Below are positions 1 through 64,000 of a stretch of DNA of 64,000 bases, one piece after another. Each line of letters begins with the position of its first letter. Within the stretch, counting starts at the first letter, position 1. The notes beneath the pieces are model-generated. The model was not told the origin of the DNA. It did not search any database and worked only from the letters and a program-made list of their open reading frames with translations. The position numbers and the translations under genes are program-made. The stretch is from Candidatus Scalinduaceae bacterium (GTDB lineage: Bacteria > Planctomycetota > Brocadiia > Brocadiales > Scalinduaceae), in the NCBI GenBank assembly GCA_046759445.1, contig JBHICG010000003.1, forward strand, positions 32,001-96,000. The letters run 5' to 3'.

Positions 1-1302
1 CTGACAGGATCACTTTCTAGGTCAACCAGTTTGTTAATGGAATCTTTGGGACCTGAAGTGCCAGTTGGAGAATTATGCAAATTGACAACAAAAACTTATA
101 ATAAATCTGTACTTGCAGAGGTAGTTGGTTTTAAAGACAAGAGAACATTATTAATGCCAATTGGGGATACAAATGGCATTAGTCCTAAAAGTGAGGTGAT
201 TGCTACCGGGCAACCACTAAATATAAAACTTGGCACTTCATTGACAGGCAGGATTCTTGATGGATTGGGTAATCCTATGGATAACAAAGGGCCATTTCAT
301 TACGATGAAATTAGACCGGTATATAGTCAGCCTCCTGCACCGCTTGAGCGGCGTCTAATTACTGAATATATTAGTACAGGTGTCAGGGCTATTGACGGCT
401 TACTTACGTGTGGAAAGGGCCAAAGGTTAGGAATATTTGCTGGTAGCGGAGTGGGAAAAAGTACACTTTTGGGAAAGATTGCCAGATCTTCCATGGCAGA
501 CGTAAATGTGATTGCCTTAATAGGTGAACGGGGAAGAGAGGTGCGTGAGTTTATTGAGCATAATTTGGGTGAGGAGGGGTTAAAGAAATCTGTAGTAGTT
601 GTGGTAACTTCTGATAAACCAGTAATAGTAAGATTAAAAGGGGGATTTGTTGCGACGACTATAGCTGAATTTTTTAGAGATTTAGGTATGGATGTGATGT
701 TGTTAGTGGATTCAATTACCAGGTTTGCGAATGCGCAACGAGAAATAGGTCTGGCTATAGGTGAACCTCCTACTACAAGAGGTTATACACCTTCTGTATT
801 CTCTTTGCTCCCAAAATTGCTGGAAAGGCCTGGCCCAACTTCAAAAGGAAGTATTACGGCAATGTATACTGTGCTGGTTGAAGGAGACGATTTTAATGAA
901 CCTGTCTCTGATACAGTCCGTGCCATATTGGATGGACATATTGTTCTTTCAAGAAAGATAGCTGCACAAAACCATTATCCAGCAATAGATGTCCTTAATA
1001 GTGTTAGTAGATGTATGATAGATATTGTATCGTCAGAGCATACGAAAACGGCTCAGAGGTTGAAGACAACGTATGCAATTTATAAGGATGCAGAGGACAT
1101 GATAAATGTGGGTGCTTATGCAGAGGGGAAGAATCGTAAGATTGATTATGCAATAAAAATGATTGATAAAATAACAGAATATCTTCAACAGGATATTCAT
1201 GAGCAAAGTAATTTTAAAGAGGATATTGATAGATTGAAGGATTTGATGACAGATATTGATGAAGAAGGCGTAAGAAAAAAAGCCGCAGCAATGAGATCTT
1301 AG
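1..1302 (+). CDS. fliI: Flagellar export ATPase (5' end probably upstream of the window)
   Basis: Walker A GSGVGKST, IGERGREV and DSITRFA motifs. Frame is open from base 1. Confidence 0.97.
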   Translation: MTGSLSRSTSLLMESLGPEVPVGELCKLTTKTYNKSVLAEVVGFKDKRTLLMPIGDTNGISPKSEVIATGQPLNIKLGTSLTGRILDGLGNPMDNKGPFHYDEIRPVYSQPPAPLERRLITEYISTGVRAIDGLLTCGKGQRLGIFAGSGVGKSTLLGKIARSSMADVNVIALIGERGREVREFIEHNLGEEGLKKSVVVVVTSDKPVIVRLKGGFVATTIAEFFRDLGMDVMLLVDSITRFANAQREIGLAIGEPPTTRGYTPSVFSLLPKLLERPGPTSKGSITAMYTVLVEGDDFNEPVSDTVRAILDGHIVLSRKIAAQNHYPAIDVLNSVSRCMIDIVSSEHTKTAQRLKTTYAIYKDAEDMINVGAYAEGKNRKIDYAIKMIDKITEYLQQDIHEQSNFKEDIDRLKDLMTDIDEEGVRKKAAAMRS

Positions 1303-1335
1303 GCATTTGTTTGTTTTTATGGTTAATAAGAGAAA

Positions 1336-1800
1336 ATGCAAAAATATCATTTCAAATTGCAACCATTGCTTGATAAGGAGTTAATTTATGAGGATAAATG
1401 TGTACGAAGCATGAAAAAACTTCAAGATGAATTTCTGGATACTAAAGACAAATTAGAAAAACTTGTGAAGCATGTAATTAAATACCAAAAAGAGCTAAAG
1501 ATTAAGAAGGAGCATCAAATAAGTCCCTCAGAATTAAAGTTATATGAAGACTATTTTTTAAGACTTGATAAAGAAACTATTAACCGAAAATATACGTTGA
1601 AAGAAAACAAAAAAAAACTAGAAACTGCTCAAACGAAATTATTAAAGATTGTTAAAAGGAGAAAGGCCTTAGAAAAGCTTAAGGAGAGAGGAATGGAAGA
1701 GCACAGAAACAACCTGGCTTTATTGCTGAATAAGGAAATGGATGACATAGCAATGTTGAAATTCATTAATAGCAGGGGCGTAAACGCCATATATCATTGA
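1336..1800 (+). CDS. fliJ: Flagellar export protein FliJ
   Basis: KYHFKLQPLL N-terminus, coiled coil, KEMDD C-terminus, directly after fliI. Confidence 0.9.
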   Translation: MQKYHFKLQPLLDKELIYEDKCVRSMKKLQDEFLDTKDKLEKLVKHVIKYQKELKIKKEHQISPSELKLYEDYFLRLDKETINRKYTLKENKKKLETAQTKLLKIVKRRKALEKLKERGMEEHRNNLALLLNKEMDDIAMLKFINSRGVNAIYH

Positions 1801-1913
1801 GTATTAAGTTTAATAAGGTTGAAAGTTGAAAATGTATTTTACTTTTGAGTTTCACAAATATGGCTGTAACTCTTTTACATTAATTTTGTGTTAAGTAGAT
1901 ATATATAAGGTAA

Positions 1914-2825
1914 TTGATTATGTCTTATTTTAAAAAGTTTTTATCTTACATAATTTTCTTCTTTATCACATTTTCTTTATCTTTTTTTGTGATGATGTTT
2001 TTAAAAGAAAGAATTACTAGTGAACTAAGAGGAAAATATGCTAAGCAATTAGAAAAAAATAATGAGAAAACCATAGAGCAATCTGAGTCAAAGGAGTTCT
2101 TGAGGATGTTCAGGCAATTGTCTTCTGAGGAGATTAATGAATTTCTCTCAGAACTTAAGCAAAGGATAGATTTATATGAGAATAAGACCGGATTGCTTAG
2201 TAAAAAGGAAAAGGAGATAGATTCATTCAAATCAGATTTAGAAAATCAGAAAAAAGAACTCGTTTCTATAAGAGAGAAGTTGTCCAAATCATTGTTATTA
2301 ATAAGTAAGGAAAGGATCGCCCTTGATAATGACCTTATTTTGTTTGATAAAAATGAAAGAAAAACCCTGAAACGTATAGCTGATATTTATGCATCTATGG
2401 AGGCGCCTAAATCGGCAGTGGTTTTGAGTCAGCTAAATACTAAGACAGGCGCCAAGATCTTGTCCAGTATGCCTTCAAAAAAGTCTGCTATAGTTCTAGC
2501 GGAAATTAATCCTACAGGAGCAGCAAAGCTTATTGAACAAATGAAAAAGTTGGAAATATTAAATCAAACTGCAGGAGAATCACTTAAGCAAAGGAACCTT
2601 AAGAAACTTGCCTTAATCTATCAGGTAATGGAAGTGGACAAAGCCGTAACTATCATAGATAAGCTGGATGAGGAAACTAAAGTTAATATCCTATCATATA
2701 TGAATGAAAAAAAATTAGCTAAGATATTAGAGTTTATGAAAGCAGAAGAGGCATCAAAATTAACTGAAAAGATTAGAAGCAAGATTAAGGAAAGAGAAAT
2801 GTCCAAAAACCAGAAAAATGCATAG
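1914..2825 (+). CDS. MotE/FlbB/YlxF-like flagellar protein with N-terminal TM, coiled coil and two MgtE_N-like repeats (ATG at 1920 likely)
   Basis: Two copies of a K.A.IY..M...A..I...L motif. Position after fliJ. Confidence 0.7.
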   Translation: MIMSYFKKFLSYIIFFFITFSLSFFVMMFLKERITSELRGKYAKQLEKNNEKTIEQSESKEFLRMFRQLSSEEINEFLSELKQRIDLYENKTGLLSKKEKEIDSFKSDLENQKKELVSIREKLSKSLLLISKERIALDNDLILFDKNERKTLKRIADIYASMEAPKSAVVLSQLNTKTGAKILSSMPSKKSAIVLAEINPTGAAKLIEQMKKLEILNQTAGESLKQRNLKKLALIYQVMEVDKAVTIIDKLDEETKVNILSYMNEKKLAKILEFMKAEEASKLTEKIRSKIKEREMSKNQKNA

Positions 2826-2900
2826 ATTGCATTCCTAAAGTTACCGAATATTAATAAATTTAAAACTCAATTTGGGTCAAGGATTTTCAAAAAGATAACG

Positions 2901-3047
2901 GGGGTATGCACTTGACTGACCCAATTAAATCGTAAGCACTTGAAAAATAATTAGTTAAGGTGTTTTAGGCCGATTGTCAAATTATTACCATTAAGTTATG
3001 CATGATCAATATCTTATGGAAATTTTAGGTCAGCCAAGTGAATCCCC
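2901..3047. mobile_element. MITE-like element with imperfect terminal inverted repeats
   Basis: GGGGTATGCACTTGACTGACCC (2901) versus AGGTCAGCCAAGTGAATCCCC (ends 3047). Confidence 0.5.
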
Positions 3048-3080
3048 TTAAAGATAAATTAACAAGTAGGAGTAAATAGT

Positions 3081-3887
3081 ATGGATGTTGCAACACCTGC
3101 AGGAATGTTAATTGGTTTTGTTTTGCTAATAATGGGTATTATTTTGGGTGGAGGAGTATCCGGTATATCCGCATTTATAAATATTCCTTCATTACTTATT
3201 GTTGTTGGTGGGACTATTGCTGCTACGCTTGTCAGGTATCCTTTAGAAAAGGTTATAGGATTGATGGGTATTGTTATGAAAACTATATTCTTTAAATTGT
3301 CTACACCTCAAGCTGAGATGCAGAGGTTAGTGGGATACGCCAAGCTTGCGCGAAGAGAAGGACTGTTGGCTTTAGAGAACAAAATTTCTGATACCAAGGA
3401 TGCCTTTCTTGCAAAAGCTATTCAGTTATTGGTTGATGGGACCGATGCTGATGGACTTCGTTCAATACTCGAAAAAGAAGTTGATAATATAAGTCAGAGA
3501 CATTCTATAGGGAAAGGCATTTTAGAGTCAATGGGGGCAGTGTTACCGGCATTTGGAATGATGGGTACGTTGATAGGATTGGTTTTAATGCTTCAGGAAC
3601 TAGAAGATCCTTCGAAAATAGGAGTAGGTATGGCCACGGCACTTATAACTACATTTTATGGTGTTTTGTTGGCAAATTTAGTATGTCTGCCAATGGGCGG
3701 AAAACTTGATCTAAGGTCAAAAGAGGAAAGACTGCTGAAAGAGTTAATAGTTGAAGGAGTTGTGGCAATACAATCTGGAGATAATCCAAATATTGTTGAA
3801 GAAAAACTAAAGGGTTTCCTTGCTCCAGCTCAAAGAAGAGAAAAGAAATTAGAGGATGTAAAAGAAAAGATAAGGGAAAAGCAATAA
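3081..3887 (+). CDS. motA: Stator A subunit (MotA/PomA)
   Basis: ARREGLLALE, PAFGMMGTLIGL, ALITTFYG and GDNP motifs. Confidence 0.96.
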   Translation: MDVATPAGMLIGFVLLIMGIILGGGVSGISAFINIPSLLIVVGGTIAATLVRYPLEKVIGLMGIVMKTIFFKLSTPQAEMQRLVGYAKLARREGLLALENKISDTKDAFLAKAIQLLVDGTDADGLRSILEKEVDNISQRHSIGKGILESMGAVLPAFGMMGTLIGLVLMLQELEDPSKIGVGMATALITTFYGVLLANLVCLPMGGKLDLRSKEERLLKELIVEGVVAIQSGDNPNIVEEKLKGFLAPAQRREKKLEDVKEKIREKQ

Positions 3888-3890
3888 AAT

Positions 3891-4604
3891 ATGGAAGAAG
3901 AAAGCAAGGGTGACCCTAACGCATGGGTGGTGGCATTTGGAGATTTAATTACTTTATTGATGACATTCTTTGTATTAATAATTTCTATGAGCACAATTAA
4001 AATGGATAAGATTGTAGAGGTAATAAATAACAATGAGGGTTTTGGCGATAGTATTTTTCGTGCCGACCTTAAGGAAACAGGTGTATTTAATGAGAAAATT
4101 ATGAGTAAAATGAATTTCTTGGTTGACAAAGGCGAGCTTCCTGCACCCGTAAATAACTTAGACTTGGTAAATGAGGCAATGATTGTCTTTATAAGTGAAA
4201 ATGAGTTGGTAAGGGTAATAGATCTAGAAATGACTAAAAAAGGGTTCATAATTAGAATAAGAGCTGATATTCTTTTTGAACCAGGGCTGGCAAGGTTAAA
4301 AGAAGAATATTTATTTTTATTGGATAAGATAGCTGAATTGTTAAGTATGGTGACAAACGATGTTAGAATCGACGGACATACTGATGATCGTTATTCTGAT
4401 GATGATTACGCTAACCATAAACTTTCCATTGAAAGGGCTACAAGTGTTTGCAGTTATTTTATTGAGGAAGGAATGCTCTCTCCTTCCCGCTTTGGAGTTG
4501 CAGGATATGGCGGAAACAAGCCTTACCTGCCCAATATTAGTGAAGAGAATCGAGCTAAAAACAGGAGAGTGGAAATAATAATAAAGGAAAAGGCTGAAAG
4601 ATGA
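3891..4604 (+). CDS. motB: Stator B subunit (MotB/PomB/MotS type)
   Basis: WVVAFGDLITLLMTFFVL TM with conserved Asp. OmpA-like GHTD...LS..RA...NRRVEI. Confidence 0.93.
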   Translation: MEEESKGDPNAWVVAFGDLITLLMTFFVLIISMSTIKMDKIVEVINNNEGFGDSIFRADLKETGVFNEKIMSKMNFLVDKGELPAPVNNLDLVNEAMIVFISENELVRVIDLEMTKKGFIIRIRADILFEPGLARLKEEYLFLLDKIAELLSMVTNDVRIDGHTDDRYSDDDYANHKLSIERATSVCSYFIEEGMLSPSRFGVAGYGGNKPYLPNISEENRAKNRRVEIIIKEKAER

Positions 4605-5377
4605 GCGAGGATAAAAATACAAATGTAATTGATACACGAGCAAATACCGTAATTGGGAAGACAACATCGGTTCTTAGCAAATTGTTGAAGAAAAAGAAGA
4701 CTGATAATAAACCTCCAACCACGGATATGTTATCTTTTGCGTCAATCATGACAATCCTTTTAGCGTTTTTTATTATGTTATCTACATATGCTGGCAGGCC
4801 CAAAGATGAGCTTGCAAAAGAAGCAGTAGAATCTTTTAAAGGGGCGCTAAAGAATTTTGGACTAAGTAGGATCATAGACGGCAGTAGTGATTCCATAATG
4901 AATCTTCAACTTACATTAAGAAACTTTGGTATAAAATCCAAAAATGAGCAGTCGGAAACATTTGCGAATTTGATAGATAAGGAAATTGAAGTTGAGTACG
5001 AACGTAATGGGCGTCAATTAATCTTTCCCACGAATATTGATTTCGTAAAAGGAGGATTGGAACTTTCTCCTTCAAGCAAGGCTTATCTCAACAACTTAAC
5101 GACAATTATTAAAGATAGAGATTGCGAGGTTGCTGTATTTAGTTATTCGGACAAGGGCTTTGTTTCAACGGAAGATTATCCTACAAGCTGGCAATATTCA
5201 GCTGAACGCGCTGCTGTGGTTACAAGTTATCTTAATAAAACAGGGGGTATTGATTATAAAAGAATGACTGCTGTAGGGTATGGGAAATACCAGCCATTAT
5301 TAGGAGAAGAATCATCTTTTAATGCTGAAGCAAACAATAGGATAAATATAATAGTATCTTATAAAGAAGGATATTGA
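4601..5377 (+). CDS. motB: Second MotB-like protein lacking the conserved TM Asp
   Basis: LSFASIMTILLAFFIML TM. C-terminal OmpA-like SWQYSAERA...GYG...NNRINI. Confidence 0.8.
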   Translation: MSEDKNTNVIDTRANTVIGKTTSVLSKLLKKKKTDNKPPTTDMLSFASIMTILLAFFIMLSTYAGRPKDELAKEAVESFKGALKNFGLSRIIDGSSDSIMNLQLTLRNFGIKSKNEQSETFANLIDKEIEVEYERNGRQLIFPTNIDFVKGGLELSPSSKAYLNNLTTIIKDRDCEVAVFSYSDKGFVSTEDYPTSWQYSAERAAVVTSYLNKTGGIDYKRMTAVGYGKYQPLLGEESSFNAEANNRINIIVSYKEGY

Positions 5378-5411
5378 ATCGTAGTATTGAAATTGAAACT
5401 AAAGGAGACAT

Positions 5412-6119
5412 ATCATTTTTAAGAAAAAGAAAAAAGAAACAAAAGCTGACCAAGACGTTAAACAGGAAGTTGATGTAGTTGCAACTGAAAAAGTTGAGAA
5501 CACTAAAACTGATAAAAAAAGTGTTGTTAATATTAACCTGAAGACTACATTAATTATGTCTGTAATTGCCATAATCTCTATAGTATGCTCTTTTGTATTT
5601 GTAACAAAGTTATCTACACCTTTTGGGGAATATGACTTTGAAACGCAAGACGTAGGTAGCGCATATACTACCGAAGAGACTATTGGTGTACAAGGGGAAG
5701 ATACAAAAATTGAATCAAAAAAGAAGAAGAAAAGTGCTAAAGAAACAGAGAGCAAAAGCGCTGAAAAGAGCGGCGTTAAAAATAATAATGAAGAGATAAA
5801 GAATGCACAGGATAAATTTATTATTATGCCGATGGAAAAAATCGTTGTTAATCTTGGAGGTGTAGATGGCAGGAGATATCTAAGGGTTCAGATCAATATG
5901 GAGATAAAAAACGAGGAGTCGCAAAATATCGTAAATAAAAATATGGTGATATTAAGGGATAAAATGATTTCTTTTCTTACGATAAAGACTACAAATGAGA
6001 TAGAAATGGGAGGTGATCTGTTTAAATTGCGGTTAGAAATAAAAAACATTCTAAATAAACTTTTAGGATCTAATGACATTATTAAACAAATATACTTTTC
6101 TGACTTTATTGTACAATAA
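5412..6119 (+). CDS. fliL: Flagellar basal body protein FliL (frame open from 5403; first ATG at 5556)
   Basis: IVVNL...RYLRV...LRD...IYFSDFIVQ signature. Precedes fliM. Start discussed in findings. Confidence 0.88.
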   Translation: MIFKKKKKETKADQDVKQEVDVVATEKVENTKTDKKSVVNINLKTTLIMSVIAIISIVCSFVFVTKLSTPFGEYDFETQDVGSAYTTEETIGVQGEDTKIESKKKKKSAKETESKSAEKSGVKNNNEEIKNAQDKFIIMPMEKIVVNLGGVDGRRYLRVQINMEIKNEESQNIVNKNMVILRDKMISFLTIKTTNEIEMGGDLFKLRLEIKNILNKLLGSNDIIKQIYFSDFIVQ

Positions 6120-6121
6120 CT

Positions 6122-7108
6122 ATGGCAGACATAAACAACACAATTCTTAGTAGTGAAGAAGTAGAGAGCTTATTGGAATCCTTTCATGAAGGTCAACTTC
6201 CTATTGAACAGACGGAAGTAGTTGATGAAGGAGGAATGATTAAGTATTATGACTTCAGGCGTCCTAACACAATATCTAGGGAAAAGAAGCGCATGCTGTA
6301 TAAGTTATATGAAGGTACTGCTTATCATATGGGCAGAGGAGTATCTAATTATTTGAGGTCAACCGTGAAGGTTAGCCTGGATTCTATAGATGAATTAAGT
6401 TTTGAAATCTTTAAGAATACGTGTCCAGAACTTCTTTTTGTAAATACTATCAGGCTAAGACCACTGCAGGGCTTAGGATGTATTACAATGGATTTAGGTT
6501 TGTGTCTGTCTTTTGTAGAGAAGGCTTTTGGAGCTTCAGGAAGATCTGAAAATGCAATAAGAAAACTGACTGATATAGAGATAAAGATTCTCGGTAATAT
6601 AATATCGATTATGTTGGAAAAATTTAAAAGTGCATGGGAACCGTTTATGTCTATGGACTGGAGAAGTTTTGAGAACATAACGGAAACAAGGTATCTTAAC
6701 ATTGCTTCAGAAACGGAAGTTGTATTATTGGTCTCGTTTACGGTAAGTTTGGATTACAGTTTTGGTGAAATGAAGCTTTGCGTGCCTGTTTCTAGTATGT
6801 CTTCTGTCCTGGAACGAATGAGTGATAGTGAACGGCCTGATGATTCGAAGGGACGTAATAAGGCAAACGCTGAGATTCTTGGTAAATTAGTAAAGGAATT
6901 AAAACTTGTCATGGCTGGAATATTGGATGAGACTAATATTGCTGTAGATGATTTAATAAATCTCAAAGAGGGTGACGTAATTAAGCTGGATAGTAAAATT
7001 TCAGATGATATAAAGATTGCTGTAGAGGGCAAAAATAAATTTTATGGTAAATTAGGGCTTTTAGGGAAAAAAAAGGCCACGCAAATCTCTACATTAATAA
7101 ATAAGTAA
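6122..7108 (+). CDS. fliM: Motor switch protein FliM
   Basis: ILSSEEVESLL CheY-binding peptide, YDFRRP, SpoA-type C-terminus. Confidence 0.96.
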   Translation: MADINNTILSSEEVESLLESFHEGQLPIEQTEVVDEGGMIKYYDFRRPNTISREKKRMLYKLYEGTAYHMGRGVSNYLRSTVKVSLDSIDELSFEIFKNTCPELLFVNTIRLRPLQGLGCITMDLGLCLSFVEKAFGASGRSENAIRKLTDIEIKILGNIISIMLEKFKSAWEPFMSMDWRSFENITETRYLNIASETEVVLLVSFTVSLDYSFGEMKLCVPVSSMSSVLERMSDSERPDDSKGRNKANAEILGKLVKELKLVMAGILDETNIAVDDLINLKEGDVIKLDSKISDDIKIAVEGKNKFYGKLGLLGKKKATQISTLINK

Positions 7109-7190
7109 ATAATAAATCGCATTGACGGGAATATTGTAGTTTATGTTTTGTTAGTTTATAAAACTTTATTTTCTACAAGGGGGATTATAT

Positions 7191-7574
7191 ATGGAAGAAA
7201 AAACAAATGAAGATCAGGCGGTATCTACTCAGGATGTAAGTGATAAAGATACTATAAAATCTGTTAAATTAACTCCTCTAAATCCAGCACAGACTCAATC
7301 TGACAAAAAAAATGTAAATAATATGGATTTATTAATGGATATTCAAATTCCTATACTTGTAGAACTTGGAAAGACTGAGATGTTATTACAGGACGTACTG
7401 GCATTGACTCAAGGATCAATAGTTGAGCTGGATAGTTTAGCAGGAGAACCAGTTAAGATAACAATTCGCGGTAAAACAATTGCATATGGTGAGGTTGTTG
7501 TTGTTGACGAAAATTTTGGTGTAAAAATAATAAAGATCGCAAAACCTCAGGACAGAATTAAAAGCATGGGTTAA
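7191..7574 (+). CDS. fliN: Motor switch protein FliN
   Basis: LLMDI...VELG...GSIVELD...GEVVVVDENFGVKI. Confidence 0.96.
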   Translation: MEEKTNEDQAVSTQDVSDKDTIKSVKLTPLNPAQTQSDKKNVNNMDLLMDIQIPILVELGKTEMLLQDVLALTQGSIVELDSLAGEPVKITIRGKTIAYGEVVVVDENFGVKIIKIAKPQDRIKSMG

Positions 7575-8124
7575 AGTACTATTGAGTATGCAGTCAAGCT
7601 CTTTATACATAAACATATACTAGGTTTACAACTAAAATATTTATTACTCCTCTGTCATTTTAACATGGAGGTGGACAAGGAGTATACTAACGAATTGCAT
7701 TGAAGACCGTTCAAAATATTGCATGCCATTATCCAACGTAGAAAGGGGTGAATGCATTACGTTGGTTTGAAAAAATGTTTTTTTCCAACCATATTTTTTA
7801 CTGCATCTTGCTCGTGTTGTAATATGAGCAGGTTTCATTTCTACATATAAAATCACATAACAGAGAGACAAAATTGTTTGTTGCATTTGATTCGTCGTTT
7901 TATCCCTGCAAGTGCTCCATTTCATGTAACTTCTTTCTATAGATGGTTGTTTGTTTAAGAAAACCACGATTAGTTTAAAAAGACCACGATACCTCTTGTT
8001 CTAATAATCCACCAGTAGTGATTCAGGTTATACAATTAATATTTTTAAGATCTAAAAACGTGTAAGTCGTGAAATTATAATGAGATAGAGCAGTGATGTA
8101 TATTGAAAATTTAAGCAAACAATG

Positions 8125-8140
8125 TGGTATATGATTTGCT
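8125..8140 (+). promoter_or_regulatory. Sigma54 -24/-12 promoter for fliOPQR-flhBAF
   Basis: TGGTATATGATTTGCT, GG-N10-GC spacing. Confidence 0.7.
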
Positions 8141-8163
8141 AATTTCCACTTTGAGGGTTTTCT

Positions 8164-8652
8164 ATGAAGAAAAATTGTCATAAAACTGCTTTGGTAACAA
8201 TACTTATTTTACTGTGTGTTTTATTGTCATCTATAGAGGCATATAGTGAAAGCCTTGTGGGGGGGGGAGAGTGGATTGTAAATGGTTCTACCAAGAAGTC
8301 TAATCCAAACGTATTTCAGGATTATATAAGGATAGCAAGCACACTGCTTATGATCATACCCCTAATAATCATTACAGTATACGTTCTCAAGAGAAAATAC
8401 GGAATAAAAACAGGTATCGGTATAGGTAAGAAACACATACAGATAATCGATCATACACCATTGGGAGTAAAGAAGTCAATGTTTTTGGTTAAGGTACCAG
8501 GAAGGCATTTATTGATTGGTGTAACTAATGACAAAATAGAATTGATAACCGAGGTTTCAAACGAAGATGTGGTTGATACTGGTGAGAATGTTAATAAAAA
8601 CGAATTTTTAAGTTTAATTAAAAAATCCTATTTAGGAAAGAAACAAAGATGA
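8164..8652 (+). CDS. fliO: Flagellar biosynthesis protein FliO/FliZ
   Basis: TM plus IQIID..PLG.KK..FLVKV....LIGVT. Overlaps the fliP start. Confidence 0.85.
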   Translation: MKKNCHKTALVTILILLCVLLSSIEAYSESLVGGGEWIVNGSTKKSNPNVFQDYIRIASTLLMIIPLIIITVYVLKRKYGIKTGIGIGKKHIQIIDHTPLGVKKSMFLVKVPGRHLLIGVTNDKIELITEVSNEDVVDTGENVNKNEFLSLIKKSYLGKKQR

Positions 8653-9416
8653 GATACTTATCCAGGACATTGATAGTGTTGGTGTACTGTAGTATTGTTT
8701 TACTCTTCGTGCAAACAATACAGGCAGAAGAAACAGTTGATAGTCAAACAAAGATGGCAATAAACCTGGGAGACCTTGGTGATCCAAAGGAGTTTGCGAA
8801 TGTTATAAAGATACTACTGATAATGACCTCTTTAACTGTCTTGCCCGGTTTATTATTGGTTATGACTTCATTTACGAGAATTATTATAGTTCTGTCATTT
8901 GCAAGAAAGGCATTGTCGTTTCAACAAATGCCATCCAATCAGATTTTAATTGGGATTGCTCTCTTAATAACTTTTTTTGTGATGTTTCCCATATTTAATC
9001 AGATTAACGAGAATGCCATACAGCCATATATGAATGAAGATATTACCCAAAAAGAGGCTTTTAATAAAGGCATAGATCCATTAAAAAGCTTTATGGCCAA
9101 ACAAACAAGAGAAAAAGATATAGCATTATTTTACAACATTGCAAAAATGGGAAAACCTGATTCCCTTAATGATGTTCCCATTCACATTTTGATGCCAGCT
9201 TTTGTTTTGAGTGAATTAAAGACGGCCTTTCAAATGGGTTTTGTAATTTATCTGCCTTTTATAGTAATAGATCTGGTTGTTGCTAGTGTTCTAACTTCTA
9301 TGGGCATGTTCATGCTCCCACCAATGATGATCTCCATACCCTTTAAGGTTGTTTTATTTGTATTGGTTGATGGTTGGCATCTAGTTATTCAATCATTGGT
9401 TTCAAGTATTAGGTAG
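8649..9416 (+). CDS. fliP: Export gate protein FliP
   Basis: MTSFTRIIIVL, PAFVLSELKTAFQMGF, LFVLVDGW. Confidence 0.97.
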   Translation: MRYLSRTLIVLVYCSIVLLFVQTIQAEETVDSQTKMAINLGDLGDPKEFANVIKILLIMTSLTVLPGLLLVMTSFTRIIIVLSFARKALSFQQMPSNQILIGIALLITFFVMFPIFNQINENAIQPYMNEDITQKEAFNKGIDPLKSFMAKQTREKDIALFYNIAKMGKPDSLNDVPIHILMPAFVLSELKTAFQMGFVIYLPFIVIDLVVASVLTSMGMFMLPPMMISIPFKVVLFVLVDGWHLVIQSLVSSIR

Positions 9417-9422
9417 GAGATT

Positions 9423-9692
9423 ATGGGACAAGATATTGTAGTTTTTCTTGGCAAGGAAACGTTATGGATTACGATTATGCTCATTGGGCCACTTATCGGA
9501 ACAGCTTTGGTAGTTGGACTTTTAATAGGAATCTTTCAGGCGGCGACAAGTATTCAAGAACAAACACTTACATTTCTGCCAAAATTATTGGCAGTATTAG
9601 GAGTATTTATTCTTGCTATGCCCTGGTTGTTACAAAGATTAATGACATTTACTTCAATGCTATTGGGGAATCTTTCTAAATATTCTTTCTGA
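9423..9692 (+). CDS. fliQ: Export gate protein FliQ
   Basis: GIFQAATSIQEQTLTFLPK. Confidence 0.97.
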   Translation: MGQDIVVFLGKETLWITIMLIGPLIGTALVVGLLIGIFQAATSIQEQTLTFLPKLLAVLGVFILAMPWLLQRLMTFTSMLLGNLSKYSF

Positions 9693-9698
9693 ATAAAA

Positions 9699-10469
9699 AT
9701 GTTACTAAATATTATTAACCTTTTCCCATTATTTATTATAGTACTATTCAGGACGGCCGGTGTTCTTTTTTTTTCTCCAATTTTTAATCAAACAAGTTTA
9801 CCCCTTATCGTAAAAGTGGGTCTGGCGCTTGCAATTACTATTGCCATATTTCCTGCCGTAAATAGCTCTCAACAAACATTGCCTGATAGTATGTTGGCCT
9901 TTATTTTCATAATCTTCAAGGAGATTGCAATTGGTTTCATTATTGGGTATGCAGCAACCTTGGTATTTGAAGCCTTTGTTTTTGCGGGAGACCTTATAAG
10001 TGCTGAAATGGGATTACAAATGGCAGTAATGGCTGATCCGTTATCTGAAAATCAGATAACCGTAGTTTCACAACTGATTCAGGTGATAGGATTCCTTGTA
10101 TTTTTGGCAATAAACGGACATCACTGGATAATCAATGCACTGGTTCTAAGTTATAAGACTGTTCCTATAACTGAATTTTTTGGATCAGGTATAACAATAA
10201 GCAAAACAATGCAAATGTTTGAAGGATTGTTTATATCTGCAATTAAGATAGCTGCTCCTGTTATGATTATTATGTCTCTTATTGTGATTGTTACCGGATT
10301 GATTGGTAGATCTATACCGCAGATAAATATTCTCATGACAGTTTTTCCACTGAAGATTATTGTTGGTTCTTTAATCCTGGCCATAATCTTTCCATTTATA
10401 GTGCGCGCAATGGAATATTTATTGAATATATTTCGTAAGGATTTGTTTAGCCTGGTAGGAGGCATGTAA
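9699..10469 (+). CDS. fliR: Export gate protein FliR
   Basis: Multi-TM. KEIAIG, GHH and PQINIL..FPLK motifs. Synteny. Confidence 0.95.
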   Translation: MLLNIINLFPLFIIVLFRTAGVLFFSPIFNQTSLPLIVKVGLALAITIAIFPAVNSSQQTLPDSMLAFIFIIFKEIAIGFIIGYAATLVFEAFVFAGDLISAEMGLQMAVMADPLSENQITVVSQLIQVIGFLVFLAINGHHWIINALVLSYKTVPITEFFGSGITISKTMQMFEGLFISAIKIAAPVMIIMSLIVIVTGLIGRSIPQINILMTVFPLKIIVGSLILAIIFPFIVRAMEYLLNIFRKDLFSLVGGM

Positions 10470-11531
10470 ATGGCTGAATCATTTAGTGAAAAAACAGAAC
10501 CTGCCACTCCCAAAAAGAGGCAAGAAGCTCGGCGTAAAGGCAATGTTGCAAATAGTCAAGACTTTAACAGTGCCATGATGTTATTGTTTGGAGCTATATT
10601 TTTATATTATTTGGGAGGTAATATGTTGGGGTATATGAAAGATACGATGAGCTTGTTTTTAGGAAATCTTTTTTTTGAAAAATTAGACGTTAATATTTTA
10701 CAAGCTTTGATGATTGATATTTATAGCAGAAATTTAAAAGGCATTCTGCCTATACTGGGCGCTTTTATGGTAATAGGAATAGTAAGCTCATACACGCAGG
10801 TTGGTTTTCTTCTAAGCCCGAAGGCGCTTGTGCCGGATTTTAAGAAATTAAATCCTGTTACGGGTATAAAGAACCTTGTATCAAAGAGGTCGTTGGTAAG
10901 GCTTTCGATGTCTCTCGTGAAATTGTCAATAATGGTACTTGTGGCATATTTTTCCATAAGGAAGGATATAGAACCATTGATGGAATTAGTAAGCATGAGG
11001 CTGGACGGTATGTTTAGTGCTGCATCTAGTTTGATATTCTATCTTACTCTGAAAATTACAATCATCTTGTTTATTTTGGCGCTCATTGATTTTATGTACC
11101 AGAAATGGCAGTATTCTAAGGATTTAATGATGACCAAACATGAGGTTAAACAGGAATCAAAACAATCCGAAGGTGATCCTTTGGTAAAATCCAGAATTAA
11201 AAGTGTTCAGCGTGAGATGGCTAAAAAAAGAATGATGAAGGCAATACCAGAGGCAGATGTAGTTGTTTCCAACCCTACGCATTATGCAATAGCGCTTAAA
11301 TATGATGCATCCACAATGAATGCGCCAAAAGTTGTTGCAAAGGGGGTCGATCTTATAGCATTAAAGATAATGGAAATAGCAAGGGAGAATTATGTTCCTA
11401 TAGTTGAGGACAGGCTTCTTGCACGAATTTTATATGATACCGTTGAAATAGATGGTGAAGTTCCTCCCAAACTTTATCAGGCAGTGGCAAAGGTTCTTTC
11501 TTACGTTTATCAATTGCGTAATCTAGTCTAA
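10470..11531 (+). CDS. flhB: Export switch protein FlhB
   Basis: EKTEPATPKK, EGDP and the NPTH autocleavage motif. Confidence 0.97.
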   Translation: MAESFSEKTEPATPKKRQEARRKGNVANSQDFNSAMMLLFGAIFLYYLGGNMLGYMKDTMSLFLGNLFFEKLDVNILQALMIDIYSRNLKGILPILGAFMVIGIVSSYTQVGFLLSPKALVPDFKKLNPVTGIKNLVSKRSLVRLSMSLVKLSIMVLVAYFSIRKDIEPLMELVSMRLDGMFSAASSLIFYLTLKITIILFILALIDFMYQKWQYSKDLMMTKHEVKQESKQSEGDPLVKSRIKSVQREMAKKRMMKAIPEADVVVSNPTHYAIALKYDASTMNAPKVVAKGVDLIALKIMEIARENYVPIVEDRLLARILYDTVEIDGEVPPKLYQAVAKVLSYVYQLRNLV

Positions 11532-11559
11532 AAAAACAATCAATATGGTGATGCACTAA

Positions 11560-13656
11560 ATGGCTGAAAATGAAATAATTAAATACAGACCTGCAGTACA
11601 GTTGTTGTTTAAAAACAGTGAATATGGTCTTGCTATTGGAGTGGTGTGTATTTTAGTTGTTCTCATAATCCCGCTCCCTACATTTTTACTTGATATTTTA
11701 ATAACCGTCAACATCTCACTGTCATTTTTGGTGCTTCTCGTTACCTTAAACGTAAAACAGGCGTTAGAGATTTCTACATTTCCGTCTCTTCTACTTTTTG
11801 TCACGCTTTTTCGACTTGCCTTAAATGTTGCATCAACTCGCCTTATCCTTATGAATGCCGATGCTGGTAATGTGATAGCATCTTTTGGTAATTTTGTAGT
11901 AGGTGGTAATATAGTGATTGGATTAGTGATTTTCTTAATCCTGACAATCATTCAATTTATAGTGATCACAAAAGGCGCCACAAGAATATCAGAAGTAGCT
12001 GCCAGATTCACTTTAGATGCAATGCCTGGTAAGCAGATGAGTATTGACGCTGATTTAAACTCAGGTGCAATTACGGAAGAGGAGGCAAGAAGCAGGCGAA
12101 ACGTTATTTCACAGGAAGCAGAATTCTATGGTTCAATGGATGGTGCAAGTAAATTTGTAAGTGGTGATGCTATCGCTGGGATTGTCATTACCATAATTAA
12201 CATTGCCGGTGGCATAGCCGTTGGTAGCTTGATGCAGGGGATGCATATTTCTGAAGCGTTATCTACTTATACAATTTTAACTGTTGGTGATGGATTGGTA
12301 TCTCAAATTCCTTCTTTAATTAATGCAACAACCGCGGCAATACTCATTACAAAGGCATCAACTAAATCCAGTCTGGGCAATGAGTTATCATCCCAAATAC
12401 TTACAGTGCCAAGGGCAATTGGGTTTGCTGCAGGGATCTTGGGCTTTTTTAGTATTATTCCGGGCATGCCAAAAGTTCCTTTTATGATCATGGCAATTTT
12501 ATTTGGATTAATGTATTACTTTACAAGAAAGAGTTCAACCAGTGGTGTCATGGGGAAGGAAGGCAAAGAACAAAAATTAAGAAAATCAAAGGAACTTAAG
12601 GAACCGGATGGTGGGATAGAAACCCTGTTACAGGTGGATAGAATGGGAATTGAAGTAGGTTATAAATTGGTCTCCTTGGTTGATCCCAAGAAGACAGGGG
12701 GGGTCTTAAGTAGAATCAGCACCCTTAGAAGACAACTTGCCAAAGATATGGGAGTAATAATTCCTCCCATACGTTTGAGAGATAATCTCCAACTTGGCCC
12801 AAATGAGTATCACATAAAGATAAAAGGGCAAACAATTGCTAAAGGAGAAATAATGCCAGATAGTTATTTAGCTCTTGGTGGAAATGAACAAGAACCAATA
12901 GAAGGTATTAAGACTGTGGATCCAGCTTATGGCTTGCCAGGTGTATGGATTGCCGAGTCTAAGAAGGAATCTGCTGAATCTGCAGGTTATACAGTAATAG
13001 ACCCTACATCCGTCTTAATCACACATTTGACAGAGATTATAAAATCTCATGCTCATGAAATAATAACCAGAGAGGATATTCAGAAATTGATTGAAAATTT
13101 AAAAAAAGATTCACCGACCTTAGTAAATGAATTGACGCCAAATGTTCTTACATTGGGTGTTGTGCAAGAGGTAATCAGGAATTTACTAAGAGAGAGAATT
13201 GCAATAAGAGATTTTTCAACTATCATTGAAACTCTTATTGACCACGCGCCTAGTACAAAGGATACAGAGGTATTGTCCGAATATGTGCGGCAGAAGTTGT
13301 GCAGAACGTTATGCGGTCAATATCAAGACGAATCAAACAAGATTAGTGTGATTTCGTTTGACCCAAAATTGGAACAAGAAATTGCAAATTCTATTCATGC
13401 AACCGAAAACAAATCTATACTTGCTTTAGAACCAAACTATGCCCAAAAAATAATAGATGCAATTGCCGCAACTATGAAGAAGACTTACTCGTCCAGTAGT
13501 AATCTGGTGCTTTTGACGTCTTCAACACTAAGAAATCACATCAGAAAATTAATCGAAAATGCAGTGCCATATTTACCGGTTTTGTCATATAAGGAGATCG
13601 CTCCGGGGGTTCAAATTGAATCACTTGGGGTTGTGAGTCTAACAAATGAGAATTAA
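11560..13656 (+). CDS. flhA: Export apparatus protein FlhA
   Basis: RISEVAARFTLDAMPGKQMSIDADL, FYGSMDGASKF. Confidence 0.98.
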   Translation: MAENEIIKYRPAVQLLFKNSEYGLAIGVVCILVVLIIPLPTFLLDILITVNISLSFLVLLVTLNVKQALEISTFPSLLLFVTLFRLALNVASTRLILMNADAGNVIASFGNFVVGGNIVIGLVIFLILTIIQFIVITKGATRISEVAARFTLDAMPGKQMSIDADLNSGAITEEEARSRRNVISQEAEFYGSMDGASKFVSGDAIAGIVITIINIAGGIAVGSLMQGMHISEALSTYTILTVGDGLVSQIPSLINATTAAILITKASTKSSLGNELSSQILTVPRAIGFAAGILGFFSIIPGMPKVPFMIMAILFGLMYYFTRKSSTSGVMGKEGKEQKLRKSKELKEPDGGIETLLQVDRMGIEVGYKLVSLVDPKKTGGVLSRISTLRRQLAKDMGVIIPPIRLRDNLQLGPNEYHIKIKGQTIAKGEIMPDSYLALGGNEQEPIEGIKTVDPAYGLPGVWIAESKKESAESAGYTVIDPTSVLITHLTEIIKSHAHEIITREDIQKLIENLKKDSPTLVNELTPNVLTLGVVQEVIRNLLRERIAIRDFSTIIETLIDHAPSTKDTEVLSEYVRQKLCRTLCGQYQDESNKISVISFDPKLEQEIANSIHATENKSILALEPNYAQKIIDAIAATMKKTYSSSSNLVLLTSSTLRNHIRKLIENAVPYLPVLSYKEIAPGVQIESLGVVSLTNEN

Positions 13657-14770
13657 ATCTTTTATTGCTCCAACAATACAGCAGGCGTTATTAGACATAA
13701 AAAGGGAGATGGGAGATTCTTCCTTAATTCTTGAAACCAGGAAGATAGAAGAAGGAGATGTGAGAGGGATATCGGGTCGTAAACTGATTGAAATTATTGC
13801 AGCAGAAAAATTTATCAGGCAAGATCCCGATAGAAAGCTTAATTGTAATAATCGTATAAGTGCCTTTAAGAATATAGATCATGAAGGGGCAATGCCTTTA
13901 TCAGATCGACATAATTACGGCTTAGAGAATGATTTACCAGTAGCAAGCAGAGAATTATTTCGTGAGCTTAGAGCCCAACAGGTAGAAAAAGAACATGCTC
14001 AGGTTTTGATAGGAGAGACACTACGTGAGTTTGACAAAGTCCCCACTGCTAGCCCCGCTGCTTCCTTGCGGAAGCAAGGATGCGGGGCTGTGGGGAAAGA
14101 TGGTGTTGAAAGAAAGGATTTGCAACGACATGTAATTAAAGAAAGGATTGCTAGTAAAATAAAAATCCCTGATTCTAACTCTGCAGGTATGAAAACTCAT
14201 AGAATAATGGCATTTATGGGGACCACTGGAGTTGGAAAAACAACAACACTCTCGAAATTAGCATCTGATGCAAGAAAGCATACAGATAAGGGTATAATAT
14301 TAATAAGTGTTAAAGATGATTCTGTAGGAAAGTTAAACAAAACAGCAGACCTAATAGGAGCAACGGTATGGGATGTAACTACACATCAAGAGCTTAGAAC
14401 AATTATAGAGGAATTTGGGAGTACTTCCCTTATTTTTATAGATACGCCGGGAATAAATCATCTTGACAACGTCGAGTTGTTAAAATTGAAGGCATACATT
14501 CATAACATACCAAATCTGGAGACACATCTTGTCGTCAATGCTACATCGAGATATACTGATGTTATTAATATCGTTAAGAATTTTAATACTATTCCCGTCC
14601 ATAGATTACTTTTTACCAAGGTTGATGAAACCAACATTTATGGGACATTGTTTAGTGTTGCAATGAAGACTCAGATACCTCTCTCTTATATTACTGATGG
14701 ACGAAAGATTCCTGAGGACATCAAACCTGTAACAAAACACATGATTGCAAAAATGGTTTTGGGACAATAA
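13646..14770 (+). CDS. flhF: SRP-type GTPase FlhF, degenerate, carrying an in-frame palindromic insertion
   Basis: MRIKSF N-terminus, GTTGVGKTTT, DTPG, TKVDE, G..IPEDI. Follows flhA. Confidence 0.9.
   Translation: MRIKSFIAPTIQQALLDIKREMGDSSLILETRKIEEGDVRGISGRKLIEIIAAEKFIRQDPDRKLNCNNRISAFKNIDHEGAMPLSDRHNYGLENDLPVASRELFRELRAQQVEKEHAQVLIGETLREFDKVPTASPAASLRKQGCGAVGKDGVERKDLQRHVIKERIASKIKIPDSNSAGMKTHRIMAFMGTTGVGKTTTLSKLASDARKHTDKGIILISVKDDSVGKLNKTADLIGATVWDVTTHQELRTIIEEFGSTSLIFIDTPGINHLDNVELLKLKAYIHNIPNLETHLVVNATSRYTDVINIVKNFNTIPVHRLLFTKVDETNIYGTLFSVAMKTQIPLSYITDGRKIPEDIKPVTKHMIAKMVLGQ
14040..14099. repeat. 60-bp palindromic element inserted in frame in flhF
   Basis: CCCCACTGCT-AGCCCCGCTGCTTCCTTGCGGAAGCAAGGATGCGGGGCT-GTGGGG with an AAAG direct repeat. 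Resembles intergenic copies. Confidence 0.85.
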
Positions 14771-14843
14771 TAGATTGGCAACCGAAAGGAGCTAATTTAT
14801 ATTAAATAATAAGATAGAAGTTAAAAGTAGTGTGCCATAGATG

Positions 14844-14859
14844 CGGCAAATATATTGCA
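14844..14859 (+). promoter_or_regulatory. Possible sigma54 promoter for fliA
   Basis: CGGCAAATATATTGCA, GG-N10-GC. Confidence 0.45.
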
Positions 14860-14942
14860 ATGTATATTTTTTCCTTTGAGAGTATTTTATTTTTATGTCA
14901 AAACGTGTTAACTGTTGCCCTTATGCTATAAGGAAATCATAA

Positions 14943-15719
14943 ATGCAAACGTCCGTAACCAAAGAAAAATTGTCAAAATGTGAAAAAAAGATTTTAAATA
15001 AATCAAAGAGAGATAAGTTCATAATGGACTATCTTCCTCTTGTAAAATATATAGTGGGAAAGATTATGGTACGTCTTCCCTCGCATGTTGATTATGAAGA
15101 CCTGATTGAGTCAGGTATCTTGGGGTTAATAGAGGCAGCTGAAAAATTCAATGAAAAAAAAGGTGTTAAATTTAAAACATATGCTTTTCACAGGATCAGA
15201 GGTTCAATTCTTGATTATCTTCGATTAGAAGATTGGGTGCCGCGTTCGGTTAGAGAAAAAGATAATAAGATTAAAGAGGCGTATAATTTACTGGAACAAA
15301 AACTTAAAAGGACTCCCAAAGCTGAAGAGGTGGCAAATGAGTTGGGTATTAGTTGTGATGAGCTTGACAAGATGTTAGCGGAAATAAATATGTGTTCATT
15401 GTTATATCTTGAGGATATTAATTTTGAAGAGAGTAATGGTTCACAAACAAAGACAAAAGAAATCCTTAAAGACAATCAAACTTGTGAACCATTAGAAACG
15501 TTAGAGTTGCAGGAAGAGCAGGGAATTCTTAAACATGCTATTACTGAGCTCAGACCTAAAGAAAGGTTAGCTATTACTCTATATTATTACGAGGATATGC
15601 TTTTAAGAGAAATAGCTGAAGTTATGAATATATCTGAATCAAGGGTTTCACAGTTGCATCATAGAGCTTTGATGTCGATTAGAGCGAGGGTAAATAAGTT
15701 TAAGACTGCTCAAAAATAA
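14943..15719 (+). CDS. fliA: Flagellar sigma factor sigma28 (FliA/WhiG)
   Basis: DLIESGILGLIEA, RIRGSILDYLR..DWVPRSVR, SESRVSQLH. Confidence 0.96.
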   Translation: MQTSVTKEKLSKCEKKILNKSKRDKFIMDYLPLVKYIVGKIMVRLPSHVDYEDLIESGILGLIEAAEKFNEKKGVKFKTYAFHRIRGSILDYLRLEDWVPRSVREKDNKIKEAYNLLEQKLKRTPKAEEVANELGISCDELDKMLAEINMCSLLYLEDINFEESNGSQTKTKEILKDNQTCEPLETLELQEEQGILKHAITELRPKERLAITLYYYEDMLLREIAEVMNISESRVSQLHHRALMSIRARVNKFKTAQK

Positions 15720-15748
15720 TAATTTAGGCGTGTCCTTATTCTTGAATC

Positions 15749-16030
15749 ATGAGCGACGGTATTCAACCTATACGTTATAATGCCCCACAGATAAAACGGA
15801 TTGACCGGAAGGGGAGTAGTCGTGGTAAAAATGAAAATAAGAAAGAGGAACAGGAATTTTTAGATTACCTATCTGCTAAGGATAAGGGTGGAAAAGGTAA
15901 AAGTCAAGATAAAGAGAAAAACGATCAGAAAAGTAAGGTTGACGACATAAAAGAAGATGAAAATACATTGCAAAAGGAAGATTATAAATTAGATGATACC
16001 TGTGGAACAATAATAGATGAAGAGGCATAA
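15749..16030 (+). CDS. Small charged hypothetical protein
   Basis: 93-aa ORF between fliA and an HD-GYP gene; its stop abuts the next ATG. Confidence 0.7.
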   Translation: MSDGIQPIRYNAPQIKRIDRKGSSRGKNENKKEEQEFLDYLSAKDKGGKGKSQDKEKNDQKSKVDDIKEDENTLQKEDYKLDDTCGTIIDEEA

Positions 16031-17020
16031 ATGAACGATTATGTTGCCATTACTCATGAATCTTTAATAGAGAATACAAAAATAGGATGTGATTTGTATT
16101 TGCAAACTAATGTCAATGGGAGTCACAGATACGTCTTGTTCTGTCGTGGAGATGAGATATTTTGTAATGAGAGAAGAGAGGTATTAATAGAAAAACACAT
16201 AAAAAGGCTTTTTATTTCTACAAAAGATTCTAAAAGCTTTTTCAGGTATCAGGAAGACAACCTAAAAGACATCCTTGCAGACAAAGATAAGAGTTCGCAG
16301 GAAAAATCCCAAGTGGTTTATCAAGTTGCAAAATACCTGGTCATGGACCTTATGAATGACCTTAGGTCCGGAGCCAAATTAAAAAGGGTTGCAAAATGGG
16401 TGGATAACACAATTGACTTTATTCTCCATGACGAAAATGCATTCGTTTGTCTGTTACAGGTATCTTCCCATGACTACTACACATATACGCATTCAGTAAA
16501 TCTAGCAGTCCTAGGATTACTTTTTGGCAAACATCTTTCTTTTGATAAACATGGTCTGAATTCCTTTGGCACAGGTATGTTACTGCATGATGTGGGCAAG
16601 GCGGAAATTCCATTAGAAATCATTAATAAACCTGGCAAGTTAACAAAAGATGAGAGAGAGATACTGGAGAAGCATCCAGAAAATGGATTAAAGCTTTTGC
16701 AAGGTAAAGAATTAGAAGAGAAAGCCTTAATAGCAGTTATTCAACATCATGAGAACTTTGATTGTACTGGCTATCCTAATAAGATTGGAGGCAAGGATAT
16801 TCATTTGTTTGGAAGAATTTCTCGGATAATTGATGTGTATGATGCAATGACCACAAACAGACCTTATGCAGATGCACTGAGACCATTTGATGCTCTTTTG
16901 GAGATGAAGGTAAAAATGCTCAAATGCTTTGAAAAGGAATTGTTTAATGAGTTTATTTATTTTTTAGGATCTAAGGATGCGGATGGAAAGCAAAGGAAGT
17001 ATGAAATACCACATACCTGA
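16031..17020 (+). CDS. HD-GYP c-di-GMP phosphodiesterase
   Basis: HSVN, LLHDVGK, HHENFDCTGYP, DVYDAMT..RPY. Confidence 0.9.
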   Translation: MNDYVAITHESLIENTKIGCDLYLQTNVNGSHRYVLFCRGDEIFCNERREVLIEKHIKRLFISTKDSKSFFRYQEDNLKDILADKDKSSQEKSQVVYQVAKYLVMDLMNDLRSGAKLKRVAKWVDNTIDFILHDENAFVCLLQVSSHDYYTYTHSVNLAVLGLLFGKHLSFDKHGLNSFGTGMLLHDVGKAEIPLEIINKPGKLTKDEREILEKHPENGLKLLQGKELEEKALIAVIQHHENFDCTGYPNKIGGKDIHLFGRISRIIDVYDAMTTNRPYADALRPFDALLEMKVKMLKCFEKELFNEFIYFLGSKDADGKQRKYEIPHT

Positions 17021-17035
17021 AACTTTTGCTTTGGT

Positions 17036-17081
17036 GGAATTTAGGCTTTAGCCTTTTATAAAATCCTAAAGGATTAATTCC
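17036..17081. repeat. REP-like inverted repeat (also at 36783-36845 and 61777-61836)
   Basis: GGA(G/A)TT(A/T)AGGCTTTAGCCTTTT...TAA(A/T)TCC in three intergenic sites. Confidence 0.65.
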
Positions 17082-17161
17082 TGAATATACTTATTTTTTT
17101 TGCCAAAATTGGTCAAAATATTTCTATTAAGTAACTAATTTGTTTAAATTGAGGAAAAATA

Positions 17162-18151
17162 ATGATTAACTACTTCCCTATTAGCCTAAACAGTTTAAAA
17201 ACTGAAACAATAATTGGCTGTGATATTTACATACTTATGAATGTTAAGGGTAGTACTCGTTATGTATTATATTGTAAAGGAGATGCAGTCTTTGGGGGTG
17301 GGAAAAAGGAACAACTGATTAAAAAAAATGTCAACAGGCTTTTTATTAGAAAAAATGATGAACAGAAATATTATGAGTATTTAGAAACTAATTTTCAAGA
17401 TATCATATCTGATAAAAAAATCCCTTCTGATGAAAAGGCGCAAATCGTACACGGTACGGCTACAAACCTGGTTAAGGATGTCTTCAATGACCCAAGAACC
17501 GGAAATATCGACAGGTCTAAAACATTTGCTTACAATATGGTTGATTACATACTTAAAGATGAGAAGGCCGTGCATAGCTTACTTAAAATAGCGACACATG
17601 AATATTATACATATACTCATTCAGTGAATGTTGCTGCAGTAGGTACCTCATTTGTGAAAAACCTTGGTTTAGGTGAGGAAGATATGAAGTCGTTTTGTAC
17701 GGGGATACTCCTTCACGATCTTGGTAAAACTAAGATCAGTCCTGATATTCTTAATAAAAAAGGTAAATTGACAGAAGAGGAATTTGAACAGATAAAGAAA
17801 CATCCTGAATTAGGTGTAGAGGTTTTGAAGGAAACGGGAAATGAATTGAAAGACGTATATACGATAGTGTTGCAACATCACGAGAACCTTGATGGTAGCG
17901 GATATCCATACGGGCTTAAAAGAAATGAAATTCATCCTTGTGGTAAGATTGCTCGTATAATAGACATATATGATGCCTTAACCACAAACAGGTCATATTC
18001 TGGTGCGATGAGACCATTTGCCGCTCTTACAGAGATGAAGGAAAAGATGCTTAATTGCTTTGAGAAGGAACTATTTAAAGAATTTATATGCTTTTTAGGT
18101 CCCTATGATCCGCGTAGAAAGAAAAGGAAGAAAGACATATTATATACTTGA
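17162..18151 (+). CDS. HD-GYP c-di-GMP phosphodiesterase
   Basis: HSVNV, LLHDLGK, HHENLDGSGYP. Confidence 0.92.
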   Translation: MINYFPISLNSLKTETIIGCDIYILMNVKGSTRYVLYCKGDAVFGGGKKEQLIKKNVNRLFIRKNDEQKYYEYLETNFQDIISDKKIPSDEKAQIVHGTATNLVKDVFNDPRTGNIDRSKTFAYNMVDYILKDEKAVHSLLKIATHEYYTYTHSVNVAAVGTSFVKNLGLGEEDMKSFCTGILLHDLGKTKISPDILNKKGKLTEEEFEQIKKHPELGVEVLKETGNELKDVYTIVLQHHENLDGSGYPYGLKRNEIHPCGKIARIIDIYDALTTNRSYSGAMRPFAALTEMKEKMLNCFEKELFKEFICFLGPYDPRRKKRKKDILYT

Positions 18152-18215
18152 AGTCTTAGTATTCATTTGGCGCCTTAATACTTAATATTGAAGCCGTAAT
18201 CGAAGGATAGAAGTA

Positions 18216-19166
18216 ATGATTGATTATTTACCTATAAAACTGAACAGTTTAAGAACAGATACAATAATTGGTTGTGATATTTACTTGCTCATGAATGTTA
18301 ATGGCGCTAGTCGTTATGTATTATATTGCAAAGGTGATACAGTCTTTGAGGACGGGAAAAAAGAACTGCTGGTAAAAAAAAATGTCAATAGACTTTTTGT
18401 TAACAAGGACGATGAACAGAAATACTACAAGTATTTGGAATCTAATTTTCAGGATATCATGTCTGATAAAAGAATTCCTTCTGATGAAAGGGCGCAAATC
18501 GTCCATAGTGCAGCCACAAACCTGATTAAGGATGTCTTCAATGACCCAAGAACCGGAAATATCGAAAGGTCAAAAACGTTTGCTTACAATATGGTTGATT
18601 ATATTCTTAAAGATGGTAGAGCGGCATTCAGCTTACTTAAAATAGCATCGCATGAGTATTATACATATGAGCATTCAGTAAATGTTGCTGCCATAGGGAC
18701 TTTGTTTGCAAAGAATCTCGGTTTAGGCGAAGATGATTTAAAACGCTTTTGTACAGGGACGCTCCTGCATGATCTTGGTAAAACAAAGATTAACCCTGAT
18801 ATTCTTAATAAGAAAGACAAATTAACGGAAGGAGAATTTAAAGAGATTAAGGAACATCCCGAGTTAGGTGTAGCAATATTAAAGGAGACGGGAAATGGTT
18901 TTAGGGATGAGTATACAATAATTTTGCAGCATCACGAGAACCTTGATGGTAGCGGATATCCTTATGGGCTTAAAAAAGGGGAAATACATTCTAGTGGCAA
19001 GATTGCTCGTATTATAGACGTATATGATGCATTAACTACAAAAAGGCCATATTGTGATGCGCAAACGCCATACAACGCCTTAATAACAATCAAGGATGAA
19101 ATGTTCAGTATGGTTGATCCTATTATGTTTAAGAGGTTTGTAAGATTTCTTGGCGGCTATAATTGA
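18216..19166 (+). CDS. HD-GYP c-di-GMP phosphodiesterase, close paralog of 17162..18151
   Basis: HSVNV, LLHDLGK, HHENLDGSGYP, RPY. Confidence 0.92.
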   Translation: MIDYLPIKLNSLRTDTIIGCDIYLLMNVNGASRYVLYCKGDTVFEDGKKELLVKKNVNRLFVNKDDEQKYYKYLESNFQDIMSDKRIPSDERAQIVHSAATNLIKDVFNDPRTGNIERSKTFAYNMVDYILKDGRAAFSLLKIASHEYYTYEHSVNVAAIGTLFAKNLGLGEDDLKRFCTGTLLHDLGKTKINPDILNKKDKLTEGEFKEIKEHPELGVAILKETGNGFRDEYTIILQHHENLDGSGYPYGLKKGEIHSSGKIARIIDVYDALTTKRPYCDAQTPYNALITIKDEMFSMVDPIMFKRFVRFLGGYN

Positions 19167-19378
19167 TGACAATATGTAATTTTCAGAACATGGTGAAATG
19201 TTGAGTAGTATCTCTTGCGGAGGCACTACATTGTCTCCCTGAATCCTGTGCTGAACATGTTTCAGTATCGTTTTCAGGGTCTCTTAATATCTTGATATAT
19301 ATAAATTCTGAAACAAACTTTTGAAAAAAAAGAAATAAAACTGAAATCTGCAATTTAATGTAGATCAAAGGATATTAG

Positions 19379-20329
19379 ATGAAATCAGAAATTATAAGAG
19401 TCTTGATAATCGAGGACAACCCGGATAGTGCACAGCTTATTCTGGAAGAACTGACAGAGGTTAATTCTGGTAAATTTGAGCTGAAATGTGCAGAACGGCT
19501 TTCGACAGGACTGGAGTGTCTTGGAAAGGGGGATGTTGACGTTGTACTGTTGGATATGTCACTACCGGATAGTAATGGCCTTGATACACTTATTAAGGTG
19601 CGTGCGCACTCACTTGAATTGCCAATTGTGGTGTTAACCAGTTTAGATGAAGAAGAATTTGCAATTAAGGCAGTGCAAAATGGCGCGCAAGATTATCTTG
19701 TAAAGGGAAGTGTGGATGGCAATGTGCTCGTACGTTCTATACGCTACGCCATCGAAAGACACAGGATGCTTAAAGAATTGGAAGAAGTTAAATTACGTTT
19801 GGAACATCTGGCACATCATGATAGCCTTACTGGCCTGCCTAATCGACACTTGTTCTATGACCACCTGAACAAATCAGTGGCGCGCGCATACCGTCATAAA
19901 AGTATGCTGGCTGTTTTATTCCTCGACCTTGATGAATTTAAGCAAATCAATGACACGCTGGGTCACTCAAGTGGTGATCTCTTGCTACTATCAGTCTCAA
20001 AACGTCTGACAGATTGTATACGTATGAGTGATATTGTTGCTCGCCTTGGAGGAGATGAATTTACGGTGATACTTGATACTATTAATTCTGCAAATGATGC
20101 CGCTAAAGTGGCACAGAAAATTTTAAGAGAAATGTCCAAGGTGTGTGTGCTGGATGGCCAGAAATACTTTGTCTCTACCAGCATTGGGATCAGTATATAT
20201 CCAGATGACGGTTTAGATGTGGAGACTCTAGTCAAAAAAGCAGATTCTGCCATGTATAGCGCAAAGGGAAGCGGTAAAAATAACTATAAATTTTTTCTTA
20301 CGAGTTTGAATAAAGAAATTGCAACCTAA
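19379..20329 (+). CDS. Response regulator diguanylate cyclase (REC-GGDEF)
   Basis: IIEDN, VLLDMSLPD receiver. DSLTGLPNR, ARLGGDEF. Confidence 0.95.
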   Translation: MKSEIIRVLIIEDNPDSAQLILEELTEVNSGKFELKCAERLSTGLECLGKGDVDVVLLDMSLPDSNGLDTLIKVRAHSLELPIVVLTSLDEEEFAIKAVQNGAQDYLVKGSVDGNVLVRSIRYAIERHRMLKELEEVKLRLEHLAHHDSLTGLPNRHLFYDHLNKSVARAYRHKSMLAVLFLDLDEFKQINDTLGHSSGDLLLLSVSKRLTDCIRMSDIVARLGGDEFTVILDTINSANDAAKVAQKILREMSKVCVLDGQKYFVSTSIGISIYPDDGLDVETLVKKADSAMYSAKGSGKNNYKFFLTSLNKEIAT

Positions 20330-20575
20330 AATTGAGCTATTCTCTGAATTGCCTTAAGCAGGAGGTTTTTTCTCCTTATCAGGAGGATTCCAGAGTTTAT
20401 TTTCGTGTCCGCAAGGAAAGTTTTAACAATATGAGGAAAAAAGGGACATGAGTTTTCAGTAAACGAACTTCAAATCTCTCAGTTAACATGAATGTAAATT
20501 CTTACGATTAACTATAAGTTATTTAACTTAAATATCTTATAAAATTTAGAGATTATAAAAAGGTCTGATATGCTT

Positions 20576-20592
20576 TTGGCACTTTAGTTGCT
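20576..20592 (+). promoter_or_regulatory. Sigma54 promoter
   Basis: TTGGCACTTTAGTTGCT, near-perfect TGGCAC-N5-TTGC. Confidence 0.85.
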
Positions 20593-20670
20593 TTCTTTCT
20601 TAGTGTTAGTGTGAGGAAAAATTGTTTAATGGTGTAAGATTGCTACAGGGGATTATGGGAAAGTCTTACA

Positions 20671-20898
20671 ATGAAACAGTTAGCCAAACGTTCCAATAAA
20701 TACACAAAAATGAAAAGCTTGAAAAGGAAAGTTAAGGTAAGGAAGTATAATACAAGATTGACATTAATGGATTTGGTTACAATCTTTATGGATGAAGCTA
20801 ACAAAGTTTGCAAAAATAAAGATACGGCTTACATAATTGCCTTAAAATCTCTACAAGATTATATAAGCAAGCACGTTAGTAATATAAAGATAATATAG
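20671..20898 (+). CDS. Small basic hypothetical protein
   Basis: 75-aa ORF downstream of the sigma54 promoter, 11 bp before the next gene. Confidence 0.6.
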   Translation: MKQLAKRSNKYTKMKSLKRKVKVRKYNTRLTLMDLVTIFMDEANKVCKNKDTAYIIALKSLQDYISKHVSNIKII

Positions 20899-20909
20899 TA
20901 TAAGGATAG

Positions 20910-22550
20910 TTGATTATGCCAACAGTCAAATACATAAATTCATCTGGAATAAAAAATAATGAGGGCGATTCTCAAACAAATAAGACAGAGATAAAAAACT
21001 TACACTATAATATGAAGGGGATTGAAAAAATAGGTATAGCATTGAATTCAGTGTTTAAGATTGAGAAGCTTTATAAATTGATACTTGATATAACTACAGA
21101 TGTGCTGGAGGCGAATTATGCATCACTGATGATATTAGAAGGAGATAGTCTTTACATAAAGTCTTCCATACATCTTCCCAAAGAAATAATTAAACAAACC
21201 AGAGTAAGAGTAGGAGTGGGAATATCGGGATGGGTAGCCTTAAAGGGTGAACCATTAGTGGTTAAAGATATAGAGAACAACATCAAGTTTAAGAAAAGAA
21301 ATAACAAGAGGTATTTGAGTAAGTCTTTTATTTCAATGCCGATTATCCACAATAATAAGGTCTTAGGAGTAATTAACGTTAATGATAAGAATAATAATGA
21401 ATTGTTTGGTGAGGAAGATGTTGAGACGCTCAAGATAATTTTGAAATATGCTGCTATTGCCATCAGAAATGCCCATTTAATCGAGCAATCTGGAAAGCAT
21501 ACAATTATTGATAAGCTGGAAGGTTTTTACAATAATGATAAAAATAAGTTTTTGCCAGTGACTCTACAAAGTCTCAAATCTGGCCCATTTAGCACAAACG
21601 AATTGTATTTACATAGTCAAAATAATGGGAAGAATAATTATGTACTGTATTGGAAAGGTGGCGATAGCTTGTTTGTTAATGAGAAAAGGGAGGAATTTGT
21701 AAGAAGGAATATTAACAGACTTTTTGTTCCCAAGAATGGTAGAAAACAATATTTGCGATTTATGGAAACAAATCTTGAAAGAATTGTCGAGGATAATGAT
21801 GTTGGCCTAAAAGAAAAATATCACATAGTCAATAACGTTGCTATTAACATCGCTAATGATGTTAGTACTGCACCTGATGGAGTATGTAACATAGAAAGGT
21901 CGAAGCATTGGGTATGTCTCATGGCAGATTTCATTTTTAACAGCCAAGATAATTTTTTGGCCCTGGTTGGAGTTATGAGTCACAATGGGAATTCCTTCGA
22001 ACATTTCATAAATGATGCAATGTTAGGTTTAATTTTTGTAAATCATCTTGGTTTGAGCCTTGATGAATCAAAAAAATTAGGTTTGGGTCTATTTCTTCAA
22101 GATATCGGTATGCGCAAGATTGACCCTTTAATAATCAACAAACCTACTAGATTGAGTAAAGATGAGTTTATTATTGTGAAAAAGCATCCAGAGATAGGTT
22201 TCCAGACATTACAGGATACAGGAAAGATTGCAATTGAATCATATCTGCTTGCCCTGAACCATCATGAAAACTTTGACGGTAGCGGTTATCCGTATGGTTT
22301 GAAAGGGGTTGATATTGATTATAATTGTAGAATATCCCGGATTATCGACGTATATAATGCGCTTACGTTTAACAGACCATATGCAAGTGCAAACAGTCCT
22401 GATAAAGCATGCATGATAATGAGAGATGTTATGAAAGGGGCTTTTGATACGGATGTATTAGATAGTTTTATAGATTTTTTGAGATCAGTTCAGGTTACAA
22501 CAAACACTACTTCGTCTAACAGGCCAATCAAAAAGGTTTCTTACTGCTAA
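20910..22550 (+). CDS. GAF plus degenerate HD-GYP protein
   Basis: GAF motif GISGWVA..GEP, GVINVNDK. FLQDIG in place of LLHD. HHENFDGSGYP retained. Confidence 0.88.
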   Translation: MIMPTVKYINSSGIKNNEGDSQTNKTEIKNLHYNMKGIEKIGIALNSVFKIEKLYKLILDITTDVLEANYASLMILEGDSLYIKSSIHLPKEIIKQTRVRVGVGISGWVALKGEPLVVKDIENNIKFKKRNNKRYLSKSFISMPIIHNNKVLGVINVNDKNNNELFGEEDVETLKIILKYAAIAIRNAHLIEQSGKHTIIDKLEGFYNNDKNKFLPVTLQSLKSGPFSTNELYLHSQNNGKNNYVLYWKGGDSLFVNEKREEFVRRNINRLFVPKNGRKQYLRFMETNLERIVEDNDVGLKEKYHIVNNVAINIANDVSTAPDGVCNIERSKHWVCLMADFIFNSQDNFLALVGVMSHNGNSFEHFINDAMLGLIFVNHLGLSLDESKKLGLGLFLQDIGMRKIDPLIINKPTRLSKDEFIIVKKHPEIGFQTLQDTGKIAIESYLLALNHHENFDGSGYPYGLKGVDIDYNCRISRIIDVYNALTFNRPYASANSPDKACMIMRDVMKGAFDTDVLDSFIDFLRSVQVTTNTTSSNRPIKKVSYC

Positions 22551-22564
22551 GATTTATTATACAA

Positions 22565-23827
22565 TCACGTTTGATGTCCTAACATCGTTATAAAGTCCCT
22601 CACTATTTTCTCATCATAATCTTCCTTTATTTCAGACATTAACTGTAGCGCCTCAAAAGGCTTATAGGCTTTTCTGTAAGGCCGTGTAGTTGTTAGGGCA
22701 TCAAAAAAATCTACAATTGCCGCAATGCGACCAAAAAGATGAATTTGTTCACCTTTTAATTTGTATGGATATCCTTTGCCGGATATTTTTTCATGGTGCT
22801 GTAGAATAGGTATATAAGCATTTTTTGAAATCTTGTTATTACTGTTTTCCAATAACATCTTTCCTGCAATAACGTGATTTTTTACATTATCATATTCATC
22901 TTTAGTTAGCTTGCCAGGTTTATTAAGGATGTATGGGTCTATCGAACTCTTACCAATGTCATGTAAAAGCGCTCCCAATCCCAGTTCTGTTATTTCTGGA
23001 TATCTTTTCAGATTAAGCGCTGTTCCTAATCCAATACTGATGGTACAGACATTTAATGAATGTGTGTATGTGTAATAATCGTGCGAAGTAATTTTTAGCA
23101 GATTGTAAAAGTTGTTTTCGTTGTTCAGTATAGTGTCAACCAACGTTTCTACAACAGCGCTTGATTTTTGAATATTCTCTCCATTTCTGGGATCATCAAG
23201 AACTTCCTTGACAATTAGTTTGGAATTTTCCTGAATAATACTGCATTGTAGTTCCTGTGGCAATTCTTTATCTTTTGAATATTCCCGTGTAAAATTCTCT
23301 AAGTATGTTTTATATAAAGGTAGATCTGAATTCTGGATCACGATTGGCAAGATGTTTTTTTGAATGTCCTCTGGTACAGCGTCTGGTTTATCATTTTGAC
23401 TTTCGGGTCCAAAAAACAGTTTAGTATCAAAATCATTTATTTCATAAACGTTGAAATCGACTTTAGAACCTGGAATGAGGGTCTTTGTTCCAATAGGGTA
23501 ATAATCTGAATGTAATTTATAATGTTTTTCTACATTTTCTGGTTTGTCAAACGGGGAAGCAAAATCTTTTTTTGTTAAATCGAAGTCGTCATTTTCTTGA
23601 TGAGTATGGAAGTAATCTTCAAATGCTCCCATCTCATCTTCTGAAACGAAGATAGTGCGTATTTTATTATCGATGAGTCTGTTTAGGGTCTCTTCTGTGA
23701 AGGGGTGGCTTTTCTTACGAAATAAAATAATACGGTGGTCTTTTGGCTGAATAAATATATTGAAATTTGGTATCGTATTGACCTTTAAATTTTCTGTAGA
23801 AACAGATATGTATTTTTCTTCGCTCAT
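22565..23827 (-). CDS. HD-GYP phosphodiesterase with duplicated N-terminal module
   Basis: HSLNV, LLHDIGK, HHEKISGKGYP, RPY. Confidence 0.92.
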   Translation of the reverse strand: MSEEKYISVSTENLKVNTIPNFNIFIQPKDHRIILFRKKSHPFTEETLNRLIDNKIRTIFVSEDEMGAFEDYFHTHQENDDFDLTKKDFASPFDKPENVEKHYKLHSDYYPIGTKTLIPGSKVDFNVYEINDFDTKLFFGPESQNDKPDAVPEDIQKNILPIVIQNSDLPLYKTYLENFTREYSKDKELPQELQCSIIQENSKLIVKEVLDDPRNGENIQKSSAVVETLVDTILNNENNFYNLLKITSHDYYTYTHSLNVCTISIGLGTALNLKRYPEITELGLGALLHDIGKSSIDPYILNKPGKLTKDEYDNVKNHVIAGKMLLENSNNKISKNAYIPILQHHEKISGKGYPYKLKGEQIHLFGRIAAIVDFFDALTTTRPYRKAYKPFEALQLMSEIKEDYDEKIVRDFITMLGHQT

Positions 23828-25068
23828 AACAGTTTTTGTTCCAATTGTTCCTTTAATATACGTCTAGGCTTATGACAATATGCATCGATTCCGTTCTCTC
23901 GGGTAAATTTCTTCACAAGATATCCTCTCTTATTCTTAAACATCTTGGCTTGCATCAAAATCTTCTCTTCTGCTTCCTGATGACTCATTTCCATAGTCTG
24001 TCTGTAAAAAGATGCAACCCTTGCAAAATAAAGAGGTTTCAGGGCCTCTACCACGTCTTCTTTATTCTCCGATACCTCGTATGCAAAGATAAAGTCGTAG
24101 AGTTTCTTTGCCCAAAGTTCTGATCCGATGTTCCATCTCTTTGCCAAATACATTTTCTTGGTTATATGGTAATGGGATGGTGAAAGGATGTTTAAGATCA
24201 TCTTATCCATCCTTGAAAACGCATCAAAGCTTACTTTTTTGAGGTACTTATAGTCGACAGAAAGGCTCTGTGGTTCTTCATAACTTAAATCACCCAGGAT
24301 AGGACACTCTTTATTACTATTCCCATGCATCCATGTTTCCCTAAACCTTGAGATGTTGGAAAAGAGAGTTGTTACAACCTGAGTAAACATAGATCCCAAC
24401 TTTGGTGCACTTGGCTTATGGACCTTAGACCCCAATAAGACTTGACAAACCCTGAATCCATTTAAGAGGGCTGAAGTAGTCATAAATATGTCTATACCAT
24501 ATTGTCGGGTATTCCTTTCCCATGCCATTCTAAGCCAGTAGCTTGCCGTCCTTGGTGAGAAAGAGAAATCACCGCCTATAGGCTGTCTGATGTTTGCCTT
24601 GAAGATTGAGTATATCAACGGATAGGTTATGTGGTTTGTTATAGTGCCGTCATATTCGTTTCTTGTGTATATGGGTGTTACGAAGTCATATCCCTCCAAA
24701 ATAGGTGTAGCAAGGGTTTTAACCCATTCAGGGTTGATACTCTTTAGATCAGCATCTACAACTATTACGGATTTTGCCTTTAGTTGCACAACCTCTATAA
24801 GCAGATTCCTTATATTGTTTCCCTTGCCTATCGCAGCTTCACCTGTGCTGATATACTTCTTTGGTATGTTTCCTGTTTCGGCACCCAGAAAAGCTTCCTT
24901 TGTTCCATCCTTAGAATTGTTATCAACATTGATAATTATGGCAGAGTTGGTTGGGAAGTATGTCTTTAACCCTAATGCCAATTGACGGGTAACAAATGCA
25001 ATATTGTCTGCTTCGTTCAGTGATGGTATGCCAATAACAATGTCTGCCTCTTTGCATATTTTGCCCAT
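23824..25068 (-). CDS. Glucosylglycerate/mannosylglycerate synthase-like GT-A glycosyltransferase
   Basis: IGIPSLNEA, GKG, DADL, DGTITN, IRQPIGGDF, YGIDI, KVH motifs. Confidence 0.8.
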   Translation of the reverse strand: MGKICKEADIVIGIPSLNEADNIAFVTRQLALGLKTYFPTNSAIIINVDNNSKDGTKEAFLGAETGNIPKKYISTGEAAIGKGNNIRNLLIEVVQLKAKSVIVVDADLKSINPEWVKTLATPILEGYDFVTPIYTRNEYDGTITNHITYPLIYSIFKANIRQPIGGDFSFSPRTASYWLRMAWERNTRQYGIDIFMTTSALLNGFRVCQVLLGSKVHKPSAPKLGSMFTQVVTTLFSNISRFRETWMHGNSNKECPILGDLSYEEPQSLSVDYKYLKKVSFDAFSRMDKMILNILSPSHYHITKKMYLAKRWNIGSELWAKKLYDFIFAYEVSENKEDVVEALKPLYFARVASFYRQTMEMSHQEAEEKILMQAKMFKNKRGYLVKKFTRENGIDAYCHKPRRILKEQLEQKLL

Positions 25069-25087
25069 AGTATTTTCCTTATCTTTA

Positions 25088-25114
25088 TTATCGTCTTTAT
25101 GAGCCTGGGCTTAA
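25088..25114 (-). promoter_or_regulatory. Candidate sigma28 promoter for the GT/HD-GYP pair
   Basis: Minus strand TTAA-N15-GACGATAA. Confidence 0.5.
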
Positions 25115-25273
25115 GCTTAAATTATGTAAATAGTTACATATTTTTTAATGAAAAACATGTTTCCGGTCTTTCTTTGATACGGCAAGCATAAAAAGATAGT
25201 GTTTCAAAAAAACCTTCACTTTCATATAATTACACGATTTTTTTTGTTTTTCTTAATGTTTTCTATCTTGAAC

Positions 25274-25537
25274 TCATCCGTTCATCCTCATTCTCATTCC
25301 TTGATGATGTTCTGCTGTGTGCCGTGATTTGGCTGTTTTCTTTCTTCGTTCTTTAGCCCTATTTGATAAATGTTTTTCTAAATTTTTTAAGTATTTATTG
25401 TAAAGTATCTTATCATTGTAGTTAGAGCACTTTGAGTGGTGCCATCTTGCATGTGGGTCTTCGTAAACGGCACAACGGTTATCTAAATTTAGGATACAAC
25501 CGTAACATTTTCTTGTAGGTTTACCATTTCTATTCAT
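25274..25537 (-). CDS. Small Cys/His-rich hypothetical protein
   Basis: CxxC...C...HH..C motif. AAAGGA upstream of the ATG. Confidence 0.65.
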   Translation of the reverse strand: MNRNGKPTRKCYGCILNLDNRCAVYEDPHARWHHSKCSNYNDKILYNKYLKNLEKHLSNRAKERRKKTAKSRHTAEHHQGMRMRMNG

Positions 25538-26147
25538 GTTAATTCCTTTCTTACTAATATCAAGCTAACTTTGCGACTAAACTTAGTAGATTCCTTTTTC
25601 CCATTTTCCCCCCTTTCTGTTAGTATCCTTTTAATGATTATGCCATATATTCCTTATACTCAAATCATAATAAACTTTTTGTTATTATTTTAGTACACAA
25701 CTACTGTACCAAAGTTAATAGTTTGAAAAGAAAAACTGTAATGTATCATTAATATTACACTTGAGAATATATCTTAAGGGATTGGATGAAGAAGGAAAAA
25801 CCTTTTTAAGTTAAAAATGTTTACAAAAATCAACATCGGGTTTCAAAGAAACTCAGTTTTCCCGTAAGTATTTATTCTGTATGAAATAAGATGTGTTTGT
25901 TTTTTTGTAGTTATTTTCAACAAGAGTTGAAAATAAATTTAGTTTCTTCTTGGTAGACTCTAGAAATTTCAACAAGTATTGTAAGAATATTAGTCAAGCT
26001 GATATGGACTATAGATCAATAGAGTGCGGAGTGAGGATTGCAAACGTTATCAATGTTTGTTCTGGTTTATGAAAAAATAGTTCTCAACCAAATTTTGTTT
26101 TCGTTAAATTCTGAAAGGTAAAGGTTTATTGCGAATTTATTACTTAC

Positions 26148-26615
26148 TTATTGGACTACATCAATAAAACTTGGAGGGCGAATTGCTTGCATTCTTGATG
26201 ATTTTAGCTTTCTTCTTCTTTTGCTAAGGTTGCTTGCTTTTAATTTTATGTCATCTATTAATGAAGATAATGCTTTTATGCTGTCTTGGTCGTAGTTCAC
26301 TAAATTAGTGATTATGGAATATATTTGTCTTAGAAGAGACGTAATTCTGTTATCTCTAGTAAGTATTAGGGGATTCAACATAATTTCTTCCTGTAGTTTT
26401 ATGTTAAGTTTCTCCAAACGTTTGATATCCTTAATATGGTTTTCCTTTTCCGTTATTAGTAAATTTAATTCTTTTATATTATCGGATTTTATTGCTTCTT
26501 CCTGTTTTTTTGTTAGATATGATACCTTTTTGTAACATTCTAACATTCTTTTTAAGCAGGAGATTATTTCTTCATTTTCCATTTCTGTTCTTTCTATAAT
26601 CCTCAATCCGATCAC
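26148..26615 (-). CDS. FliT/FlgN-like flagellar chaperone
   Basis: Helical, L...Q..AI.....EL..LI.EK pattern, FIDV C-terminus. Follows fliD-fliS. Confidence 0.65.
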   Translation of the reverse strand: MIGLRIIERTEMENEEIISCLKRMLECYKKVSYLTKKQEEAIKSDNIKELNLLITEKENHIKDIKRLEKLNIKLQEEIMLNPLILTRDNRITSLLRQIYSIITNLVNYDQDSIKALSSLIDDIKLKASNLSKRRRKLKSSRMQAIRPPSFIDVVQ

Positions 26616-26744
26616 AAATCCAAAATATGAAATTATGGAAGGTGTGCCATTCTATCGAATGCCCTTAAGCCTTCCGCTACGGGTCAGCATAGACTTCGTT
26701 TTGCGCAGCAAAACGCCATAAATTAGCGAACAACTGGAACTAAT

Positions 26745-27170
26745 TCATCCAGATAAATCAATCTCTATTTTGGTATTATCAGTATTGTTGTATTCCACCT
26801 TTGGGTTGTTCCTTATACTATCCCATGAATTTCTTAATTCTGATAAAATCCCTTTTGCATTATCTAATGCTTTTGTGTTCAAATTCATTTCTGCATCGGT
26901 TATCTCGTGTATGACAAAGTCATATAATTGTGATAGTCGCGAAGCTATCTCTCCCCCTTTATCCTTGTCAAGTGATGCCAACAGCTCAAATACGATATTT
27001 TTTACCTTAGTTAACAAATTCCCTTTTTCTTCATATTTCTTCTCTGATATTTCTTCCTTTGCCTTTTCAATGGAGGATATTGCTCTATCATATAACATTA
27101 AAATCAGGCTTAATTGATCGGCAGTTTCAACTTGTGATTTTTTATATGAATCAGCGTTATATGTCTTCAT
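26745..27170 (-). CDS. fliS: Flagellin chaperone FliS
   Basis: Y....VETA....LILMLYD, SLD..KGGEIA..L..LY, ELR.SW. Confidence 0.96.
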   Translation of the reverse strand: MKTYNADSYKKSQVETADQLSLILMLYDRAISSIEKAKEEISEKKYEEKGNLLTKVKNIVFELLASLDKDKGGEIASRLSQLYDFVIHEITDAEMNLNTKALDNAKGILSELRNSWDSIRNNPKVEYNNTDNTKIEIDLSG

Positions 27171-27199
27171 TTATTTCCCCCAATTCTTAAGAATGACCC

Positions 27200-27483
27200 G
27201 CTTCGGGAGAGACTCCCGAAGCACAAGAGAATTTTAAAATTTATTATAATTGCATGAGTTCGGGAAATTGTTTTCCAATCCCCCCCTTCCCCCTTTGATA
27301 AAGGGGGTAATCCCCCTCAGTCCCCCTTTGGAAAAGGGGGATATAGGGGGATTTTCTTCTGCATCTGGATTACCCGTCCGAACGGCACCTGCCCGAAAGA
27401 CATGGTCGGGCGTGTGGCTGGGCGGGCAGCCGCTACAAAGGAACAGGCATCTTTCTTTTTGAAAAAAAGAAGCCTGTTCCTTT
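27200..27483. repeat. Cluster of palindromic elements between fliS and fliD
   Basis: GCTTCGGGAGAGACTCCCGAAGC, two CCCCCTTT..AAAGGGGG units, a nested CCCG...CGGG element and the hairpin CAAAGGAACAGGC...GCCTGTTCCTTTG. Confidence 0.8.
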
Positions 27484-27517
27484 GATATTCCGTGTTTTTC
27501 CGTTGTGAACTTCGTGT

Positions 27518-30500
27518 CTAACTCAATAACTTAGTTAGTGAGCCAAGTTGTTGTGTCAAAAATGAACTTATTGATTGAAGTCTTGAAAGAGATATTTCTA
27601 GTTGAACAAATTGATTCTCTATCTTTATTTGTTCTAATGCTAAACGTCCTTCCATACCCTCAATTGTATCTTGTAGATTATCAACTGTTACTTGAATACC
27701 ATCCATCCTAATCGTGAGGAGACCATCAAATTGGTCAGTAAAGGAGTCAAGGTCGTTGTACATCTCCTCTCCAACTCCTATTGTCAGCTTTACGTTGCCC
27801 TTCGAGCCTGTGGTTGTAGAGGCAACATTTATCGAGAGCCCCCCAACACTTGTTGTGGATCCGGTATCACCGGTTAAGATCTGTCCTACACCGGTAGCAG
27901 CCTCGCCGTTTATGGTACCCGCAACATCGGCGCCAACGAAGGTACCGGCTGTTCCAGTGAGAGCGTTCATCTCAGTTATTGTAAAACCCTGAGCGCTTCC
28001 AAAGCTATCATGTGTGATTACGAGTTGATCGCTGCCATCTTTAGATGCCGTAATTTCCATTGCATATTTTCCAGTTATACCGCCTGTATTTGTTGTTAAT
28101 ACCGTCCCAAAGTCCAGATTACGTCCTGCAGGTTCTGTTATCGCAATTGAGAGTTGGCTGTCTCCAACTGTATTGTCTGTTAACACTATCTCTCCCGAGC
28201 TATTGATTGTGGCTGATATACTGTTACTATATGCGCTTTCTATTGCAGAAAGAAAACCTTGAACTGTATCTGTAGAGACGTCACTTATTGTATATGAACC
28301 ACTTATAGATAGTCCTGAACGTGTTGTTCCTGTAAAGGAAATTATATCACCATTTACCAAGTCGCTTGCGTCTCCACCTGTATTAATCTCAGAGAATTTT
28401 GTGCTGCTGGTTATTACACCTCCACCTGCGGCGGTGGTTTTAGAGTTGGCTACACTTCCAACAAGGGTTTGTGTGCGTTCTATATCGAGTTCCGAATTGA
28501 TGGCATTGACAATATTGTCTATAGAGCTGCCATTTTGTCCGGCGTTTCCATCAAGGGTTATGGTTGCAACCCTGCCAGTAGCGGTATCCGTAATCGTTAA
28601 TGTCTCGGTATTTCCTGCTCCTATTCCATTGGTAAGGATGTTTCCGGTCACGGTTGCCTGAGTAGCAACTGTGGTAATGTTAACTGCGTACTCGCCTGCT
28701 ATAGTATTTTTATTATGCCCTATAAACGTAATCTCGCTATTTGTTGCCGTACCTTCCGCAATAAACATCCTCTTGACGGCATTGAAGTCAGAGCTGATTG
28801 CTGACAGGAAATCACTATCTTTTAAAGACAACTTACCATTTACGTCAGAGGTTATTCCAATCAAAGAAAGGGCATTTGAACCACCTGGTAGTAAAGAAAT
28901 GGTGCTCGTAATTGTTGATTGAATAATACTCTTAATTGAAGATAAGAAGGTTTCACCTGAAAGGATACCAGCGCTTTCTGTTTCTTCATTAAACGTGAAT
29001 TGATCGTTTATAAATTCAATGACGCCGTTATAGGCAGATACAAAATCATTCACACTGGATTTAATGCTATCCGTATCTCTGGACACAGTCAGGTTTACGG
29101 TGGTGCCGTTTTCGATCCTTGATAAGTCTATGGTAACCCCGCTTATGACGTCATCAATTGAATTGGTACTTCGCGTAACGGCGACACCATCAATTTTTAC
29201 ATTTGCATCCTGCCCTGCCGTAGTTTGCATGGTGAAACCCTGGGTTGTTGCGGAGACAACGCCAAAATCAAGTGTACCACCACCCTCATTGTTAGTTATT
29301 ATGTCTACACTCAATTGACTATCTCCGGCAGTGTCGTCTGTTATCACAATCTGCCCTGTAGCATCTATTGTCGCACTGCCTGCAGTAAGGCCAAATACTG
29401 TTTCTATCTGTGTTAATAGTCCCTGAATAGTATCGGTATTTATATTGCTTATTGTATATGTCCCAGATACAGAATTTCCATTGTGGTCTGTTCCCGATAT
29501 AGTGATTGTATCATTATTCTGAACATTATTTAAACCTCCACCTGTATCTATATCATCAAATGTTGTACCGGAGTCGATTGCAAGTCCTGTAGAAACCTTT
29601 ATATTCGCTGTAGATGCCGTGTGAACTTCTGCGACGGAACTTTGCTGCCCTTCAAGGATACCTAAGGTTTCAAGTATATTATTGCTATCTGTAAAGGACG
29701 TGGTGCCGCTAATATCGATTCGGAAAGTAGTTACACCATTAGTAGTCGTACTCACAACGGAGGCTGTTCCTTTTGATGCTGCTGTAAGTGCAGTATTGAT
29801 ATTGCCGGCAATAGTAGATAGAGATTCGCTGGAAAGGTCTATAACGATGTTTTCACCCGCAATGGTTACAGTACCATTCTGAGCATTTGTCAAATTGAGT
29901 AGAGATTTAATAGTAGTTTCGCTGTTAGAGAATTCATCTGATTTAGCGCCATCACTTGTAGAGTTCTTAATTGTGGTACTGCCATTAGTAAGGCCTAGTG
30001 TTTGGAGTATGTTTGTGGCACCGGATGATGCATCGAGTATGCTGAATGAATCTTTACCTGTATTATCACTTGTAAGGATCAGGCGATTGTCTGTACTTGA
30101 GACAGAAAGTATGGTAGCCGTTACTCCCGTTGCATTAGAGCCAGAGTTGGCATTGTTAATCTTAGTGGCAATATCAGCAAGAGTGTCTGTTGTGATAACG
30201 GTTATTGCCTTACCGTTTATTACAAAATCACCTGAAAGATTTAGCGCCGTTGATGTGCTGCTATAACTCTGCGATGATAATTGTCTTGCCTGTGCTAATT
30301 GTGATGAAGATGTAAATTGTACCGTGTGGGTGCCAGGGCTTGCATCAGTTGTTGTTAAGACTGAGAGGAGGTCACTTGCCTTGAAATTAGTTGAGTTGGT
30401 TGATATTGCCGATTTAAAGACATTGAAAGTCTTACTATCTTTAAGTGTACTTGCCTTAGATTTGAAGTCTAATAACTGTGTGTTAAAGGATTGATAAGCC

Positions 30501-30637
30501 TTTAGTTTGTTACTCTGTGCGGTTTGGTTGTTAACAACTACATCGATACGTTTTCTGCTTATGGAGATAAGTTGTTGGATTAAGGTTGCAGTATCAAGGC
30601 CGGAAATCAAACCACCTATAGAACTTGTGCCAGGCAT
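27518..30637 (-). CDS. fliD: Flagellar filament cap FliD, unusually long (1039 aa)
   Basis: GLISGLDTATLIQQL N-terminus, GQDA..KIDG....RSTNSIDDVISGVT, C-terminal coiled coil. Confidence 0.95.
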   Translation of the reverse strand: MPGTSSIGGLISGLDTATLIQQLISISRKRIDVVVNNQTAQSNKLKAYQSFNTQLLDFKSKASTLKDSKTFNVFKSAISTNSTNFKASDLLSVLTTTDASPGTHTVQFTSSSQLAQARQLSSQSYSSTSTALNLSGDFVINGKAITVITTDTLADIATKINNANSGSNATGVTATILSVSSTDNRLILTSDNTGKDSFSILDASSGATNILQTLGLTNGSTTIKNSTSDGAKSDEFSNSETTIKSLLNLTNAQNGTVTIAGENIVIDLSSESLSTIAGNINTALTAASKGTASVVSTTTNGVTTFRIDISGTTSFTDSNNILETLGILEGQQSSVAEVHTASTANIKVSTGLAIDSGTTFDDIDTGGGLNNVQNNDTITISGTDHNGNSVSGTYTISNINTDTIQGLLTQIETVFGLTAGSATIDATGQIVITDDTAGDSQLSVDIITNNEGGGTLDFGVVSATTQGFTMQTTAGQDANVKIDGVAVTRSTNSIDDVISGVTIDLSRIENGTTVNLTVSRDTDSIKSSVNDFVSAYNGVIEFINDQFTFNEETESAGILSGETFLSSIKSIIQSTITSTISLLPGGSNALSLIGITSDVNGKLSLKDSDFLSAISSDFNAVKRMFIAEGTATNSEITFIGHNKNTIAGEYAVNITTVATQATVTGNILTNGIGAGNTETLTITDTATGRVATITLDGNAGQNGSSIDNIVNAINSELDIERTQTLVGSVANSKTTAAGGGVITSSTKFSEINTGGDASDLVNGDIISFTGTTRSGLSISGSYTISDVSTDTVQGFLSAIESAYSNSISATINSSGEIVLTDNTVGDSQLSIAITEPAGRNLDFGTVLTTNTGGITGKYAMEITASKDGSDQLVITHDSFGSAQGFTITEMNALTGTAGTFVGADVAGTINGEAATGVGQILTGDTGSTTSVGGLSINVASTTTGSKGNVKLTIGVGEEMYNDLDSFTDQFDGLLTIRMDGIQVTVDNLQDTIEGMEGRLALEQIKIENQFVQLEISLSRLQSISSFLTQQLGSLTKLLS

Positions 30638-30727
30638 TTAAACTCCCATACGTTTATTATGGATTGCAGATTTCGGATTAAGAGAAATGAATTCGAAAAC
30701 CACTTTCCAAGATTTTTAAATAATATT

Positions 30728-30961
30728 TTAAAGACAACTAATAGGGTGAAGTTCTCGTATTATCCCTTTTGGATGTGACGTATATTCGAACAAGTGTCTT
30801 GACCTATTTATCTTCTCAATTTCATATGCATATTCATTGGTTAATCTCTCTACTGCTGCCTTATTAGTCTTTTTTGCCTTTTCAATGTCTTCAGGAGTAG
30901 CATACCAGCAGTACCAATTAATAAAGTTTCTTTTTTCCTGTTCTTTTTCTATCCCAACCAT
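30728..30961 (-). CDS. Small hypothetical protein, first gene of the fliD operon
   Basis: AAAGGAGA SD 7 nt before the ATG at 30961. FINWYCWYATPEDI motif. Confidence 0.7.
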   Translation of the reverse strand: MVGIEKEQEKRNFINWYCWYATPEDIEKAKKTNKAAVERLTNEYAYEIEKINRSRHLFEYTSHPKGIIRELHPISCL

Positions 30962-30991
30962 AAGATTATCTCCTTTTTCCATTTTTGATAT

Positions 30992-31008
30992 CGCAATATT
31001 AGTACCAA
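30992..31008 (-). promoter_or_regulatory. Sigma54 promoter for the orf-fliD-fliS operon
   Basis: Minus strand TTGGTACTAATATTGCG, GG-N10-GC. Confidence 0.75.
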
Positions 31009-31152
31009 AAATTTATTAATTTTGTCTTAACTTATTGTTGTTACAAGACAATGACTTATAAATTGTTTATGACGTATCCGTTTTATACTAAAAAATTTAA
31101 CAGGTTAAAATTCACATGCAGTGGTAAATTTTTTCCCCTAACTTCAGAATTA

Positions 31153-31262
31153 GTCAAATTGTTAAATAGTTAAATGGTCGATTAGTATAATTCAAATACA
31201 TTTTGAAATTAGCTATTTATCTATTTAACGAATCAACCATTTAACCATTTAACTCTTTCACG
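31153..31262. repeat. Inverted arrays of an 8-bp tandem unit (AACCATTT-like) downstream of the four-helix bundle gene
   Basis: GTCAAATT GTTAAATA GTTAAATG, then AGCTATTT ATCTATTT AACGAATC AACCATTT AACCATTT AACTCTTT. Confidence 0.75.
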
Positions 31263-31263
31263 A

Positions 31264-31647
31264 TTATTCGTATTTTTTCCTATTCTTAAGATATTTTATG
31301 TAGCCATTGAGAATTATTATGGCTGTTTTTATTTCATCAATCATTTTTTCGGATTTGGTATTTTCCATATACTTACATTCTTCGGCTACGAGAATATGGT
31401 CTATCAACTCATAAAGTGATCCACGCGATTGTCTACAGAATTGTATGTTCTCTTGGTAATGAAATCGCCCGTATCCTTCTGCTATACAAGCTGTTGAAGA
31501 TCTTGATGCCCTGATCATTTGATCTGATAATCTGTGTTTTTCTTCTTTAGAAAAATTATTGCATAACTGCCAGACCTTCTTTCTTATGTCTCTACATCGT
31601 TGCCAAACTTCCAGATCACGAAAATCATTGTACTTCGATTCTGCCAT
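31264..31647 (-). CDS. Four-helix bundle protein (23S rRNA IVS-protein / Avd-like family)
   Basis: FRDLEVWQ, EEK..LSDQM.RA..S...IAEG.GR....E...F....RGSL.E. Confidence 0.92.
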   Translation of the reverse strand: MAESKYNDFRDLEVWQRCRDIRKKVWQLCNNFSKEEKHRLSDQMIRASRSSTACIAEGYGRFHYQENIQFCRQSRGSLYELIDHILVAEECKYMENTKSEKMIDEIKTAIIILNGYIKYLKNRKKYE

Positions 31648-31649
31648 TT

Positions 31650-31697
31650 AACCATTTCTCAATTTAACAATTCAGCTATTTGACCATTTAACGACAC
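31650..31697. repeat. 8-bp tandem array upstream of the four-helix bundle gene
   Basis: AACCATTT CTCAATTT AACAATTC AGCTATTT GACCATTT AACGACAC. Confidence 0.75.
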
Positions 31698-31709
31698 CAG
31701 TCTATGTAT

Positions 31710-31743
31710 AAAAAAGGGAGGGTGGTATATTACCACCCTCCCT
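31710..31743 (-). terminator. Intrinsic terminator of fliC
   Basis: Perfect stem AGGGAGGGTGGTA/TACCACCCTCCCT with a T-run on the minus strand. Confidence 0.9.
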
Positions 31744-31785
31744 GCTTACTTATATTGCAACAAACTTAATAAGCGTTTATGTTGC

Positions 31786-32922
31786 TTAACCAAGTAGACT
31801 CAATACTGCCTGCGGTGCAAGGTTGGCCTGTGCAAGCATTGCAGTACCTGCCTGAATCAATATCTGATTCTTGGTAAAGGAGACTGTCTCAAAAGCCAGA
31901 TCAGCATCACGAATGATAGATTCTGCGGCAGATAAGTTTTCAATGCTTGTAGCCAGGTTAGCGCTGGCGAATCCAAGCCTGTTTTGTGCAGAACCAATAT
32001 CTGCACGAGCATTTGCTACCGTGTCAATAGCATTATCAATCGTAGTTAAAGCGGTTTGTGCGCCAGATACTGTAGTGAGTGTTATATCTGCGGAACTGCC
32101 ACTATTTAGGACGGCTACATTCAGGTCTGCTAAGCTGATACCAATTCGGTTACTTCCTGCATTCTCAAATCCAACCTGGAATACGGATTGAGCAGAAGTT
32201 GAAGTGCTTATGGTGTCGGATACACCACCACCACCTGGGGTAGTTACTGATGTAAATCCGGCATCAACAGTAATCTTGATACCAAAAGATGAGAAATTTA
32301 GTGTCTCAGTGCTACCCTCTGCAGGTCCGCTAACTGTTAAGGTTTGAGAAACACTATTCTGCGTAATCTGTATAGTTTCATTTGTAGTATTAATGGCGAC
32401 TGTAAATTGGGTAGCAGAGGCAGCCTCGGAGGTGTCCACACCTACAACTCCACTGGTAGCTACCAAGTTACCAAAATCGCTAATCTGAACAGAACCGAAA
32501 TTTCCATCGATCAGGGTTCGCCCTGAAAATTTAGTTGAATTGGCGATTCGGTCAATTTCAGACTCAAGGTCAGTAACTTCATTGTTTATTTTTGTTCGGT
32601 CAGCAGATGTGGTGTTGGCAGATGCTGCCTGCGTTGCAAGCTCCTTCATCCTCTGTAAGATGTTAGTTATCTGATCTGCAGCGCCTTCTGCAACCTGTAG
32701 TAGCGAATTTGCCTGGCTTGCGTTATTAGCGCCCTGTCTTAAACTTAGAATCTGAGCTCTAAATCTCATTGAAACAGCAAGACCAGCAGCGTCATCTGAT
32801 GCCTTATTTATCTTGAAACCAGTTGATAGTCTTTCTAATGATCTTGTCAAATTGGCATCATTTATTACAAGAGCTCTATGTGTAGCTAGAGCAGCGATAT
32901 TATTTTGAATTCTTAAACCCAT
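31786..32922 (-). CDS. fliC: Flagellin
   Basis: LERLSTGFKINKASDDAAGLA, RA.IG..QNRL, S.IRDAD.A, MLAQAN..PQ.VLSLL. Confidence 0.98.
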   Translation of the reverse strand: MGLRIQNNIAALATHRALVINDANLTRSLERLSTGFKINKASDDAAGLAVSMRFRAQILSLRQGANNASQANSLLQVAEGAADQITNILQRMKELATQAASANTTSADRTKINNEVTDLESEIDRIANSTKFSGRTLIDGNFGSVQISDFGNLVATSGVVGVDTSEAASATQFTVAINTTNETIQITQNSVSQTLTVSGPAEGSTETLNFSSFGIKITVDAGFTSVTTPGGGGVSDTISTSTSAQSVFQVGFENAGSNRIGISLADLNVAVLNSGSSADITLTTVSGAQTALTTIDNAIDTVANARADIGSAQNRLGFASANLATSIENLSAAESIIRDADLAFETVSFTKNQILIQAGTAMLAQANLAPQAVLSLLG

Positions 32923-33140
32923 TTTATAATCCTCCTTGATTTTGTCTGAGACGTATTTCTGACGCTCAGAGCGATTAACAATATTAAATTTATACCCTGA
33001 TTTTGCATCCTTGCTAAATCAGTAAAAAATAAAACATGAACAAAGTTACTACCAAAAATCATTTCTTATTTTTCTATAATTCCTCACCTCCTTTTTATAA
33101 TGATGTTTTTAATCGACCTTAATGGGTAGTGCTTGTTACT
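32923..33140 (-). promoter_or_regulatory. Long fliC 5' leader with CsrA-type GGA hairpin sites
   Basis: Minus strand CTGATTTAGCAAGGATGCAAAATCAG hairpin with an AGGA loop. SD CAAGGAGGA. Extra AAAGGAGGTGA upstream. Confidence 0.65.
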
Positions 33141-33147
33141 GTAGAAA

Positions 33148-33174
33148 TTATCGGCAAGGAGGCAAGAGACTTTA
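33148..33174 (-). promoter_or_regulatory. Sigma28 promoter of fliC
   Basis: Minus strand TAAA-N15-GCCGATAA, exact consensus. Confidence 0.93.
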
Positions 33175-33443
33175 GGGGAAAATCCTGAAAAGCATAAGTA
33201 TTGTCATATTATTAAGTTATCGAAAATTGTGATTAGTAATCAGTGTTGCGATGCCGTTCAGCATTACCTTTTTAGGTTTAAAAACATACCTAAAGACTAA
33301 ACGTGTATCGTTATGCAGTGTTTTAAAATACGTAAGCATTCACGAGTAGAAAATATTAAGTAATATAACTGGAGTGAACTTTTGTGGCTACAAATAACAC
33401 ATGTGCGGGTTGTGTGTTGAGGAATTTCCTTTAATCGAAAATA

Positions 33444-33535
33444 GATTCCCGATCAGAGTCGTCGTGTGATTCTGCCTGTCCTTCGGACAGGCAGAATCAC
33501 CTAAGCAATTCCGCTGTTGCGGAATTGCCCTTGAC
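33444..33535. repeat. Composite ~90-bp palindromic element (second copy at 51441-51534)
   Basis: GATTCCCGATC..GTCGTCGTGTGATTCTGCCTGTCCTTCGGACAGG..GAATCA.CTAAGCAATTCCGCTGTTGCGGAATTGCC..TGAC. Confidence 0.9.
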
Positions 33536-34681
33536 AAGGATTTTGAAAAATTCTTCTGCACTTCTTTTCCATGTGAGTTGACTAAGGTCTTTTCCTGCCT
33601 GCAATCCAATATATCTCAGTTTCTCTCTGTTTTGATATGCCCATTCCAAATGGCCGATTGTTTCGTCTAGATCAGGGGCATCCCATGTGGCAAATATGTT
33701 TCCGTCTCTATAGATGCTCATTGGTTTTATTTGTTTTATCATAATTGAATTATTTGCATTGATAATGTCCTTATGACCACTACTATGAGACGCAATTGTT
33801 GGTTTGCCACATGCCATATATTCCATAAGAACGAGATTTGTGCCTCCTTCACAACGATTGGGGAATATGCCAATATCAGTGTTTTGATACATTCTTGCCA
33901 TTAAGGCATTATGACGGGGTGATAATGTGATAACTCGGTCCAAATCTATCCCGTTATCCTGAAGGGTCTTGTTCACTATCTCAATATAGTTATTTGATGT
34001 AATTTCAAACTTGATATGTGGAGAAGCAGCCATGGTTTTCATACTATCTGCCCAAAAATTAAACCATGAATTTACGAGCATTACGTCCTTATGTCTGTCT
34101 TGCAAAACTTTGTATGCTTTTATGACAATATCCTGTCCCTTGCGAAGTTCAAATTTGCCGCCTGAAAAAACCATAAAGTGGTCTCTGAAGAATTCTTTCT
34201 CCGAATAGGAAGAATTATACAGAAGTGGGTCTATTCCCTGGATTATGGTAGTTACTTTTTCAAGTCCATATTTTCTTAGCACTTCTTCACACCATTTTGA
34301 TCCCGTAATTATAATATCATAGTTATCCCTGCCGTTTTGAATATATCTTTGGTCAAGTATATTTTCTTCGAAGAAAGTATATCCTGCCTTGAAGGTACCT
34401 TTTAAATTTATTCCAAATGGTTGTAGGGTATGATCGTTTATGGCTTGTAAAACAGGATAATCTACATGTTTGAGTGTGCCGTTTTTTATTTTAAGGGCCT
34501 CAGCTTCTCCGATTAATTTACTTTTAAGGAAATGAAAATCAAACTCATCACCAATATCTTTGATGCTAAAATTGTCCGTGATATATTTTATGTTAGTGAT
34601 TTCAGATAACTCCTTTACGAGATACTTGCCGCAAATACCCCATCCGAAATTATTCCCTCTTGGTAGAATTAAATAAATCAT
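33497..34681 (-). CDS. GT4-like (GT-B) glycosyltransferase
   Basis: GGKFELRKG, FPNRCEGGTNLVLMEYMACGKP. Confidence 0.9.
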   Translation of the reverse strand: MIYLILPRGNNFGWGICGKYLVKELSEITNIKYITDNFSIKDIGDEFDFHFLKSKLIGEAEALKIKNGTLKHVDYPVLQAINDHTLQPFGINLKGTFKAGYTFFEENILDQRYIQNGRDNYDIIITGSKWCEEVLRKYGLEKVTTIIQGIDPLLYNSSYSEKEFFRDHFMVFSGGKFELRKGQDIVIKAYKVLQDRHKDVMLVNSWFNFWADSMKTMAASPHIKFEITSNNYIEIVNKTLQDNGIDLDRVITLSPRHNALMARMYQNTDIGIFPNRCEGGTNLVLMEYMACGKPTIASHSSGHKDIINANNSIMIKQIKPMSIYRDGNIFATWDAPDLDETIGHLEWAYQNREKLRYIGLQAGKDLSQLTWKRSAEEFFKILVKGNSATAELLR

Positions 34682-34736
34682 ATAAATTAGCTCCTTTCAC
34701 TCGCTAATTTAATGTATAGGAAATTCAATAATAGTT

Positions 34737-34854
34737 TCCCCCCACTTCTTGCTTTCGCAAGAAAGCAGTGGGGGGATAAAGGCCTGTCTGCCGACAGGTA
34801 GGGGTGTGTAAATATACCATTATACACACCCCCGGCCCCTCTTTTTAGAGGGGA
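34737..34854. repeat. Nested palindromic elements
   Basis: CCCCACTTCTTGCTTTCGCAAGAAAGCAGTGGGG, CCTGTCTGCCGACAGG and CCCCTCT..AGAGGGG. Confidence 0.85.
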
Positions 34855-36716
34855 GCTTGAAATTGTTGCCGAAGGCTTAAATCGTTGTTTTTTAAAACTG
34901 AAATAGCAATTTCAAAAGATGTGCTGGCAAGAAGTTCCTTTTGCTGTTTCGATAATGTTGTTCCTATATTTATGTAGATATTGCTTAAATCACTTATACT
35001 GTCAATTGTTACATTTCTGGGAAGATTAAGGCATTTCAACAATTCGTCACAACTCGCTACACAACTTTCCAGCTCATCGATGGACACATAAATCTTACTC
35101 AGGGCAAGATGAGACTCTATAAGGTATTTGTCCAACTTTAATGTATTCAAAAAACATTGCTTTGCCTTGACATAATTAGATTCACTTAAATATAGAGTGC
35201 CAAGCCTTATGATTACCTCTGGGTTTTCTGGTCTTATCGTTAATATGTCATTGTAAGTATCCCTTGCCTGATTAGTATTTCCTGCTCTCTCATATGCAAT
35301 GGCCAGATTAAACAAAGCGCCAATATGTTGTGGGTCTTTATTGGTAACTGATTTAAATGAATTGATTGATTTATCGAATTGGTTGTCCTTCAAAAGGAGA
35401 AGCCCCAGGCGATATTGTGCCAATATTTCATCTGGATAATCCTGAAGAATCTGTTTGAAATAAGCCAATGCTTTATCTGATGAACCGGATTTTTCATACA
35501 TTTCTGCAATATAGTATTGAATATCTTTGTTCTTGGGGTTATTTTTAAGTCCATCTTTAAGAAGTCTTTCTGCTAATCTGAATTTATTTTGTTCCATGAA
35601 GTATTTTCCGATTGCAAGGTAAGGCTCCCATGCATTGTTAGAACAGTTTACGGCATTCTTTAAGGCCTGAGACCCTTCGTTCTCTTTATCTAGTTGAAAG
35701 TAAACAATAGCCGTCCGTAAGTGAGCCTGCCAGGTGTGTTGGAGGGTATTATATGGTATAGCTAGGGCCGTGGTTGGATCTGATTCAATAGTTTTCAACA
35801 ATCTTAAGTACTTTTTTGTAGCCTCAATGCACTTACCATACTCTTTGTGTAGGAAATATATGGAAGATAATATACTATATGAGTCCAGATAATCAGGATA
35901 AAGATCAAGTGCCTTAAGGGCGTAATTTTCAGCATTGGTCAAATCTTTCTTACGATAAAAGGCAACGCTTACCGTATAGTAAGTGAGTAGCCTTAGCTGT
36001 GTATTGCTTTTTTGTAATTCGAATAGCCTAATTGCCTCGAGACCTTCTTTGATACATTCGTCATACCTATTCCTGTCCAGGCATGAAATTGCCAGATAAT
36101 GATGGGGAATCGGGTTCTTTGGATCATTCTTAATTTGTCCCTTTAAAAGGTTTGAGGTTCTTATAAATTTCCTTTCCATTTGATCTTCATCAAGATTGTA
36201 ACCGTAATGATACAGTTTTATATTCACCTTCTTAGTTGGTCCTGTGTATTTCAGGTTGTTGTGGACTATTCCTTCATAGTGGACGCCAAGATGATTTTTA
36301 AATATTCTTTCTGAATTGGCGACAGCAAGATTTTTGCTTCCATTAGTTTTGGCAAAGACTGGCAAAAAGATTACGTTTATTTTATTGTCTTTAATAACTT
36401 CCTTTAATTTGTGGGCATCTACATTGTCCACTTCCTCATCTGCATCGAGTATCAGAATCCAGTCCGAGTTTGCATACTTAAGTGAATAATTTCGTGCCTT
36501 GCTGAAACTGTTTTCCCACGCATGATGATAAATCTTTGCGCCATATTCTTTTGCAATTTCAACTGTGCTATCGGTTGACCCGGTATCCACAATGATTATC
36601 TCGTCCACATAATCCTTGACGCTTTCCAGACACGCAGGAAGAAACTGTTCTTCACTCTTTACTATCATACAGAGGGATAGAGTTGGATTGTTATTTCTCA
36701 TATTTAAGGAAATCAC
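34845..36716 (-). CDS. GT2 glycosyltransferase plus TPR repeats
   Basis: SLCMIVK.EE, VDTGSTD, ARN.SL, WILILDADE, HYGY, followed by TPRs. Confidence 0.92.
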   Translation of the reverse strand: MISLNMRNNNPTLSLCMIVKSEEQFLPACLESVKDYVDEIIIVDTGSTDSTVEIAKEYGAKIYHHAWENSFSKARNYSLKYANSDWILILDADEEVDNVDAHKLKEVIKDNKINVIFLPVFAKTNGSKNLAVANSERIFKNHLGVHYEGIVHNNLKYTGPTKKVNIKLYHYGYNLDEDQMERKFIRTSNLLKGQIKNDPKNPIPHHYLAISCLDRNRYDECIKEGLEAIRLFELQKSNTQLRLLTYYTVSVAFYRKKDLTNAENYALKALDLYPDYLDSYSILSSIYFLHKEYGKCIEATKKYLRLLKTIESDPTTALAIPYNTLQHTWQAHLRTAIVYFQLDKENEGSQALKNAVNCSNNAWEPYLAIGKYFMEQNKFRLAERLLKDGLKNNPKNKDIQYYIAEMYEKSGSSDKALAYFKQILQDYPDEILAQYRLGLLLLKDNQFDKSINSFKSVTNKDPQHIGALFNLAIAYERAGNTNQARDTYNDILTIRPENPEVIIRLGTLYLSESNYVKAKQCFLNTLKLDKYLIESHLALSKIYVSIDELESCVASCDELLKCLNLPRNVTIDSISDLSNIYINIGTTLSKQQKELLASTSFEIAISVLKNNDLSLRQQFQAPL

Positions 36717-36905
36717 CCTTTAGGCATTATCTTAGTTTAAAAGGCTAAAAATGTTAACTCCTTCTTTGCTACTAAGCTTTACGGAGTTAAGTCTTTAGAC
36801 TTTTATAATCTGCAAACTTTTATTAAAAGCTAAAGCCTTAATTCCAATTATCTATCTTTTTCTGCGATATTTAACTTACGTGACTATGATTCTCATATTA
36901 CTATA

Positions 36906-38372
36906 TCAGGGACTTATGCCTGATGTTACAGCTTCTGTTTCAATCTTATTCAGTACATCAGGGTCCAGGAGGGCCGCAACCTCAAACGAAAACCTGGCAA
37001 GGAGTTCCTTTTGCTGTTTCAATAATGTTGTTCCTACGTTTATATAAAGTTTGCCTAAATCAGACATGCTATTGATTATTATGTTTCTAGGAAGATTAAG
37101 GTATTTCAACAATTCATCACAACTTTTTATACATTCCTCTATGTTATTCTGGGAGATATAAATCTTGCTCAATGCAAGATGGGCCTCAATCAGGTATTTG
37201 TCCAACTTTAATGTACTCAAAAAGCAATCTTTTGCCTGATTAGTATTTCCCACTCTCTCATATGCAACAGCCAGATTAAATAGTGCATCGATGTGTTGTG
37301 TGTCTTTATTGATAACTAATTTGAACGTATTAATTGCTTCATCGAATTGATTATCCTTCAAAAAGAGAAGTCCCATGCGATATTGAGCCAGTATTTCTTT
37401 TGGATAATTATCTAAATCTTCTTTGAATTGGAAATGCTCTGAGTTGTGTAATTTGTCAAGGATGTATATGAGAGTCTCGGTCTGTTTGTCTATCGTTGAA
37501 AAATGTTTGTCATAGACCGTTTTGACTTTTTTTCTCATTGTCTCAATCTGCCTGTCAGTGTAAGAGTTTAAGATGGAAATAGTATTATGCCAGTCCTCTG
37601 GATCTATAATGACTGAAAAAGAACCGTAATCTAATATCTCACTAAACGGCAAGACCCACCCGTGAGTAAAGATAACGGGTATCGTTCCAAATGCCATTAC
37701 TTCAAGTAAACGATAGGAAAATAAAGCATCTCCTCTGAGGATTAACGAGAACCTTGTATTCGATAAAAGGTCCAGATATTCCCGATTATTTTCTTGTCCA
37801 GTTGCCCATGGCCTCGTGTGGCCACTTTTATTATGATCCAGGAGCTTTATGATAATATCGTCATTATTGTGAAATTTTAGAAAGTTTAGTCTGAAAGGAT
37901 GTGATATTGCTCCCTTAAATGTCAAATAATATTTCTCCTGGCGTGTGAAATGAGCAGGAATTTTAGTGGTTGGAGAGGCCGGAAAGCTAACGTCTATTCC
38001 TTTTCTATAATTATCATTGGACAAACTGGAGGAGGCAAGAATTACATTTTCGTATTCAAACATTTTGGTAAAATTAGAGAATGGATTCATATCAAAAAGG
38101 ACATGTCTTTTGGGGCCATTCCAAAATTCTAATTTCCGAAGTTGACCAGGCGCCTCACTGAAATCTGTTAGTTTACCTTTTATGAATGCTTTATCCGCAT
38201 GCCCATATTCTGGCCAATTGGTTTCGCAAGCAGTGTCAAAGCCTGGAAAAAGAAGTGTCGCTTCTTTCGGATCAACGACTCTCTGCTTATGAGTCTCTAG
38301 AGACTTGTGAACTAAATCATACCATTTCGTGAGACATTTGGAATTTGTTTTTGGGTAGAGATAAAATTTCAT
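36906..38372 (-). CDS. Exostosin (GT47)-like glycosyltransferase plus TPR
   Basis: YLTFKG, YLDLLSNTRFSLILRG..LFSYRLLEVMAFGTIPVI....WVLPFSEILDY. Confidence 0.85.
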   Translation of the reverse strand: MKFYLYPKTNSKCLTKWYDLVHKSLETHKQRVVDPKEATLLFPGFDTACETNWPEYGHADKAFIKGKLTDFSEAPGQLRKLEFWNGPKRHVLFDMNPFSNFTKMFEYENVILASSSLSNDNYRKGIDVSFPASPTTKIPAHFTRQEKYYLTFKGAISHPFRLNFLKFHNNDDIIIKLLDHNKSGHTRPWATGQENNREYLDLLSNTRFSLILRGDALFSYRLLEVMAFGTIPVIFTHGWVLPFSEILDYGSFSVIIDPEDWHNTISILNSYTDRQIETMRKKVKTVYDKHFSTIDKQTETLIYILDKLHNSEHFQFKEDLDNYPKEILAQYRMGLLFLKDNQFDEAINTFKLVINKDTQHIDALFNLAVAYERVGNTNQAKDCFLSTLKLDKYLIEAHLALSKIYISQNNIEECIKSCDELLKYLNLPRNIIINSMSDLGKLYINVGTTLLKQQKELLARFSFEVAALLDPDVLNKIETEAVTSGISP

Positions 38373-38459
38373 GACAACTCACAGACTAAACTATAGCATC
38401 GTTACCATAACCGTTTAACGTAAATTTATAGTATAGGAATTTTCATTTTAATGTTTACC

Positions 38460-38802
38460 AGCCCGACAGTATCGTTATGGCGGGTAAATCGATCTTGCTG
38501 GTTCAATCATGTTGATTGAACCTAAATGTTCTGGCTCAGGCTGCAAGCCTGAACCAGCCAAATGGTTAAATTCAATCCCCCTTAGTCCCCCTTTAGTAAA
38601 GGGGGTTCTGTGTTCTGTGTTTCGGGAGTCCCTCCCGAAACATCATCATCTCTAATACTTACTGTTAAATAAAGCATGAAGATTCGCTTCGGGAGAGACT
38701 CCCGAAACACAGGAATTTGTTTCAATTTATGTTAATTGGTGTCTGTTGCGGAATTGTCAATGACATTTTTGGGAATTTAAGTTTCCGCAATAGAAACTAA
38801 TT
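38460..38802. repeat. Cluster of several palindromic elements
   Basis: GCTGGTTCA..TGAACCAGC, CCCCCTTTAGTAAAGGGGG, two TTCGGGAG..CTCCCGAA units and a TGTTGCGGAA...TTCCGCAATA element that contains the GT stop codon. Confidence 0.8.
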
Positions 38803-41800
38803 AGCAGTTAGAACATTTACTGTATCCATTGGTTGAACTCGTTTCAGATCCTCGCATATCTTAAAAGCAGTATCAGCAGCTTGAGTATCCCGCCTTTCTT
38901 TAAGTTTATGGCCTATTATGTCAAAGAGATTTGCCAGATCAGATATGCTTTCCAATGTTATATTTCTAGATATATTGAGGAGTTGCAATAACTGGTCGCA
39001 ATAAGAGACAACATCTTCGAAATTACCTTGAAGAATATTAATTTTGCATATAAGTAATCTGATATCAAACAGAGAAGGTTCTATATTGACGGCCTTTTCC
39101 CAAAAATGAATAGCTTCCTTGAGGTTGCCTTTTTTAAATTTAACATGACCCATTTTGATAATTGCATCTACTGAAGTATCTTTAATATTTAGGAGCTTCT
39201 TGTAGATTTCCTCCGACTTTTCAAGATTGTTATTATCCAGATAGAATTTACCTATAAGCCTAAGGCAATCTTCAATTGCAGTCGACACCTTAAGCGCTTT
39301 ATCTATCTCGGCATTGCCCTTTTCATTCTGACCGCTGGATAGGTAGTAAAATCCACGTAACAAATGTATCTTCCATTTATGACCAATGGTATAGTAGGTA
39401 TATGCATTAATCGCTTCATTGTGATTTGCGATACTATCCAATAGAGTTATATAATTGTCTGAAGTCTGCAGAAAATTGTCATACTTTTTCAGATTGTAAT
39501 AAATGAATGATAGGATACAGAAAACATCTAAGTAATTTTCATCGATTCCCATTGCTCGCAGGGCGTATGTTTCTGACTCTTTTAGTTCTCCTTTCTCAAA
39601 ATATGCGGCGCTGATAACGTAGTAAGAAACCAGGAAATCTTTTATATTAAATCCATTATTCTCTGCAAGTTCTAATGCCCTCTTACTTTCTGAGACTGCC
39701 TCATCATACATACCCTGATCCAGATACGAAATGCCGAGGTACCTGTGCGGAACAGGATTATGTGGTTCTTGTTTTATCTGATCCTTTAATAATATGGTGG
39801 TGCGTAAAAACTTTTCTTCCATTTTTTCTTCAGATAAGTTATAGCCGTGATGGATAACACTTAACGAGGAATCAAGACATTTACCCGTATGCCTTAAGCG
39901 ATTGTGCACAGTTCCCTCATAATACGTCCCGTTAAAGTTCTTGAAAAGGCGTATCATCTTTGCGTAGCATTCTTGTGTGGAATCTTTAAACTTATTTTTA
40001 ATAAGAAAAGAAACAGCCGTATAGTTGTTATTACTGGCTATTTCTTTTAGCTTGGGGATATCAGTCTTATTCATCTCTTCGTCGGCATCGAGTATTAATA
40101 TCCATTCACTGGTTGCATATTTCAGTGAATAATTTCTTGCCTTGCTAAAACTCCCTTCCCATGGATGATGAAATAATTTTGCTCCAAAACTCTTTGCAAT
40201 CTCGACACTCCTGTCAGTAGAACCTGTATCAACAATTATTATTTCATCTACTACATCTTTGACGATGTTAAGGCACTGTGCAAGATTATGTTCTTCATTT
40301 TTTACGATCATGCAGAGGGATATACTGCCATGAAATCCCCCCCACTGCTTTCTTGCACCGTAGCGGCACGCTGCGAAAGCAAGAAGTGGGGGGGATTTAG
40401 GTGGATTCTCTCTTCTCTTCGATAATTTCTTCTGGACGTTTTTGAGGTTATTTATGATTACCTGATTATGAGGGTCAAATTCACTGGCCTTTTTGAAGAA
40501 GAACGCTGCCCTTTCGTACAACCCTTCTTTATCTTCAAGACAACCAAGATTATTGTAAATCTCTGCATCCTTTACCCTCTGAAGGACTTTATAAAAGAAG
40601 ATCCTTGATTCCTCGAATCGCTTCATGTCAAGACACAGTGTTCCCATGCCCTTGATAGCATTGACGTAATCTGTATCGATTTCTAATGCCTTTTTATATA
40701 GCGTTTCTGCCATCTTAAAATCATTCTTTAAGTAATACAAACGTCCGAGATTGTACTGTGCGGATTTTGATTGAGGACAAAACTCACAAGCCTTCTTCAG
40801 GTAAAAATCGGCATGGTCGTAATCATCGAGTGAACTATATACACAACCAAGATTTTCGTATGCCTCGAAATAATCAGGTGATATGTCTATGGCTTTTTTC
40901 AAATACTTTACTGCATCTTCAAATAAACCTTTCTCTGAACACTGTATTCCAAGGTCAAAGTGTGCCCTTGCGTTGTTGGGATTGTCTTTTATCTTTTTCA
41001 TGCCGATAGAAAGATACAAGTCTCCTTTTTTGTCTAGTTGTTGTTTGTCTTTAGCTTTTCCGTAATGATGAATTACAATATCAGTATTTCCTATTTGATT
41101 GTTTCCATCAAGGTGTGAAATATCCGCAATTTCATGCACTCTGCCACTGAAACGGATCCCCCTCCGGTTTTTGAATAGTCTGATTAGGGGAGAATCTATA
41201 TATCCAGCGTAATCCTTGCCTTCAATGTAGTCTGTCTTATTCTCCATCCAGCCCTTGAAACCTGCATAATTTTCATAATTTCTCTGTATCAAATTAAATC
41301 CGGTATTATCTGTAATACTTATTAATTCCCTTATTCTTTGCATATCTTTCTCTGCTATGACTTCGTCTGCATCGAGCGCCAATATCCAATTGCCAGTTGC
41401 ATGTCTAAGAGATATATTTCTTGCCTCACTAAAATCGTCATTCCATTTATGGCCGTACACCCTGGCGCCATACTGTTTTGCTATCTCAACAGTTTCATCA
41501 TCTGAACCTGTATCTACTACAATAATCTCGTCTACAAATGGTTTCATCTTTTGCAGACATTTTGGCAGGTAGTCTTCTTCATTCTTAACTATCATGCATA
41601 AGGATATAGTTGATCTGCTTTTTTCATCCAAAGATCTTACAAATATTCCATCCATTTTACTAATTGGAGGATTATCCAGTTCTACTTTGCCAACAGGCAT
41701 AATCCCCCTTCCTCCCCCTTTGATAAAGGGGGAATGAGGGGGATTTTCATCTTCCTTCCTGTCCGAACGCCTTGCCTGAGCGGATGTGCCTTCTTTTGAA

Positions 41801-43008
41801 GTGATTGTTACGTTTTTGTTATTAAAAATATTGTTGTGACTTCTTTCAAAAATAGTGTTTGATGGCGTACAAGTTCCTTTTATTTCTCTATCAAGCTCTC
41901 CATCCCATTCTCTGGCTATTACGTCCCATGAATAATTTTCTAATGCCCTGTGATGTGCTGTCAAGCTCATTTCGTTCCATCTATCCTTGTATCTTATCAG
42001 ATGAACAACCTCTTTTACGAACCGATCTTGATAATCACGAGATTTACTATTTCCTGATATACAAATACCTGTCTTATTGTGTAGAACTGTTTCACTTAAC
42101 CCGCCTGATTCTGTTGTTACAACGGGAAGTCCGGCAGCTTGCGCCTCTATTGCGGCTATGCAAGAAGTCTCAGTGAAGTGGTTGGGATATACCATTAGAT
42201 AGGATTTCTTTAATTCGTCGGATAATATGTTCTGAGGTATGCTGCCCTTGAGGTAAATGCCCGGCTGATTGCATTTGTCATAAAGCTTTCCATACATCTT
42301 CCTGTTATCGTCTTCTGACATTCCGTATACGCACATACTGCTATATATAAATAGTTCAGCAAATGGTATTCTGGTTTTAATAATCGGGAAAACATCCAGA
42401 AGTACATCCAGCCCCCTGAAAGGAGTACTGGTATACACAAGCCTGCCAATATTTCTTTTGTATTTATTGTTTTCGTAAAATTCTCGATTTATACCATTTC
42501 TGCTTAGAAAAAATTTTTCTGAGGATATATTAAAATGTTTCATCATTGTCTCTGCTTGCCATTTCCCAACGGTAAAGATCTTATCGATTCTGTTTTGAAT
42601 ATATTTATTGCCAAGGTCTTTCAGGAATGGCTGGTCGTAAGCATCCTGTGTCCAGAATATTTTTAATCTTGCAGGAAGATTCATTTTAAAGGCATCCAAC
42701 ATTCTTGAGACAACCATGACATCGAAGTTTTTCCCCAAAATATAACTTTCGGATTCTTTGATGTCTTGATATAAAACACCATTGTAGTTTCCAGGGGCAT
42801 TACATGGACAAATGACTACTACATCATTGCCAAGCCTGGCCAATTCTTTTGCAATGTATATTATTGCAGTTTCACTGCCGCCCAATCCTTTGTTTATAAT
42901 AGTCTCAGGATTGAATTCTACGCTGTTGGCAAGGAATAATATGGATTTCTTCATATCTTTAACTTTAATATTTTGCCACAGAAATTCCACGGAATTATGC
43001 TGAAACAC
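38797..43008 (-). CDS. Multidomain glycosyltransferase GT4-GT2-TPR-GT2-TPR (ATG at 42954 possible)
   Basis: GLGGSETA and ETSCIAAIEAQAAG (GT4). Two SLCMIVKNEE...DADE domains. TPRs. Confidence 0.92.
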   Translation of the reverse strand: MFQHNSVEFLWQNIKVKDMKKSILFLANSVEFNPETIINKGLGGSETAIIYIAKELARLGNDVVVICPCNAPGNYNGVLYQDIKESESYILGKNFDVMVVSRMLDAFKMNLPARLKIFWTQDAYDQPFLKDLGNKYIQNRIDKIFTVGKWQAETMMKHFNISSEKFFLSRNGINREFYENNKYKRNIGRLVYTSTPFRGLDVLLDVFPIIKTRIPFAELFIYSSMCVYGMSEDDNRKMYGKLYDKCNQPGIYLKGSIPQNILSDELKKSYLMVYPNHFTETSCIAAIEAQAAGLPVVTTESGGLSETVLHNKTGICISGNSKSRDYQDRFVKEVVHLIRYKDRWNEMSLTAHHRALENYSWDVIAREWDGELDREIKGTCTPSNTIFERSHNNIFNNKNVTITSKEGTSAQARRSDRKEDENPPHSPFIKGGGRGIMPVGKVELDNPPISKMDGIFVRSLDEKSRSTISLCMIVKNEEDYLPKCLQKMKPFVDEIIVVDTGSDDETVEIAKQYGARVYGHKWNDDFSEARNISLRHATGNWILALDADEVIAEKDMQRIRELISITDNTGFNLIQRNYENYAGFKGWMENKTDYIEGKDYAGYIDSPLIRLFKNRRGIRFSGRVHEIADISHLDGNNQIGNTDIVIHHYGKAKDKQQLDKKGDLYLSIGMKKIKDNPNNARAHFDLGIQCSEKGLFEDAVKYLKKAIDISPDYFEAYENLGCVYSSLDDYDHADFYLKKACEFCPQSKSAQYNLGRLYYLKNDFKMAETLYKKALEIDTDYVNAIKGMGTLCLDMKRFEESRIFFYKVLQRVKDAEIYNNLGCLEDKEGLYERAAFFFKKASEFDPHNQVIINNLKNVQKKLSKRRENPPKSPPLLAFAACRYGARKQWGGFHGSISLCMIVKNEEHNLAQCLNIVKDVVDEIIIVDTGSTDRSVEIAKSFGAKLFHHPWEGSFSKARNYSLKYATSEWILILDADEEMNKTDIPKLKEIASNNNYTAVSFLIKNKFKDSTQECYAKMIRLFKNFNGTYYEGTVHNRLRHTGKCLDSSLSVIHHGYNLSEEKMEEKFLRTTILLKDQIKQEPHNPVPHRYLGISYLDQGMYDEAVSESKRALELAENNGFNIKDFLVSYYVISAAYFEKGELKESETYALRAMGIDENYLDVFCILSFIYYNLKKYDNFLQTSDNYITLLDSIANHNEAINAYTYYTIGHKWKIHLLRGFYYLSSGQNEKGNAEIDKALKVSTAIEDCLRLIGKFYLDNNNLEKSEEIYKKLLNIKDTSVDAIIKMGHVKFKKGNLKEAIHFWEKAVNIEPSLFDIRLLICKINILQGNFEDVVSYCDQLLQLLNISRNITLESISDLANLFDIIGHKLKERRDTQAADTAFKICEDLKRVQPMDTVNVLTAN
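40334..40408. repeat. In-frame palindromic element within the 1403-aa GT
   Basis: CCCCACTGCTTTCTTGC[ACCGTAGCGGCACGCTGC]GAAAGCAAGAAGTGGGG. Confidence 0.88.
41701..41793. repeat. In-frame palindromic elements within the 1403-aa GT
   Basis: AATCCCCCTTCCTCCCCCTTTGATAAAGGGGGAATGAGGGGGATT, followed by CCTGTCCGAACG...CGGA. Confidence 0.85.
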
Positions 43009-43021
43009 AATGACAACGAAA

Positions 43022-43110
43022 TTCTAAGCATTAAATCCCGGCCTCGCCGGCAGGCCCGTCAGCCATTCTTCGGGCAGGCAGGCGAAATACAAAACAATTT
43101 CAAATTTCAA
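43022..43110. repeat. Nested element in a short-tandem-repeat host
   Basis: AAATCCC[GGCCTCGCCGGCAGG[CCCGTCAGCCATTCTTCGGG]CAGGCAGG]CGAAATAC. Confidence 0.7.
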
Positions 43111-43135
43111 AAGATATTGAGCAATTATTCATGTG

Positions 43136-45019
43136 CTAAACCGCAATTCGCAATCCCAAATCGACAACCTCTTGTAACAATGCCTTTCTAATCTGTTCGA
43201 ACACTCCACCCCAATCTTTTGGTCTGGTTTGTCTAAATAAGCGCACATCCGGATACCACGGGCTATCATCACGGTTTAATAACCAGCGCCAATCTGGCGC
43301 AAAAGGCAAGAGAACCCACACCTGTTTGCCAATGGCTCCAGCTAAATGCACAACTGCGGTATCTACGGCAATGACCAGGTCTAAATTGGATATTGCGGCT
43401 GCCGTATCTGCAAAGTCGCTTAAATCATTTTCAAGGTCTATGATTTTCATTCCCTTAGGCGAATTAAGTATTTCCACCGATGCTGGTCCTTTTTGAAGAC
43501 TGTAAAAAGTTAACCCCGGAATGTCAGCAAGTGGAGCAAGGTCAGTGAGTGAACAGGAACGATTGCGGTCATTTCTATGCCTGGGATTGCCTGCCCAAAC
43601 AAGGCCAACCTTAAAAGTATCGTCTTGATCAAGGCGCATGCGCCATTGCGCCACAAGTTCGTGATCAACCGAAATATAGGGTACATCCGATGGTATAGTT
43701 TGCAGAGTTGTGCCAAATATTCCTGGTAGACTTAGTAATGGTATATGGAAGTTAAAATGTGCGGCAGGTTTACGGTTAGCTTTATGTTCTATAATCTCGT
43801 CAAACCCTGTACATTTTTTTAATAAGCGTGAAAGAACCTGCTGGCACTCAAATATTACGTGTCCTCCTTGTGCATGTACCATAGGGAGATATCTCACGAA
43901 TTGAATGGTGTCGCCAAGACCTTGCTCTGCGTGTACGAGTATGGACTTGCCTTTTAGCGGCGTGCCGTCCCATCGTGGTTGCTGGAAGACGTTTGAAGTG
44001 CAATCTTTTGTGAGCAATCTCCATTCATACTCTGGCCAGCCGTCTTCAAAGCTTTCTGTTAACAATAATGCAAGAGACCTATTTCTATACGCCTCTACAT
44101 ACTCAGGTCTGAGTTCAATTGCGCGACTGTAACTCTCTACAGCTTTGTCAAGTTTGCCCTGGTCTTGAAGCGCAACAGCAAGATTATTGTGCGAAGTGGC
44201 ATCGTCTGGTTTAAGGGCAATTGCGCGTCTACAACATGCTACCGCCTCATCAAGCTTGCCTTGTTCTTGAAGTATAACGCCAAGATTGTTGTGTGCCGTG
44301 GCATCGTCTGGTTTAAGCTTAATTGCTCGCTTACAGTATTTCACTGCCTCATCAAATTTACCCTGTTTTTTTAAGGTGTTACCAAGATTATAATGAGCCT
44401 CAACATAGTTCGGTTTGAGTTTTATAGCCTGGATAAAGCTCGCAATTGCTTCGTCAAGTCTGCCTAGTTCTTGTAGCGCCGTAGCGAGATTATTATGCGC
44501 TATTACATAATCGGGTCTGAGCTTTAATACCTGCCTGTAAGTTTTTACTGCCTCATCATATTTACCGTGTTCTTGAAGTGTATTGCCAAGATTGAAATGA
44601 ACCTCAGCATCGTCTGACTTTAGCGCTATTACGCACCTGTAACTTTCTATGGCTTCGTAAAATTTATCCTGTTTTTTAAATGTGTTGCCGAGATTGAAAT
44701 ATACGTCAGCATAGTCAGGGTTGATTGCTATTGCTTGATTATAAGTGGCTACTGCCTCGTCAAGTTTGCCCTGTTCTTGAAGTGCCGTGCCAAGATTGTT
44801 ATGCGCAACCACATTGTCTGGTTTGAGTTTTATTGCCTTCCTGAGGAAAGTGGCGGCTGTATCATGATTTCCCTGTTGTAGATTCAAGGTGCCAAGGAGA
44901 AAATTTGTATCAGCGTGTTCTGGCTGTTTCTTCAGTAGCTTTTGGTAAAGTTGCGCTGCTGCTGCTAGATTTCCAGCCTGGTGATAATTATACCCTTTTT
45001 GAAGCCATCCTTTAACCAT
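43136..45019 (-). CDS. TPR repeats plus GT9-like glycosyltransferase domain
   Basis: About 8 TPRs. EQGLGDTIQFVRY, VWAGNP, DLVIAVDTAVVHLAGA, DWRW. Confidence 0.9.
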   Translation of the reverse strand: MVKGWLQKGYNYHQAGNLAAAAQLYQKLLKKQPEHADTNFLLGTLNLQQGNHDTAATFLRKAIKLKPDNVVAHNNLGTALQEQGKLDEAVATYNQAIAINPDYADVYFNLGNTFKKQDKFYEAIESYRCVIALKSDDAEVHFNLGNTLQEHGKYDEAVKTYRQVLKLRPDYVIAHNNLATALQELGRLDEAIASFIQAIKLKPNYVEAHYNLGNTLKKQGKFDEAVKYCKRAIKLKPDDATAHNNLGVILQEQGKLDEAVACCRRAIALKPDDATSHNNLAVALQDQGKLDKAVESYSRAIELRPEYVEAYRNRSLALLLTESFEDGWPEYEWRLLTKDCTSNVFQQPRWDGTPLKGKSILVHAEQGLGDTIQFVRYLPMVHAQGGHVIFECQQVLSRLLKKCTGFDEIIEHKANRKPAAHFNFHIPLLSLPGIFGTTLQTIPSDVPYISVDHELVAQWRMRLDQDDTFKVGLVWAGNPRHRNDRNRSCSLTDLAPLADIPGLTFYSLQKGPASVEILNSPKGMKIIDLENDLSDFADTAAAISNLDLVIAVDTAVVHLAGAIGKQVWVLLPFAPDWRWLLNRDDSPWYPDVRLFRQTRPKDWGGVFEQIRKALLQEVVDLGLRIAV

Positions 45020-45026
45020 TACATAA

Positions 45027-46238
45027 TTACTCGCTTTGTCTTAAAAATTTATCCTTGCTAAAAAGCACATTAAAAACAAATTTTGATTGCAAATACTGGT
45101 CGGGCATCAATTTAACCACTTTTAGATTTAAACCTTCTCCACTGAAACAGTAGGTGTTGTATCCAAGTTCACTCATAAACTTCCTTAGTTCACCTTCACT
45201 TGTTCCCATTTGCCGTAAAGCAGACCTATTAACTTCACAGATAATATAGGGAATATTATTTTTTAATATGATGGTTTCGCCTCCGCGTAGAATATCGAAT
45301 TCGGCTCCCTCCGCATCAATCTTTATCAGTTTGCAAGTCACAAGATTTTTATCTCTAAAAAAATTGTTCAGAGTTTCGAGTTTAATTTTTTTTACTAATT
45401 GATTAACACGGCTTATCTTGTTGAAACTATGTGTGCCTACATCCCATAAAGCGTGTCCTCCATCATTATCCAGATTTAGAAAAAAATCAGTTTCTCTATT
45501 TTTTACTCCCAATGCCAAATTAAATGCGTGTATATTCGTTTTTTTATTGATTGTAATATGTCTTTTTATGTGATTGTAATTAGAAATAGATGGTTCAAAA
45601 GTGAAGACATTGCCTTCTTTTCCAACTAACTCAGAGGCTAACAATGAAAAATATCCAATGTGTCCTCCAATATCGATTACAACGTCGCCCATTTTTACTA
45701 TAGTTGCTATAAAACAGGAAGTTTCTTCTTCATATAATCTATTATGTGAGATAAAATCCCAAATTATTTTTTGACTAAATTCTTCCAGATTTAATGTCAG
45801 CTTATACTTCAGAGGAATATCGCCTAGCTTAAAGGATAAATTTATTTCCTTTGTTATATTAGAACTAAATGAGTAATCTTTTTGCTTCTTTAAGTTATTA
45901 ATTATAGTTTCCTTTTCTTCTGTTGATAGGCAATTGCCGTACTCTGTCAAAATCGTTTTTACTGCCTTCCAGTTGCCAATTTCTTGATAATTCAAAATAA
46001 GATTGTGTATTGCATCTGTATTATTATTGTCTTTTCTGAGCACTTCCAAAAAAGTCGATGTGGCTTCATGGTATTTCCCTAACCTGTATAGAGATACGCC
46101 TTTATTATTTAAGGCAGAAAGATTTCCAGGTTCCTTTTCCAATATAGATTCGAAGATTTTAAGAGCCTCTTCTATTGCTCCTTCCCGAAAGAGTTGTTCT
46201 CCATGCGCAATTTCTCCACTTAATATGCCTGTAGTCAT
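45027..46238 (-). CDS. TPR plus FkbM-family methyltransferase
   Basis: VIDIGGHIGYFS, FEP, KIDAEGAE. Confidence 0.92.
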   Translation of the reverse strand: MTTGILSGEIAHGEQLFREGAIEEALKIFESILEKEPGNLSALNNKGVSLYRLGKYHEATSTFLEVLRKDNNNTDAIHNLILNYQEIGNWKAVKTILTEYGNCLSTEEKETIINNLKKQKDYSFSSNITKEINLSFKLGDIPLKYKLTLNLEEFSQKIIWDFISHNRLYEEETSCFIATIVKMGDVVIDIGGHIGYFSLLASELVGKEGNVFTFEPSISNYNHIKRHITINKKTNIHAFNLALGVKNRETDFFLNLDNDGGHALWDVGTHSFNKISRVNQLVKKIKLETLNNFFRDKNLVTCKLIKIDAEGAEFDILRGGETIILKNNIPYIICEVNRSALRQMGTSEGELRKFMSELGYNTYCFSGEGLNLKVVKLMPDQYLQSKFVFNVLFSKDKFLRQSE

Positions 46239-46397
46239 TTTTGTCTCCTGTTTAGCCTTCTATAATTTTTTGCTCTTTTTTGTTCAACAATAATTCTAGG
46301 AATTTCAATGTTACCACAAAGATTCCTGTCTGCCGTGCTCACGGCACAGGCGGGCAGGTCTGGTTTCTTACCCGACATAATGAAGACTGCCGAAGGC

Positions 46398-47921
46398 TTA
46401 ACTTGAAAATAGCTTGTGTGTCTGGTTTAAAATTATTTCATTACTCCATTTCGGACTGATAAATTCTTTTAGCAATTCTTTTTTCACCCGCTCGAATACT
46501 CCAATCCAATCATAGAATTGAGTTTGTCTGAATAGGCGCATACTTGGATACCACGAGCTATCATCACGGTTTAGCAACCAGCGCCAGTCTGGCGCAGAAT
46601 GTAATAGATTCCACACAGGTTTTCCAATGGCTCCAGCCAGATGCGCAACTGCGGTATCTACGGAAATGACCAGTTCCAGATTAGCTATTACGGCTGCTGT
46701 ATCTGCAAAGTCGTTTAACTCATCTCCCAGGTTAGTTAGTTTAACCCACTTGGGTGGATCGAGTGTATCTACTGATGCTGGTCCTTTTTGGAGTCCGTAG
46801 AAGGACAGGTCTGGAATGTTAAATAATGGAACAAAATCAGCCAGTGAACAGGAACGATAACGATCCTTCTTGTGCTTGGGGCTACCTGCCCAGACAATAC
46901 CAATCTTAAAATCATTATTGTGATCAAGTCGCATGTGCCATTGATCAACGAGCTTGGGATCAACAGTAATGTAAGGTATGTCTGATGGTATGGTGTCTAA
47001 GGTAGTGCCGAAAATTCCAGGTAAGCTCAGCAGAGGGACATGAACGTCGAATTGATTAGTTGTTTCCTTGTCAGGTGTTCGTTCTACAATCTCATCAATA
47101 CCTGCGCAATTTTCCAATAATTTGGATAGGCCCCGTTGGCACTCAAATAGCACATATCCACCCTGTGCCTTGACCATAGGTAAGTACCGTACGAAATGAA
47201 TGGTATCACCAAAACCTTGCTCAGCATGCACCAGGATATGCTGACCATTGAGTGGTGAGCCATCCCATTGGGGTTGTTTGAAATTTTTAGGGGCATCATC
47301 TTTTGTACAAAGTCTCCATTCATATTCTGGCCAACCCTCTTCTAACTTTCCAGCCAACAATAATGCAACAGACATATTCATATGGGCATCAGCAAAGTCT
47401 GGTTTGTGTTTTATTGCCTGCCTGTAATTTCCAACTGCCTCGTCAAGCTTACCCTGTTCTTTAAGCACATTACCAAGGTTGTAATACATCTCAGCGTCAC
47501 CTGGGTTGTGTGAAATTGCATTCCTGTAGCTATTTACTGCCTCATCAAGCTTGCCCTGTTCTATAAATGCATTACCAAGGTTGTAATATGCATCAGCATA
47601 GTCTGGCTTGAGTGTTATTGCTTGATTAAAACTTAGCACTGCTTCATCGAGTTTACGTTGTTTTTGAAGAACAGTGCCAAGATTATTGTATGCTACCACA
47701 TGGTCTGGTTTGAGTTCTATTGCCTTCCTGAGAAATATGGTGGCAGTTTCAAGATTTCCCTGTTGTAGATTAAGAGTTCCAAGAAGAAAAATTGCGTCAA
47801 TATTTCCTGGTTGTTTGTCAAGTATCTTTTGGTAAAGCTGTGCCGCTGCTGCAAGATTTCCCGTTTGGTGACAGTTATGTCCTTCTTGAAGTAAGTCTTC
47901 TATATTGGCCATTATAAGCAA
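46398..47921 (-). CDS. TPR plus GT9-like glycosyltransferase
   Basis: TPRs. EQGFGDTIHFVRY, SVDTAVAHLAGA, DWRW. Confidence 0.9.
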   Translation of the reverse strand: MLIMANIEDLLQEGHNCHQTGNLAAAAQLYQKILDKQPGNIDAIFLLGTLNLQQGNLETATIFLRKAIELKPDHVVAYNNLGTVLQKQRKLDEAVLSFNQAITLKPDYADAYYNLGNAFIEQGKLDEAVNSYRNAISHNPGDAEMYYNLGNVLKEQGKLDEAVGNYRQAIKHKPDFADAHMNMSVALLLAGKLEEGWPEYEWRLCTKDDAPKNFKQPQWDGSPLNGQHILVHAEQGFGDTIHFVRYLPMVKAQGGYVLFECQRGLSKLLENCAGIDEIVERTPDKETTNQFDVHVPLLSLPGIFGTTLDTIPSDIPYITVDPKLVDQWHMRLDHNNDFKIGIVWAGSPKHKKDRYRSCSLADFVPLFNIPDLSFYGLQKGPASVDTLDPPKWVKLTNLGDELNDFADTAAVIANLELVISVDTAVAHLAGAIGKPVWNLLHSAPDWRWLLNRDDSSWYPSMRLFRQTQFYDWIGVFERVKKELLKEFISPKWSNEIILNQTHKLFSS

Positions 47922-47969
47922 ATAAGCTCCTTAATACTTTTATAAATAAGATATGTGCCTGATTAGAGT

Positions 47970-49466
47970 TTAGGTGTTTTTGATTAAAGCCTCCTGTTTC
48001 AGATTTTTTACAGACAACTGAGTGAGCAATTCTTTTTTCACCCGCTCGAATACTCCAATCCAATCATTGAATTGCGTTTGTCTAAATAAGCGCATACTTG
48101 GATACCACGAGCTATCATCATGGTCCAATAACCAACGCCAGTCTGGCGCAGAATGTAATAGATTCCACACAGGTTTTCCGATGGCTCCGGCCAGATGCGC
48201 AACTGCAGTATCTACCGAAATGACCAAATCCAGATTAGCTATTACGGCCGCTGTATCTGCAAAGTCGTTTAACTCATTTTCCAGGTTAGTGAGTTTCATC
48301 CCCTTGGGTGGGTCGAATGCCTCTACTAATGTTGGTCCTTTTTGGAGTCCGTAAAAGGACAAGCCTGGAATGTTAAATAATGGAACGAAATTAGCCAGTG
48401 AGCATGAGCGATAACGGTCCTTCTTGTGCTTGGGGCTACCTGCCCAGACAATGCCAATCTTAAAATCATTATTGTGATCAAGTCGCATGTGCCATTGATC
48501 AACGAGCTTGGGATCAACAGTAATGTAAGGTATGTCTGATGGTATGGTGTCTAAGGTAGTGCCGAAAATTCCAGGTAAGCTCAGCAGAGGGACATGAACG
48601 TCGAATTGATTAGTTGTTTCCTTGTCAGGTGTTCGTTCTACAATCTCATCAATACCTGCGCAATTTTCCAATAATTTGGATAGGCCCCGTTGGCACTCAA
48701 ATAGCACATATCCACCCTGTGCCTTGACCATAGGTAAGTACCGTACGAAATGAATGGTATCACCAAAACCTTGCTCAGCATGCACCAGGATATGCTGACC
48801 ATTGAGTGGTGAGCCATCCCATTGGGGTTGTTTGAAATTTTTAAGGGCATCATCTTTTGTACAAAGTCTCCATTCGTATTCTGGCCAACCCTCTTCTAAC
48901 TTTCCCGCCAACAATAATGCAACAGACATATTCATATGGGCATCAGCAAAGTCTGGTTTATGTGCTATTGCACGACGACAACTTTCCACTGCTTTATCAA
49001 GTTTACCTTGTTCCAGAAAGGCAGAACCCAGGTTGCTGTATGCAAGCACATAATCTGGTTTAAGCGCTATTGCTTGAGTATAGCATTCCACTGCCTCATC
49101 GAGTTTACCCTGTTTTTTAAGCGCTGTGCCAAGATTGTTATGCGCATCTGGATAATCTGGTTTAAGCGCTATTGCATGACGACAGCATTCCATTGCCTCA
49201 TCGAGTTTATCCTGTTCTTTAAGCGCAGTACCAAGATTACTGTATGCCATCGCATAATCTGGTTTTAGTGTGAGTGTTTTCTTAAAATATATAGTAGCAG
49301 TTTCCGGGTTTCCTTTTTGTAGATTCAAGGTTCCCATGAGAAAGATTACGTCGACATGATCTCGCTGCACGTCAAGTATCTTTTGGTAAAGCCTTTCTGC
49401 TGCCATGAGGTTTCCACTCTTATGAAGGCTAAGTGCATTTTGGAGTAAATTTTTAGTGTTTACCAT
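47970..49466 (-). CDS. TPR plus GT9-like glycosyltransferase, near-identical catalytic half to its neighbour
   Basis: Same motifs. Long near-identical DNA tract shared with 46398..47921. Confidence 0.9.
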   Translation of the reverse strand: MVNTKNLLQNALSLHKSGNLMAAERLYQKILDVQRDHVDVIFLMGTLNLQKGNPETATIYFKKTLTLKPDYAMAYSNLGTALKEQDKLDEAMECCRHAIALKPDYPDAHNNLGTALKKQGKLDEAVECYTQAIALKPDYVLAYSNLGSAFLEQGKLDKAVESCRRAIAHKPDFADAHMNMSVALLLAGKLEEGWPEYEWRLCTKDDALKNFKQPQWDGSPLNGQHILVHAEQGFGDTIHFVRYLPMVKAQGGYVLFECQRGLSKLLENCAGIDEIVERTPDKETTNQFDVHVPLLSLPGIFGTTLDTIPSDIPYITVDPKLVDQWHMRLDHNNDFKIGIVWAGSPKHKKDRYRSCSLANFVPLFNIPGLSFYGLQKGPTLVEAFDPPKGMKLTNLENELNDFADTAAVIANLDLVISVDTAVAHLAGAIGKPVWNLLHSAPDWRWLLDHDDSSWYPSMRLFRQTQFNDWIGVFERVKKELLTQLSVKNLKQEALIKNT

Positions 49467-49480
49467 ATCAATGTTATTAT

Positions 49481-49497
49481 TGCTAAACCCATGCCAA
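49481..49497 (-). promoter_or_regulatory. Sigma54 promoter of the glycosylation island
   Basis: Minus strand TTGGCATGGGTTTAGCA, GG-N10-GC. Confidence 0.7.
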
Positions 49498-49737
49498 AAA
49501 ATTTTTTCATAAAAAATTTCTATTATATATAAAATTGTTTATAACTGATTGTAAGGTATAGACTTATTTGTGTCAGCCAAAGTAAGGTGCTTTAGTGAAG
49601 ATTTTCTTTGCTTATTGTTTTCATTAATATATGTATAATTTTTCACCATCTTTGGGTAAAATTTTCCGAATCCTTGAGGTCTTTTTGTAATACTACAATC
49701 TCTTAAGCAACTAAGGCATTTGTGCAAGTTAAAAATA

Positions 49738-49765
49738 TTGACATTTGTTTGCTCATAGTTAGAAT
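49738..49765 (+). promoter_or_regulatory. Candidate sigma70 promoter
   Basis: TTGACA-N16-TAGAAT, about 30 bp before the ATG at 49797. Confidence 0.55.
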
Positions 49766-49796
49766 GATAAAATAAAGCTACGGGAGCTAATTTATT

Positions 49797-50411
49797 ATGA
49801 TAATACTGAATAAAACCTTAAGAGAAAATTTTTTTATAATTACTGGTCTTCTGATTGCGTTATGTAATGGTTGCCAGTTTGAAGATAGGAAAGAATTTGT
49901 TGGTTCAGAAGTTAAGATGCAAAAAACCAAAGAAGAGACTGCAGGGCCTAAAGTTGAGTTGCAAAAAACTAAAAATGCTGTTACTCCAAGTCAGGGAGCA
50001 GGATATTTAAAAGGTGGTTCAACTGTGAGTCTTGGCTTATTACATGGAGATGAAGAGCTAAAGATATTGGAAAAGGTTAAAAAATTAGAAAGAGAATTAA
50101 GTGCAGAAAGAGAAAGGCAAAAAGCCCTTAACCAAGAACTGGCTGAGGTAAGAGAAGCTAAAGGGAAATTAGAGAAAGAATTTACTGATACCAGGGAGAA
50201 ACTGGAAGAGATCAACAGAAATTTGTCAGAAGAGATTAAGGTCTTAAAGTCTCAAATAAAAGATTTGGAGGAAAAAACTTCAACTGCTCAACAGCAATCA
50301 AGACAGTTAAAGAAGCAGGTTTTAGAGGCGCAAATGGCGGAAACAAAAGCTAAACAAAAGTTATTCAAATTAAAAATTGAGCAGTTGGAGAAAAAACGAG
50401 GAGAGCAATAA
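49797..50411 (+). CDS. Coiled-coil putative lipoprotein
   Basis: Hydrophobic signal ending LCNGC. Long heptad-rich C-terminus. Confidence 0.7.
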   Translation: MIILNKTLRENFFIITGLLIALCNGCQFEDRKEFVGSEVKMQKTKEETAGPKVELQKTKNAVTPSQGAGYLKGGSTVSLGLLHGDEELKILEKVKKLERELSAERERQKALNQELAEVREAKGKLEKEFTDTREKLEEINRNLSEEIKVLKSQIKDLEEKTSTAQQQSRQLKKQVLEAQMAETKAKQKLFKLKIEQLEKKRGEQ

Positions 50412-50424
50412 TAGTGCCTTAATA

Positions 50425-50480
50425 AAAATATTTTGACCAATCCCTGTTCAAAACATACAGGGACAAGTTTTAGCAAAAAT
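50425..50480 (+). repeat. 56-bp element with an inverted copy at 61896-61951
   Basis: AAAATATTTTGACCAATCCCTGTTCAAAACATACAGGGACAAGTTTTAGCAAAAA. The reverse complement matches almost exactly. Confidence 0.9.
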
Positions 50481-50564
50481 TTCAATTTACAATTTAGGAA
50501 TTCAGGAATTTAGGGATTCACAAGTTATTCAATTATTCAATTCCTTAATATTTATAATTCCGAC

Positions 50565-51230
50565 TTGTTCAGGTTAGGCTTTATGCGGATTGTCGATATG
50601 AAAAATATATTAACCAAAACAATAATATTAATTTTTTTTACTGCAATTGTTTTTGAAGGTTGTGTCTCATTATCTCAAAAAAAATTTGAATCTATAAGTT
50701 TTTATAAATCCAATGAATACAACAATACCAGAGTGCAGAGAGTTTTGCTAACACCATTTACTTATGAAACTAGCAGAGAGAAGGTAATAAAAGAAGTCAC
50801 AGAAGCCTTTTTTGTTGTATTACAAAAGAGTGTGAAATTTGAGACAGTTTTACCTCGTGCGTTTCGAGATATCACATTGCAACAAAATGATCTCTGGGAC
50901 AAAGGGATTGTTAAAGCCGAAACAATAATTGAAGCTAAAAAGATATTTAAAGTAGATGCAATTATTTTTGGCACAATCACCCAATATAATCCTTACGAAC
51001 CACAAGTTCTTGGTGTAAAAGTTAGTATGTTTTCCACCACTTCTGGAAGAGTTATATGGAGTTCAGACGCCATTTTTGATAGTAGTGAGTCATCAGTTGT
51101 ACAACTTGTAAAAAATTATTATAAAGATAATTTTCAAAAAAAGCAGTCACTTTTTGATTGGAAGATGATATTGTTGTCTACGAAACGCTATGCACAATTT
51201 GTTGCTCATAATATCATTGCTACTTTATAA
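50565..51230 (+). CDS. Putative lipoprotein, CsgG/LpoB/FlgO-like alpha-beta fold (ATG at 50598 likely)
   Basis: Lipobox FEGC. RVLLTPF...VDAIIFGTITQY...SGRVIWS pattern. Confidence 0.7.
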   Translation: MFRLGFMRIVDMKNILTKTIILIFFTAIVFEGCVSLSQKKFESISFYKSNEYNNTRVQRVLLTPFTYETSREKVIKEVTEAFFVVLQKSVKFETVLPRAFRDITLQQNDLWDKGIVKAETIIEAKKIFKVDAIIFGTITQYNPYEPQVLGVKVSMFSTTSGRVIWSSDAIFDSSESSVVQLVKNYYKDNFQKKQSLFDWKMILLSTKRYAQFVAHNIIATL

Positions 51231-51440
51231 TATTAAATGCATTTAAAAATCACCAAATTAATACCAACATTGTCCGTCAAAGCCTTGTATCATTCTCATT
51301 AAGAAATTGACACCTTAAAAGATTTCACATTCTCACTTATATTCATCATCTTCTAAAACACCCTATCTTTATCTAAAGCATTTCACAAAAGATATTTTTG
51401 TATTAACCATCCATATTATTTATTATTTAACACGAAAATG

Positions 51441-51690
51441 GATTCCCGATCGGGGTCGTCGTGTGATTCTGCCTGTCCTTCGGACAGGTCGAGAATCATC
51501 TAAGCAATTCCGCTGTTGCGGAATTGCCAATGACAAACTTGTAACGTTCTAACTTGTTTCCAGAATTCAACTTATCTGTCATTCCCGAGGAATGCCTACT
51601 TGGGAAGCAGACAGGGAATCTGATCCTGACTTTCGTCAGGACATGCTTTCATCCTTCGTGGTGCCACTTAGTGGCATGAATGTTTGATCA
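51441..51690. repeat. Composite GATTCCC/GTCATTCCCG-type palindromic element with nested inserts
   Basis: Copy of the 33444 element, plus GTCATTCCCG...GGGAATC, TCCTGAC..GTCAGGA and TGCCACT.AGTGGCA hairpins. Confidence 0.8.
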
Positions 51691-51997
51691 GAAAATAAAC
51701 TCCTGAACGTTCAGAAAGAGAAGAAATACTCCCCGCTTAAGGCAATTCAGAGAATTGCCAGAAATCCAATTTTTTAATTCGATTTTCATAATTCGTGACG
51801 ACCAGAGTGTTATGAGTGTTTATACAGGAAATTTTTTCCATGTAGTATGTAAAAAGTATTTATTGATTTCTTAATGAGTGGAGAAACTAATGTATAATAT
51901 CTAACTCAACAAAATTGTTAGTATCATAACTGCTTGAAACAAATAGGTTAATAAGAACATTTGCAAAAAAATTAATTTGCCTATCTTAAATTTGTTT

Positions 51998-52014
51998 TTG
52001 GCACAGAGATCGCT
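51998..52014 (+). promoter_or_regulatory. Sigma54 promoter for fliK-flgD-flgE
   Basis: TTGGCACAGAGATCGCT, GG-N10-GC. IHF-like TAACTGCTTGAAA about 70 bp upstream. Confidence 0.75.
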
Positions 52015-52057
52015 TAAGACAGAAGTCGTAAAGTTTATACCGGTGTAAAAACCTAAA

Positions 52058-52190
52058 TAGTATTTGTTGCAGAAAGCTTAAATACTCAAAAATGTCATTC
52101 TGAACTTGTTTCAGAATCTATATATATAAGACGTTAAAGACCCTGAAACGAGTTCAGGGTGACAATATAGTATTTCCACAACAGATACTA
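52058..52190. mobile_element. MITE-like element (shorter copies at 38734-38802, 62853-62928, 58659-58684)
   Basis: TIRs TAGTATTTGTTGCAGAAA / TTTCCACAACAGATACTA with a shared AAAAATGTCA core. Confidence 0.75.
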
Positions 52191-52208
52191 AATAATCGTT
52201 TATATAAA

Positions 52209-54401
52209 ATGTCTGAGCACGCCTTAAACTTACTATTTGGAAATGTTACTGCAAAAGAATCTTCTTTTGCAGTGTCATCAAAAAAAACTGAAAATTCCTC
52301 ACAGGCTAATGTGGGCGAAGAAAGCTTTCTTACAAAGTTAGCACATTCAGTTGAAAGTATATCCACATCAAACAAGCAGATCCTTCCCTCTATTACACTG
52401 GGATCGACTATGTTAAACCTGAATGAACTTAACGACAAAATAGAAATGACTCAAAAAGATATTCTACCTAACATTGAGGGTCTAGAACAATTATTGCGGG
52501 GACTTAATCACAATATAAACAATAGTATCAACCATGTACCTGATAGTGATATGACGTCAATGACAACCCAATTACATACATTATTAAATGATGAGGCAAT
52601 ATCACTCACAAAGGACGTAAATTCCAATATAAATCCTATGCTTAAGCAAAACTCAGTACAAGAAAAAACTGAGAGTAACAATCCTCCTCACGTACCTAAC
52701 ATTTATAAATTACTGGATACAATAACATCAATCAATAATATTATTAATAATGTTAAGTCTGGTGTATCGACAAACAAGGCTAATACATTACTGAATAATT
52801 TCTTTTTAAACAATGAAAGCGCTGGTACTGTTAAAGATTTGAACATTAACCTTAATACCAACGCTAAAGCTACAAACACAGCCGGTCTTGTTACAATTGT
52901 TGAAAAAACAGATCAAAATGCATCTTTTCAATCATCCAGGGTGATTTTAAATACACAAACCCCGGAAACTGACGTTTTATTAGATACTAAAGAAGGTCAC
53001 AATAATAGGACACACGTACAGCCGTCATCACATTATACCAACAGCACTTCACCCGTAAAACTCAACACAAATCCATCACTTCGGCAAAGCTCAGTACAAG
53101 CAAAGGCAGAAGGCCAAGGGCTTAATGTCGTCAGAACACTAAATGCTATGATTACGGGTAAGGGTGTTGTTATTAATGATGCTAAAACTCATAAACTCGT
53201 AAACAAGACAAGCATATCACAATATACCAATAACACTTCACCCGTTAATCTCAACACAAATCCATCACTTCGGCAAGGCTCAGTACAAGCAAAGGCAAAA
53301 GGCCAGGAACCTCTCAACGAACTGAATGTTTCTAAATTACAGGATAATATAATCTCAGGGAATAGCAATAGAATCAATAACGTAAATCTACCAGCCAAAA
53401 TGGCTCTTTCAGGTGGGGGTAGTGAATCGGCAATTCAGGCAAATACATCATTAGACAATTCTTTTATAAGCAATCAAAGCACTGGTAAAGTTAAAGATTC
53501 AAACGTGAATCTCACTGATACTAATATTACTAACACTACAAGCAAACCTAACCTTGATACAATATTTGAAAAAACAAATCAAAATACTTCTTTTCAATCA
53601 TCCAGGGGGGTTTTAAACACACAGGATTTTAGCAAAACTTCATCCGCAAATTCCAATACAAGTCCATTACTTCAACAGACTTTAGTACAAGCTAAAGTGG
53701 AAAACAATGTGCCTCCTCAAGAACTGAATGTTTCTAAATCTCAGGATACTAAGACCTCAGTCAATAATAGTACTAGCAATATTAAATTGGACGAATCTGC
53801 AACCCAGACTAATACATCACCGGGTAATTCTTTCGTAAACCCAGAAACCTCAGATTCGTCTAAAGAATTAAATATAAACTTTGCGAATATCAAACAGGGT
53901 ATAGAATCAAAGGTAAATTATGCCAGTGATTTCAGACACATAAATATATCACAACCTCTTGAAAAACTAGGTGAGAATATAGCAGACAACATTATTCAAA
54001 GGGCAAAACTGTTTATGCAAGGGGATAAATCTGAAATAAGGATTCAGCTTAATCCGCCTGAACTGGGAAATCTCAAACTTGACTTTAAGATTATAGATGA
54101 CCATTTAGAAGCAAAAATTGTTGTAGAAAGGTCAATAGTAAGGGACATTATTGAAAAGGACATTCCAAAGTTAAGGGAGCTTATTTCTAATTCTGATATT
54201 GATGTCGGTAAGCTGGATGTCTCTCTTCAAGGGAAAGAAGAAGAAAAATTGAGTTTTACGAACAAAGGTTTTCAATCAGATCCAGGGAGTCATGAGTCTC
54301 AAGATCTCATGAATCAAGAAAAAGAGAATTTAGAAGATGAGGTGGATGAAGAGTTAGCTATGAGTTTATCAAATTCAAACGAAATTAATTATCTTGTATG
54401 A
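52209..54401 (+). CDS. fliK: Hook-length control protein FliK (730 aa)
   Basis: C-terminal T3S4 domain IQLNPPELGNL. Low-complexity N/S/T-rich body. Precedes flgD. Confidence 0.9.
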   Translation: MSEHALNLLFGNVTAKESSFAVSSKKTENSSQANVGEESFLTKLAHSVESISTSNKQILPSITLGSTMLNLNELNDKIEMTQKDILPNIEGLEQLLRGLNHNINNSINHVPDSDMTSMTTQLHTLLNDEAISLTKDVNSNINPMLKQNSVQEKTESNNPPHVPNIYKLLDTITSINNIINNVKSGVSTNKANTLLNNFFLNNESAGTVKDLNINLNTNAKATNTAGLVTIVEKTDQNASFQSSRVILNTQTPETDVLLDTKEGHNNRTHVQPSSHYTNSTSPVKLNTNPSLRQSSVQAKAEGQGLNVVRTLNAMITGKGVVINDAKTHKLVNKTSISQYTNNTSPVNLNTNPSLRQGSVQAKAKGQEPLNELNVSKLQDNIISGNSNRINNVNLPAKMALSGGGSESAIQANTSLDNSFISNQSTGKVKDSNVNLTDTNITNTTSKPNLDTIFEKTNQNTSFQSSRGVLNTQDFSKTSSANSNTSPLLQQTLVQAKVENNVPPQELNVSKSQDTKTSVNNSTSNIKLDESATQTNTSPGNSFVNPETSDSSKELNINFANIKQGIESKVNYASDFRHINISQPLEKLGENIADNIIQRAKLFMQGDKSEIRIQLNPPELGNLKLDFKIIDDHLEAKIVVERSIVRDIIEKDIPKLRELISNSDIDVGKLDVSLQGKEEEKLSFTNKGFQSDPGSHESQDLMNQEKENLEDEVDEELAMSLSNSNEINYLV

Positions 54402-54417
54402 GAAAGTGAGGTGAAAA

Positions 54418-54816
54418 ATGAACATTTCTGGTGTTAGCAATCCTTCCGTTGCCAATATTAGTAATTCTGGCGCTTCCAAAGAAGATTTTCTGCGCCTATT
54501 TGTAACACAATTAAAAAACCAAACCCCTTTAGACCCTCTTAAAGGGCATGAGTTTATTGCTCAGTTGGCACAATTTAGTTCGCTTGAACAACTTACTAAC
54601 CTTAATACTTCATTTTCAGAAACATTTAAATTACAACAACTAATAGGAGGAGGTGGTTTAATTGGAAAAGAGGCAAAATTTATAGGTGTATCTGGAGGGG
54701 CTTCACAGGGAGTAATCACAGGAGTTAAAACGGGTAACGGCACAATATCAGTTATAATACAAAACGAAGAAATTCCACTATCTAATATAACTGAAATATT
54801 CAATAGTAAGTTATAA
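54418..54816 (+). CDS. flgD: Hook cap protein FlgD
   Basis: KEDFLRLFVTQLKNQTPLDP...FIAQLAQFSSLEQ. Confidence 0.95.
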   Translation: MNISGVSNPSVANISNSGASKEDFLRLFVTQLKNQTPLDPLKGHEFIAQLAQFSSLEQLTNLNTSFSETFKLQQLIGGGGLIGKEAKFIGVSGGASQGVITGVKTGNGTISVIIQNEEIPLSNITEIFNSKL

Positions 54817-54824
54817 CCAATTAC

Positions 54825-54916
54825 AATTCCCCCCTTTGCTGAAGGGGTGAAATCCCCTTAATCCCCCCCCACTTCTTGCTTTCGCAAGAAAGCAGTGGGG
54901 GGAAATAGGGGGATTT
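54825..54916. repeat. Nested palindromic element
   Basis: AATCCCCTTAATCCCC[CCCCACTTCTTGCTTTCGCAAGAAAGCAGTGGGG]GGAAATAGGGGGATT. Confidence 0.88.
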
Positions 54917-54961
54917 GGCATTAAATTATTAAACCATCTTTAAAAGGAAAGGGGTAAAAAA

Positions 54962-56572
54962 ATGACAGTATCATCGTTAGTTTCAGGTATATCAGGATTA
55001 AAGACTTCACAAACGGCCTTAAATGTTATTGGTAATAATCTGGCCAACATGAACACGCCTGGTTTTAAGGTTTCACGAGTAACTTTTGCCAATCAACTGG
55101 CGCAAACCCTGAGAGCAGCCCTGGCGCCCGGCAGTGGGCTTGGTGGAAGAAATCCAATACAGGTTGGTTCCGGCGCTACAGTTGCAAGTATAACTAAGAA
55201 TTTTTCTCAAGGAAGCATCGCTCCAACAGGACGTCCATTTGATCTTGCAATAGAGGGTGAAGGTTTCTTCATCCTTTCAAATGGAACTCAGGAGTTTTAT
55301 ACCAGGGTAGGTTCTTTCATTCTGGATAAGAACAACGATCTTATAGATGCAGGTACGGGTCTCAAGGTAAAGAGTATTACGGGTACGATCAATATCCCCG
55401 TCAACACAACTGTGCCAGCACAGGCAACAACCACCGTTAATATGGCTGGAAATCTAAACTCTGCAACAGCAACTGGCGCAATAAATCAAGTGGTTCAATC
55501 TGCCACCCCATTTCAAATAGCTGGTCCCGCTCCTGCAGTTGCCGCAACTCCTTTGAATAGCCTTCTTACCAATACAGCCGCTTATACTGCTGGAGAAGTA
55601 ATCAACATAATAGGCACAGAAGCCAATGGCGCAACAGTAAGCGCTAGTTTTGTTTATGGAAGTGGAGCCGGACAAAACGGCACGACACTGGGTGAACTCA
55701 GGGACTTTATAACGGCAAGTTTTGGCACGGCAACGGCAACAATTGATGCAAGTGGAAATATAGTGCTGACGGCGACCTCACCAGGTGCATCATCACTCTC
55801 AATGACAATTGCTGACGCTACCGGACAAACTGGCGCTACAACTTGGACTTCCTTTGGTGTTAATACTGTTGGAAAAGGTGAAGTATTTACGACTACTGTT
55901 TCGTTATTTAATGCACAGGGGACATCAATCCCAGTTACGCTCACTTTTGAAAGGACAGCATCCAACACATGGGGTATGACGGCAACAATGGATCCCTCTG
56001 AAGGTTCTGTAACCACTGCCATTACGGCCATAAACTTCAATAATAACGGTACATTAGCGTCTGTCACGGGCACGCCTACTATAACGGTAACCTATCCTAA
56101 CAGCACTACACAGGCAGTAACTTTAGATTTTGGTGTTCCAAATGGATTTAGCGGTATAACTCAATTTAGTGGCACATCATCTGCGGCGGCAACTAATCAA
56201 AACGGCTTTGCGGCGGGTTTCTTTTCGTCATCAACCGTGAATTCGAATGGAACAGTTGTCGCATTGTTCACAAATGGCCAAACTCAGGAAATTGGTCAAT
56301 TACAACTGGCTACCTTCAGCAATCCAGCCGGTTTATCTCAAGAAGGAGAAAATTTATTAACAGCAACGGTTTCTTCTGGTGAACCAATACTTAAGGCAGC
56401 CCTTTCTGGGGGAGTCGGAACAATTGTCAGCGGTGCATTAGAAGGATCTAACGTAGATATAGCAGAAGAGTTTACAAATTTAATTGTTTCACAAAGGGCA
56501 TTTCAGGCTAATGCACGTACAATCACAACAACGGATGAGGTACTACAAGAATTAGTCAACATAATAAGGTAG
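54962..56572 (+). CDS. flgE: Hook protein FlgE
   Basis: VIGNNLANMNTPGFK, DLAIEGEGFF, LEGSNVDIAEEFT..I..QRAFQAN. Confidence 0.96.
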   Translation: MTVSSLVSGISGLKTSQTALNVIGNNLANMNTPGFKVSRVTFANQLAQTLRAALAPGSGLGGRNPIQVGSGATVASITKNFSQGSIAPTGRPFDLAIEGEGFFILSNGTQEFYTRVGSFILDKNNDLIDAGTGLKVKSITGTINIPVNTTVPAQATTTVNMAGNLNSATATGAINQVVQSATPFQIAGPAPAVAATPLNSLLTNTAAYTAGEVINIIGTEANGATVSASFVYGSGAGQNGTTLGELRDFITASFGTATATIDASGNIVLTATSPGASSLSMTIADATGQTGATTWTSFGVNTVGKGEVFTTTVSLFNAQGTSIPVTLTFERTASNTWGMTATMDPSEGSVTTAITAINFNNNGTLASVTGTPTITVTYPNSTTQAVTLDFGVPNGFSGITQFSGTSSAAATNQNGFAAGFFSSSTVNSNGTVVALFTNGQTQEIGQLQLATFSNPAGLSQEGENLLTATVSSGEPILKAALSGGVGTIVSGALEGSNVDIAEEFTNLIVSQRAFQANARTITTTDEVLQELVNIIR

Positions 56573-56587
56573 TTACTGAGGACTTCG

Positions 56588-56633
56588 ACCTAAATTAAGC
56601 GATTTTCAGAAATCGCTTAATTTAGGTTTTTTT
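56588..56633 (+). terminator. Intrinsic terminator after flgE
   Basis: ACCTAAATTAAGCGATTT/AAATCGCTTAATTTAGGT stem followed by a T-run. Confidence 0.85.
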
Positions 56634-56934
56634 AAAGTATGAGAAGATTTTCAATATGTAAAAAAGCCGTAAAATATCCTTAACACATAATCTGAATATA
56701 TTCTATCATTCAAATTATGGTGTTCTAAAATGGCCTTAAAGGGATTGAGGTTTCGCAAGCATAGGAAGTTTTTACACAAAATGTAGAAATAATTATCTTG
56801 GATTTTACTATAGGAAAAAAATTTAATAGACTATATCTAATTATGCCAACATTGTCATATACCTAGATACTTATAATATAAAGTGTTATAAACAATTTTT
56901 AAAAATAATCTTTTTGTCCGCTTTAAATTAGCTT

Positions 56935-56951
56935 TTGGCACAAATGTAGCG
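56935..56951 (+). promoter_or_regulatory. Sigma54 promoter for flgFGAHIJN
   Basis: TTGGCACAAATGTAGCG, GG-N10-GC. Confidence 0.7.
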
Positions 56952-57020
56952 TAATACAAGAGACATAGCTTTTGTATCATAACAATAAATTCCTACTATA
57001 AGAAAATAGAGAGGTAGAAG

Positions 57021-57740
57021 ATGATTGATAGTATATACGATGTTGCTTCTGGTCTTGATGCTTTCATTAAAAACCAGGAAGTGATAGCAAGGAATATTGC
57101 TAATGCAAACACTGTTGGATTTAAGAAGAGCGTGGTTGATTTTAGCATTATTCTTGAGGAAGTAAATGGAGTAGAGAAAGAGAATATTCAGGCGGAGATC
57201 GGGATTAACTTCTCTGAAGGCAATCTTGAATACACAGGTAATAGTTTAGATATAGCCATTGATGGCGAAGGGTTCTTTACAATTGAGACCGAACAGGGTT
57301 TGAGATATACAAGAAATGGACAATTTAAGCTCTCAGATAGTGGTGAGATAGTAACATTAAGTGGTGGGAAACTGTTGGGAACAGGTGGAACAATATTTGT
57401 ACCCAAAAGTGGCGGAGAGATTACGATAGACAGTAAGGGTATTGTTAAAGCGGGTAATACCGTGATCGGAGAGTTATTGATTACCAACTTTAATCAGCTA
57501 TCCGTACTAACCCCAACAGGTGAAGGTTTATTTGAGGTGCCATTGGCGGCAATGCAGGATCTTGCAGAAGCAAATTTTAAGATTGCACAGGGTTATCTGG
57601 AAAGGTCAAACGTAAATGTAGCTTTGGAAATGATTGATATGATTGCAAATATGAGAAGCTACGAAGCAAGCAGTCAAATCATAAAGTCTTTAAGTGAGTC
57701 TACGGAACAATTGATTAGTAATCAGTTAAATAGTGTCTAG
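57021..57740 (+). CDS. flgF: Basal body rod protein FlgF
   Basis: NIANANTVGFK, DIAIDGEGFF, YTRNG, LERSNV. Precedes flgG. Confidence 0.9.
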   Translation: MIDSIYDVASGLDAFIKNQEVIARNIANANTVGFKKSVVDFSIILEEVNGVEKENIQAEIGINFSEGNLEYTGNSLDIAIDGEGFFTIETEQGLRYTRNGQFKLSDSGEIVTLSGGKLLGTGGTIFVPKSGGEITIDSKGIVKAGNTVIGELLITNFNQLSVLTPTGEGLFEVPLAAMQDLAEANFKIAQGYLERSNVNVALEMIDMIANMRSYEASSQIIKSLSESTEQLISNQLNSV

Positions 57741-57754
57741 AAACTTTTACCCAA

Positions 57755-57831
57755 GTAGCCGCAGGCTTTAGCCTGCGAACATAAATAACGCAACCTCCCT
57801 GTCTACCGACAGGCGTAAAGGTTGCGGTTAC
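57755..57831. repeat. GTAG-type REP doublet (REPIN-like) with a 20-bp nested insert
   Basis: GTAGCCGCAGGCTTTAGCCTGCG...ACGCAACCT[CCCTGTCTACCGACAGGCGT]AAAGGTTGCGGTTAC. Confidence 0.8.
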
Positions 57832-57876
57832 AGAATCGTACATTTTTGATTTTAACAAAGAGGAGAAGAAAAAGCC

Positions 57877-58662
57877 ATGATGAAAGCATTATACACAAGT
57901 GCAACAGGTATGCAGGCACAACAGTTCTTTCTAGATATTGTTTCAAATAATCTTGCTAATGTTAATACAACAGGATTCAAAAGAGTACAGGTCAATTTTC
58001 AGGATTTGCTATATGATAAGAGCATCCCTGCTGGCGCAGAATCTGCTCAAGGACTCCAAATACCAACAGGTTTACAAGTGGGAAGTGGTGTTAGAGTCAT
58101 ATCCACCAATAAAGTTTTTACTCAGGGAGTACCTGAAAATACCGGCAGGTCATTGGACTTAGCTATTCAGGGATCAGGGTTTTTTCAGATGTCGCATCCT
58201 GATGGAAGCACTGTGTATACTCGTGACGGAGCGTTTCAGCTTAACAGTAATGGAGAGATAGTGAATGGTGAAGGTCTTAAACTCGAGCCTGCCATCTCAA
58301 TTCAAGGTGATGTCGTATCCATTAGTATTGGTTCAGATGGGACGGTATCAACTCAGAGCTCAACTGGAAGTGTTCAATCTGCAGGGCAAATAACTCTGGC
58401 ATCATTCCCGAACCCTGCAGGGCTTGAAAGTATAGGGCGTAATCTTTACCGAGAGACAACTGCATCTTCCAGCCCGCAAACGGGTACACCGGGGCAAAAT
58501 GGCATTGGTGAGATTATACAGGGATTTCTAGAAAGTTCAAATGTTCAGGTTGTAACTGAAATGGTAAACCTTATTGTTGCACAAAGGGCATACGAAATAA
58601 GCTCAAAGGCAATTAAGGCCAGTGACGAAATGTTATCAATAACTAATCGACTCATTAATTAG
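57877..58662 (+). CDS. flgG: Distal rod protein FlgG
   Basis: ALYTSATGM.AQQ, FQDLLY, GLQVGSGV, QRAYE. Confidence 0.97.
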   Translation: MMKALYTSATGMQAQQFFLDIVSNNLANVNTTGFKRVQVNFQDLLYDKSIPAGAESAQGLQIPTGLQVGSGVRVISTNKVFTQGVPENTGRSLDLAIQGSGFFQMSHPDGSTVYTRDGAFQLNSNGEIVNGEGLKLEPAISIQGDVVSISIGSDGTVSTQSSTGSVQSAGQITLASFPNPAGLESIGRNLYRETTASSSPQTGTPGQNGIGEIIQGFLESSNVQVVTEMVNLIVAQRAYEISSKAIKASDEMLSITNRLIN

Positions 58663-58736
58663 TATCTGTAGCGGAAACTAATTAACAAAAAGTCGTTCGA
58701 ATCTCCATCTAATTATTTAAAAAAGGAGTTTGAAAA

Positions 58737-59708
58737 ATGAGAGCTATAAAATCAGTATATTTGGTTTTGTTTACGTTTGTGTTTGTTCATATTGCTTTAG
58801 CAGATCAAATTGAAATAAACATTAAGGATAAAGTCACTCTTAAAGAAAAAACAATAACAATTAGTGACATCTCAACAGTTGTTGGTGATGACGTTGCACT
58901 CGTCAACAGGATTAATAATATAGAAATTGGAAGAACACCATGGCCAAATAATCAAAGAAGGATAGGTGCGGAATATATGATGATGCGTCTTAGGGCATTA
59001 AACATCAATTTGTCGGATATTATTTTCAAAGGAGCCAAGGCGGTTATAGTTTCGGTCGAATCGACAAAAATAACTGGTGCAGAAATTGCACAAAAAGCAA
59101 AGGAGTATTTGTTATCTGTTATAACATCAAAGGATAGAGAAACAATCATAGAGTTGGTAAGAATACCCGGTGATCAATGGGTGACAAAAAGAAGGGACGA
59201 GATTGTTCTCAGTGTATCTCTTGCAGATAATAGTAAAAATAGAGGCAATATAGAGGTAATAGTTAGTGCCCCTTCGGACGATATTCCTTTTTTCAAAATA
59301 CCTGTGTTTTTTAAAGTCAGGGTGTTCGAAAACGTTGCCATTGCAAAGAGGAGGATAAATAGTCGCCAGCCCTTAACTAGTGAGAACGTGTTTTTAGGCA
59401 AAAGAGAGACTACAGAAACAAGGGGTTTAGCCTATTCCAGCTTGGAGGATTTAGTGGATAAGGTGGCAATCCGAACAATTCTCCCAAATACTATAATTAC
59501 AGAGGAAATACTTGAAACACCTCCGGCAATAAAAAGGGGTAATGTAGTGAAATTATTTATAAAAGCTGATAATTTTAGTATCATCACCAAGGGGTTGGCA
59601 CAGGAAACTGGATATACTGGTGAAGTGATAAAGTTCAAGAATTTAGATACAGAAAAGGTAATTTACGGTAAAATTATAGATTCTGAGAACGTCCAGATAG
59701 TATTTTAA
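58737..59708 (+). CDS. flgA: P-ring chaperone FlgA
   Basis: Signal peptide, SAF-like C-terminus IKRGNVV...G.A.E.G..GE.I..KN. Synteny. Confidence 0.9.
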   Translation: MRAIKSVYLVLFTFVFVHIALADQIEINIKDKVTLKEKTITISDISTVVGDDVALVNRINNIEIGRTPWPNNQRRIGAEYMMMRLRALNINLSDIIFKGAKAVIVSVESTKITGAEIAQKAKEYLLSVITSKDRETIIELVRIPGDQWVTKRRDEIVLSVSLADNSKNRGNIEVIVSAPSDDIPFFKIPVFFKVRVFENVAIAKRRINSRQPLTSENVFLGKRETTETRGLAYSSLEDLVDKVAIRTILPNTIITEEILETPPAIKRGNVVKLFIKADNFSIITKGLAQETGYTGEVIKFKNLDTEKVIYGKIIDSENVQIVF

Positions 59709-59787
59709 TCCCCCCCCCACTTCTTGCCCCCAATGCTTTCTTGTGGAAGCAAGGAATGGGGGCAGCGGGGGTGAATAAGCGGAATTT
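59707..59787. repeat. Nested palindromic element (same-family copy inside another) at the flgA stop
   Basis: CCCCACTTCTTGC[CCCCAATGCTTTCTTGTGGAAGCAAGGAATGGGG]GCAGCGGGG. Confidence 0.85.
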
Positions 59788-59820
59788 ATTTAAGTCATTT
59801 ACTATAAAAAAGGAACTAAA

Positions 59821-60480
59821 ATGTTTAGATTAAGTTTTATTCTCATCGTCAGTCTTATTTTAAATACAGGTTTATTTACTTCAAAGGGTTCCCTTTTTGC
59901 TGATTCATTATGGAAGAGAAGAGTTACCATAAACTATAATCTCTTCGATGACAATAGAGGTAAAAGGATTGGAGATATTGTTACCGTAATAGTAGTCGAA
60001 GAGACCAGTATAGACAATGATGAGAGCTCCTCCACAAATAATGAAAACAAATTATCTGGAGAAATTAATAATAATGCATTCTTACGTGGAATACAATCTG
60101 GAATAACAAAAGGGCGAAATGCAAAATTTAGTCCAAGACCTGCTAATAGTGTTTCTGGTGATTTCTCACAGGAATTTAGTGGTAAAGGTACCTATGAAAG
60201 TGTAAGGAAGATAAATCTGAGGCTTACGGCAATGGTAGTAGAAGTGCTTGATAACGGTAATCTGCTTCTTGAAGGTAAAAGGGAAGTAGACGTTAATAAG
60301 GAAAAATACAACTTGAAACTCACTGGTATAGCCAGACCAATCGACATAGGTACAGACAACACAATATTATCAACCCAGATGTCAAACGTAAACTTTGGAC
60401 TTGAAGGAAAAGGATGGTTAACCAGGGCAGGGAAAAAGGGTTGGTTTAATAGGGTAAGAGATATCTTCTGGCCATTCTAA
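59821..60480 (+). CDS. flgH: L-ring protein FlgH
   Basis: LFDD.R...IGDIVTV, VVEVL.NGNL..EG, GIARP.DI...N, GW.....WPF. Confidence 0.93.
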   Translation: MFRLSFILIVSLILNTGLFTSKGSLFADSLWKRRVTINYNLFDDNRGKRIGDIVTVIVVEETSIDNDESSSTNNENKLSGEINNNAFLRGIQSGITKGRNAKFSPRPANSVSGDFSQEFSGKGTYESVRKINLRLTAMVVEVLDNGNLLLEGKREVDVNKEKYNLKLTGIARPIDIGTDNTILSTQMSNVNFGLEGKGWLTRAGKKGWFNRVRDIFWPF

Positions 60481-60520
60481 CGTTTCCTAATTCCTATAAC
60501 ATATTGAGAATAATGAGATT

Positions 60521-61729
60521 TTGATGCAGATGTCTATTACTTCACACAACAATTGCGGATTGCAGATTGCAGATTGCAGAAAGAAAATCCGAAATTTAAA
60601 GAATATGCTTCGTTGCCTTTTGCACATTATAGTATTAATCGTAACTTATTCTTCCTTTTCAAACACATATGTCCACGGGAGTATAACAAGTCGAGTAAAG
60701 GACATTGCGTATGTTCAGGGTGTTAGAGATAACTATTTATTTGGTTATGGCCTTGTAGTTGGCTTGCAGAGAACGGGAGACAAAACTACCTTTACCTTTA
60801 CGAGGCAGTTGGCTAAAAATATCTTTGAAAAGCTTGGTGTGATTACGACTAGTTCTGCCTTTGACTCAGACAATATAGCAGCAGTGCTCATTACAGCAAA
60901 GGTTCACTCGTTTGCCAAATCCGGTGATAGAATAGATGTTCTTGTATCCTCCATTGGTGACGCAAAAAGCCTGGAAGGTGGTGTACTCGTTCATACCACC
61001 CTTCAGGGGATTGATAATGAGGTATATGCAGTTGCTCAAGGTCCGCTATCCATCGGTGGTTTTAATGTTAGTGGGGCTGCAGAGCAAACAAGAAAAAATA
61101 TTGCTACAACAGCACATATTCCACGAGGTGCACTTATAGAAAAAGAAATACCCGTTCACGTATTTTTTGGCAATGCAATCAGATTGAGTTTAAATGATAC
61201 GGATTTTACAACGGCCCAGCGTTTAATGAATGTCGTCAATACTAAATATCCGGGTTCTTCCCAGGCCATCAGTGCCGCAGAGGTAGAGATAATACCTCCT
61301 CAAGAATTTCGAGCAATAGACAGGATAACACAGTTTATTTCACAAATTGAAGAACTGACGGTTATACCAGATTCCATTGCACGTATTATTATCAACGAAA
61401 GGACAGGTACAATTGTGGCAGGGGAGAATGTCAGGATTTCAACAGTGGCGGTAGCGCATGGTAATCTAACAATTACCATTAGCGAAAGGCAGGAGGCATC
61501 CCAACCAGGTCCGTTTGCTCCAACAAGCGCAACTACAGAAGTGCTCGATCGTACAAATGTTGAAGTTGAAGAGGAAGAAGCAAAACTACACGTTATACCT
61601 GATGGAGTAAGCATTTCTGAAATAGCTCGCGCATTAAATGTGCTTGGGGTGACACCAAGAGATATGATTTCTATTTTTCAGGCAATTAAGAAGGCAGGCG
61701 CCCTTCATGCAGAACTCGTAATAATGTAA
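60521..61729 (+). CDS. flgI: P-ring protein FlgI (true start possibly ATG at 60605)
   Basis: RVKDI...GVRDN.L.GYGLVVGL..TGD, NERTGTIV, KAGALHAEL. Confidence 0.96.
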   Translation: MMQMSITSHNNCGLQIADCRKKIRNLKNMLRCLLHIIVLIVTYSSFSNTYVHGSITSRVKDIAYVQGVRDNYLFGYGLVVGLQRTGDKTTFTFTRQLAKNIFEKLGVITTSSAFDSDNIAAVLITAKVHSFAKSGDRIDVLVSSIGDAKSLEGGVLVHTTLQGIDNEVYAVAQGPLSIGGFNVSGAAEQTRKNIATTAHIPRGALIEKEIPVHVFFGNAIRLSLNDTDFTTAQRLMNVVNTKYPGSSQAISAAEVEIIPPQEFRAIDRITQFISQIEELTVIPDSIARIIINERTGTIVAGENVRISTVAVAHGNLTITISERQEASQPGPFAPTSATTEVLDRTNVEVEEEEAKLHVIPDGVSISEIARALNVLGVTPRDMISIFQAIKKAGALHAELVIM

Positions 61730-61978
61730 TACTTTAATAATACATGAGCATTTCCTAACCCGAACGAGTTGGAAACGGAGTTAAGGCTTTAGCCTTTTAT
61801 ACTTGCAATTAATTAAAACCCTGAAGGGTAAACTCCCTGTTGGGATTCGGATTCCCTACGCCGGCAGGCAGATAGCCTTTTATGTTGAAAAATTATTTTT
61901 TGCCAAAACTTGTCCCTGTATGTTTTGAACAGGGATTGGTCAAAATATTTTTGGTAAGAAATTAATCGGGAGAAATTA

Positions 61979-62287
61979 GTGGATATACCATTTGATAGTG
62001 AATTTGTAATAAATTTTGCAAAAACAGAAAATGCAAAGGATATTTTAAAAAACAATCTTAAGTCTTCGTACGAAATTGAGAAGGCAACACAAGATTTTGA
62101 GGCTATATTATTAAATATGTTAATCCAGGCAATGTGGAAAACAATACCAGAGTCTGGATTATTTGAGAAAAACAGTTCGACCCAAATTTATGAGGGGATA
62201 ATTCAATCAGCGCTTTCGGAGGAGATAGCCAGAGGCGGTGGTTTGGGTATAGGAAAGATTATATACCAACAAATTAGTAAAGAATAA
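61979..62287 (+). CDS. flgJ: Single-domain FlgJ (rod-binding, no muramidase)
   Basis: A.QDFEAI....L...M.KT.P, GGGLGI...IYQQ. Confidence 0.88.
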   Translation: MDIPFDSEFVINFAKTENAKDILKNNLKSSYEIEKATQDFEAILLNMLIQAMWKTIPESGLFEKNSSTQIYEGIIQSALSEEIARGGGLGIGKIIYQQISKE

Positions 62288-62303
62288 ATCCCCTTTAATA
62301 AAG

Positions 62304-62843
62304 GTGGATTTTGGGAATTCAATTTTATATGGAGAAATTACCTTGGAAAACCTGATACAGAATCTGACTGAAACATTAGGTGAGATGGTCAAAATATATA
62401 AAGATATCCTTCAAACTGCACTGGAAAAAAAGAAACATATATTTTCTGGAGATATTGACAAACTTGAAGCAGTCATTTATCGAGAGCGTAACCTTGCAGA
62501 AAACATTCTTCTTCTGGAAGAAAAAAGAAGATACATAATGCAGTCAATAAGCCAGACTATTGGAGATATTCATACTCTTCCAACCCTTCGTGAATTCATA
62601 GAACAGATTCGAGAACCTTATAAGGATAAACTAAAAAAACAGTATGATGAAATCTCAGACGTAATCATGAAGGTTGAGGATGTCAATAGAACCAACACAA
62701 CACTTACAAAGTATTCACTGGAATTTGTGAATAATCTTATAAAATCTATATGCTCAGAATCGCTTAACGACTCTGTTTATCAACAATCTGGTAAATTAAA
62801 GGGACCTGAACTTAAGAGATTATTATTTGAGCTAAGTGCGTAG
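62304..62843 (+). CDS. flgN: Export chaperone FlgN
   Basis: Helical, N..N..L...SL, Y...G and LFELSA C-terminus. Precedes flgK. Confidence 0.82.
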   Translation: MDFGNSILYGEITLENLIQNLTETLGEMVKIYKDILQTALEKKKHIFSGDIDKLEAVIYRERNLAENILLLEEKRRYIMQSISQTIGDIHTLPTLREFIEQIREPYKDKLKKQYDEISDVIMKVEDVNRTNTTLTKYSLEFVNNLIKSICSESLNDSVYQQSGKLKGPELKRLLFELSA

Positions 62844-62925
62844 ATGTTTTGATTAGTACCTGTTACGGAAAGCTAAAATACCTAAAAATGTCAGGGTGAC
62901 AAAATCGCGTTTCCGCAACAGGTAC

Positions 62926-62952
62926 TAAAGAATTATACTTTCTAACCGAAAA
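62926..62952 (+). promoter_or_regulatory. Candidate sigma28 promoter for flgK
   Basis: TAAA-N15-ACCGAAAA. Confidence 0.5.
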
Positions 62953-63030
62953 TATCTAATATCTAAAGGTTTATTAAATATTAGATAAATATCCTGATAA
63001 CTTTTATAAACACATTAGAGAGATAGAAAC

Positions 63031-64000
63031 ATGGCACAGTCAAATCTGTCAATTGGTTTAACAGGATTATTGGTTGCCCAACGGGCACTACAAACCGCAG
63101 GGCATAATGTTGCTAATGCAAATACACCCGGATATAGCAGACAAATAGTTTCTGTTAGTGCCAGGGATCCACAAATAACTCCGTTTGGCCTTGTCGGCCA
63201 GGGAGTTACAATAGATCAAATAAGAAGGATAAAAGATGAGCTAATGGAGTCTCAAATAAGGAATCAAACGTCGTTGCTTGGAAGTTCTGGAATACAGAGT
63301 AACTCACTTCAGAATCTGCAAGTCTTTTTTAATGAACTATCTAGCTCTAGTTTAAGTAGCACATTAGATAAATTTTTTCAGAGTGTACAAGATTTATCCA
63401 CAAACCCAGAACTTATCAGTAGTAGAAATCAACTATTACAAGATAGTATAAATCTGGTTAATACTATTAATTTACTGGATGAACAGTTTAAGCAGCTACA
63501 GTTCGATGCCAGCAAACAGATTATCACGAAGGTAGCGGATTTAAACAGTATCACAAGTGAAATTGCAATGTTAAATGGTAGAATAACTTCATTAGAGATA
63601 ACTAACGGCAATGCAAACGATTTGAGGGATAAAAGAGACGCTCTTCTGATTAGATTAAGCAAGTTAGCTGACATTCAAATAACAGAGAATGGCATAGGTT
63701 CTATAAACGTCTTACTCGGTGGAACATTAGTCGTAAACGACAATCGTTCAGAAGAACTTTTTACAACAACTGTTGGACAGGGAACAGTTAGAATAAATGG
63801 AATAGCAACAGTTAATGGTGGTGAATTAAAGGGTCTATTAGATATTCAAAATATAACAATTCCTAAATATATGCAAAGGCTGAATACACTGGCTGCCAGT
63901 ATTATCAAGGAAGTAAATAATATTCACAGTGAAGGTTTGGGATTAGGAGGAGGGTTTACGTCTCTAACCAGTACTATTGCCGTTAATAATCCTGATGACC
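63031..64000 (+). CDS. flgK: Hook-associated protein FlgK (3' truncated by the window)
   Basis: ATG at 63031: MAQSNLSIGLTGLLVAQRALQTAGHNVANANTPGYSRQ; later NDLRDKRD. Confidence 0.95.
   Translation, partial: MAQSNLSIGLTGLLVAQRALQTAGHNVANANTPGYSRQIVSVSARDPQITPFGLVGQGVTIDQIRRIKDELMESQIRNQTSLLGSSGIQSNSLQNLQVFFNELSSSSLSSTLDKFFQSVQDLSTNPELISSRNQLLQDSINLVNTINLLDEQFKQLQFDASKQIITKVADLNSITSEIAMLNGRITSLEITNGNANDLRDKRDALLIRLSKLADIQITENGIGSINVLLGGTLVVNDNRSEELFTTTVGQGTVRINGIATVNGGELKGLLDIQNITIPKYMQRLNTLAASIIKEVNNIHSEGLGLGGGFTSLTSTIAVNNPDD

Follow-up and report, generated by a model that had tools for sequence, protein, structure and literature searches.

Hairpin nesting in a Scalinduaceae genome comprises tip replacement by one repeat family and clean insertion of other short units

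The nesting of small hairpins in this Scalinduaceae genome is genuine and genome-wide, and consists of two separate phenomena. In the first, family A replaces the loop of other hairpins, with symmetric loss of 5–15 nt of the host tip; in the second, guests of 18, 20, 21, 22 and 23 nt are inserted cleanly, with neither loss nor target duplication. Our leading account, held tentatively, is that these 18–36-base units are non-autonomous mobile DNA residing in host hairpin repeats.

Nested hairpins in the window

Within the window, the whole 64,000-nt stretch of DNA analysed here, are the following filled and empty hosts:

14041–14095, minus strand: family A inside A, in frame in flhF; the inner copy (14053–14087) replaces 14 nt of the outer
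27276–27350, plus strand: empty C-run/G-run host hairpins of the type flanking DUF559 genes
33444–33528, plus strand: composite host with a B2 hairpin (33475–33491) and a second hairpin
34738–34775, plus strand: DUF559-type host with C/G runs into which family A is merged
34783–34802, plus strand: B1, a 20-nt clean insertion in an arm of the preceding DUF559-type host
38574–38710, plus strand: empty hairpin of the DUF559 type, plus a long inverted pair from a different family
40337–40394, minus strand: family A in a C-run/G-run hairpin, in frame in a glycosyltransferase gene
40356–40373, plus strand: 18-nt guest after TTG in the A loop, without target duplication
41701–41745, plus strand: empty host of the DUF559 type, also in frame in that glycosyltransferase gene
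43038–43085, plus strand: B-like composite, degenerate and lying in short tandem repeats, boundaries approximate
46325–46361, plus strand: B-like unit containing a further small hairpin, boundaries approximate
51441–51651, plus strand: composite host with B2 (51472–51488) and several more hairpins
52094–52163, plus strand: empty GTCA-tagged doublet, the commonest A host elsewhere in the genome
54851–54915, plus strand: DUF559-type host with family A (54863–54902) replacing the inner tip
57755–57832, plus strand: doublet of GTAG-type REPs, the second carrying a 20-nt B unit (57797–57816) in its loop
59710–59771, plus strand: family A inside A, the inner copy (59727–59762) on the opposite strand
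62288–62325, plus strand: empty degenerate host; the orthologous site in relative G001 holds A and a 22-nt guest

A preliminary description of the window had reported at least eight recurring short inverted-repeat families, and more than eight do recur genome-wide. It correctly recognized A within A (at 14041 and 59707) and the composite hosts with further hairpins at 33444 and 51441 (56 nt, 95% alike); the second hairpin of the former supplies the stop codon of the 33497–34681 gene. It located family A rightly in the C-run/G-run hairpins at 34737, 40334 and 54851, but A replaces the host loop there rather than occupying it. The insert near 40357 is indeed an 18-nt unit, but the TGC duplication ascribed to it is a TGC repeat and not a target duplication. 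Among the hosts said to be interrupted by further units, the REP loop at 57797 holds one, the unit at 34783 lies in a stem arm and not in a loop, and 43041 and 46325 proved to be only degenerate B-like composites without exact boundaries. As had been stated, the window holds no transposase (none among the 47 window ORFs scanned); an Rfam search of the window returned no match.

Filling of orthologous sites differs between this genome and two relatives, G001 and G002, a comparison that the preliminary description had proposed. The outer A copy in flhF is present in both with other fillings, giving three fillings at this site. The flgD–flgE interval of both is free of hairpins of the 54851–54915 type, and the REP doublet of 57755–57832 is missing from their orthologous site; two empty copies of this REP, with a TAAA loop, exist.

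Family A replaces hairpin tips

Family A is a unit of 34–36 nt with a C/G clamp and a two-register core, present in 78 copies in the genome. The core has four matches in the window against 0.02 expected, and occurs without its clamp in one case only. Its hosts are of many unrelated types, the commonest genome-wide being the GTCA-tagged hairpins. Of the 13 classes of junction, 12 are symmetric to within 1 nt, two of these only in the second-best fold; the junctions have little or no homology.

The empty host is present at least three times elsewhere for 23 of 76 A copies, against 4 of 300 in the null; a looser form of this test gave no signal (46/76 copies, 97/200 random points), and the strict form alone was counted. 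A flank stem of at least 6 bp surrounds 26 of the 78 copies, compared with 3.6% of 20,000 random intergenic points and with a mean of 6.4 and a maximum of 12 copies when flanks were swapped. The first host rung beside A is Watson–Crick in 40/59 contexts here and 42/60 public loci, about 34% being expected from base counts. Perfect-stem counts lie near the swap maxima in G001 (6/34, maximum 6), G002 (8/37, maximum 9) and the public loci (10/60, maximum 9). For family A, nesting exceeds random expectation, as counted over copies that are not independent: hosts are copied with their cargo, inner copies flip, and guests could be spread by conversion from one A copy to another. As the flipping takes place within the clamp, opposite orientations were rejected as evidence for separate insertions. 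No reciprocal tip-swap products were seen.

The hairpins close with triloops GAA, GTA and GCA or tetraloops GCTA and GGCA, and such GNA/GNNA loops match those of mini-hairpin DNA as described in PMC13037366. Family A can be folded with TTGC exposed in its loop.

Shorter guests are inserted cleanly

The 18- and 22-mers are inserted mostly after TTG. Read on the tagged strand, most insertion points of the clean guests are TTG^C or TA^C. On the 5′ side of the 18-mer the flank ends in TTG in 34 of 42 contexts, while the 3′ flank is free. Target duplication (TGC) was rejected for the 18-mer, as it is absent at three of its four unique sites in this genome; the preceding G is absent in 8/35 contexts elsewhere. 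GTAG stands at the hairpin foot of the 22- and 23-mers and in some hosts, and is absent from A; the 18-mer tag varies (GTAG, GTAT, GTGG, GTTG).

The hairpin preference claimed initially holds for family A, and the 18- and 22-mers show it towards the A loop. B and the 18-mer also occur in unique, non-hairpin DNA. A general tip preference of all guests was not supported. Of the 18 host junctions of B1, only 2 are at a hairpin tip (the null being 7% in intergenic DNA and 18% within repeats), and outside A the 18-mer (3/14) and 23-mer (3/12) show a weak bias at most, in counts for which five rows were reassigned to A by eye and loci L001, L071 and L073 excluded. In viral contigs B1 is at the tip in 7 of 26 contexts, a count without a matched null.

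Guests are strain-specific as singlets, and a doublet was not encountered as the mobile unit. When folded as circles, three unrelated guests (the 22/23-nt, a 21-nt and a second 21-nt guest) are predicted to stack their two ends within a continuous helix, as a nicked dumbbell. As a universal rule this fold fails for several plain-hairpin inserts, and it is uninformative for the 18-mer and B1. The circular folds are suggestive of a single-stranded circular intermediate.

Distribution and candidate genes

The exact A core is found in 4/132 genomes of the class, and the 22/23-nt leader mainly in the same four; the unrelated guests occur together as a suite in 4/28 genomes of the family. Beyond the class, the exact 34-nt A pattern appears in records of several phyla; one copy there makes up helix P3 of an RNase P RNA, and others come after tRNA genes. 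The A core is also present in viral contigs, in which the 22-mer was not found. Between G001 and G002 (289 kb aligned) there are strain-specific inserts, and one orthologous site is empty in G000 (C47) and filled in G002. The insertions appear recent and lineage-specific. A close-strain search for an FlhF relative in metagenome contigs found none; public runs with 0.11–0.18 of the words gave fragmented, uninformative contigs, broken at repeats, and no polymorphism within a population was observed.

Outside the window the genome carries RAYT (two scoring above the NCBIfam cut-off), GIY-YIG and DUF559 genes. Contrary to what the preliminary description would lead one to expect, no nuclease gene was found flanked by guest families: these genes are flanked by host repeats, and are also present in guest-free relatives. 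Flanked by GTCA hairpins are the small single-domain GIY-YIG genes C60 (96 aa) and C61 (94 aa). No guest copies were found flanking a RAYT gene, and the flanks of the Y1 matches listed carry other repeats. Across the family, Y1_Tnp is present in 24/28 genomes and GIY-YIG in 28/28, most of them guest-free. Near 44 public loci, no Y1, GIY-YIG or DUF559 protein was found among the 62 of 116 ORFs scanned.

None of three nuclease proteins followed across the 28 genomes tracks the guests cleanly. The SsnA-like C61 protein is in 15/28 genomes, without a match to the guest distribution, and the C98 RAYT, whose REP resembles the 22-mer leader, was rejected as the mover, its close ortholog being only in G002 and not in G001 or G005. 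One GIY-YIG has copies 73–100% identical in G000, G001, G002 and G087; five genomes have multiple matches to the 22/23-nt leader, and these are four of them. It was not found in G005, and three of its carriers belong to one genus. IS200-like copies in the genome have ends that differ in sequence from the guests.

Possible mechanisms of movement

We lean, with some reserve, towards movement of the units as folded single-stranded DNA by a trans-acting enzyme, most likely a HUH strand-transferase of the RAYT/TnpA type. Such a candidate enzyme would cut and join the folded unit; family A would be grafted onto a host stem, whose tip would be lost symmetrically, and the other guests would be inserted with the target neither shortened nor duplicated, in most cases after TTG for the 18- and 22-mers. 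Because these two follow TTG and A exposes TTG in its loop, nesting would feed itself, each arrival presenting a new tip. Loops of intergenic hairpins would be neutral ground, and filled hosts would later be copied with their cargo.

Proposed already in the preliminary description, a trans-acting HUH/RAYT-like system agrees with the clean, duplication-free insertions next to a short motif on one side. The junctions argue against it: they are G^C or A^C, and tested REP transposases are described as cleaving at C^T or CA (PMC3479197, PMC8266576). Also against it are the lack of a guest-flanked gene and the non-independence of the copies. TnpA-REP may join its own 5′ end to any 3′-OH, according to PMC3479197. 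No target bases are deleted in the HUH insertions known, and an extra step would be needed for loss of the tip. A single hairpin-targeting HUH system is possible.

Less likely, no dedicated enzyme is involved: polymerase template switching and gene conversion would shift tips, and selection would leave them at harmless places. A jump across the residual hairpin would give symmetric tip loss, and many A junctions have a G-C rung or C/G run common to both partners. B2 sites keep a variable portion of the host right arm, as expected of copy-choice, flips within stems are observed, and survival is in frame, with all four unique-site 18-mers of this genome inside long ORFs. The constant length of the units, and a motif that is fixed on one side even though the unique sites are unrelated, speak against this explanation, as do the A|T junctions in GTCA hosts, where host and guest have no base in common, and the absence of the guest suite from family genomes that have the nuclease genes of the host repeats.

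Symmetric loss without homology would also follow if a structure-specific nuclease (a small GIY-YIG of the Ssn kind, a DUF559 protein or a host hairpin nuclease) cut the extruded hairpin symmetrically, the tip were trimmed and end joining captured a free hairpin fragment. This is unlikely, although host types flank small GIY-YIG and DUF559 genes, a GTCA tag is no more than 11 nt away from 30/78 A copies, and one GIY-YIG has the partial co-occurrence noted above, the failure to find it in G005 and its concentration in one genus weighing the other way. SsnA is described as accepting loop changes and extensions, but as cleaving upstream of its hairpin and not at the tip (PMC11893778). The published degenerate SRM motif is not enriched here (9 matches; simulated controls gave 6, 12 and 0), A has many unrelated host types, and the clean insertions would be left unexplained.

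At a similarly low probability, the units may move as dumbbells of single-stranded DNA, covalently closed and about 20 bases long, with one hairpin-processing enzyme for both outcomes. One strand exchange would open the dumbbell into the target, giving clean insertion; exchange across a stem would give the tip graft of family A. If so, these units would form a class of mobile DNA of minimal size, able to cross between phyla and to remodel hairpins, RNase P RNA among them. Improbable is an RNA route, in which units would be copied back by reverse transcriptase as reportedly proposed for cyanobacterial SDRs: the size and self-nesting are SDR-like and the RNase P and tRNA contexts would suit it, but A has no orientation bias to genes (26 versus 28, a comparison weakened by flipping) and the loops would fit DNA mini-hairpins better than RNA GNRA.

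Significance and comparison with known systems

New here are the measured symmetric tip grafting, the ortholog comparisons and the nicked-dumbbell anatomy of three unrelated guests. We know of no repeat of 20–40 bases with a proven mover, a question standing since the cyanobacterial SDRs, and to our knowledge symmetric tip grafting is not among the reaction products of known HUH, DDE or CRISPR integrase enzymes. Oligonucleotide assays with few small proteins are made feasible by the precisely defined boundaries, the short targets, the existence of both empty and filled alleles and the narrow range within the class. Working genes gain amino acids from the units, and RNase P RNA gains a helix, which makes them a minor contributor of new sequence in slow-growing bacteria.

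The closest known systems are the Nostoc SDRs, SMR-A of Haloquadratum and REPs in palindromes. Elhai et al. (2008, Genome Res) reportedly described SDR1–8 as small dispersed repeats of Nostocaceae. SDRs are about 20–27 nt, dispersed, precisely inserted at a short target, nested in one another as well as in repeats of other kinds, and hosted by tandem repeats, with no known mover. Compared by description, our guests are likewise short, dispersed, precisely inserted and self-nesting, in another phylum; we know of no symmetric host-tip replacement by SDRs like that by family A. SDR5 is described as inserting in HIP1 (PMC5861425, PMC4390886). A search of the freely available literature found no symmetric tip replacement by a 35-nt unit.

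MITEs, with the terminal inverted repeats of a transposon and a target duplication, were rejected as a model: there is no duplication, and A deletes its target. IS200/IS605 elements and PATEs, as described, combine lack of duplication with a short conserved motif on one (5′) side, as do the 18- and 22-mers but not A; the guests are far shorter than a 52-bp PATE, consist of one hairpin or a mini-hairpin pair, and have no cognate TnpA that we found (PMC3333891, PMC3119063). The likeness to Ssn (NTS/SRM) lies in the 94–96-aa single-domain GIY-YIG genes adjoining GTCA hairpins, and concerns the host rather than the guests; in the available text SsnA cuts outside its hairpin and no joining is reported (PMC11893778).

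Nesting has been described for REPs, in small palindromes, and for REPINs, in other REPINs, and circular intermediates have been modelled (PMC3733652, PMC3116915, PMC3479197, PMC3333891, PMC8266576). Our guests resemble them as small hairpins, with GTAG at the foot of the 22- and 23-mers; they differ as singlets that do not flank RAYT genes and have other junctions, and A is tagless and deletes its target tip. SMR-A of Haloquadratum walsbyi is about 110 bp with terminal inverted repeats and uses one host class, and the available text describes no tip loss (PMC3119063). It nonetheless has in common with the guests here that it is transposase-free, makes no target duplication, inserts within palindromes of other elements and has no known mover (PMC3119063).

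Host and guest repeats

The source genome is a draft of 3.62 Mb with 37% GC, and the window carries a flagellar gene cluster and glycosyltransferases. GC-rich hairpins are present at the coordinates named in the preliminary description and their families recur throughout the genome; the claimed lack of a transposase in the window likewise held (0 of 47 ORFs scanned). An Rfam search of the window returned no match. The repeats form two classes: larger hosts, which include GTCA-tagged hairpins, C-run/G-run hairpins, GTAG-type REPs and short tandem repeats, and small guests. Comparison of the genome's repeat regions with themselves yielded 114 sites existing in a longer and a shorter form. The labels family A (a 34–36-nt nested hairpin), B1 (a 20-nt guest), B2 (a hairpin in composite hosts) and DUF559-type (the C-run/G-run host) were coined in the present analysis. 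One host, with left arm GTGGATTAAG, has a hypervariable loop, with at least 13 different tips among 15 copies. Other features of the window are:

31213–31690, 8-nt tandem repeats on the flanks of a four-helix-bundle gene (31264–31647; TIGR02436 above cut-off) that adjoins flagellin
50440–50500 and 61880–61945, a 62-nt element in opposite orientations, 95% alike
53079 and 53268, a short motif occurring twice within a 90-nt duplication in fliK; fliK of the related genome G002 has a related, strain-specific 24-nt insert
56575–56625, a near-perfect long palindrome 3′ of flgE, a member of the 14-mer family that is commonest genome-wide

Tip replacement by family A

Family A, with 78 copies in a census of the source genome, comprises a 22-nt core between C and G runs that form a clamp. 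The core arms have two pairing registers that covary across subfamilies, the two folds differing by no more than about 0.5 kcal; the exact two-register core was seen without the clamp in one case only. Hairpin loops are GNA or GNNA, and several cores contain GCGNNAGC, a stable DNA mini-hairpin (PMC13037366).

Nesting had been proposed to exceed chance, which holds for family A. Flanks pair over at least 6 bp at 26 of 78 A copies, compared with a rate of 3.6% at intergenic points drawn at random (n = 20,000) and with a flank-swap control (mean 6.4, maximum 12 of 200). A Watson–Crick pair lies directly outside the clamp in 40/59 contexts in the source genome and 42/60 in public loci. A loose search for empty hosts gave no signal above control (46/76 versus 97/200); the strict search, demanding the same centre at least three times, identified 23 of 76 A copies versus 4 of 300 in the control.

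At the 13 junction classes of A, 5–20 nt of host are replaced, and no host is simply added to. Tip loss is symmetric in 12 of the 13, the two sides of a loop differing by no more than 1 nt; two of these are so only in the second-best fold and one lies in a weak hairpin. Replaced segments include:

GTCA host, the 7-nt loop
GAA mini-hairpin, the tip
another A copy, 14 nt

Identical breakpoints in the outer A are used by five different inner copies. A search for the reciprocal product of tip replacement revealed none, and the strand of A shows no bias relative to genes.

Clean insertion after short motifs

Units of 18, 20 (B1), 21, 22 and 23 nt are gained at full length with no host base lost, as are several plain hairpins. 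On the C-starting strand, TTG ends the 5′ flank in 34/42 contexts of the 18-mer and 30/48 of the 22-mer, the 3′ flank of both being unconstrained; the 23-mer is preceded mostly by TA or AA. The TGC duplication described at 40357 proved to be a coincidence of target and ends, three of four unique-site 18-mers in the source genome having no TGC repeat.

Intergenic TTG sites number some 16,000, yet the A loop is favoured: with five rows of the guest counts reassigned by eye, it holds 18 of 32 distinct host junctions of the 18-mer and 21 of 33 of the 22-mer, in several A subfamilies, and tip location outside A is 3/14 for the 18-mer, 5/12 for the 22-mer, 3/12 for the 23-mer and 2/18 for B1 (null, 7% for intergenic DNA and 18% within repeats). 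Owing to these counts, the preference for hairpins put forward earlier is strong only for A and for A as target, and weak for the remaining guests and targets. One register of A exposes TTGC as the loop, which is the likely cause of the hot spot.

Guests also lie within genes of the source genome:

C13:51249, C57:17346, C71:1168 and C82:12489, 18-mer in frame in four unrelated long ORFs, six codons gained
C2:1380–1694 and C8:24452, B-type units inside a DUF559 gene tail and a RAYT-like remnant

Variation among relatives and spread across phyla

Comparison of empty and filled sites in close relatives, as earlier suggested, revealed recent lineage-specific change, orthologous sites differing in filling among the source genome, G001 and G002. 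At the flhF site (14041) the outer A copy is common to all three, and the fillings, each of which keeps the reading frame, differ; the source genome and G002 have the inner copy in opposite orientations. Flips within stems also occur at another orthologous site, and orientation is therefore no measure of the number of insertion events. Repeats at 54851, 57755 and 61750 are missing from the orthologous spacers of both relatives, a site at about 62296 is empty in the source genome and filled in G001, and a hairpin 5′ of miaB is empty in the source genome and contains an 18-mer in G002. Alignment of 289 kb between parts of G001 and G002 (1.61 and 0.86 Mb) provided 86 indel regions for examination and 65 listed GC-rich gaps, some of them clean inserts that lie at REP loops, at the foot of a stem or in DNA of unique sequence. 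Nested stacks in relatives reach at least four levels.

Of 132 genomes of the class, four carry the exact A core; these have 16, 62, 33 and 5 matches to the 22/23-nt leader; elsewhere there are 2 in G087, 1 in G004 and 0 in 22 others (controls, 0–2). The family is also spread across phyla: the 34-nt A pattern matched 40 stretches in named records, from Omnitrophota, Ratteibacteria, Elusimicrobiota, Planctomycetes, Ca. Scalindua and others, again in different hosts, and the core matched four viral contigs. In an Elusimicrobiota record (L054:1481–1969) the P3 helix of RNase P RNA is a family A element; further helices of this RNA also have long insertions. In Omnitrophota (L042, L043, L027 and L035), the element occupies a conserved hairpin immediately 3′ of tRNA genes, and once in an rRNA spacer.

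Candidate movers and mechanism

The nested units are very small mobile repeats, and the phenomenon is real. A search for nuclease genes flanked by the repeats, as earlier suggested, found them beside hosts: among the flanks listed, GTCA hairpins adjoin small GIY-YIG genes, C-run/G-run hairpins adjoin DUF559 genes and two RAYTs (Y1-type HUH transposases) adjoin their own REPs. Near public A loci there were none of the three protein types among 62 ORFs scanned of 116. The source genome has 22 Y1_Tnp, 8 GIY-YIG and 7 DUF559 matches, and these domains occur in 24, 28 and 18 of the 28 family genomes, respectively. The RAYT with a REP similar to the 22-mer leader is matched by a close ortholog in G002 only. 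Close copies of one small GIY-YIG occur in the source genome, G001, G002 and G087, and a search of G005 found none; from this co-occurrence with guests it may be a mover, a lead only, because three carriers belong to a single genus and the locus consists of a local duplication. Small GIY-YIG genes of the source genome include:

C47:22221–23917 and C140:628–996, three copies with a common palindromic leader, adjoining nucleotidyltransferase-like genes and miaB; A together with an 18-mer lengthens one of the copies

We tentatively favour a mechanism in which guest DNA would serve as a folded single-stranded substrate and be moved by an enzyme acting in trans with HUH chemistry. When closed into circles, the 22-mer, the 23-mer and two 21-mers are predicted to adopt full dumbbell folds with the junction within a helix; the circular folds of the 18-mer and B1 do not discriminate. 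Template switching with selection is a rather unlikely origin of the nested units, a nuclease cut followed by end joining slightly less likely again, and an RNA route improbable.

Comparison with known systems

TnpA-REP requires GTAG and a hairpin and cuts at C^T, and its 5′ end may pass to any 3′-OH (PMC3479197); a second REP transposase cuts at CT and CA (PMC8266576). Guest junctions match none of these sites. Circular intermediates have been modelled (PMC3333891). The guests do not pass tests for membership of REPs, MITEs or PATEs. The GTCA host is similar to Ssn targets (PMC11893778) but does not satisfy the SRM motif. REPs within palindromes have been described (PMC3733652, PMC3116915), and the available text of PMC3184786 makes no mention of nesting. 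Symmetric tip grafting was not described in any of the literature searched; the SDR paper of 2008 and supplements, outside that search, may bear on this point. In their behaviour the guests are like the SDRs of Nostoc (citing papers PMC5861425, PMC4390886, PMC2884548), and like SMR-A of Haloquadratum (PMC3119063).

Follow-up and report, generated by a model that had tools for sequence, protein, structure and literature searches.

An exostosin-family (GT47) domain on a locus-specific TPR tail in a probable flagellin glycosylation island of a marine anammox-type bacterium

Introduction

Most of what is known of flagellin glycosylation comes from Maf, FlmG, GmaR, and enzymes like them, of which GmaR of Listeria monocytogenes is reportedly a flagellin O-GlcNAc transferase that combines GT2 with TPRs. 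Exostosin-type (GT47) enzymes are best known from animals and plants. The current study concerns a 64-kb stretch of DNA (the window) from a marine anammox-type bacterium, which holds a flagellar cluster. Within it, a gene located at 36906..38372 (minus strand, as are all of the features given below) encodes a GT47 domain fused to TPRs. It forms part of a glycosyltransferase island, rich in TPR fusions, that immediately precedes flagellin on the upstream side. We refer to its 488-aa product as P0001.

By architecture, P0001 can be likened to FlmG of Caulobacter crescentus and Brevundimonas, since both combine TPRs with a GT-B domain in one polypeptide and both are genetically linked to flagellin. 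The accounts of FlmG cited here describe binding to flagellin through the TPR domain and a change of donor upon a swap of the GT-B domain (PMC7591256, bioRxiv 10.1101/2022.03.25.485807). FlmG, however, carries its TPRs at the N-terminus and uses pseudaminic or legionaminic acid as donor, whereas P0001 has C-terminal TPRs and a GT47 catalytic domain; an NCBIfam search returned TPR-type matches only. FlmG chimeras take on a new specificity when their domains are exchanged, and a comparable natural exchange appears to have happened at the present locus. Likened by description, GmaR is the nearest analogue of the neighboring GT2-TPR gene, being a glycosyltransferase-TPR fusion that modifies flagellin, but its catalytic family differs from that of P0001.

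The GT47 domain of EXT1 (PDB 7sch/7zay/7uqy) shares with P0001 its Pfam family, a GT-B fold, and four UDP-binding residues. Unlike EXT1, P0001 has neither GT64 nor a membrane stem, does not keep D162/D164/R340, and is a bacterial, cytoplasmic protein of a separate clade that ends in a TPR tail. As described in the cited reports, EXT1 variants R280A and R346A lose GlcA transfer and E349, like its IRX10 equivalent E293 on helix C-alpha-4, is required (PMC9675754, PMC9178029), while D162/D164, a pair not conserved in EXT2, are needed for GlcA transfer (PMC9675754). A further point of comparison is ExAD, the extensin arabinosyltransferase of Arabidopsis GT47 clade E, which according to its cited description uses an arabinofuranose donor and extends an O-glycan on a glycoprotein, and would thus parallel the role proposed here for P0001 as a GT47 enzyme extending an O-glycan on a structural glycoprotein (PMC5371791). 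This likeness is one of description, as ExAD is not among the rows of our tree and, unlike P0001, sits in the Golgi membrane as a type II protein of 793 aa. Because characterized GT47 enzymes use several sugars, EXT1 does not predict the donor of P0001.

Results

The reading frame of the GT47-TPR gene is open throughout and its translation contains every motif quoted in the original prediction. The Pfam exostosin profile (PF03016, Exostosin_GT47) matched P0001 with an E value of 8.5e-35 and 120.9 bits against a curated cut-off of 33.4 (122.4 bits in the genome-wide search), aligning residues 15-270 to profile positions 29-292 of 293. Among PDB sequences, phmmer paired residues 2-305 with human EXT1 (7sch_A; E 1.8e-22), with EXT2 and EXTL3 matching at 1.3e-18 and 1.8e-5, respectively, and when the GT47 part alone served as query, the seven distinct sequences found at E <= 0.01 were all EXT1, EXT2, or EXTL3. 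As the PDB matches are EXT-type GT47s only, EXT1 being the best match partly reflects what has been solved. Ranks 1-15 of a Foldseek search with the AlphaFold2 model (mean pLDDT 78.0, with pLDDT < 50 in the stretch 51-80) were likewise EXT1, EXT2, and EXTL3 (best E 1.4e-16), and the Atlas structure match was a chordate exostosin-1b cluster (TM 0.84 by query, 290 aligned residues). Based upon Pfam, phmmer, Foldseek, and the alignments, it is evident that the first ~312 residues of P0001 (1-312, encoded at 37437..38372) form a genuine GT47/exostosin domain with a GT-B fold. The protein is soluble: its peak 19-residue hydropathy (1.48) lies inside the fold core and there is no hydrophobic N-terminal membrane stem. 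The predicted fusion to TPRs was also borne out, as Pfam places the repeats at about residues 320-420.

In our alignment, P0001 residues R161, Y199, R221, and E224 correspond to EXT1 R280, Y324, R346, and E349, so that all four of the alignable UDP-binding residues of EXT1 are retained as judged from sequence. R161, R221, and E224 are invariant in 18/18 aligned sequences, and Y199, the equivalent of the uracil-stacking Y324, is aromatic in 17/18. EXT1 D162/D164, in contrast, align to C49/T51 of P0001, and EXT1 R340 aligns to D215, a position that is likewise Asp in the other non-EXT GT47s aligned and is Arg only in four EXT-type rows of the 18. The candidate catalytic bases of P0001 are D46 and E50, both located in a DTAxETNWP motif and adjoining the poorly modeled residues 51-80. 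These motif positions are invariant or nearly so among 10 homologues, whereas in the wider alignment the position of D46 is acidic in 18/18 sequences and that of E50 is Glu in 12/18.

The EXT-type representatives P0200, P0177, and P0193 carry GT64. P0001 has no match to the GT64 profile (PF09258), and a search of the genome, which is 97% complete, likewise yielded no GT64 domain, though it was run without a positive control. In a quick IQ-TREE phylogeny of 101 rows, with a single fish EXT1 as outgroup and without plant clades, as the homologue search that supplied this outgroup returned five proteins and no plant GT47, a branch with SH-aLRT 99 parts the EXT-type rows and the fish EXT1 from the other 95 rows, P0001 included. 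The predicted likeness to EXT1 consequently holds for sequence, fold, and UDP-binding residues, but not for membership in the EXT-type (GT47+GT64) group, from which P0001 is separated by this branch and by the replacement of D162/D164 and R340. Within the tree, the 8-row subclade of the window appeared as sister to a membrane-stem-rich group containing the protist Codosiga and an MMETSP transcript (SH-aLRT 86). This placement was rejected because the log-likelihood improved by 12.0 units (p-AU 0.746) in a tree joining the subclade with the named bacterial clade.

GT47 can fairly be described as predominantly eukaryotic, yet the family also has members in bacteria. Among genomes sampled from three bacterial groups, 5/401, 6/251, and 3/251 gave a PF03016 match above the cut-off; bacterial GT47s are rare (~1-2% of sampled genomes), but known and already labeled, as in the UniRef name of P0053. 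A profile search of 1.84 billion proteins returned 130,739 at E <= 0.001, a number that cannot be read as a tally of GT47s, since TPR columns remained in the profile. Relatives of the P0001 GT47 clade are present in Synechococcus and Prochlorococcus, which are not known to be flagellated, and the clade itself is thus not flagellum-specific. No flagellar gene was detectable with 13 protein queries in 53 other loci carrying clade relatives, 22 of them at least 8 kb in length. A phage origin, suggested by Atlas feature-search clusters labeled mostly Uroviricota, was not borne out by phage searches: tblastn against 50,697 phage records found four records (two phages, each filed twice), in which identity did not exceed 30% over 64% of the domain, and a scan of IMG/VR found no member of the GT47 clade. 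Ogt of Synechococcus, described as a pilin glycosyltransferase and considered as the possible GT47 homologue, is instead a TPR+GT41 protein.

The C-terminal TPR tail of P0001 (36909..37427, residues 316-488, ~173 aa) is common to the adjacent GT2-TPR gene (34845..36716, 623 aa), the source or partner of this tail, except that P0001 lacks one 34-residue repeat. The two tails are 60% identical over 185 columns (E 2e-67) and their DNA forms direct repeats of 77% and 80% identity with spacings that differ by 102 nt; the repeat homology stops at nt 37427, the exact domain boundary. The closest GT47 homologue, P0002, is 76% identical to P0001 in the GT47 domain and 46% identical in the tail. In a genome of the same genus (G001), a second GT2-TPR copy occupies the slot of the GT47-TPR gene, and in genome G002 the next gene after GT2-TPR is that of the 1403-aa type described below; PF03016 was above cut-off in 0/60 relatives of the same order. 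The GT47/TPR junction is real, as contigs that bridge it, with identities of 97.6% and 98.4%, occur in two RNA libraries from a single study, although such metatranscriptome contigs show presence rather than transcription, strand, or level and the stretches that they leave uncovered mean nothing. Because the tail is common to the adjacent GT2-TPR gene and a second GT2-TPR copy fills the equivalent slot in the same genus, it appears that, on this locus-specific tail, GT47 has taken the place of a GT2 domain. Most likely, the catalytic part of a tandem GT2-TPR copy would have been replaced by a GT47 domain of the soluble bacterial GT47 clade. A recent foreign origin was not indicated by composition, as both GC (0.378) and GC3 (0.372) of the GT47 segment fall within the range of its neighbors.

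The neighbors identified by Pfam include flagellin (31786..32922, 378 aa), which is the presumed acceptor protein, as well as FliD, FliS, and FlgN, and the rest of the window consists of flagellar genes. FliD is unusually long at 1039 aa. The island itself includes a GT4 glycosyltransferase (33497..34681, 394 aa) and a GT4-GT2-TPR-GT2-TPR protein of 1403 aa (38797..43008), both assigned by Pfam, along with a TPR + FkbM-family methyltransferase (45027..46238; Pfam and NCBIfam). It also encodes three TPR-GT9-like proteins (43136..45019, 627 aa, TPRs by Pfam; 46398..47921, 507 aa, and 47970..49466, 498 aa, both by Pfam), all with long N-terminal TPR arrays in an OGT/FlmG-like layout; the first of these, a third paralogue, shares 66% identity with the 47970-49466 product in the C-terminal domain. 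The GT2 and GT4 enzymes and the flagellar locus foreseen in the original prediction were accordingly found, and the island is very probably one of flagellin glycosylation. Furthermore, among 15 other flagellin loci of related genomes, 13 have this same tail type at the end of the gene that lies next upstream of flagellin, 11 of these genes being GT2-TPR-like and 2 resembling the C-terminus of the 1403-aa protein. A sigma-28-type promoter motif (33149..33174), 227 nt upstream of the flagellin start, is the sole match in the window, where ~0.47 would be expected by chance, and the same scan found none upstream of the glycosyltransferase genes. Scans for sigma-70-type promoters and terminators were at chance level, and no Rfam family was found in the 31-50 kb portion of the window. 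No gene for sugar-nucleotide synthesis occurs in the window, and the annotated island genes include neither a flippase nor an oligosaccharyltransferase nor an export gene. Complex predictions for the tail and flagellin, which used alignments of 28 and 16 rows and had no control runs, scored 0.01 and 0.00 against a mark of 0.32, values that speak neither for nor against binding.

The association of GT47 with TPR-GT9-like enzymes is recurrent. The two are fused in P0060/L039 and P0053/P0055 and are adjacent in L042, L016, and L041. P0053 is syc1452_c of Synechococcus elongatus PCC 6301 (788 aa), with a GT47 part 34% identical to that of P0001, and P0060 is a metagenomic GT47-TPR-GT9-like fusion protein of 1712 aa. 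Both resemble P0001 in having a GT47 domain of the same soluble clade followed by TPRs, and their C-terminal TPR-GT9-like parts are homologous to the three separate genes of our island: the 46398..47921 product aligns over 472 columns with residues 329-778 of P0053, and P0060 contains two units, each with 40-42% identity to the 47970..49466 product. Whereas these proteins hold the modules in one polypeptide, here the modules are separate genes and GT47 carries a short local tail only. As Synechococcus is not known to have a flagellum, the acceptor there must differ.

Discussion

With slightly more confidence than doubt, we regard P0001 as a cytoplasmic, catalytically competent inverting GT47 enzyme within a TPR-fused team that would build an O-linked oligosaccharide on flagellin before its export, and as the product of a GT2-to-GT47 swap. 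This reading starts from the family and fold of P0001, its nucleotide-binding residues, its lack of a membrane anchor, its chimeric build, and the conserved place of its tail type beside flagellin. Presumably, the tail that it has in common with the GT2-TPR enzyme serves as a docking part, which would bring both enzymes to the same partner, either flagellin or a flagellin-bound complex. From a nucleotide sugar, probably a UDP-sugar, the GT47 domain would then transfer a single residue to a glycan begun by another island enzyme, thereby extending the glycan rather than starting it; the best candidates for the starting step may be the three TPR-GT9-like proteins. Certain observations count against this reading as well, namely the window's lack of a sugar-nucleotide synthesis gene and a catalytic base that is only putative, given the change of D162/D164 to C49/T51 and the position of D46/E50 beside a low-pLDDT stretch.

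Also counting against flagellin as the acceptor are the 53 related loci without a flagellar gene, a clade that is not flagellum-specific, and glycosyltransferase genes that have no sigma-28-type motif upstream. These same observations favor an alternative in which the island glycosylates some other target, such as a flagellar protein other than flagellin (e.g. the 1039-aa FliD), a surface protein of the S-layer or some other kind, or a polysaccharide, and its position in the cluster reflects history or shared regulation only. The joint occurrence of the GT47 clade and TPR-GT9-like relatives in cyanobacteria that are not known to be flagellated (P0053, L024) points in this direction too. We nonetheless consider a non-flagellin target improbable, if a serious contender, as the tail type sits directly upstream of flagellin in 13 of the 15 related loci and as an island of soluble TPR-fused enzymes with no annotated flippase, oligosaccharyltransferase, or export gene fits direct cytoplasmic glycosylation of the FlmG type. 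Should flagellin be the acceptor, GT47 might instead be the initiating protein O-glycosyltransferase that places the first sugar on flagellin Ser/Thr, its TPR tail presenting the acceptor as in FlmG/OGT. The combination of a GT-B domain with TPRs is indeed the FlmG architecture, but the characterized GT47 activities in the papers cited use glycan acceptors (PMC9178029, PMC5371791), the three TPR-GT9-like proteins already provide the island with an OGT/FlmG-like layout, and every other flagellated relative examined lacks the GT47 gene but retains flagellin, which is what one would expect if the step were an optional decoration. We therefore view an initiating role as quite unlikely.

The original prediction had raised a glycosaminoglycan-like chain on the filament, for which the GT47 domain would transfer glucuronic acid like EXT1 and help to build a repeating chain. 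EXT1 is the best match by both sequence and fold, and two genes of the UDP-glucose/GDP-mannose dehydrogenase family reside on other contigs of the genome. However, the rank of EXT1 is partly a product of PDB content, donors differ among characterized GT47 members, and P0001 falls outside the EXT-type group, lacks the EXT-only residues D162/D164 and R340, and has no GT64 partner, either within itself or found by the genome search, which had no positive control. It is thus very unlikely that the domain acts in this manner, and the present evidence does not point to heparan-sulfate-like chemistry in bacteria. Loss of the D162/D164 pair, which P0001 shares with EXT2, would also be compatible with a catalytically dead scaffold akin to the GT47 domains of EXT2 or EXTL3. 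Yet, with its full set of alignable UDP-binding residues, a D46/E50 motif that hardly varies among the homologues, and an acidic residue at D46 throughout the wider alignment, a dead domain is scarcely to be expected.

A full-text literature search, judged by title and the start of the abstract, yielded no paper linking an exostosin-family enzyme to flagellin glycosylation. The flagellar context, the domain swap, and the recurrent fusion or adjacency with TPR-GT9-like enzymes are new. The locus constitutes a natural version of the FlmG domain-swap experiment, as the same tail is joined to GT2 in one gene and to GT47 in the next. Together with relatives that have two GT2 copies or one, it offers a clean system for studying the exchange of catalytic cassettes on a fixed docking module and the diversification of surface glycans.

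More speculatively, and at odds that we would place well short of even, the soluble bacterial GT47 clade and the TPR-GT9-like enzymes could form a conserved, undescribed two-enzyme module for cytoplasmic protein O-glycosylation. In such a module, choice of the protein and attachment of the first sugar would fall to the TPR-GT9-like enzyme, and GT47 would then extend the glycan. Some bacteria would have the two fused into single giant proteins (P0060, syc1452_c), others would encode them as separate genes, and in this anammox lineage the module would have been joined to the flagellin pathway by grafting GT47 onto the TPR tail of the island. The recurrence of the GT47/TPR-GT9-like fusion across distant phyla does point to an uncharacterized protein-glycosylation module, which is testable in a model cyanobacterium, as Synechococcus elongatus is genetically tractable and permits a direct test. 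If such a module exists, exostosin-type chemistry on proteins would not be an invention of the eukaryotic Golgi.

A GT47-TPR fusion within a flagellar glycosyltransferase island

The whole 64-kb window is a single flagellar cluster, in which a minus-strand run sits between plus-strand flagellar gene sets (FliI/J, MotA/B, FliL/M/N/O/P/R, FlhB/A/F and a sigma factor and, beyond intervening HD-domain and GGDEF genes, FliK, FlgD/E/F/G/A/H/I, FlgN and FlgK). In transcription order, this run comprises two TPR-GT9-like genes (47970-49466, then 46398-47921), a TPR-FkbM methyltransferase, the third TPR-GT9-like paralogue of the window (43136-45019), a 1403-aa GT4-GT2-TPR-GT2-TPR protein, GT47-TPR, GT2-TPR, a GT4 gene and flagellin, after which come genes for a 23S rRNA intervening-sequence protein, a small ORF, FliD, FliS and FlgN. 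Pfam annotation thus agrees with the original prediction of a TPR-fused GT47 enzyme near GT2 and GT4 enzymes in a flagellar locus. The window's annotated genes include no flippase or oligosaccharyltransferase and none for sugar-nucleotide synthesis.

The GT47-TPR ORF (36906..38372, minus strand, 488 codons) contains every peptide block from which its likeness to animal EXT1 was originally proposed, and it passes the Pfam check: PF03016 (Exostosin_GT47) matches residues 15-270 across profile positions 29-292 of 293 at 120.9 bits (curated cut-off 33.4 bits), and TPR repeats follow at about residues 320-420. When the GT47 part was searched with phmmer against all PDB sequences, seven distinct sequences matched at E <= 0.01, every one an exostosin, including human EXT1 (E 1.8e-22, residues 2-305), EXT2 (E 1.3e-18) and EXTL3 (E 1.8e-5). 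The same three are the top PDB matches by Foldseek (best E 1.4e-16) of an AlphaFold2 model built from a 10-sequence alignment, which has a mean pLDDT of 78.0 and low confidence at residues 51-80, 182-194 and the linker 312-319. An ESM Atlas model of the protein likewise aligns over 290 residues with a chordate exostosin-1b cluster (TM 0.84 by query). GT47-TPR is confirmed as a real GT47 enzyme, and the initial observation was sound.

Several other features of the cluster were also observed. Amid the flagellar operons, five HD/HD_5-domain proteins (one with GAF) and a GGDEF response regulator occupy 16031-23827, suggesting cyclic-di-GMP control of motility. The catalytic parts encoded at 46398-47921 and 47970-49466 are 90% identical, the copy at 43136-45019 being 66% identical; judging from sequence, the former pair is a recent tandem duplication. 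FliD, the filament cap (27518-30637, minus strand), is unusually long at 1039 aa, of which Pfam covers only residues 12-117 and 475-636. The 23S rRNA intervening-sequence protein gene (31264-31647, minus strand) lies between flagellin and the small ORF preceding FliD. It has no match in the 1.5-kb flanks of 15 related flagellin loci, in which the small ORF comes after flagellin, and therefore looks like a lineage-specific insertion.

Chimeric origin of GT47-TPR

Residues 316-466 of GT47-TPR share 60% identity (111/185 columns, E 2e-67) with residues 420-604 of GT2-TPR, interrupted by one exact 34-residue gap corresponding to a single TPR. At the DNA level the two tails are direct repeats, 77% and 80% identical, with spacings that differ by 102 nt, and their homology ends at nt 37427, which is codon 316, at the modelled linker. 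The closest GT47 homologue, the metagenomic protein P0002, shares 76% identity with GT47-TPR across the GT47 domain but 46% across the tail, where it retains the extra TPR that GT47-TPR is without. Since the tail is closer to GT2-TPR than to P0002, it follows the local cluster rather than the GT47 lineage. Judging by the names given to homologues of this tail, the host would be a Candidatus Scalindua-like anammox bacterium.

The island also occurs in two same-genus genomes, one in the order flagellin, one GT2-TPR and a 1403-aa-type gene (G002) and the other with two tandem GT2-TPR genes at the corresponding place (G001). Neither has DNA matching the GT47 part. PF03016 occurs once in the window's own genome and above cut-off in none of 60 other genomes of the order. 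The simplest history is that one copy of a tandem GT2-TPR duplicate had its catalytic part swapped for a GT47 domain. The GT47 segment is no outlier to neighboring genes in composition (GC 0.378, GC3 0.372). In one study, two RNA libraries yielded contigs that span the GT47/TPR junction (37159-37656 and 37303-37667; 97.6% and 98.4% identical to the window), and while such contigs indicate presence rather than prove transcription, they show that the fusion exists outside this assembly.

Short dispersed repeats of about 50-190 nt (near 33415-33537, 34701-34894, 38492-38566, 38732-38804 and 40333-40399) lie mostly in intergenic gaps of the island and recur on dozens of contigs, both in this genome and in the two same-genus genomes. 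They have no Rfam match, and metatranscriptome-contig bins carrying them have very high summed depth (716 and 299). A 25-nt inverted repeat is also present (38615-38639 / 38688-38712). The dispersed repeats flanking the GT2-TPR/GT47-TPR pair might have aided rearrangement.

Relatives of the GT47 domain and their possible TPR-GT9-like partners

Motif-guided scans recovered 14 loci in species genomes, 29-35% identical to GT47-TPR, from Magnetospirillum, Oharaeibacter, Defluviicoccus, Methylocystis, Roseomonas and other Alpha- and Betaproteobacteria, a Verrucomicrobia bacterium, Tepidisphaerales, two Prochlorococcus and a Sphingobacteriaceae, together with 39 metagenomic loci (26-39% identical). 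Among these 53 GT47 ORFs, only L039, which is P0060 (see below), is a long one (at least 1639 aa); the other 52 either do not exceed 426 aa or are truncated at a contig end. Queries with 13 flagellar proteins (E <= 1e-5) detected no flagellar gene in any of the 53 loci, which total 449 kb and include 22 that span 8 kb or more, and Pfam assigned no flagellar family to the 81 ORFs annotated in 13 of the 14 species-genome loci. In samples that count the seed genome, PF03016 exceeds its cut-off in 5/401 genomes of the window's phylum, 6/251 of the phylum of a Prochlorococcus locus and 3/251 of the class of a Magnetospirillum locus. Finding a GT47 in bacteria is in itself not new; the UniRef label of a Synechococcus member reads "Exostosin GT47 domain-containing protein". 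Beside one Prochlorococcus relative lies a 712-aa TPR-sulfotransferase fusion (L024:5234-7372).

In a quick maximum-likelihood tree of 101 GT47 domains (LG+G4, SH-aLRT only, no plant GT47 among the rows; fish EXT1 as outgroup), EXT-type proteins, three of four checked having GT64, split from all other rows with support 99. GT47-TPR falls outside that group. It pairs with P0002 (support 100) within eight soluble metagenome proteins (support 90). Without constraint, the tree places these eight beside a membrane-stem group with Codosiga and an MMETSP sequence, but this kinship was rejected: constraining them with the named bacterial clade scored better (+12.0 log-likelihood units, p-AU 0.746), so that one soluble bacterial clade explains the data no less well. 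Phages also carry relatives, though not close ones, that of Synechococcus phage S-SKS1 being 30% identical over 64% of the GT47 domain. This GT47-like gene (L074, record 42115-48666), annotated as hypothetical, adjoins GDP-mannose 4,6-dehydratase, GDP-L-fucose synthase and fucosyltransferase genes.

Several relatives are physically linked to TPR-GT9-like enzymes. Metagenomic P0060 (1712 aa) consists of GT47 followed by two TPR-GT9-like units, which share 40% identity (482 columns) and 42% identity (464 columns) with the window's 498-aa protein (E about 1e-106), and Synechococcus P0053 of GT47 followed by one such unit, its residues 329-778 being 30% identical (E 2e-50) to the window's 507-aa protein. 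About 550 nt from P0005, which belongs to the same subclade as GT47-TPR, contig L042 carries a TPR-GT9-like gene (38% identical, E 6e-106), and further copies occur in the Verrucomicrobia locus L016 (at least four) and L041 (two). A GT9-like catalytic domain is nearby or fused in 4/53 related loci (3/22 of those of at least 8 kb); the association is thus recurrent, not universal. On this pattern, enzymes of this GT47 clade may act together with TPR-GT9-like ones on a common acceptor. Across its whole 19 kb, L016 places the GT47 relative among TPR-GT4 (1090 aa), TPR-DUF4422 and the TPR-GT9-like coding regions, a cluster resembling the window's island with no flagellar genes within it.

Active site and likely activity

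In the EXT1-EXT2 structure, UDP is reported to contact R280, R346, E349, Y324 (by stacking) and Y319, and GlcA transfer by EXT1 to be abolished by R280A, R346A and D162N/D164N (PMC9675754). The acidic residue at E349 is described as kept across characterized GT47s and required in IRX10 (PMC9178029). In an L-INS-i alignment of 18 sequences including four EXT-type proteins, R161, R221 and E224 of GT47-TPR occupy the R280, R346 and E349 columns and are invariant, Y199 occupies that of Y324 (aromatic in 17/18), and D46 corresponds to EXT1 D159, the first Asp of the motif that includes D162/D164 (acidic in all 18 rows). E50, within the motif DTAxETNWP, is invariant across bacterial homologues in the 10-sequence alignment and Glu in 12/18 rows of the wider one. 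With no hydrophobic stem (top 19-residue hydropathy 1.48, within the fold core), GT47-TPR is probably an active, soluble nucleotide-sugar transferase.

EXT1 itself gives no guide to the donor sugar. Y319 lies within an EXT1 insertion missing from GT47-TPR, the EXT-specific D162/D164 pair aligns with C49/T51, and only the four EXT-type rows have Arg at the R340 position, where GT47-TPR and 11 others have Asp. The original proposal that GT47-TPR helps to build a glycosaminoglycan-like chain is disfavored because EXT-only residues are replaced, the protein sits outside the EXT group, GT47 enzymes differ in their donors, and a genome search, run without a positive control, found no GT64. Although two genes of the UDP-glucose/GDP-mannose dehydrogenase family on other contigs leave room for such a role, we consider it very improbable.

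Link to flagellin

Flagellin homologues are present in 14/22 other genomes of the family. Comparison of 15 other flagellin loci, with 1.5 kb on each side, revealed that in 13 the gene directly upstream on the same strand ends in the TPR tail type of the window, 11 of these genes best matching GT2-TPR and two the C-terminus of the 1403-aa protein, and none matching the GT47 domain. This conserved adjacency of tail and flagellin is the main evidence that the TPR-tailed transferases serve flagellin. A mechanistic precedent is FlmG, whose TPR domain reportedly binds flagellins while its GT-B domain does not, both being required (PMC7591256), and in which a GT-B domain swap is reported to alter the sugar used (bioRxiv 10.1101/2022.03.25.485807). 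The plant enzyme ExAD is described as a GT47 that can extend a glycoprotein O-glycan (PMC5371791). The window has a single sigma-28-type motif (chance expectation 0.47), 227 nt upstream of flagellin, and none precedes the transferase genes. From position and precedent, we infer that GT47-TPR would function on flagellin. What is new here is the recruitment of a GT47 into a flagellin-linked island through a probable exchange of catalytic domains on the TPR tail shared with GT2-TPR, as well as the fusion link of this GT47 clade to TPR-GT9-like enzymes.
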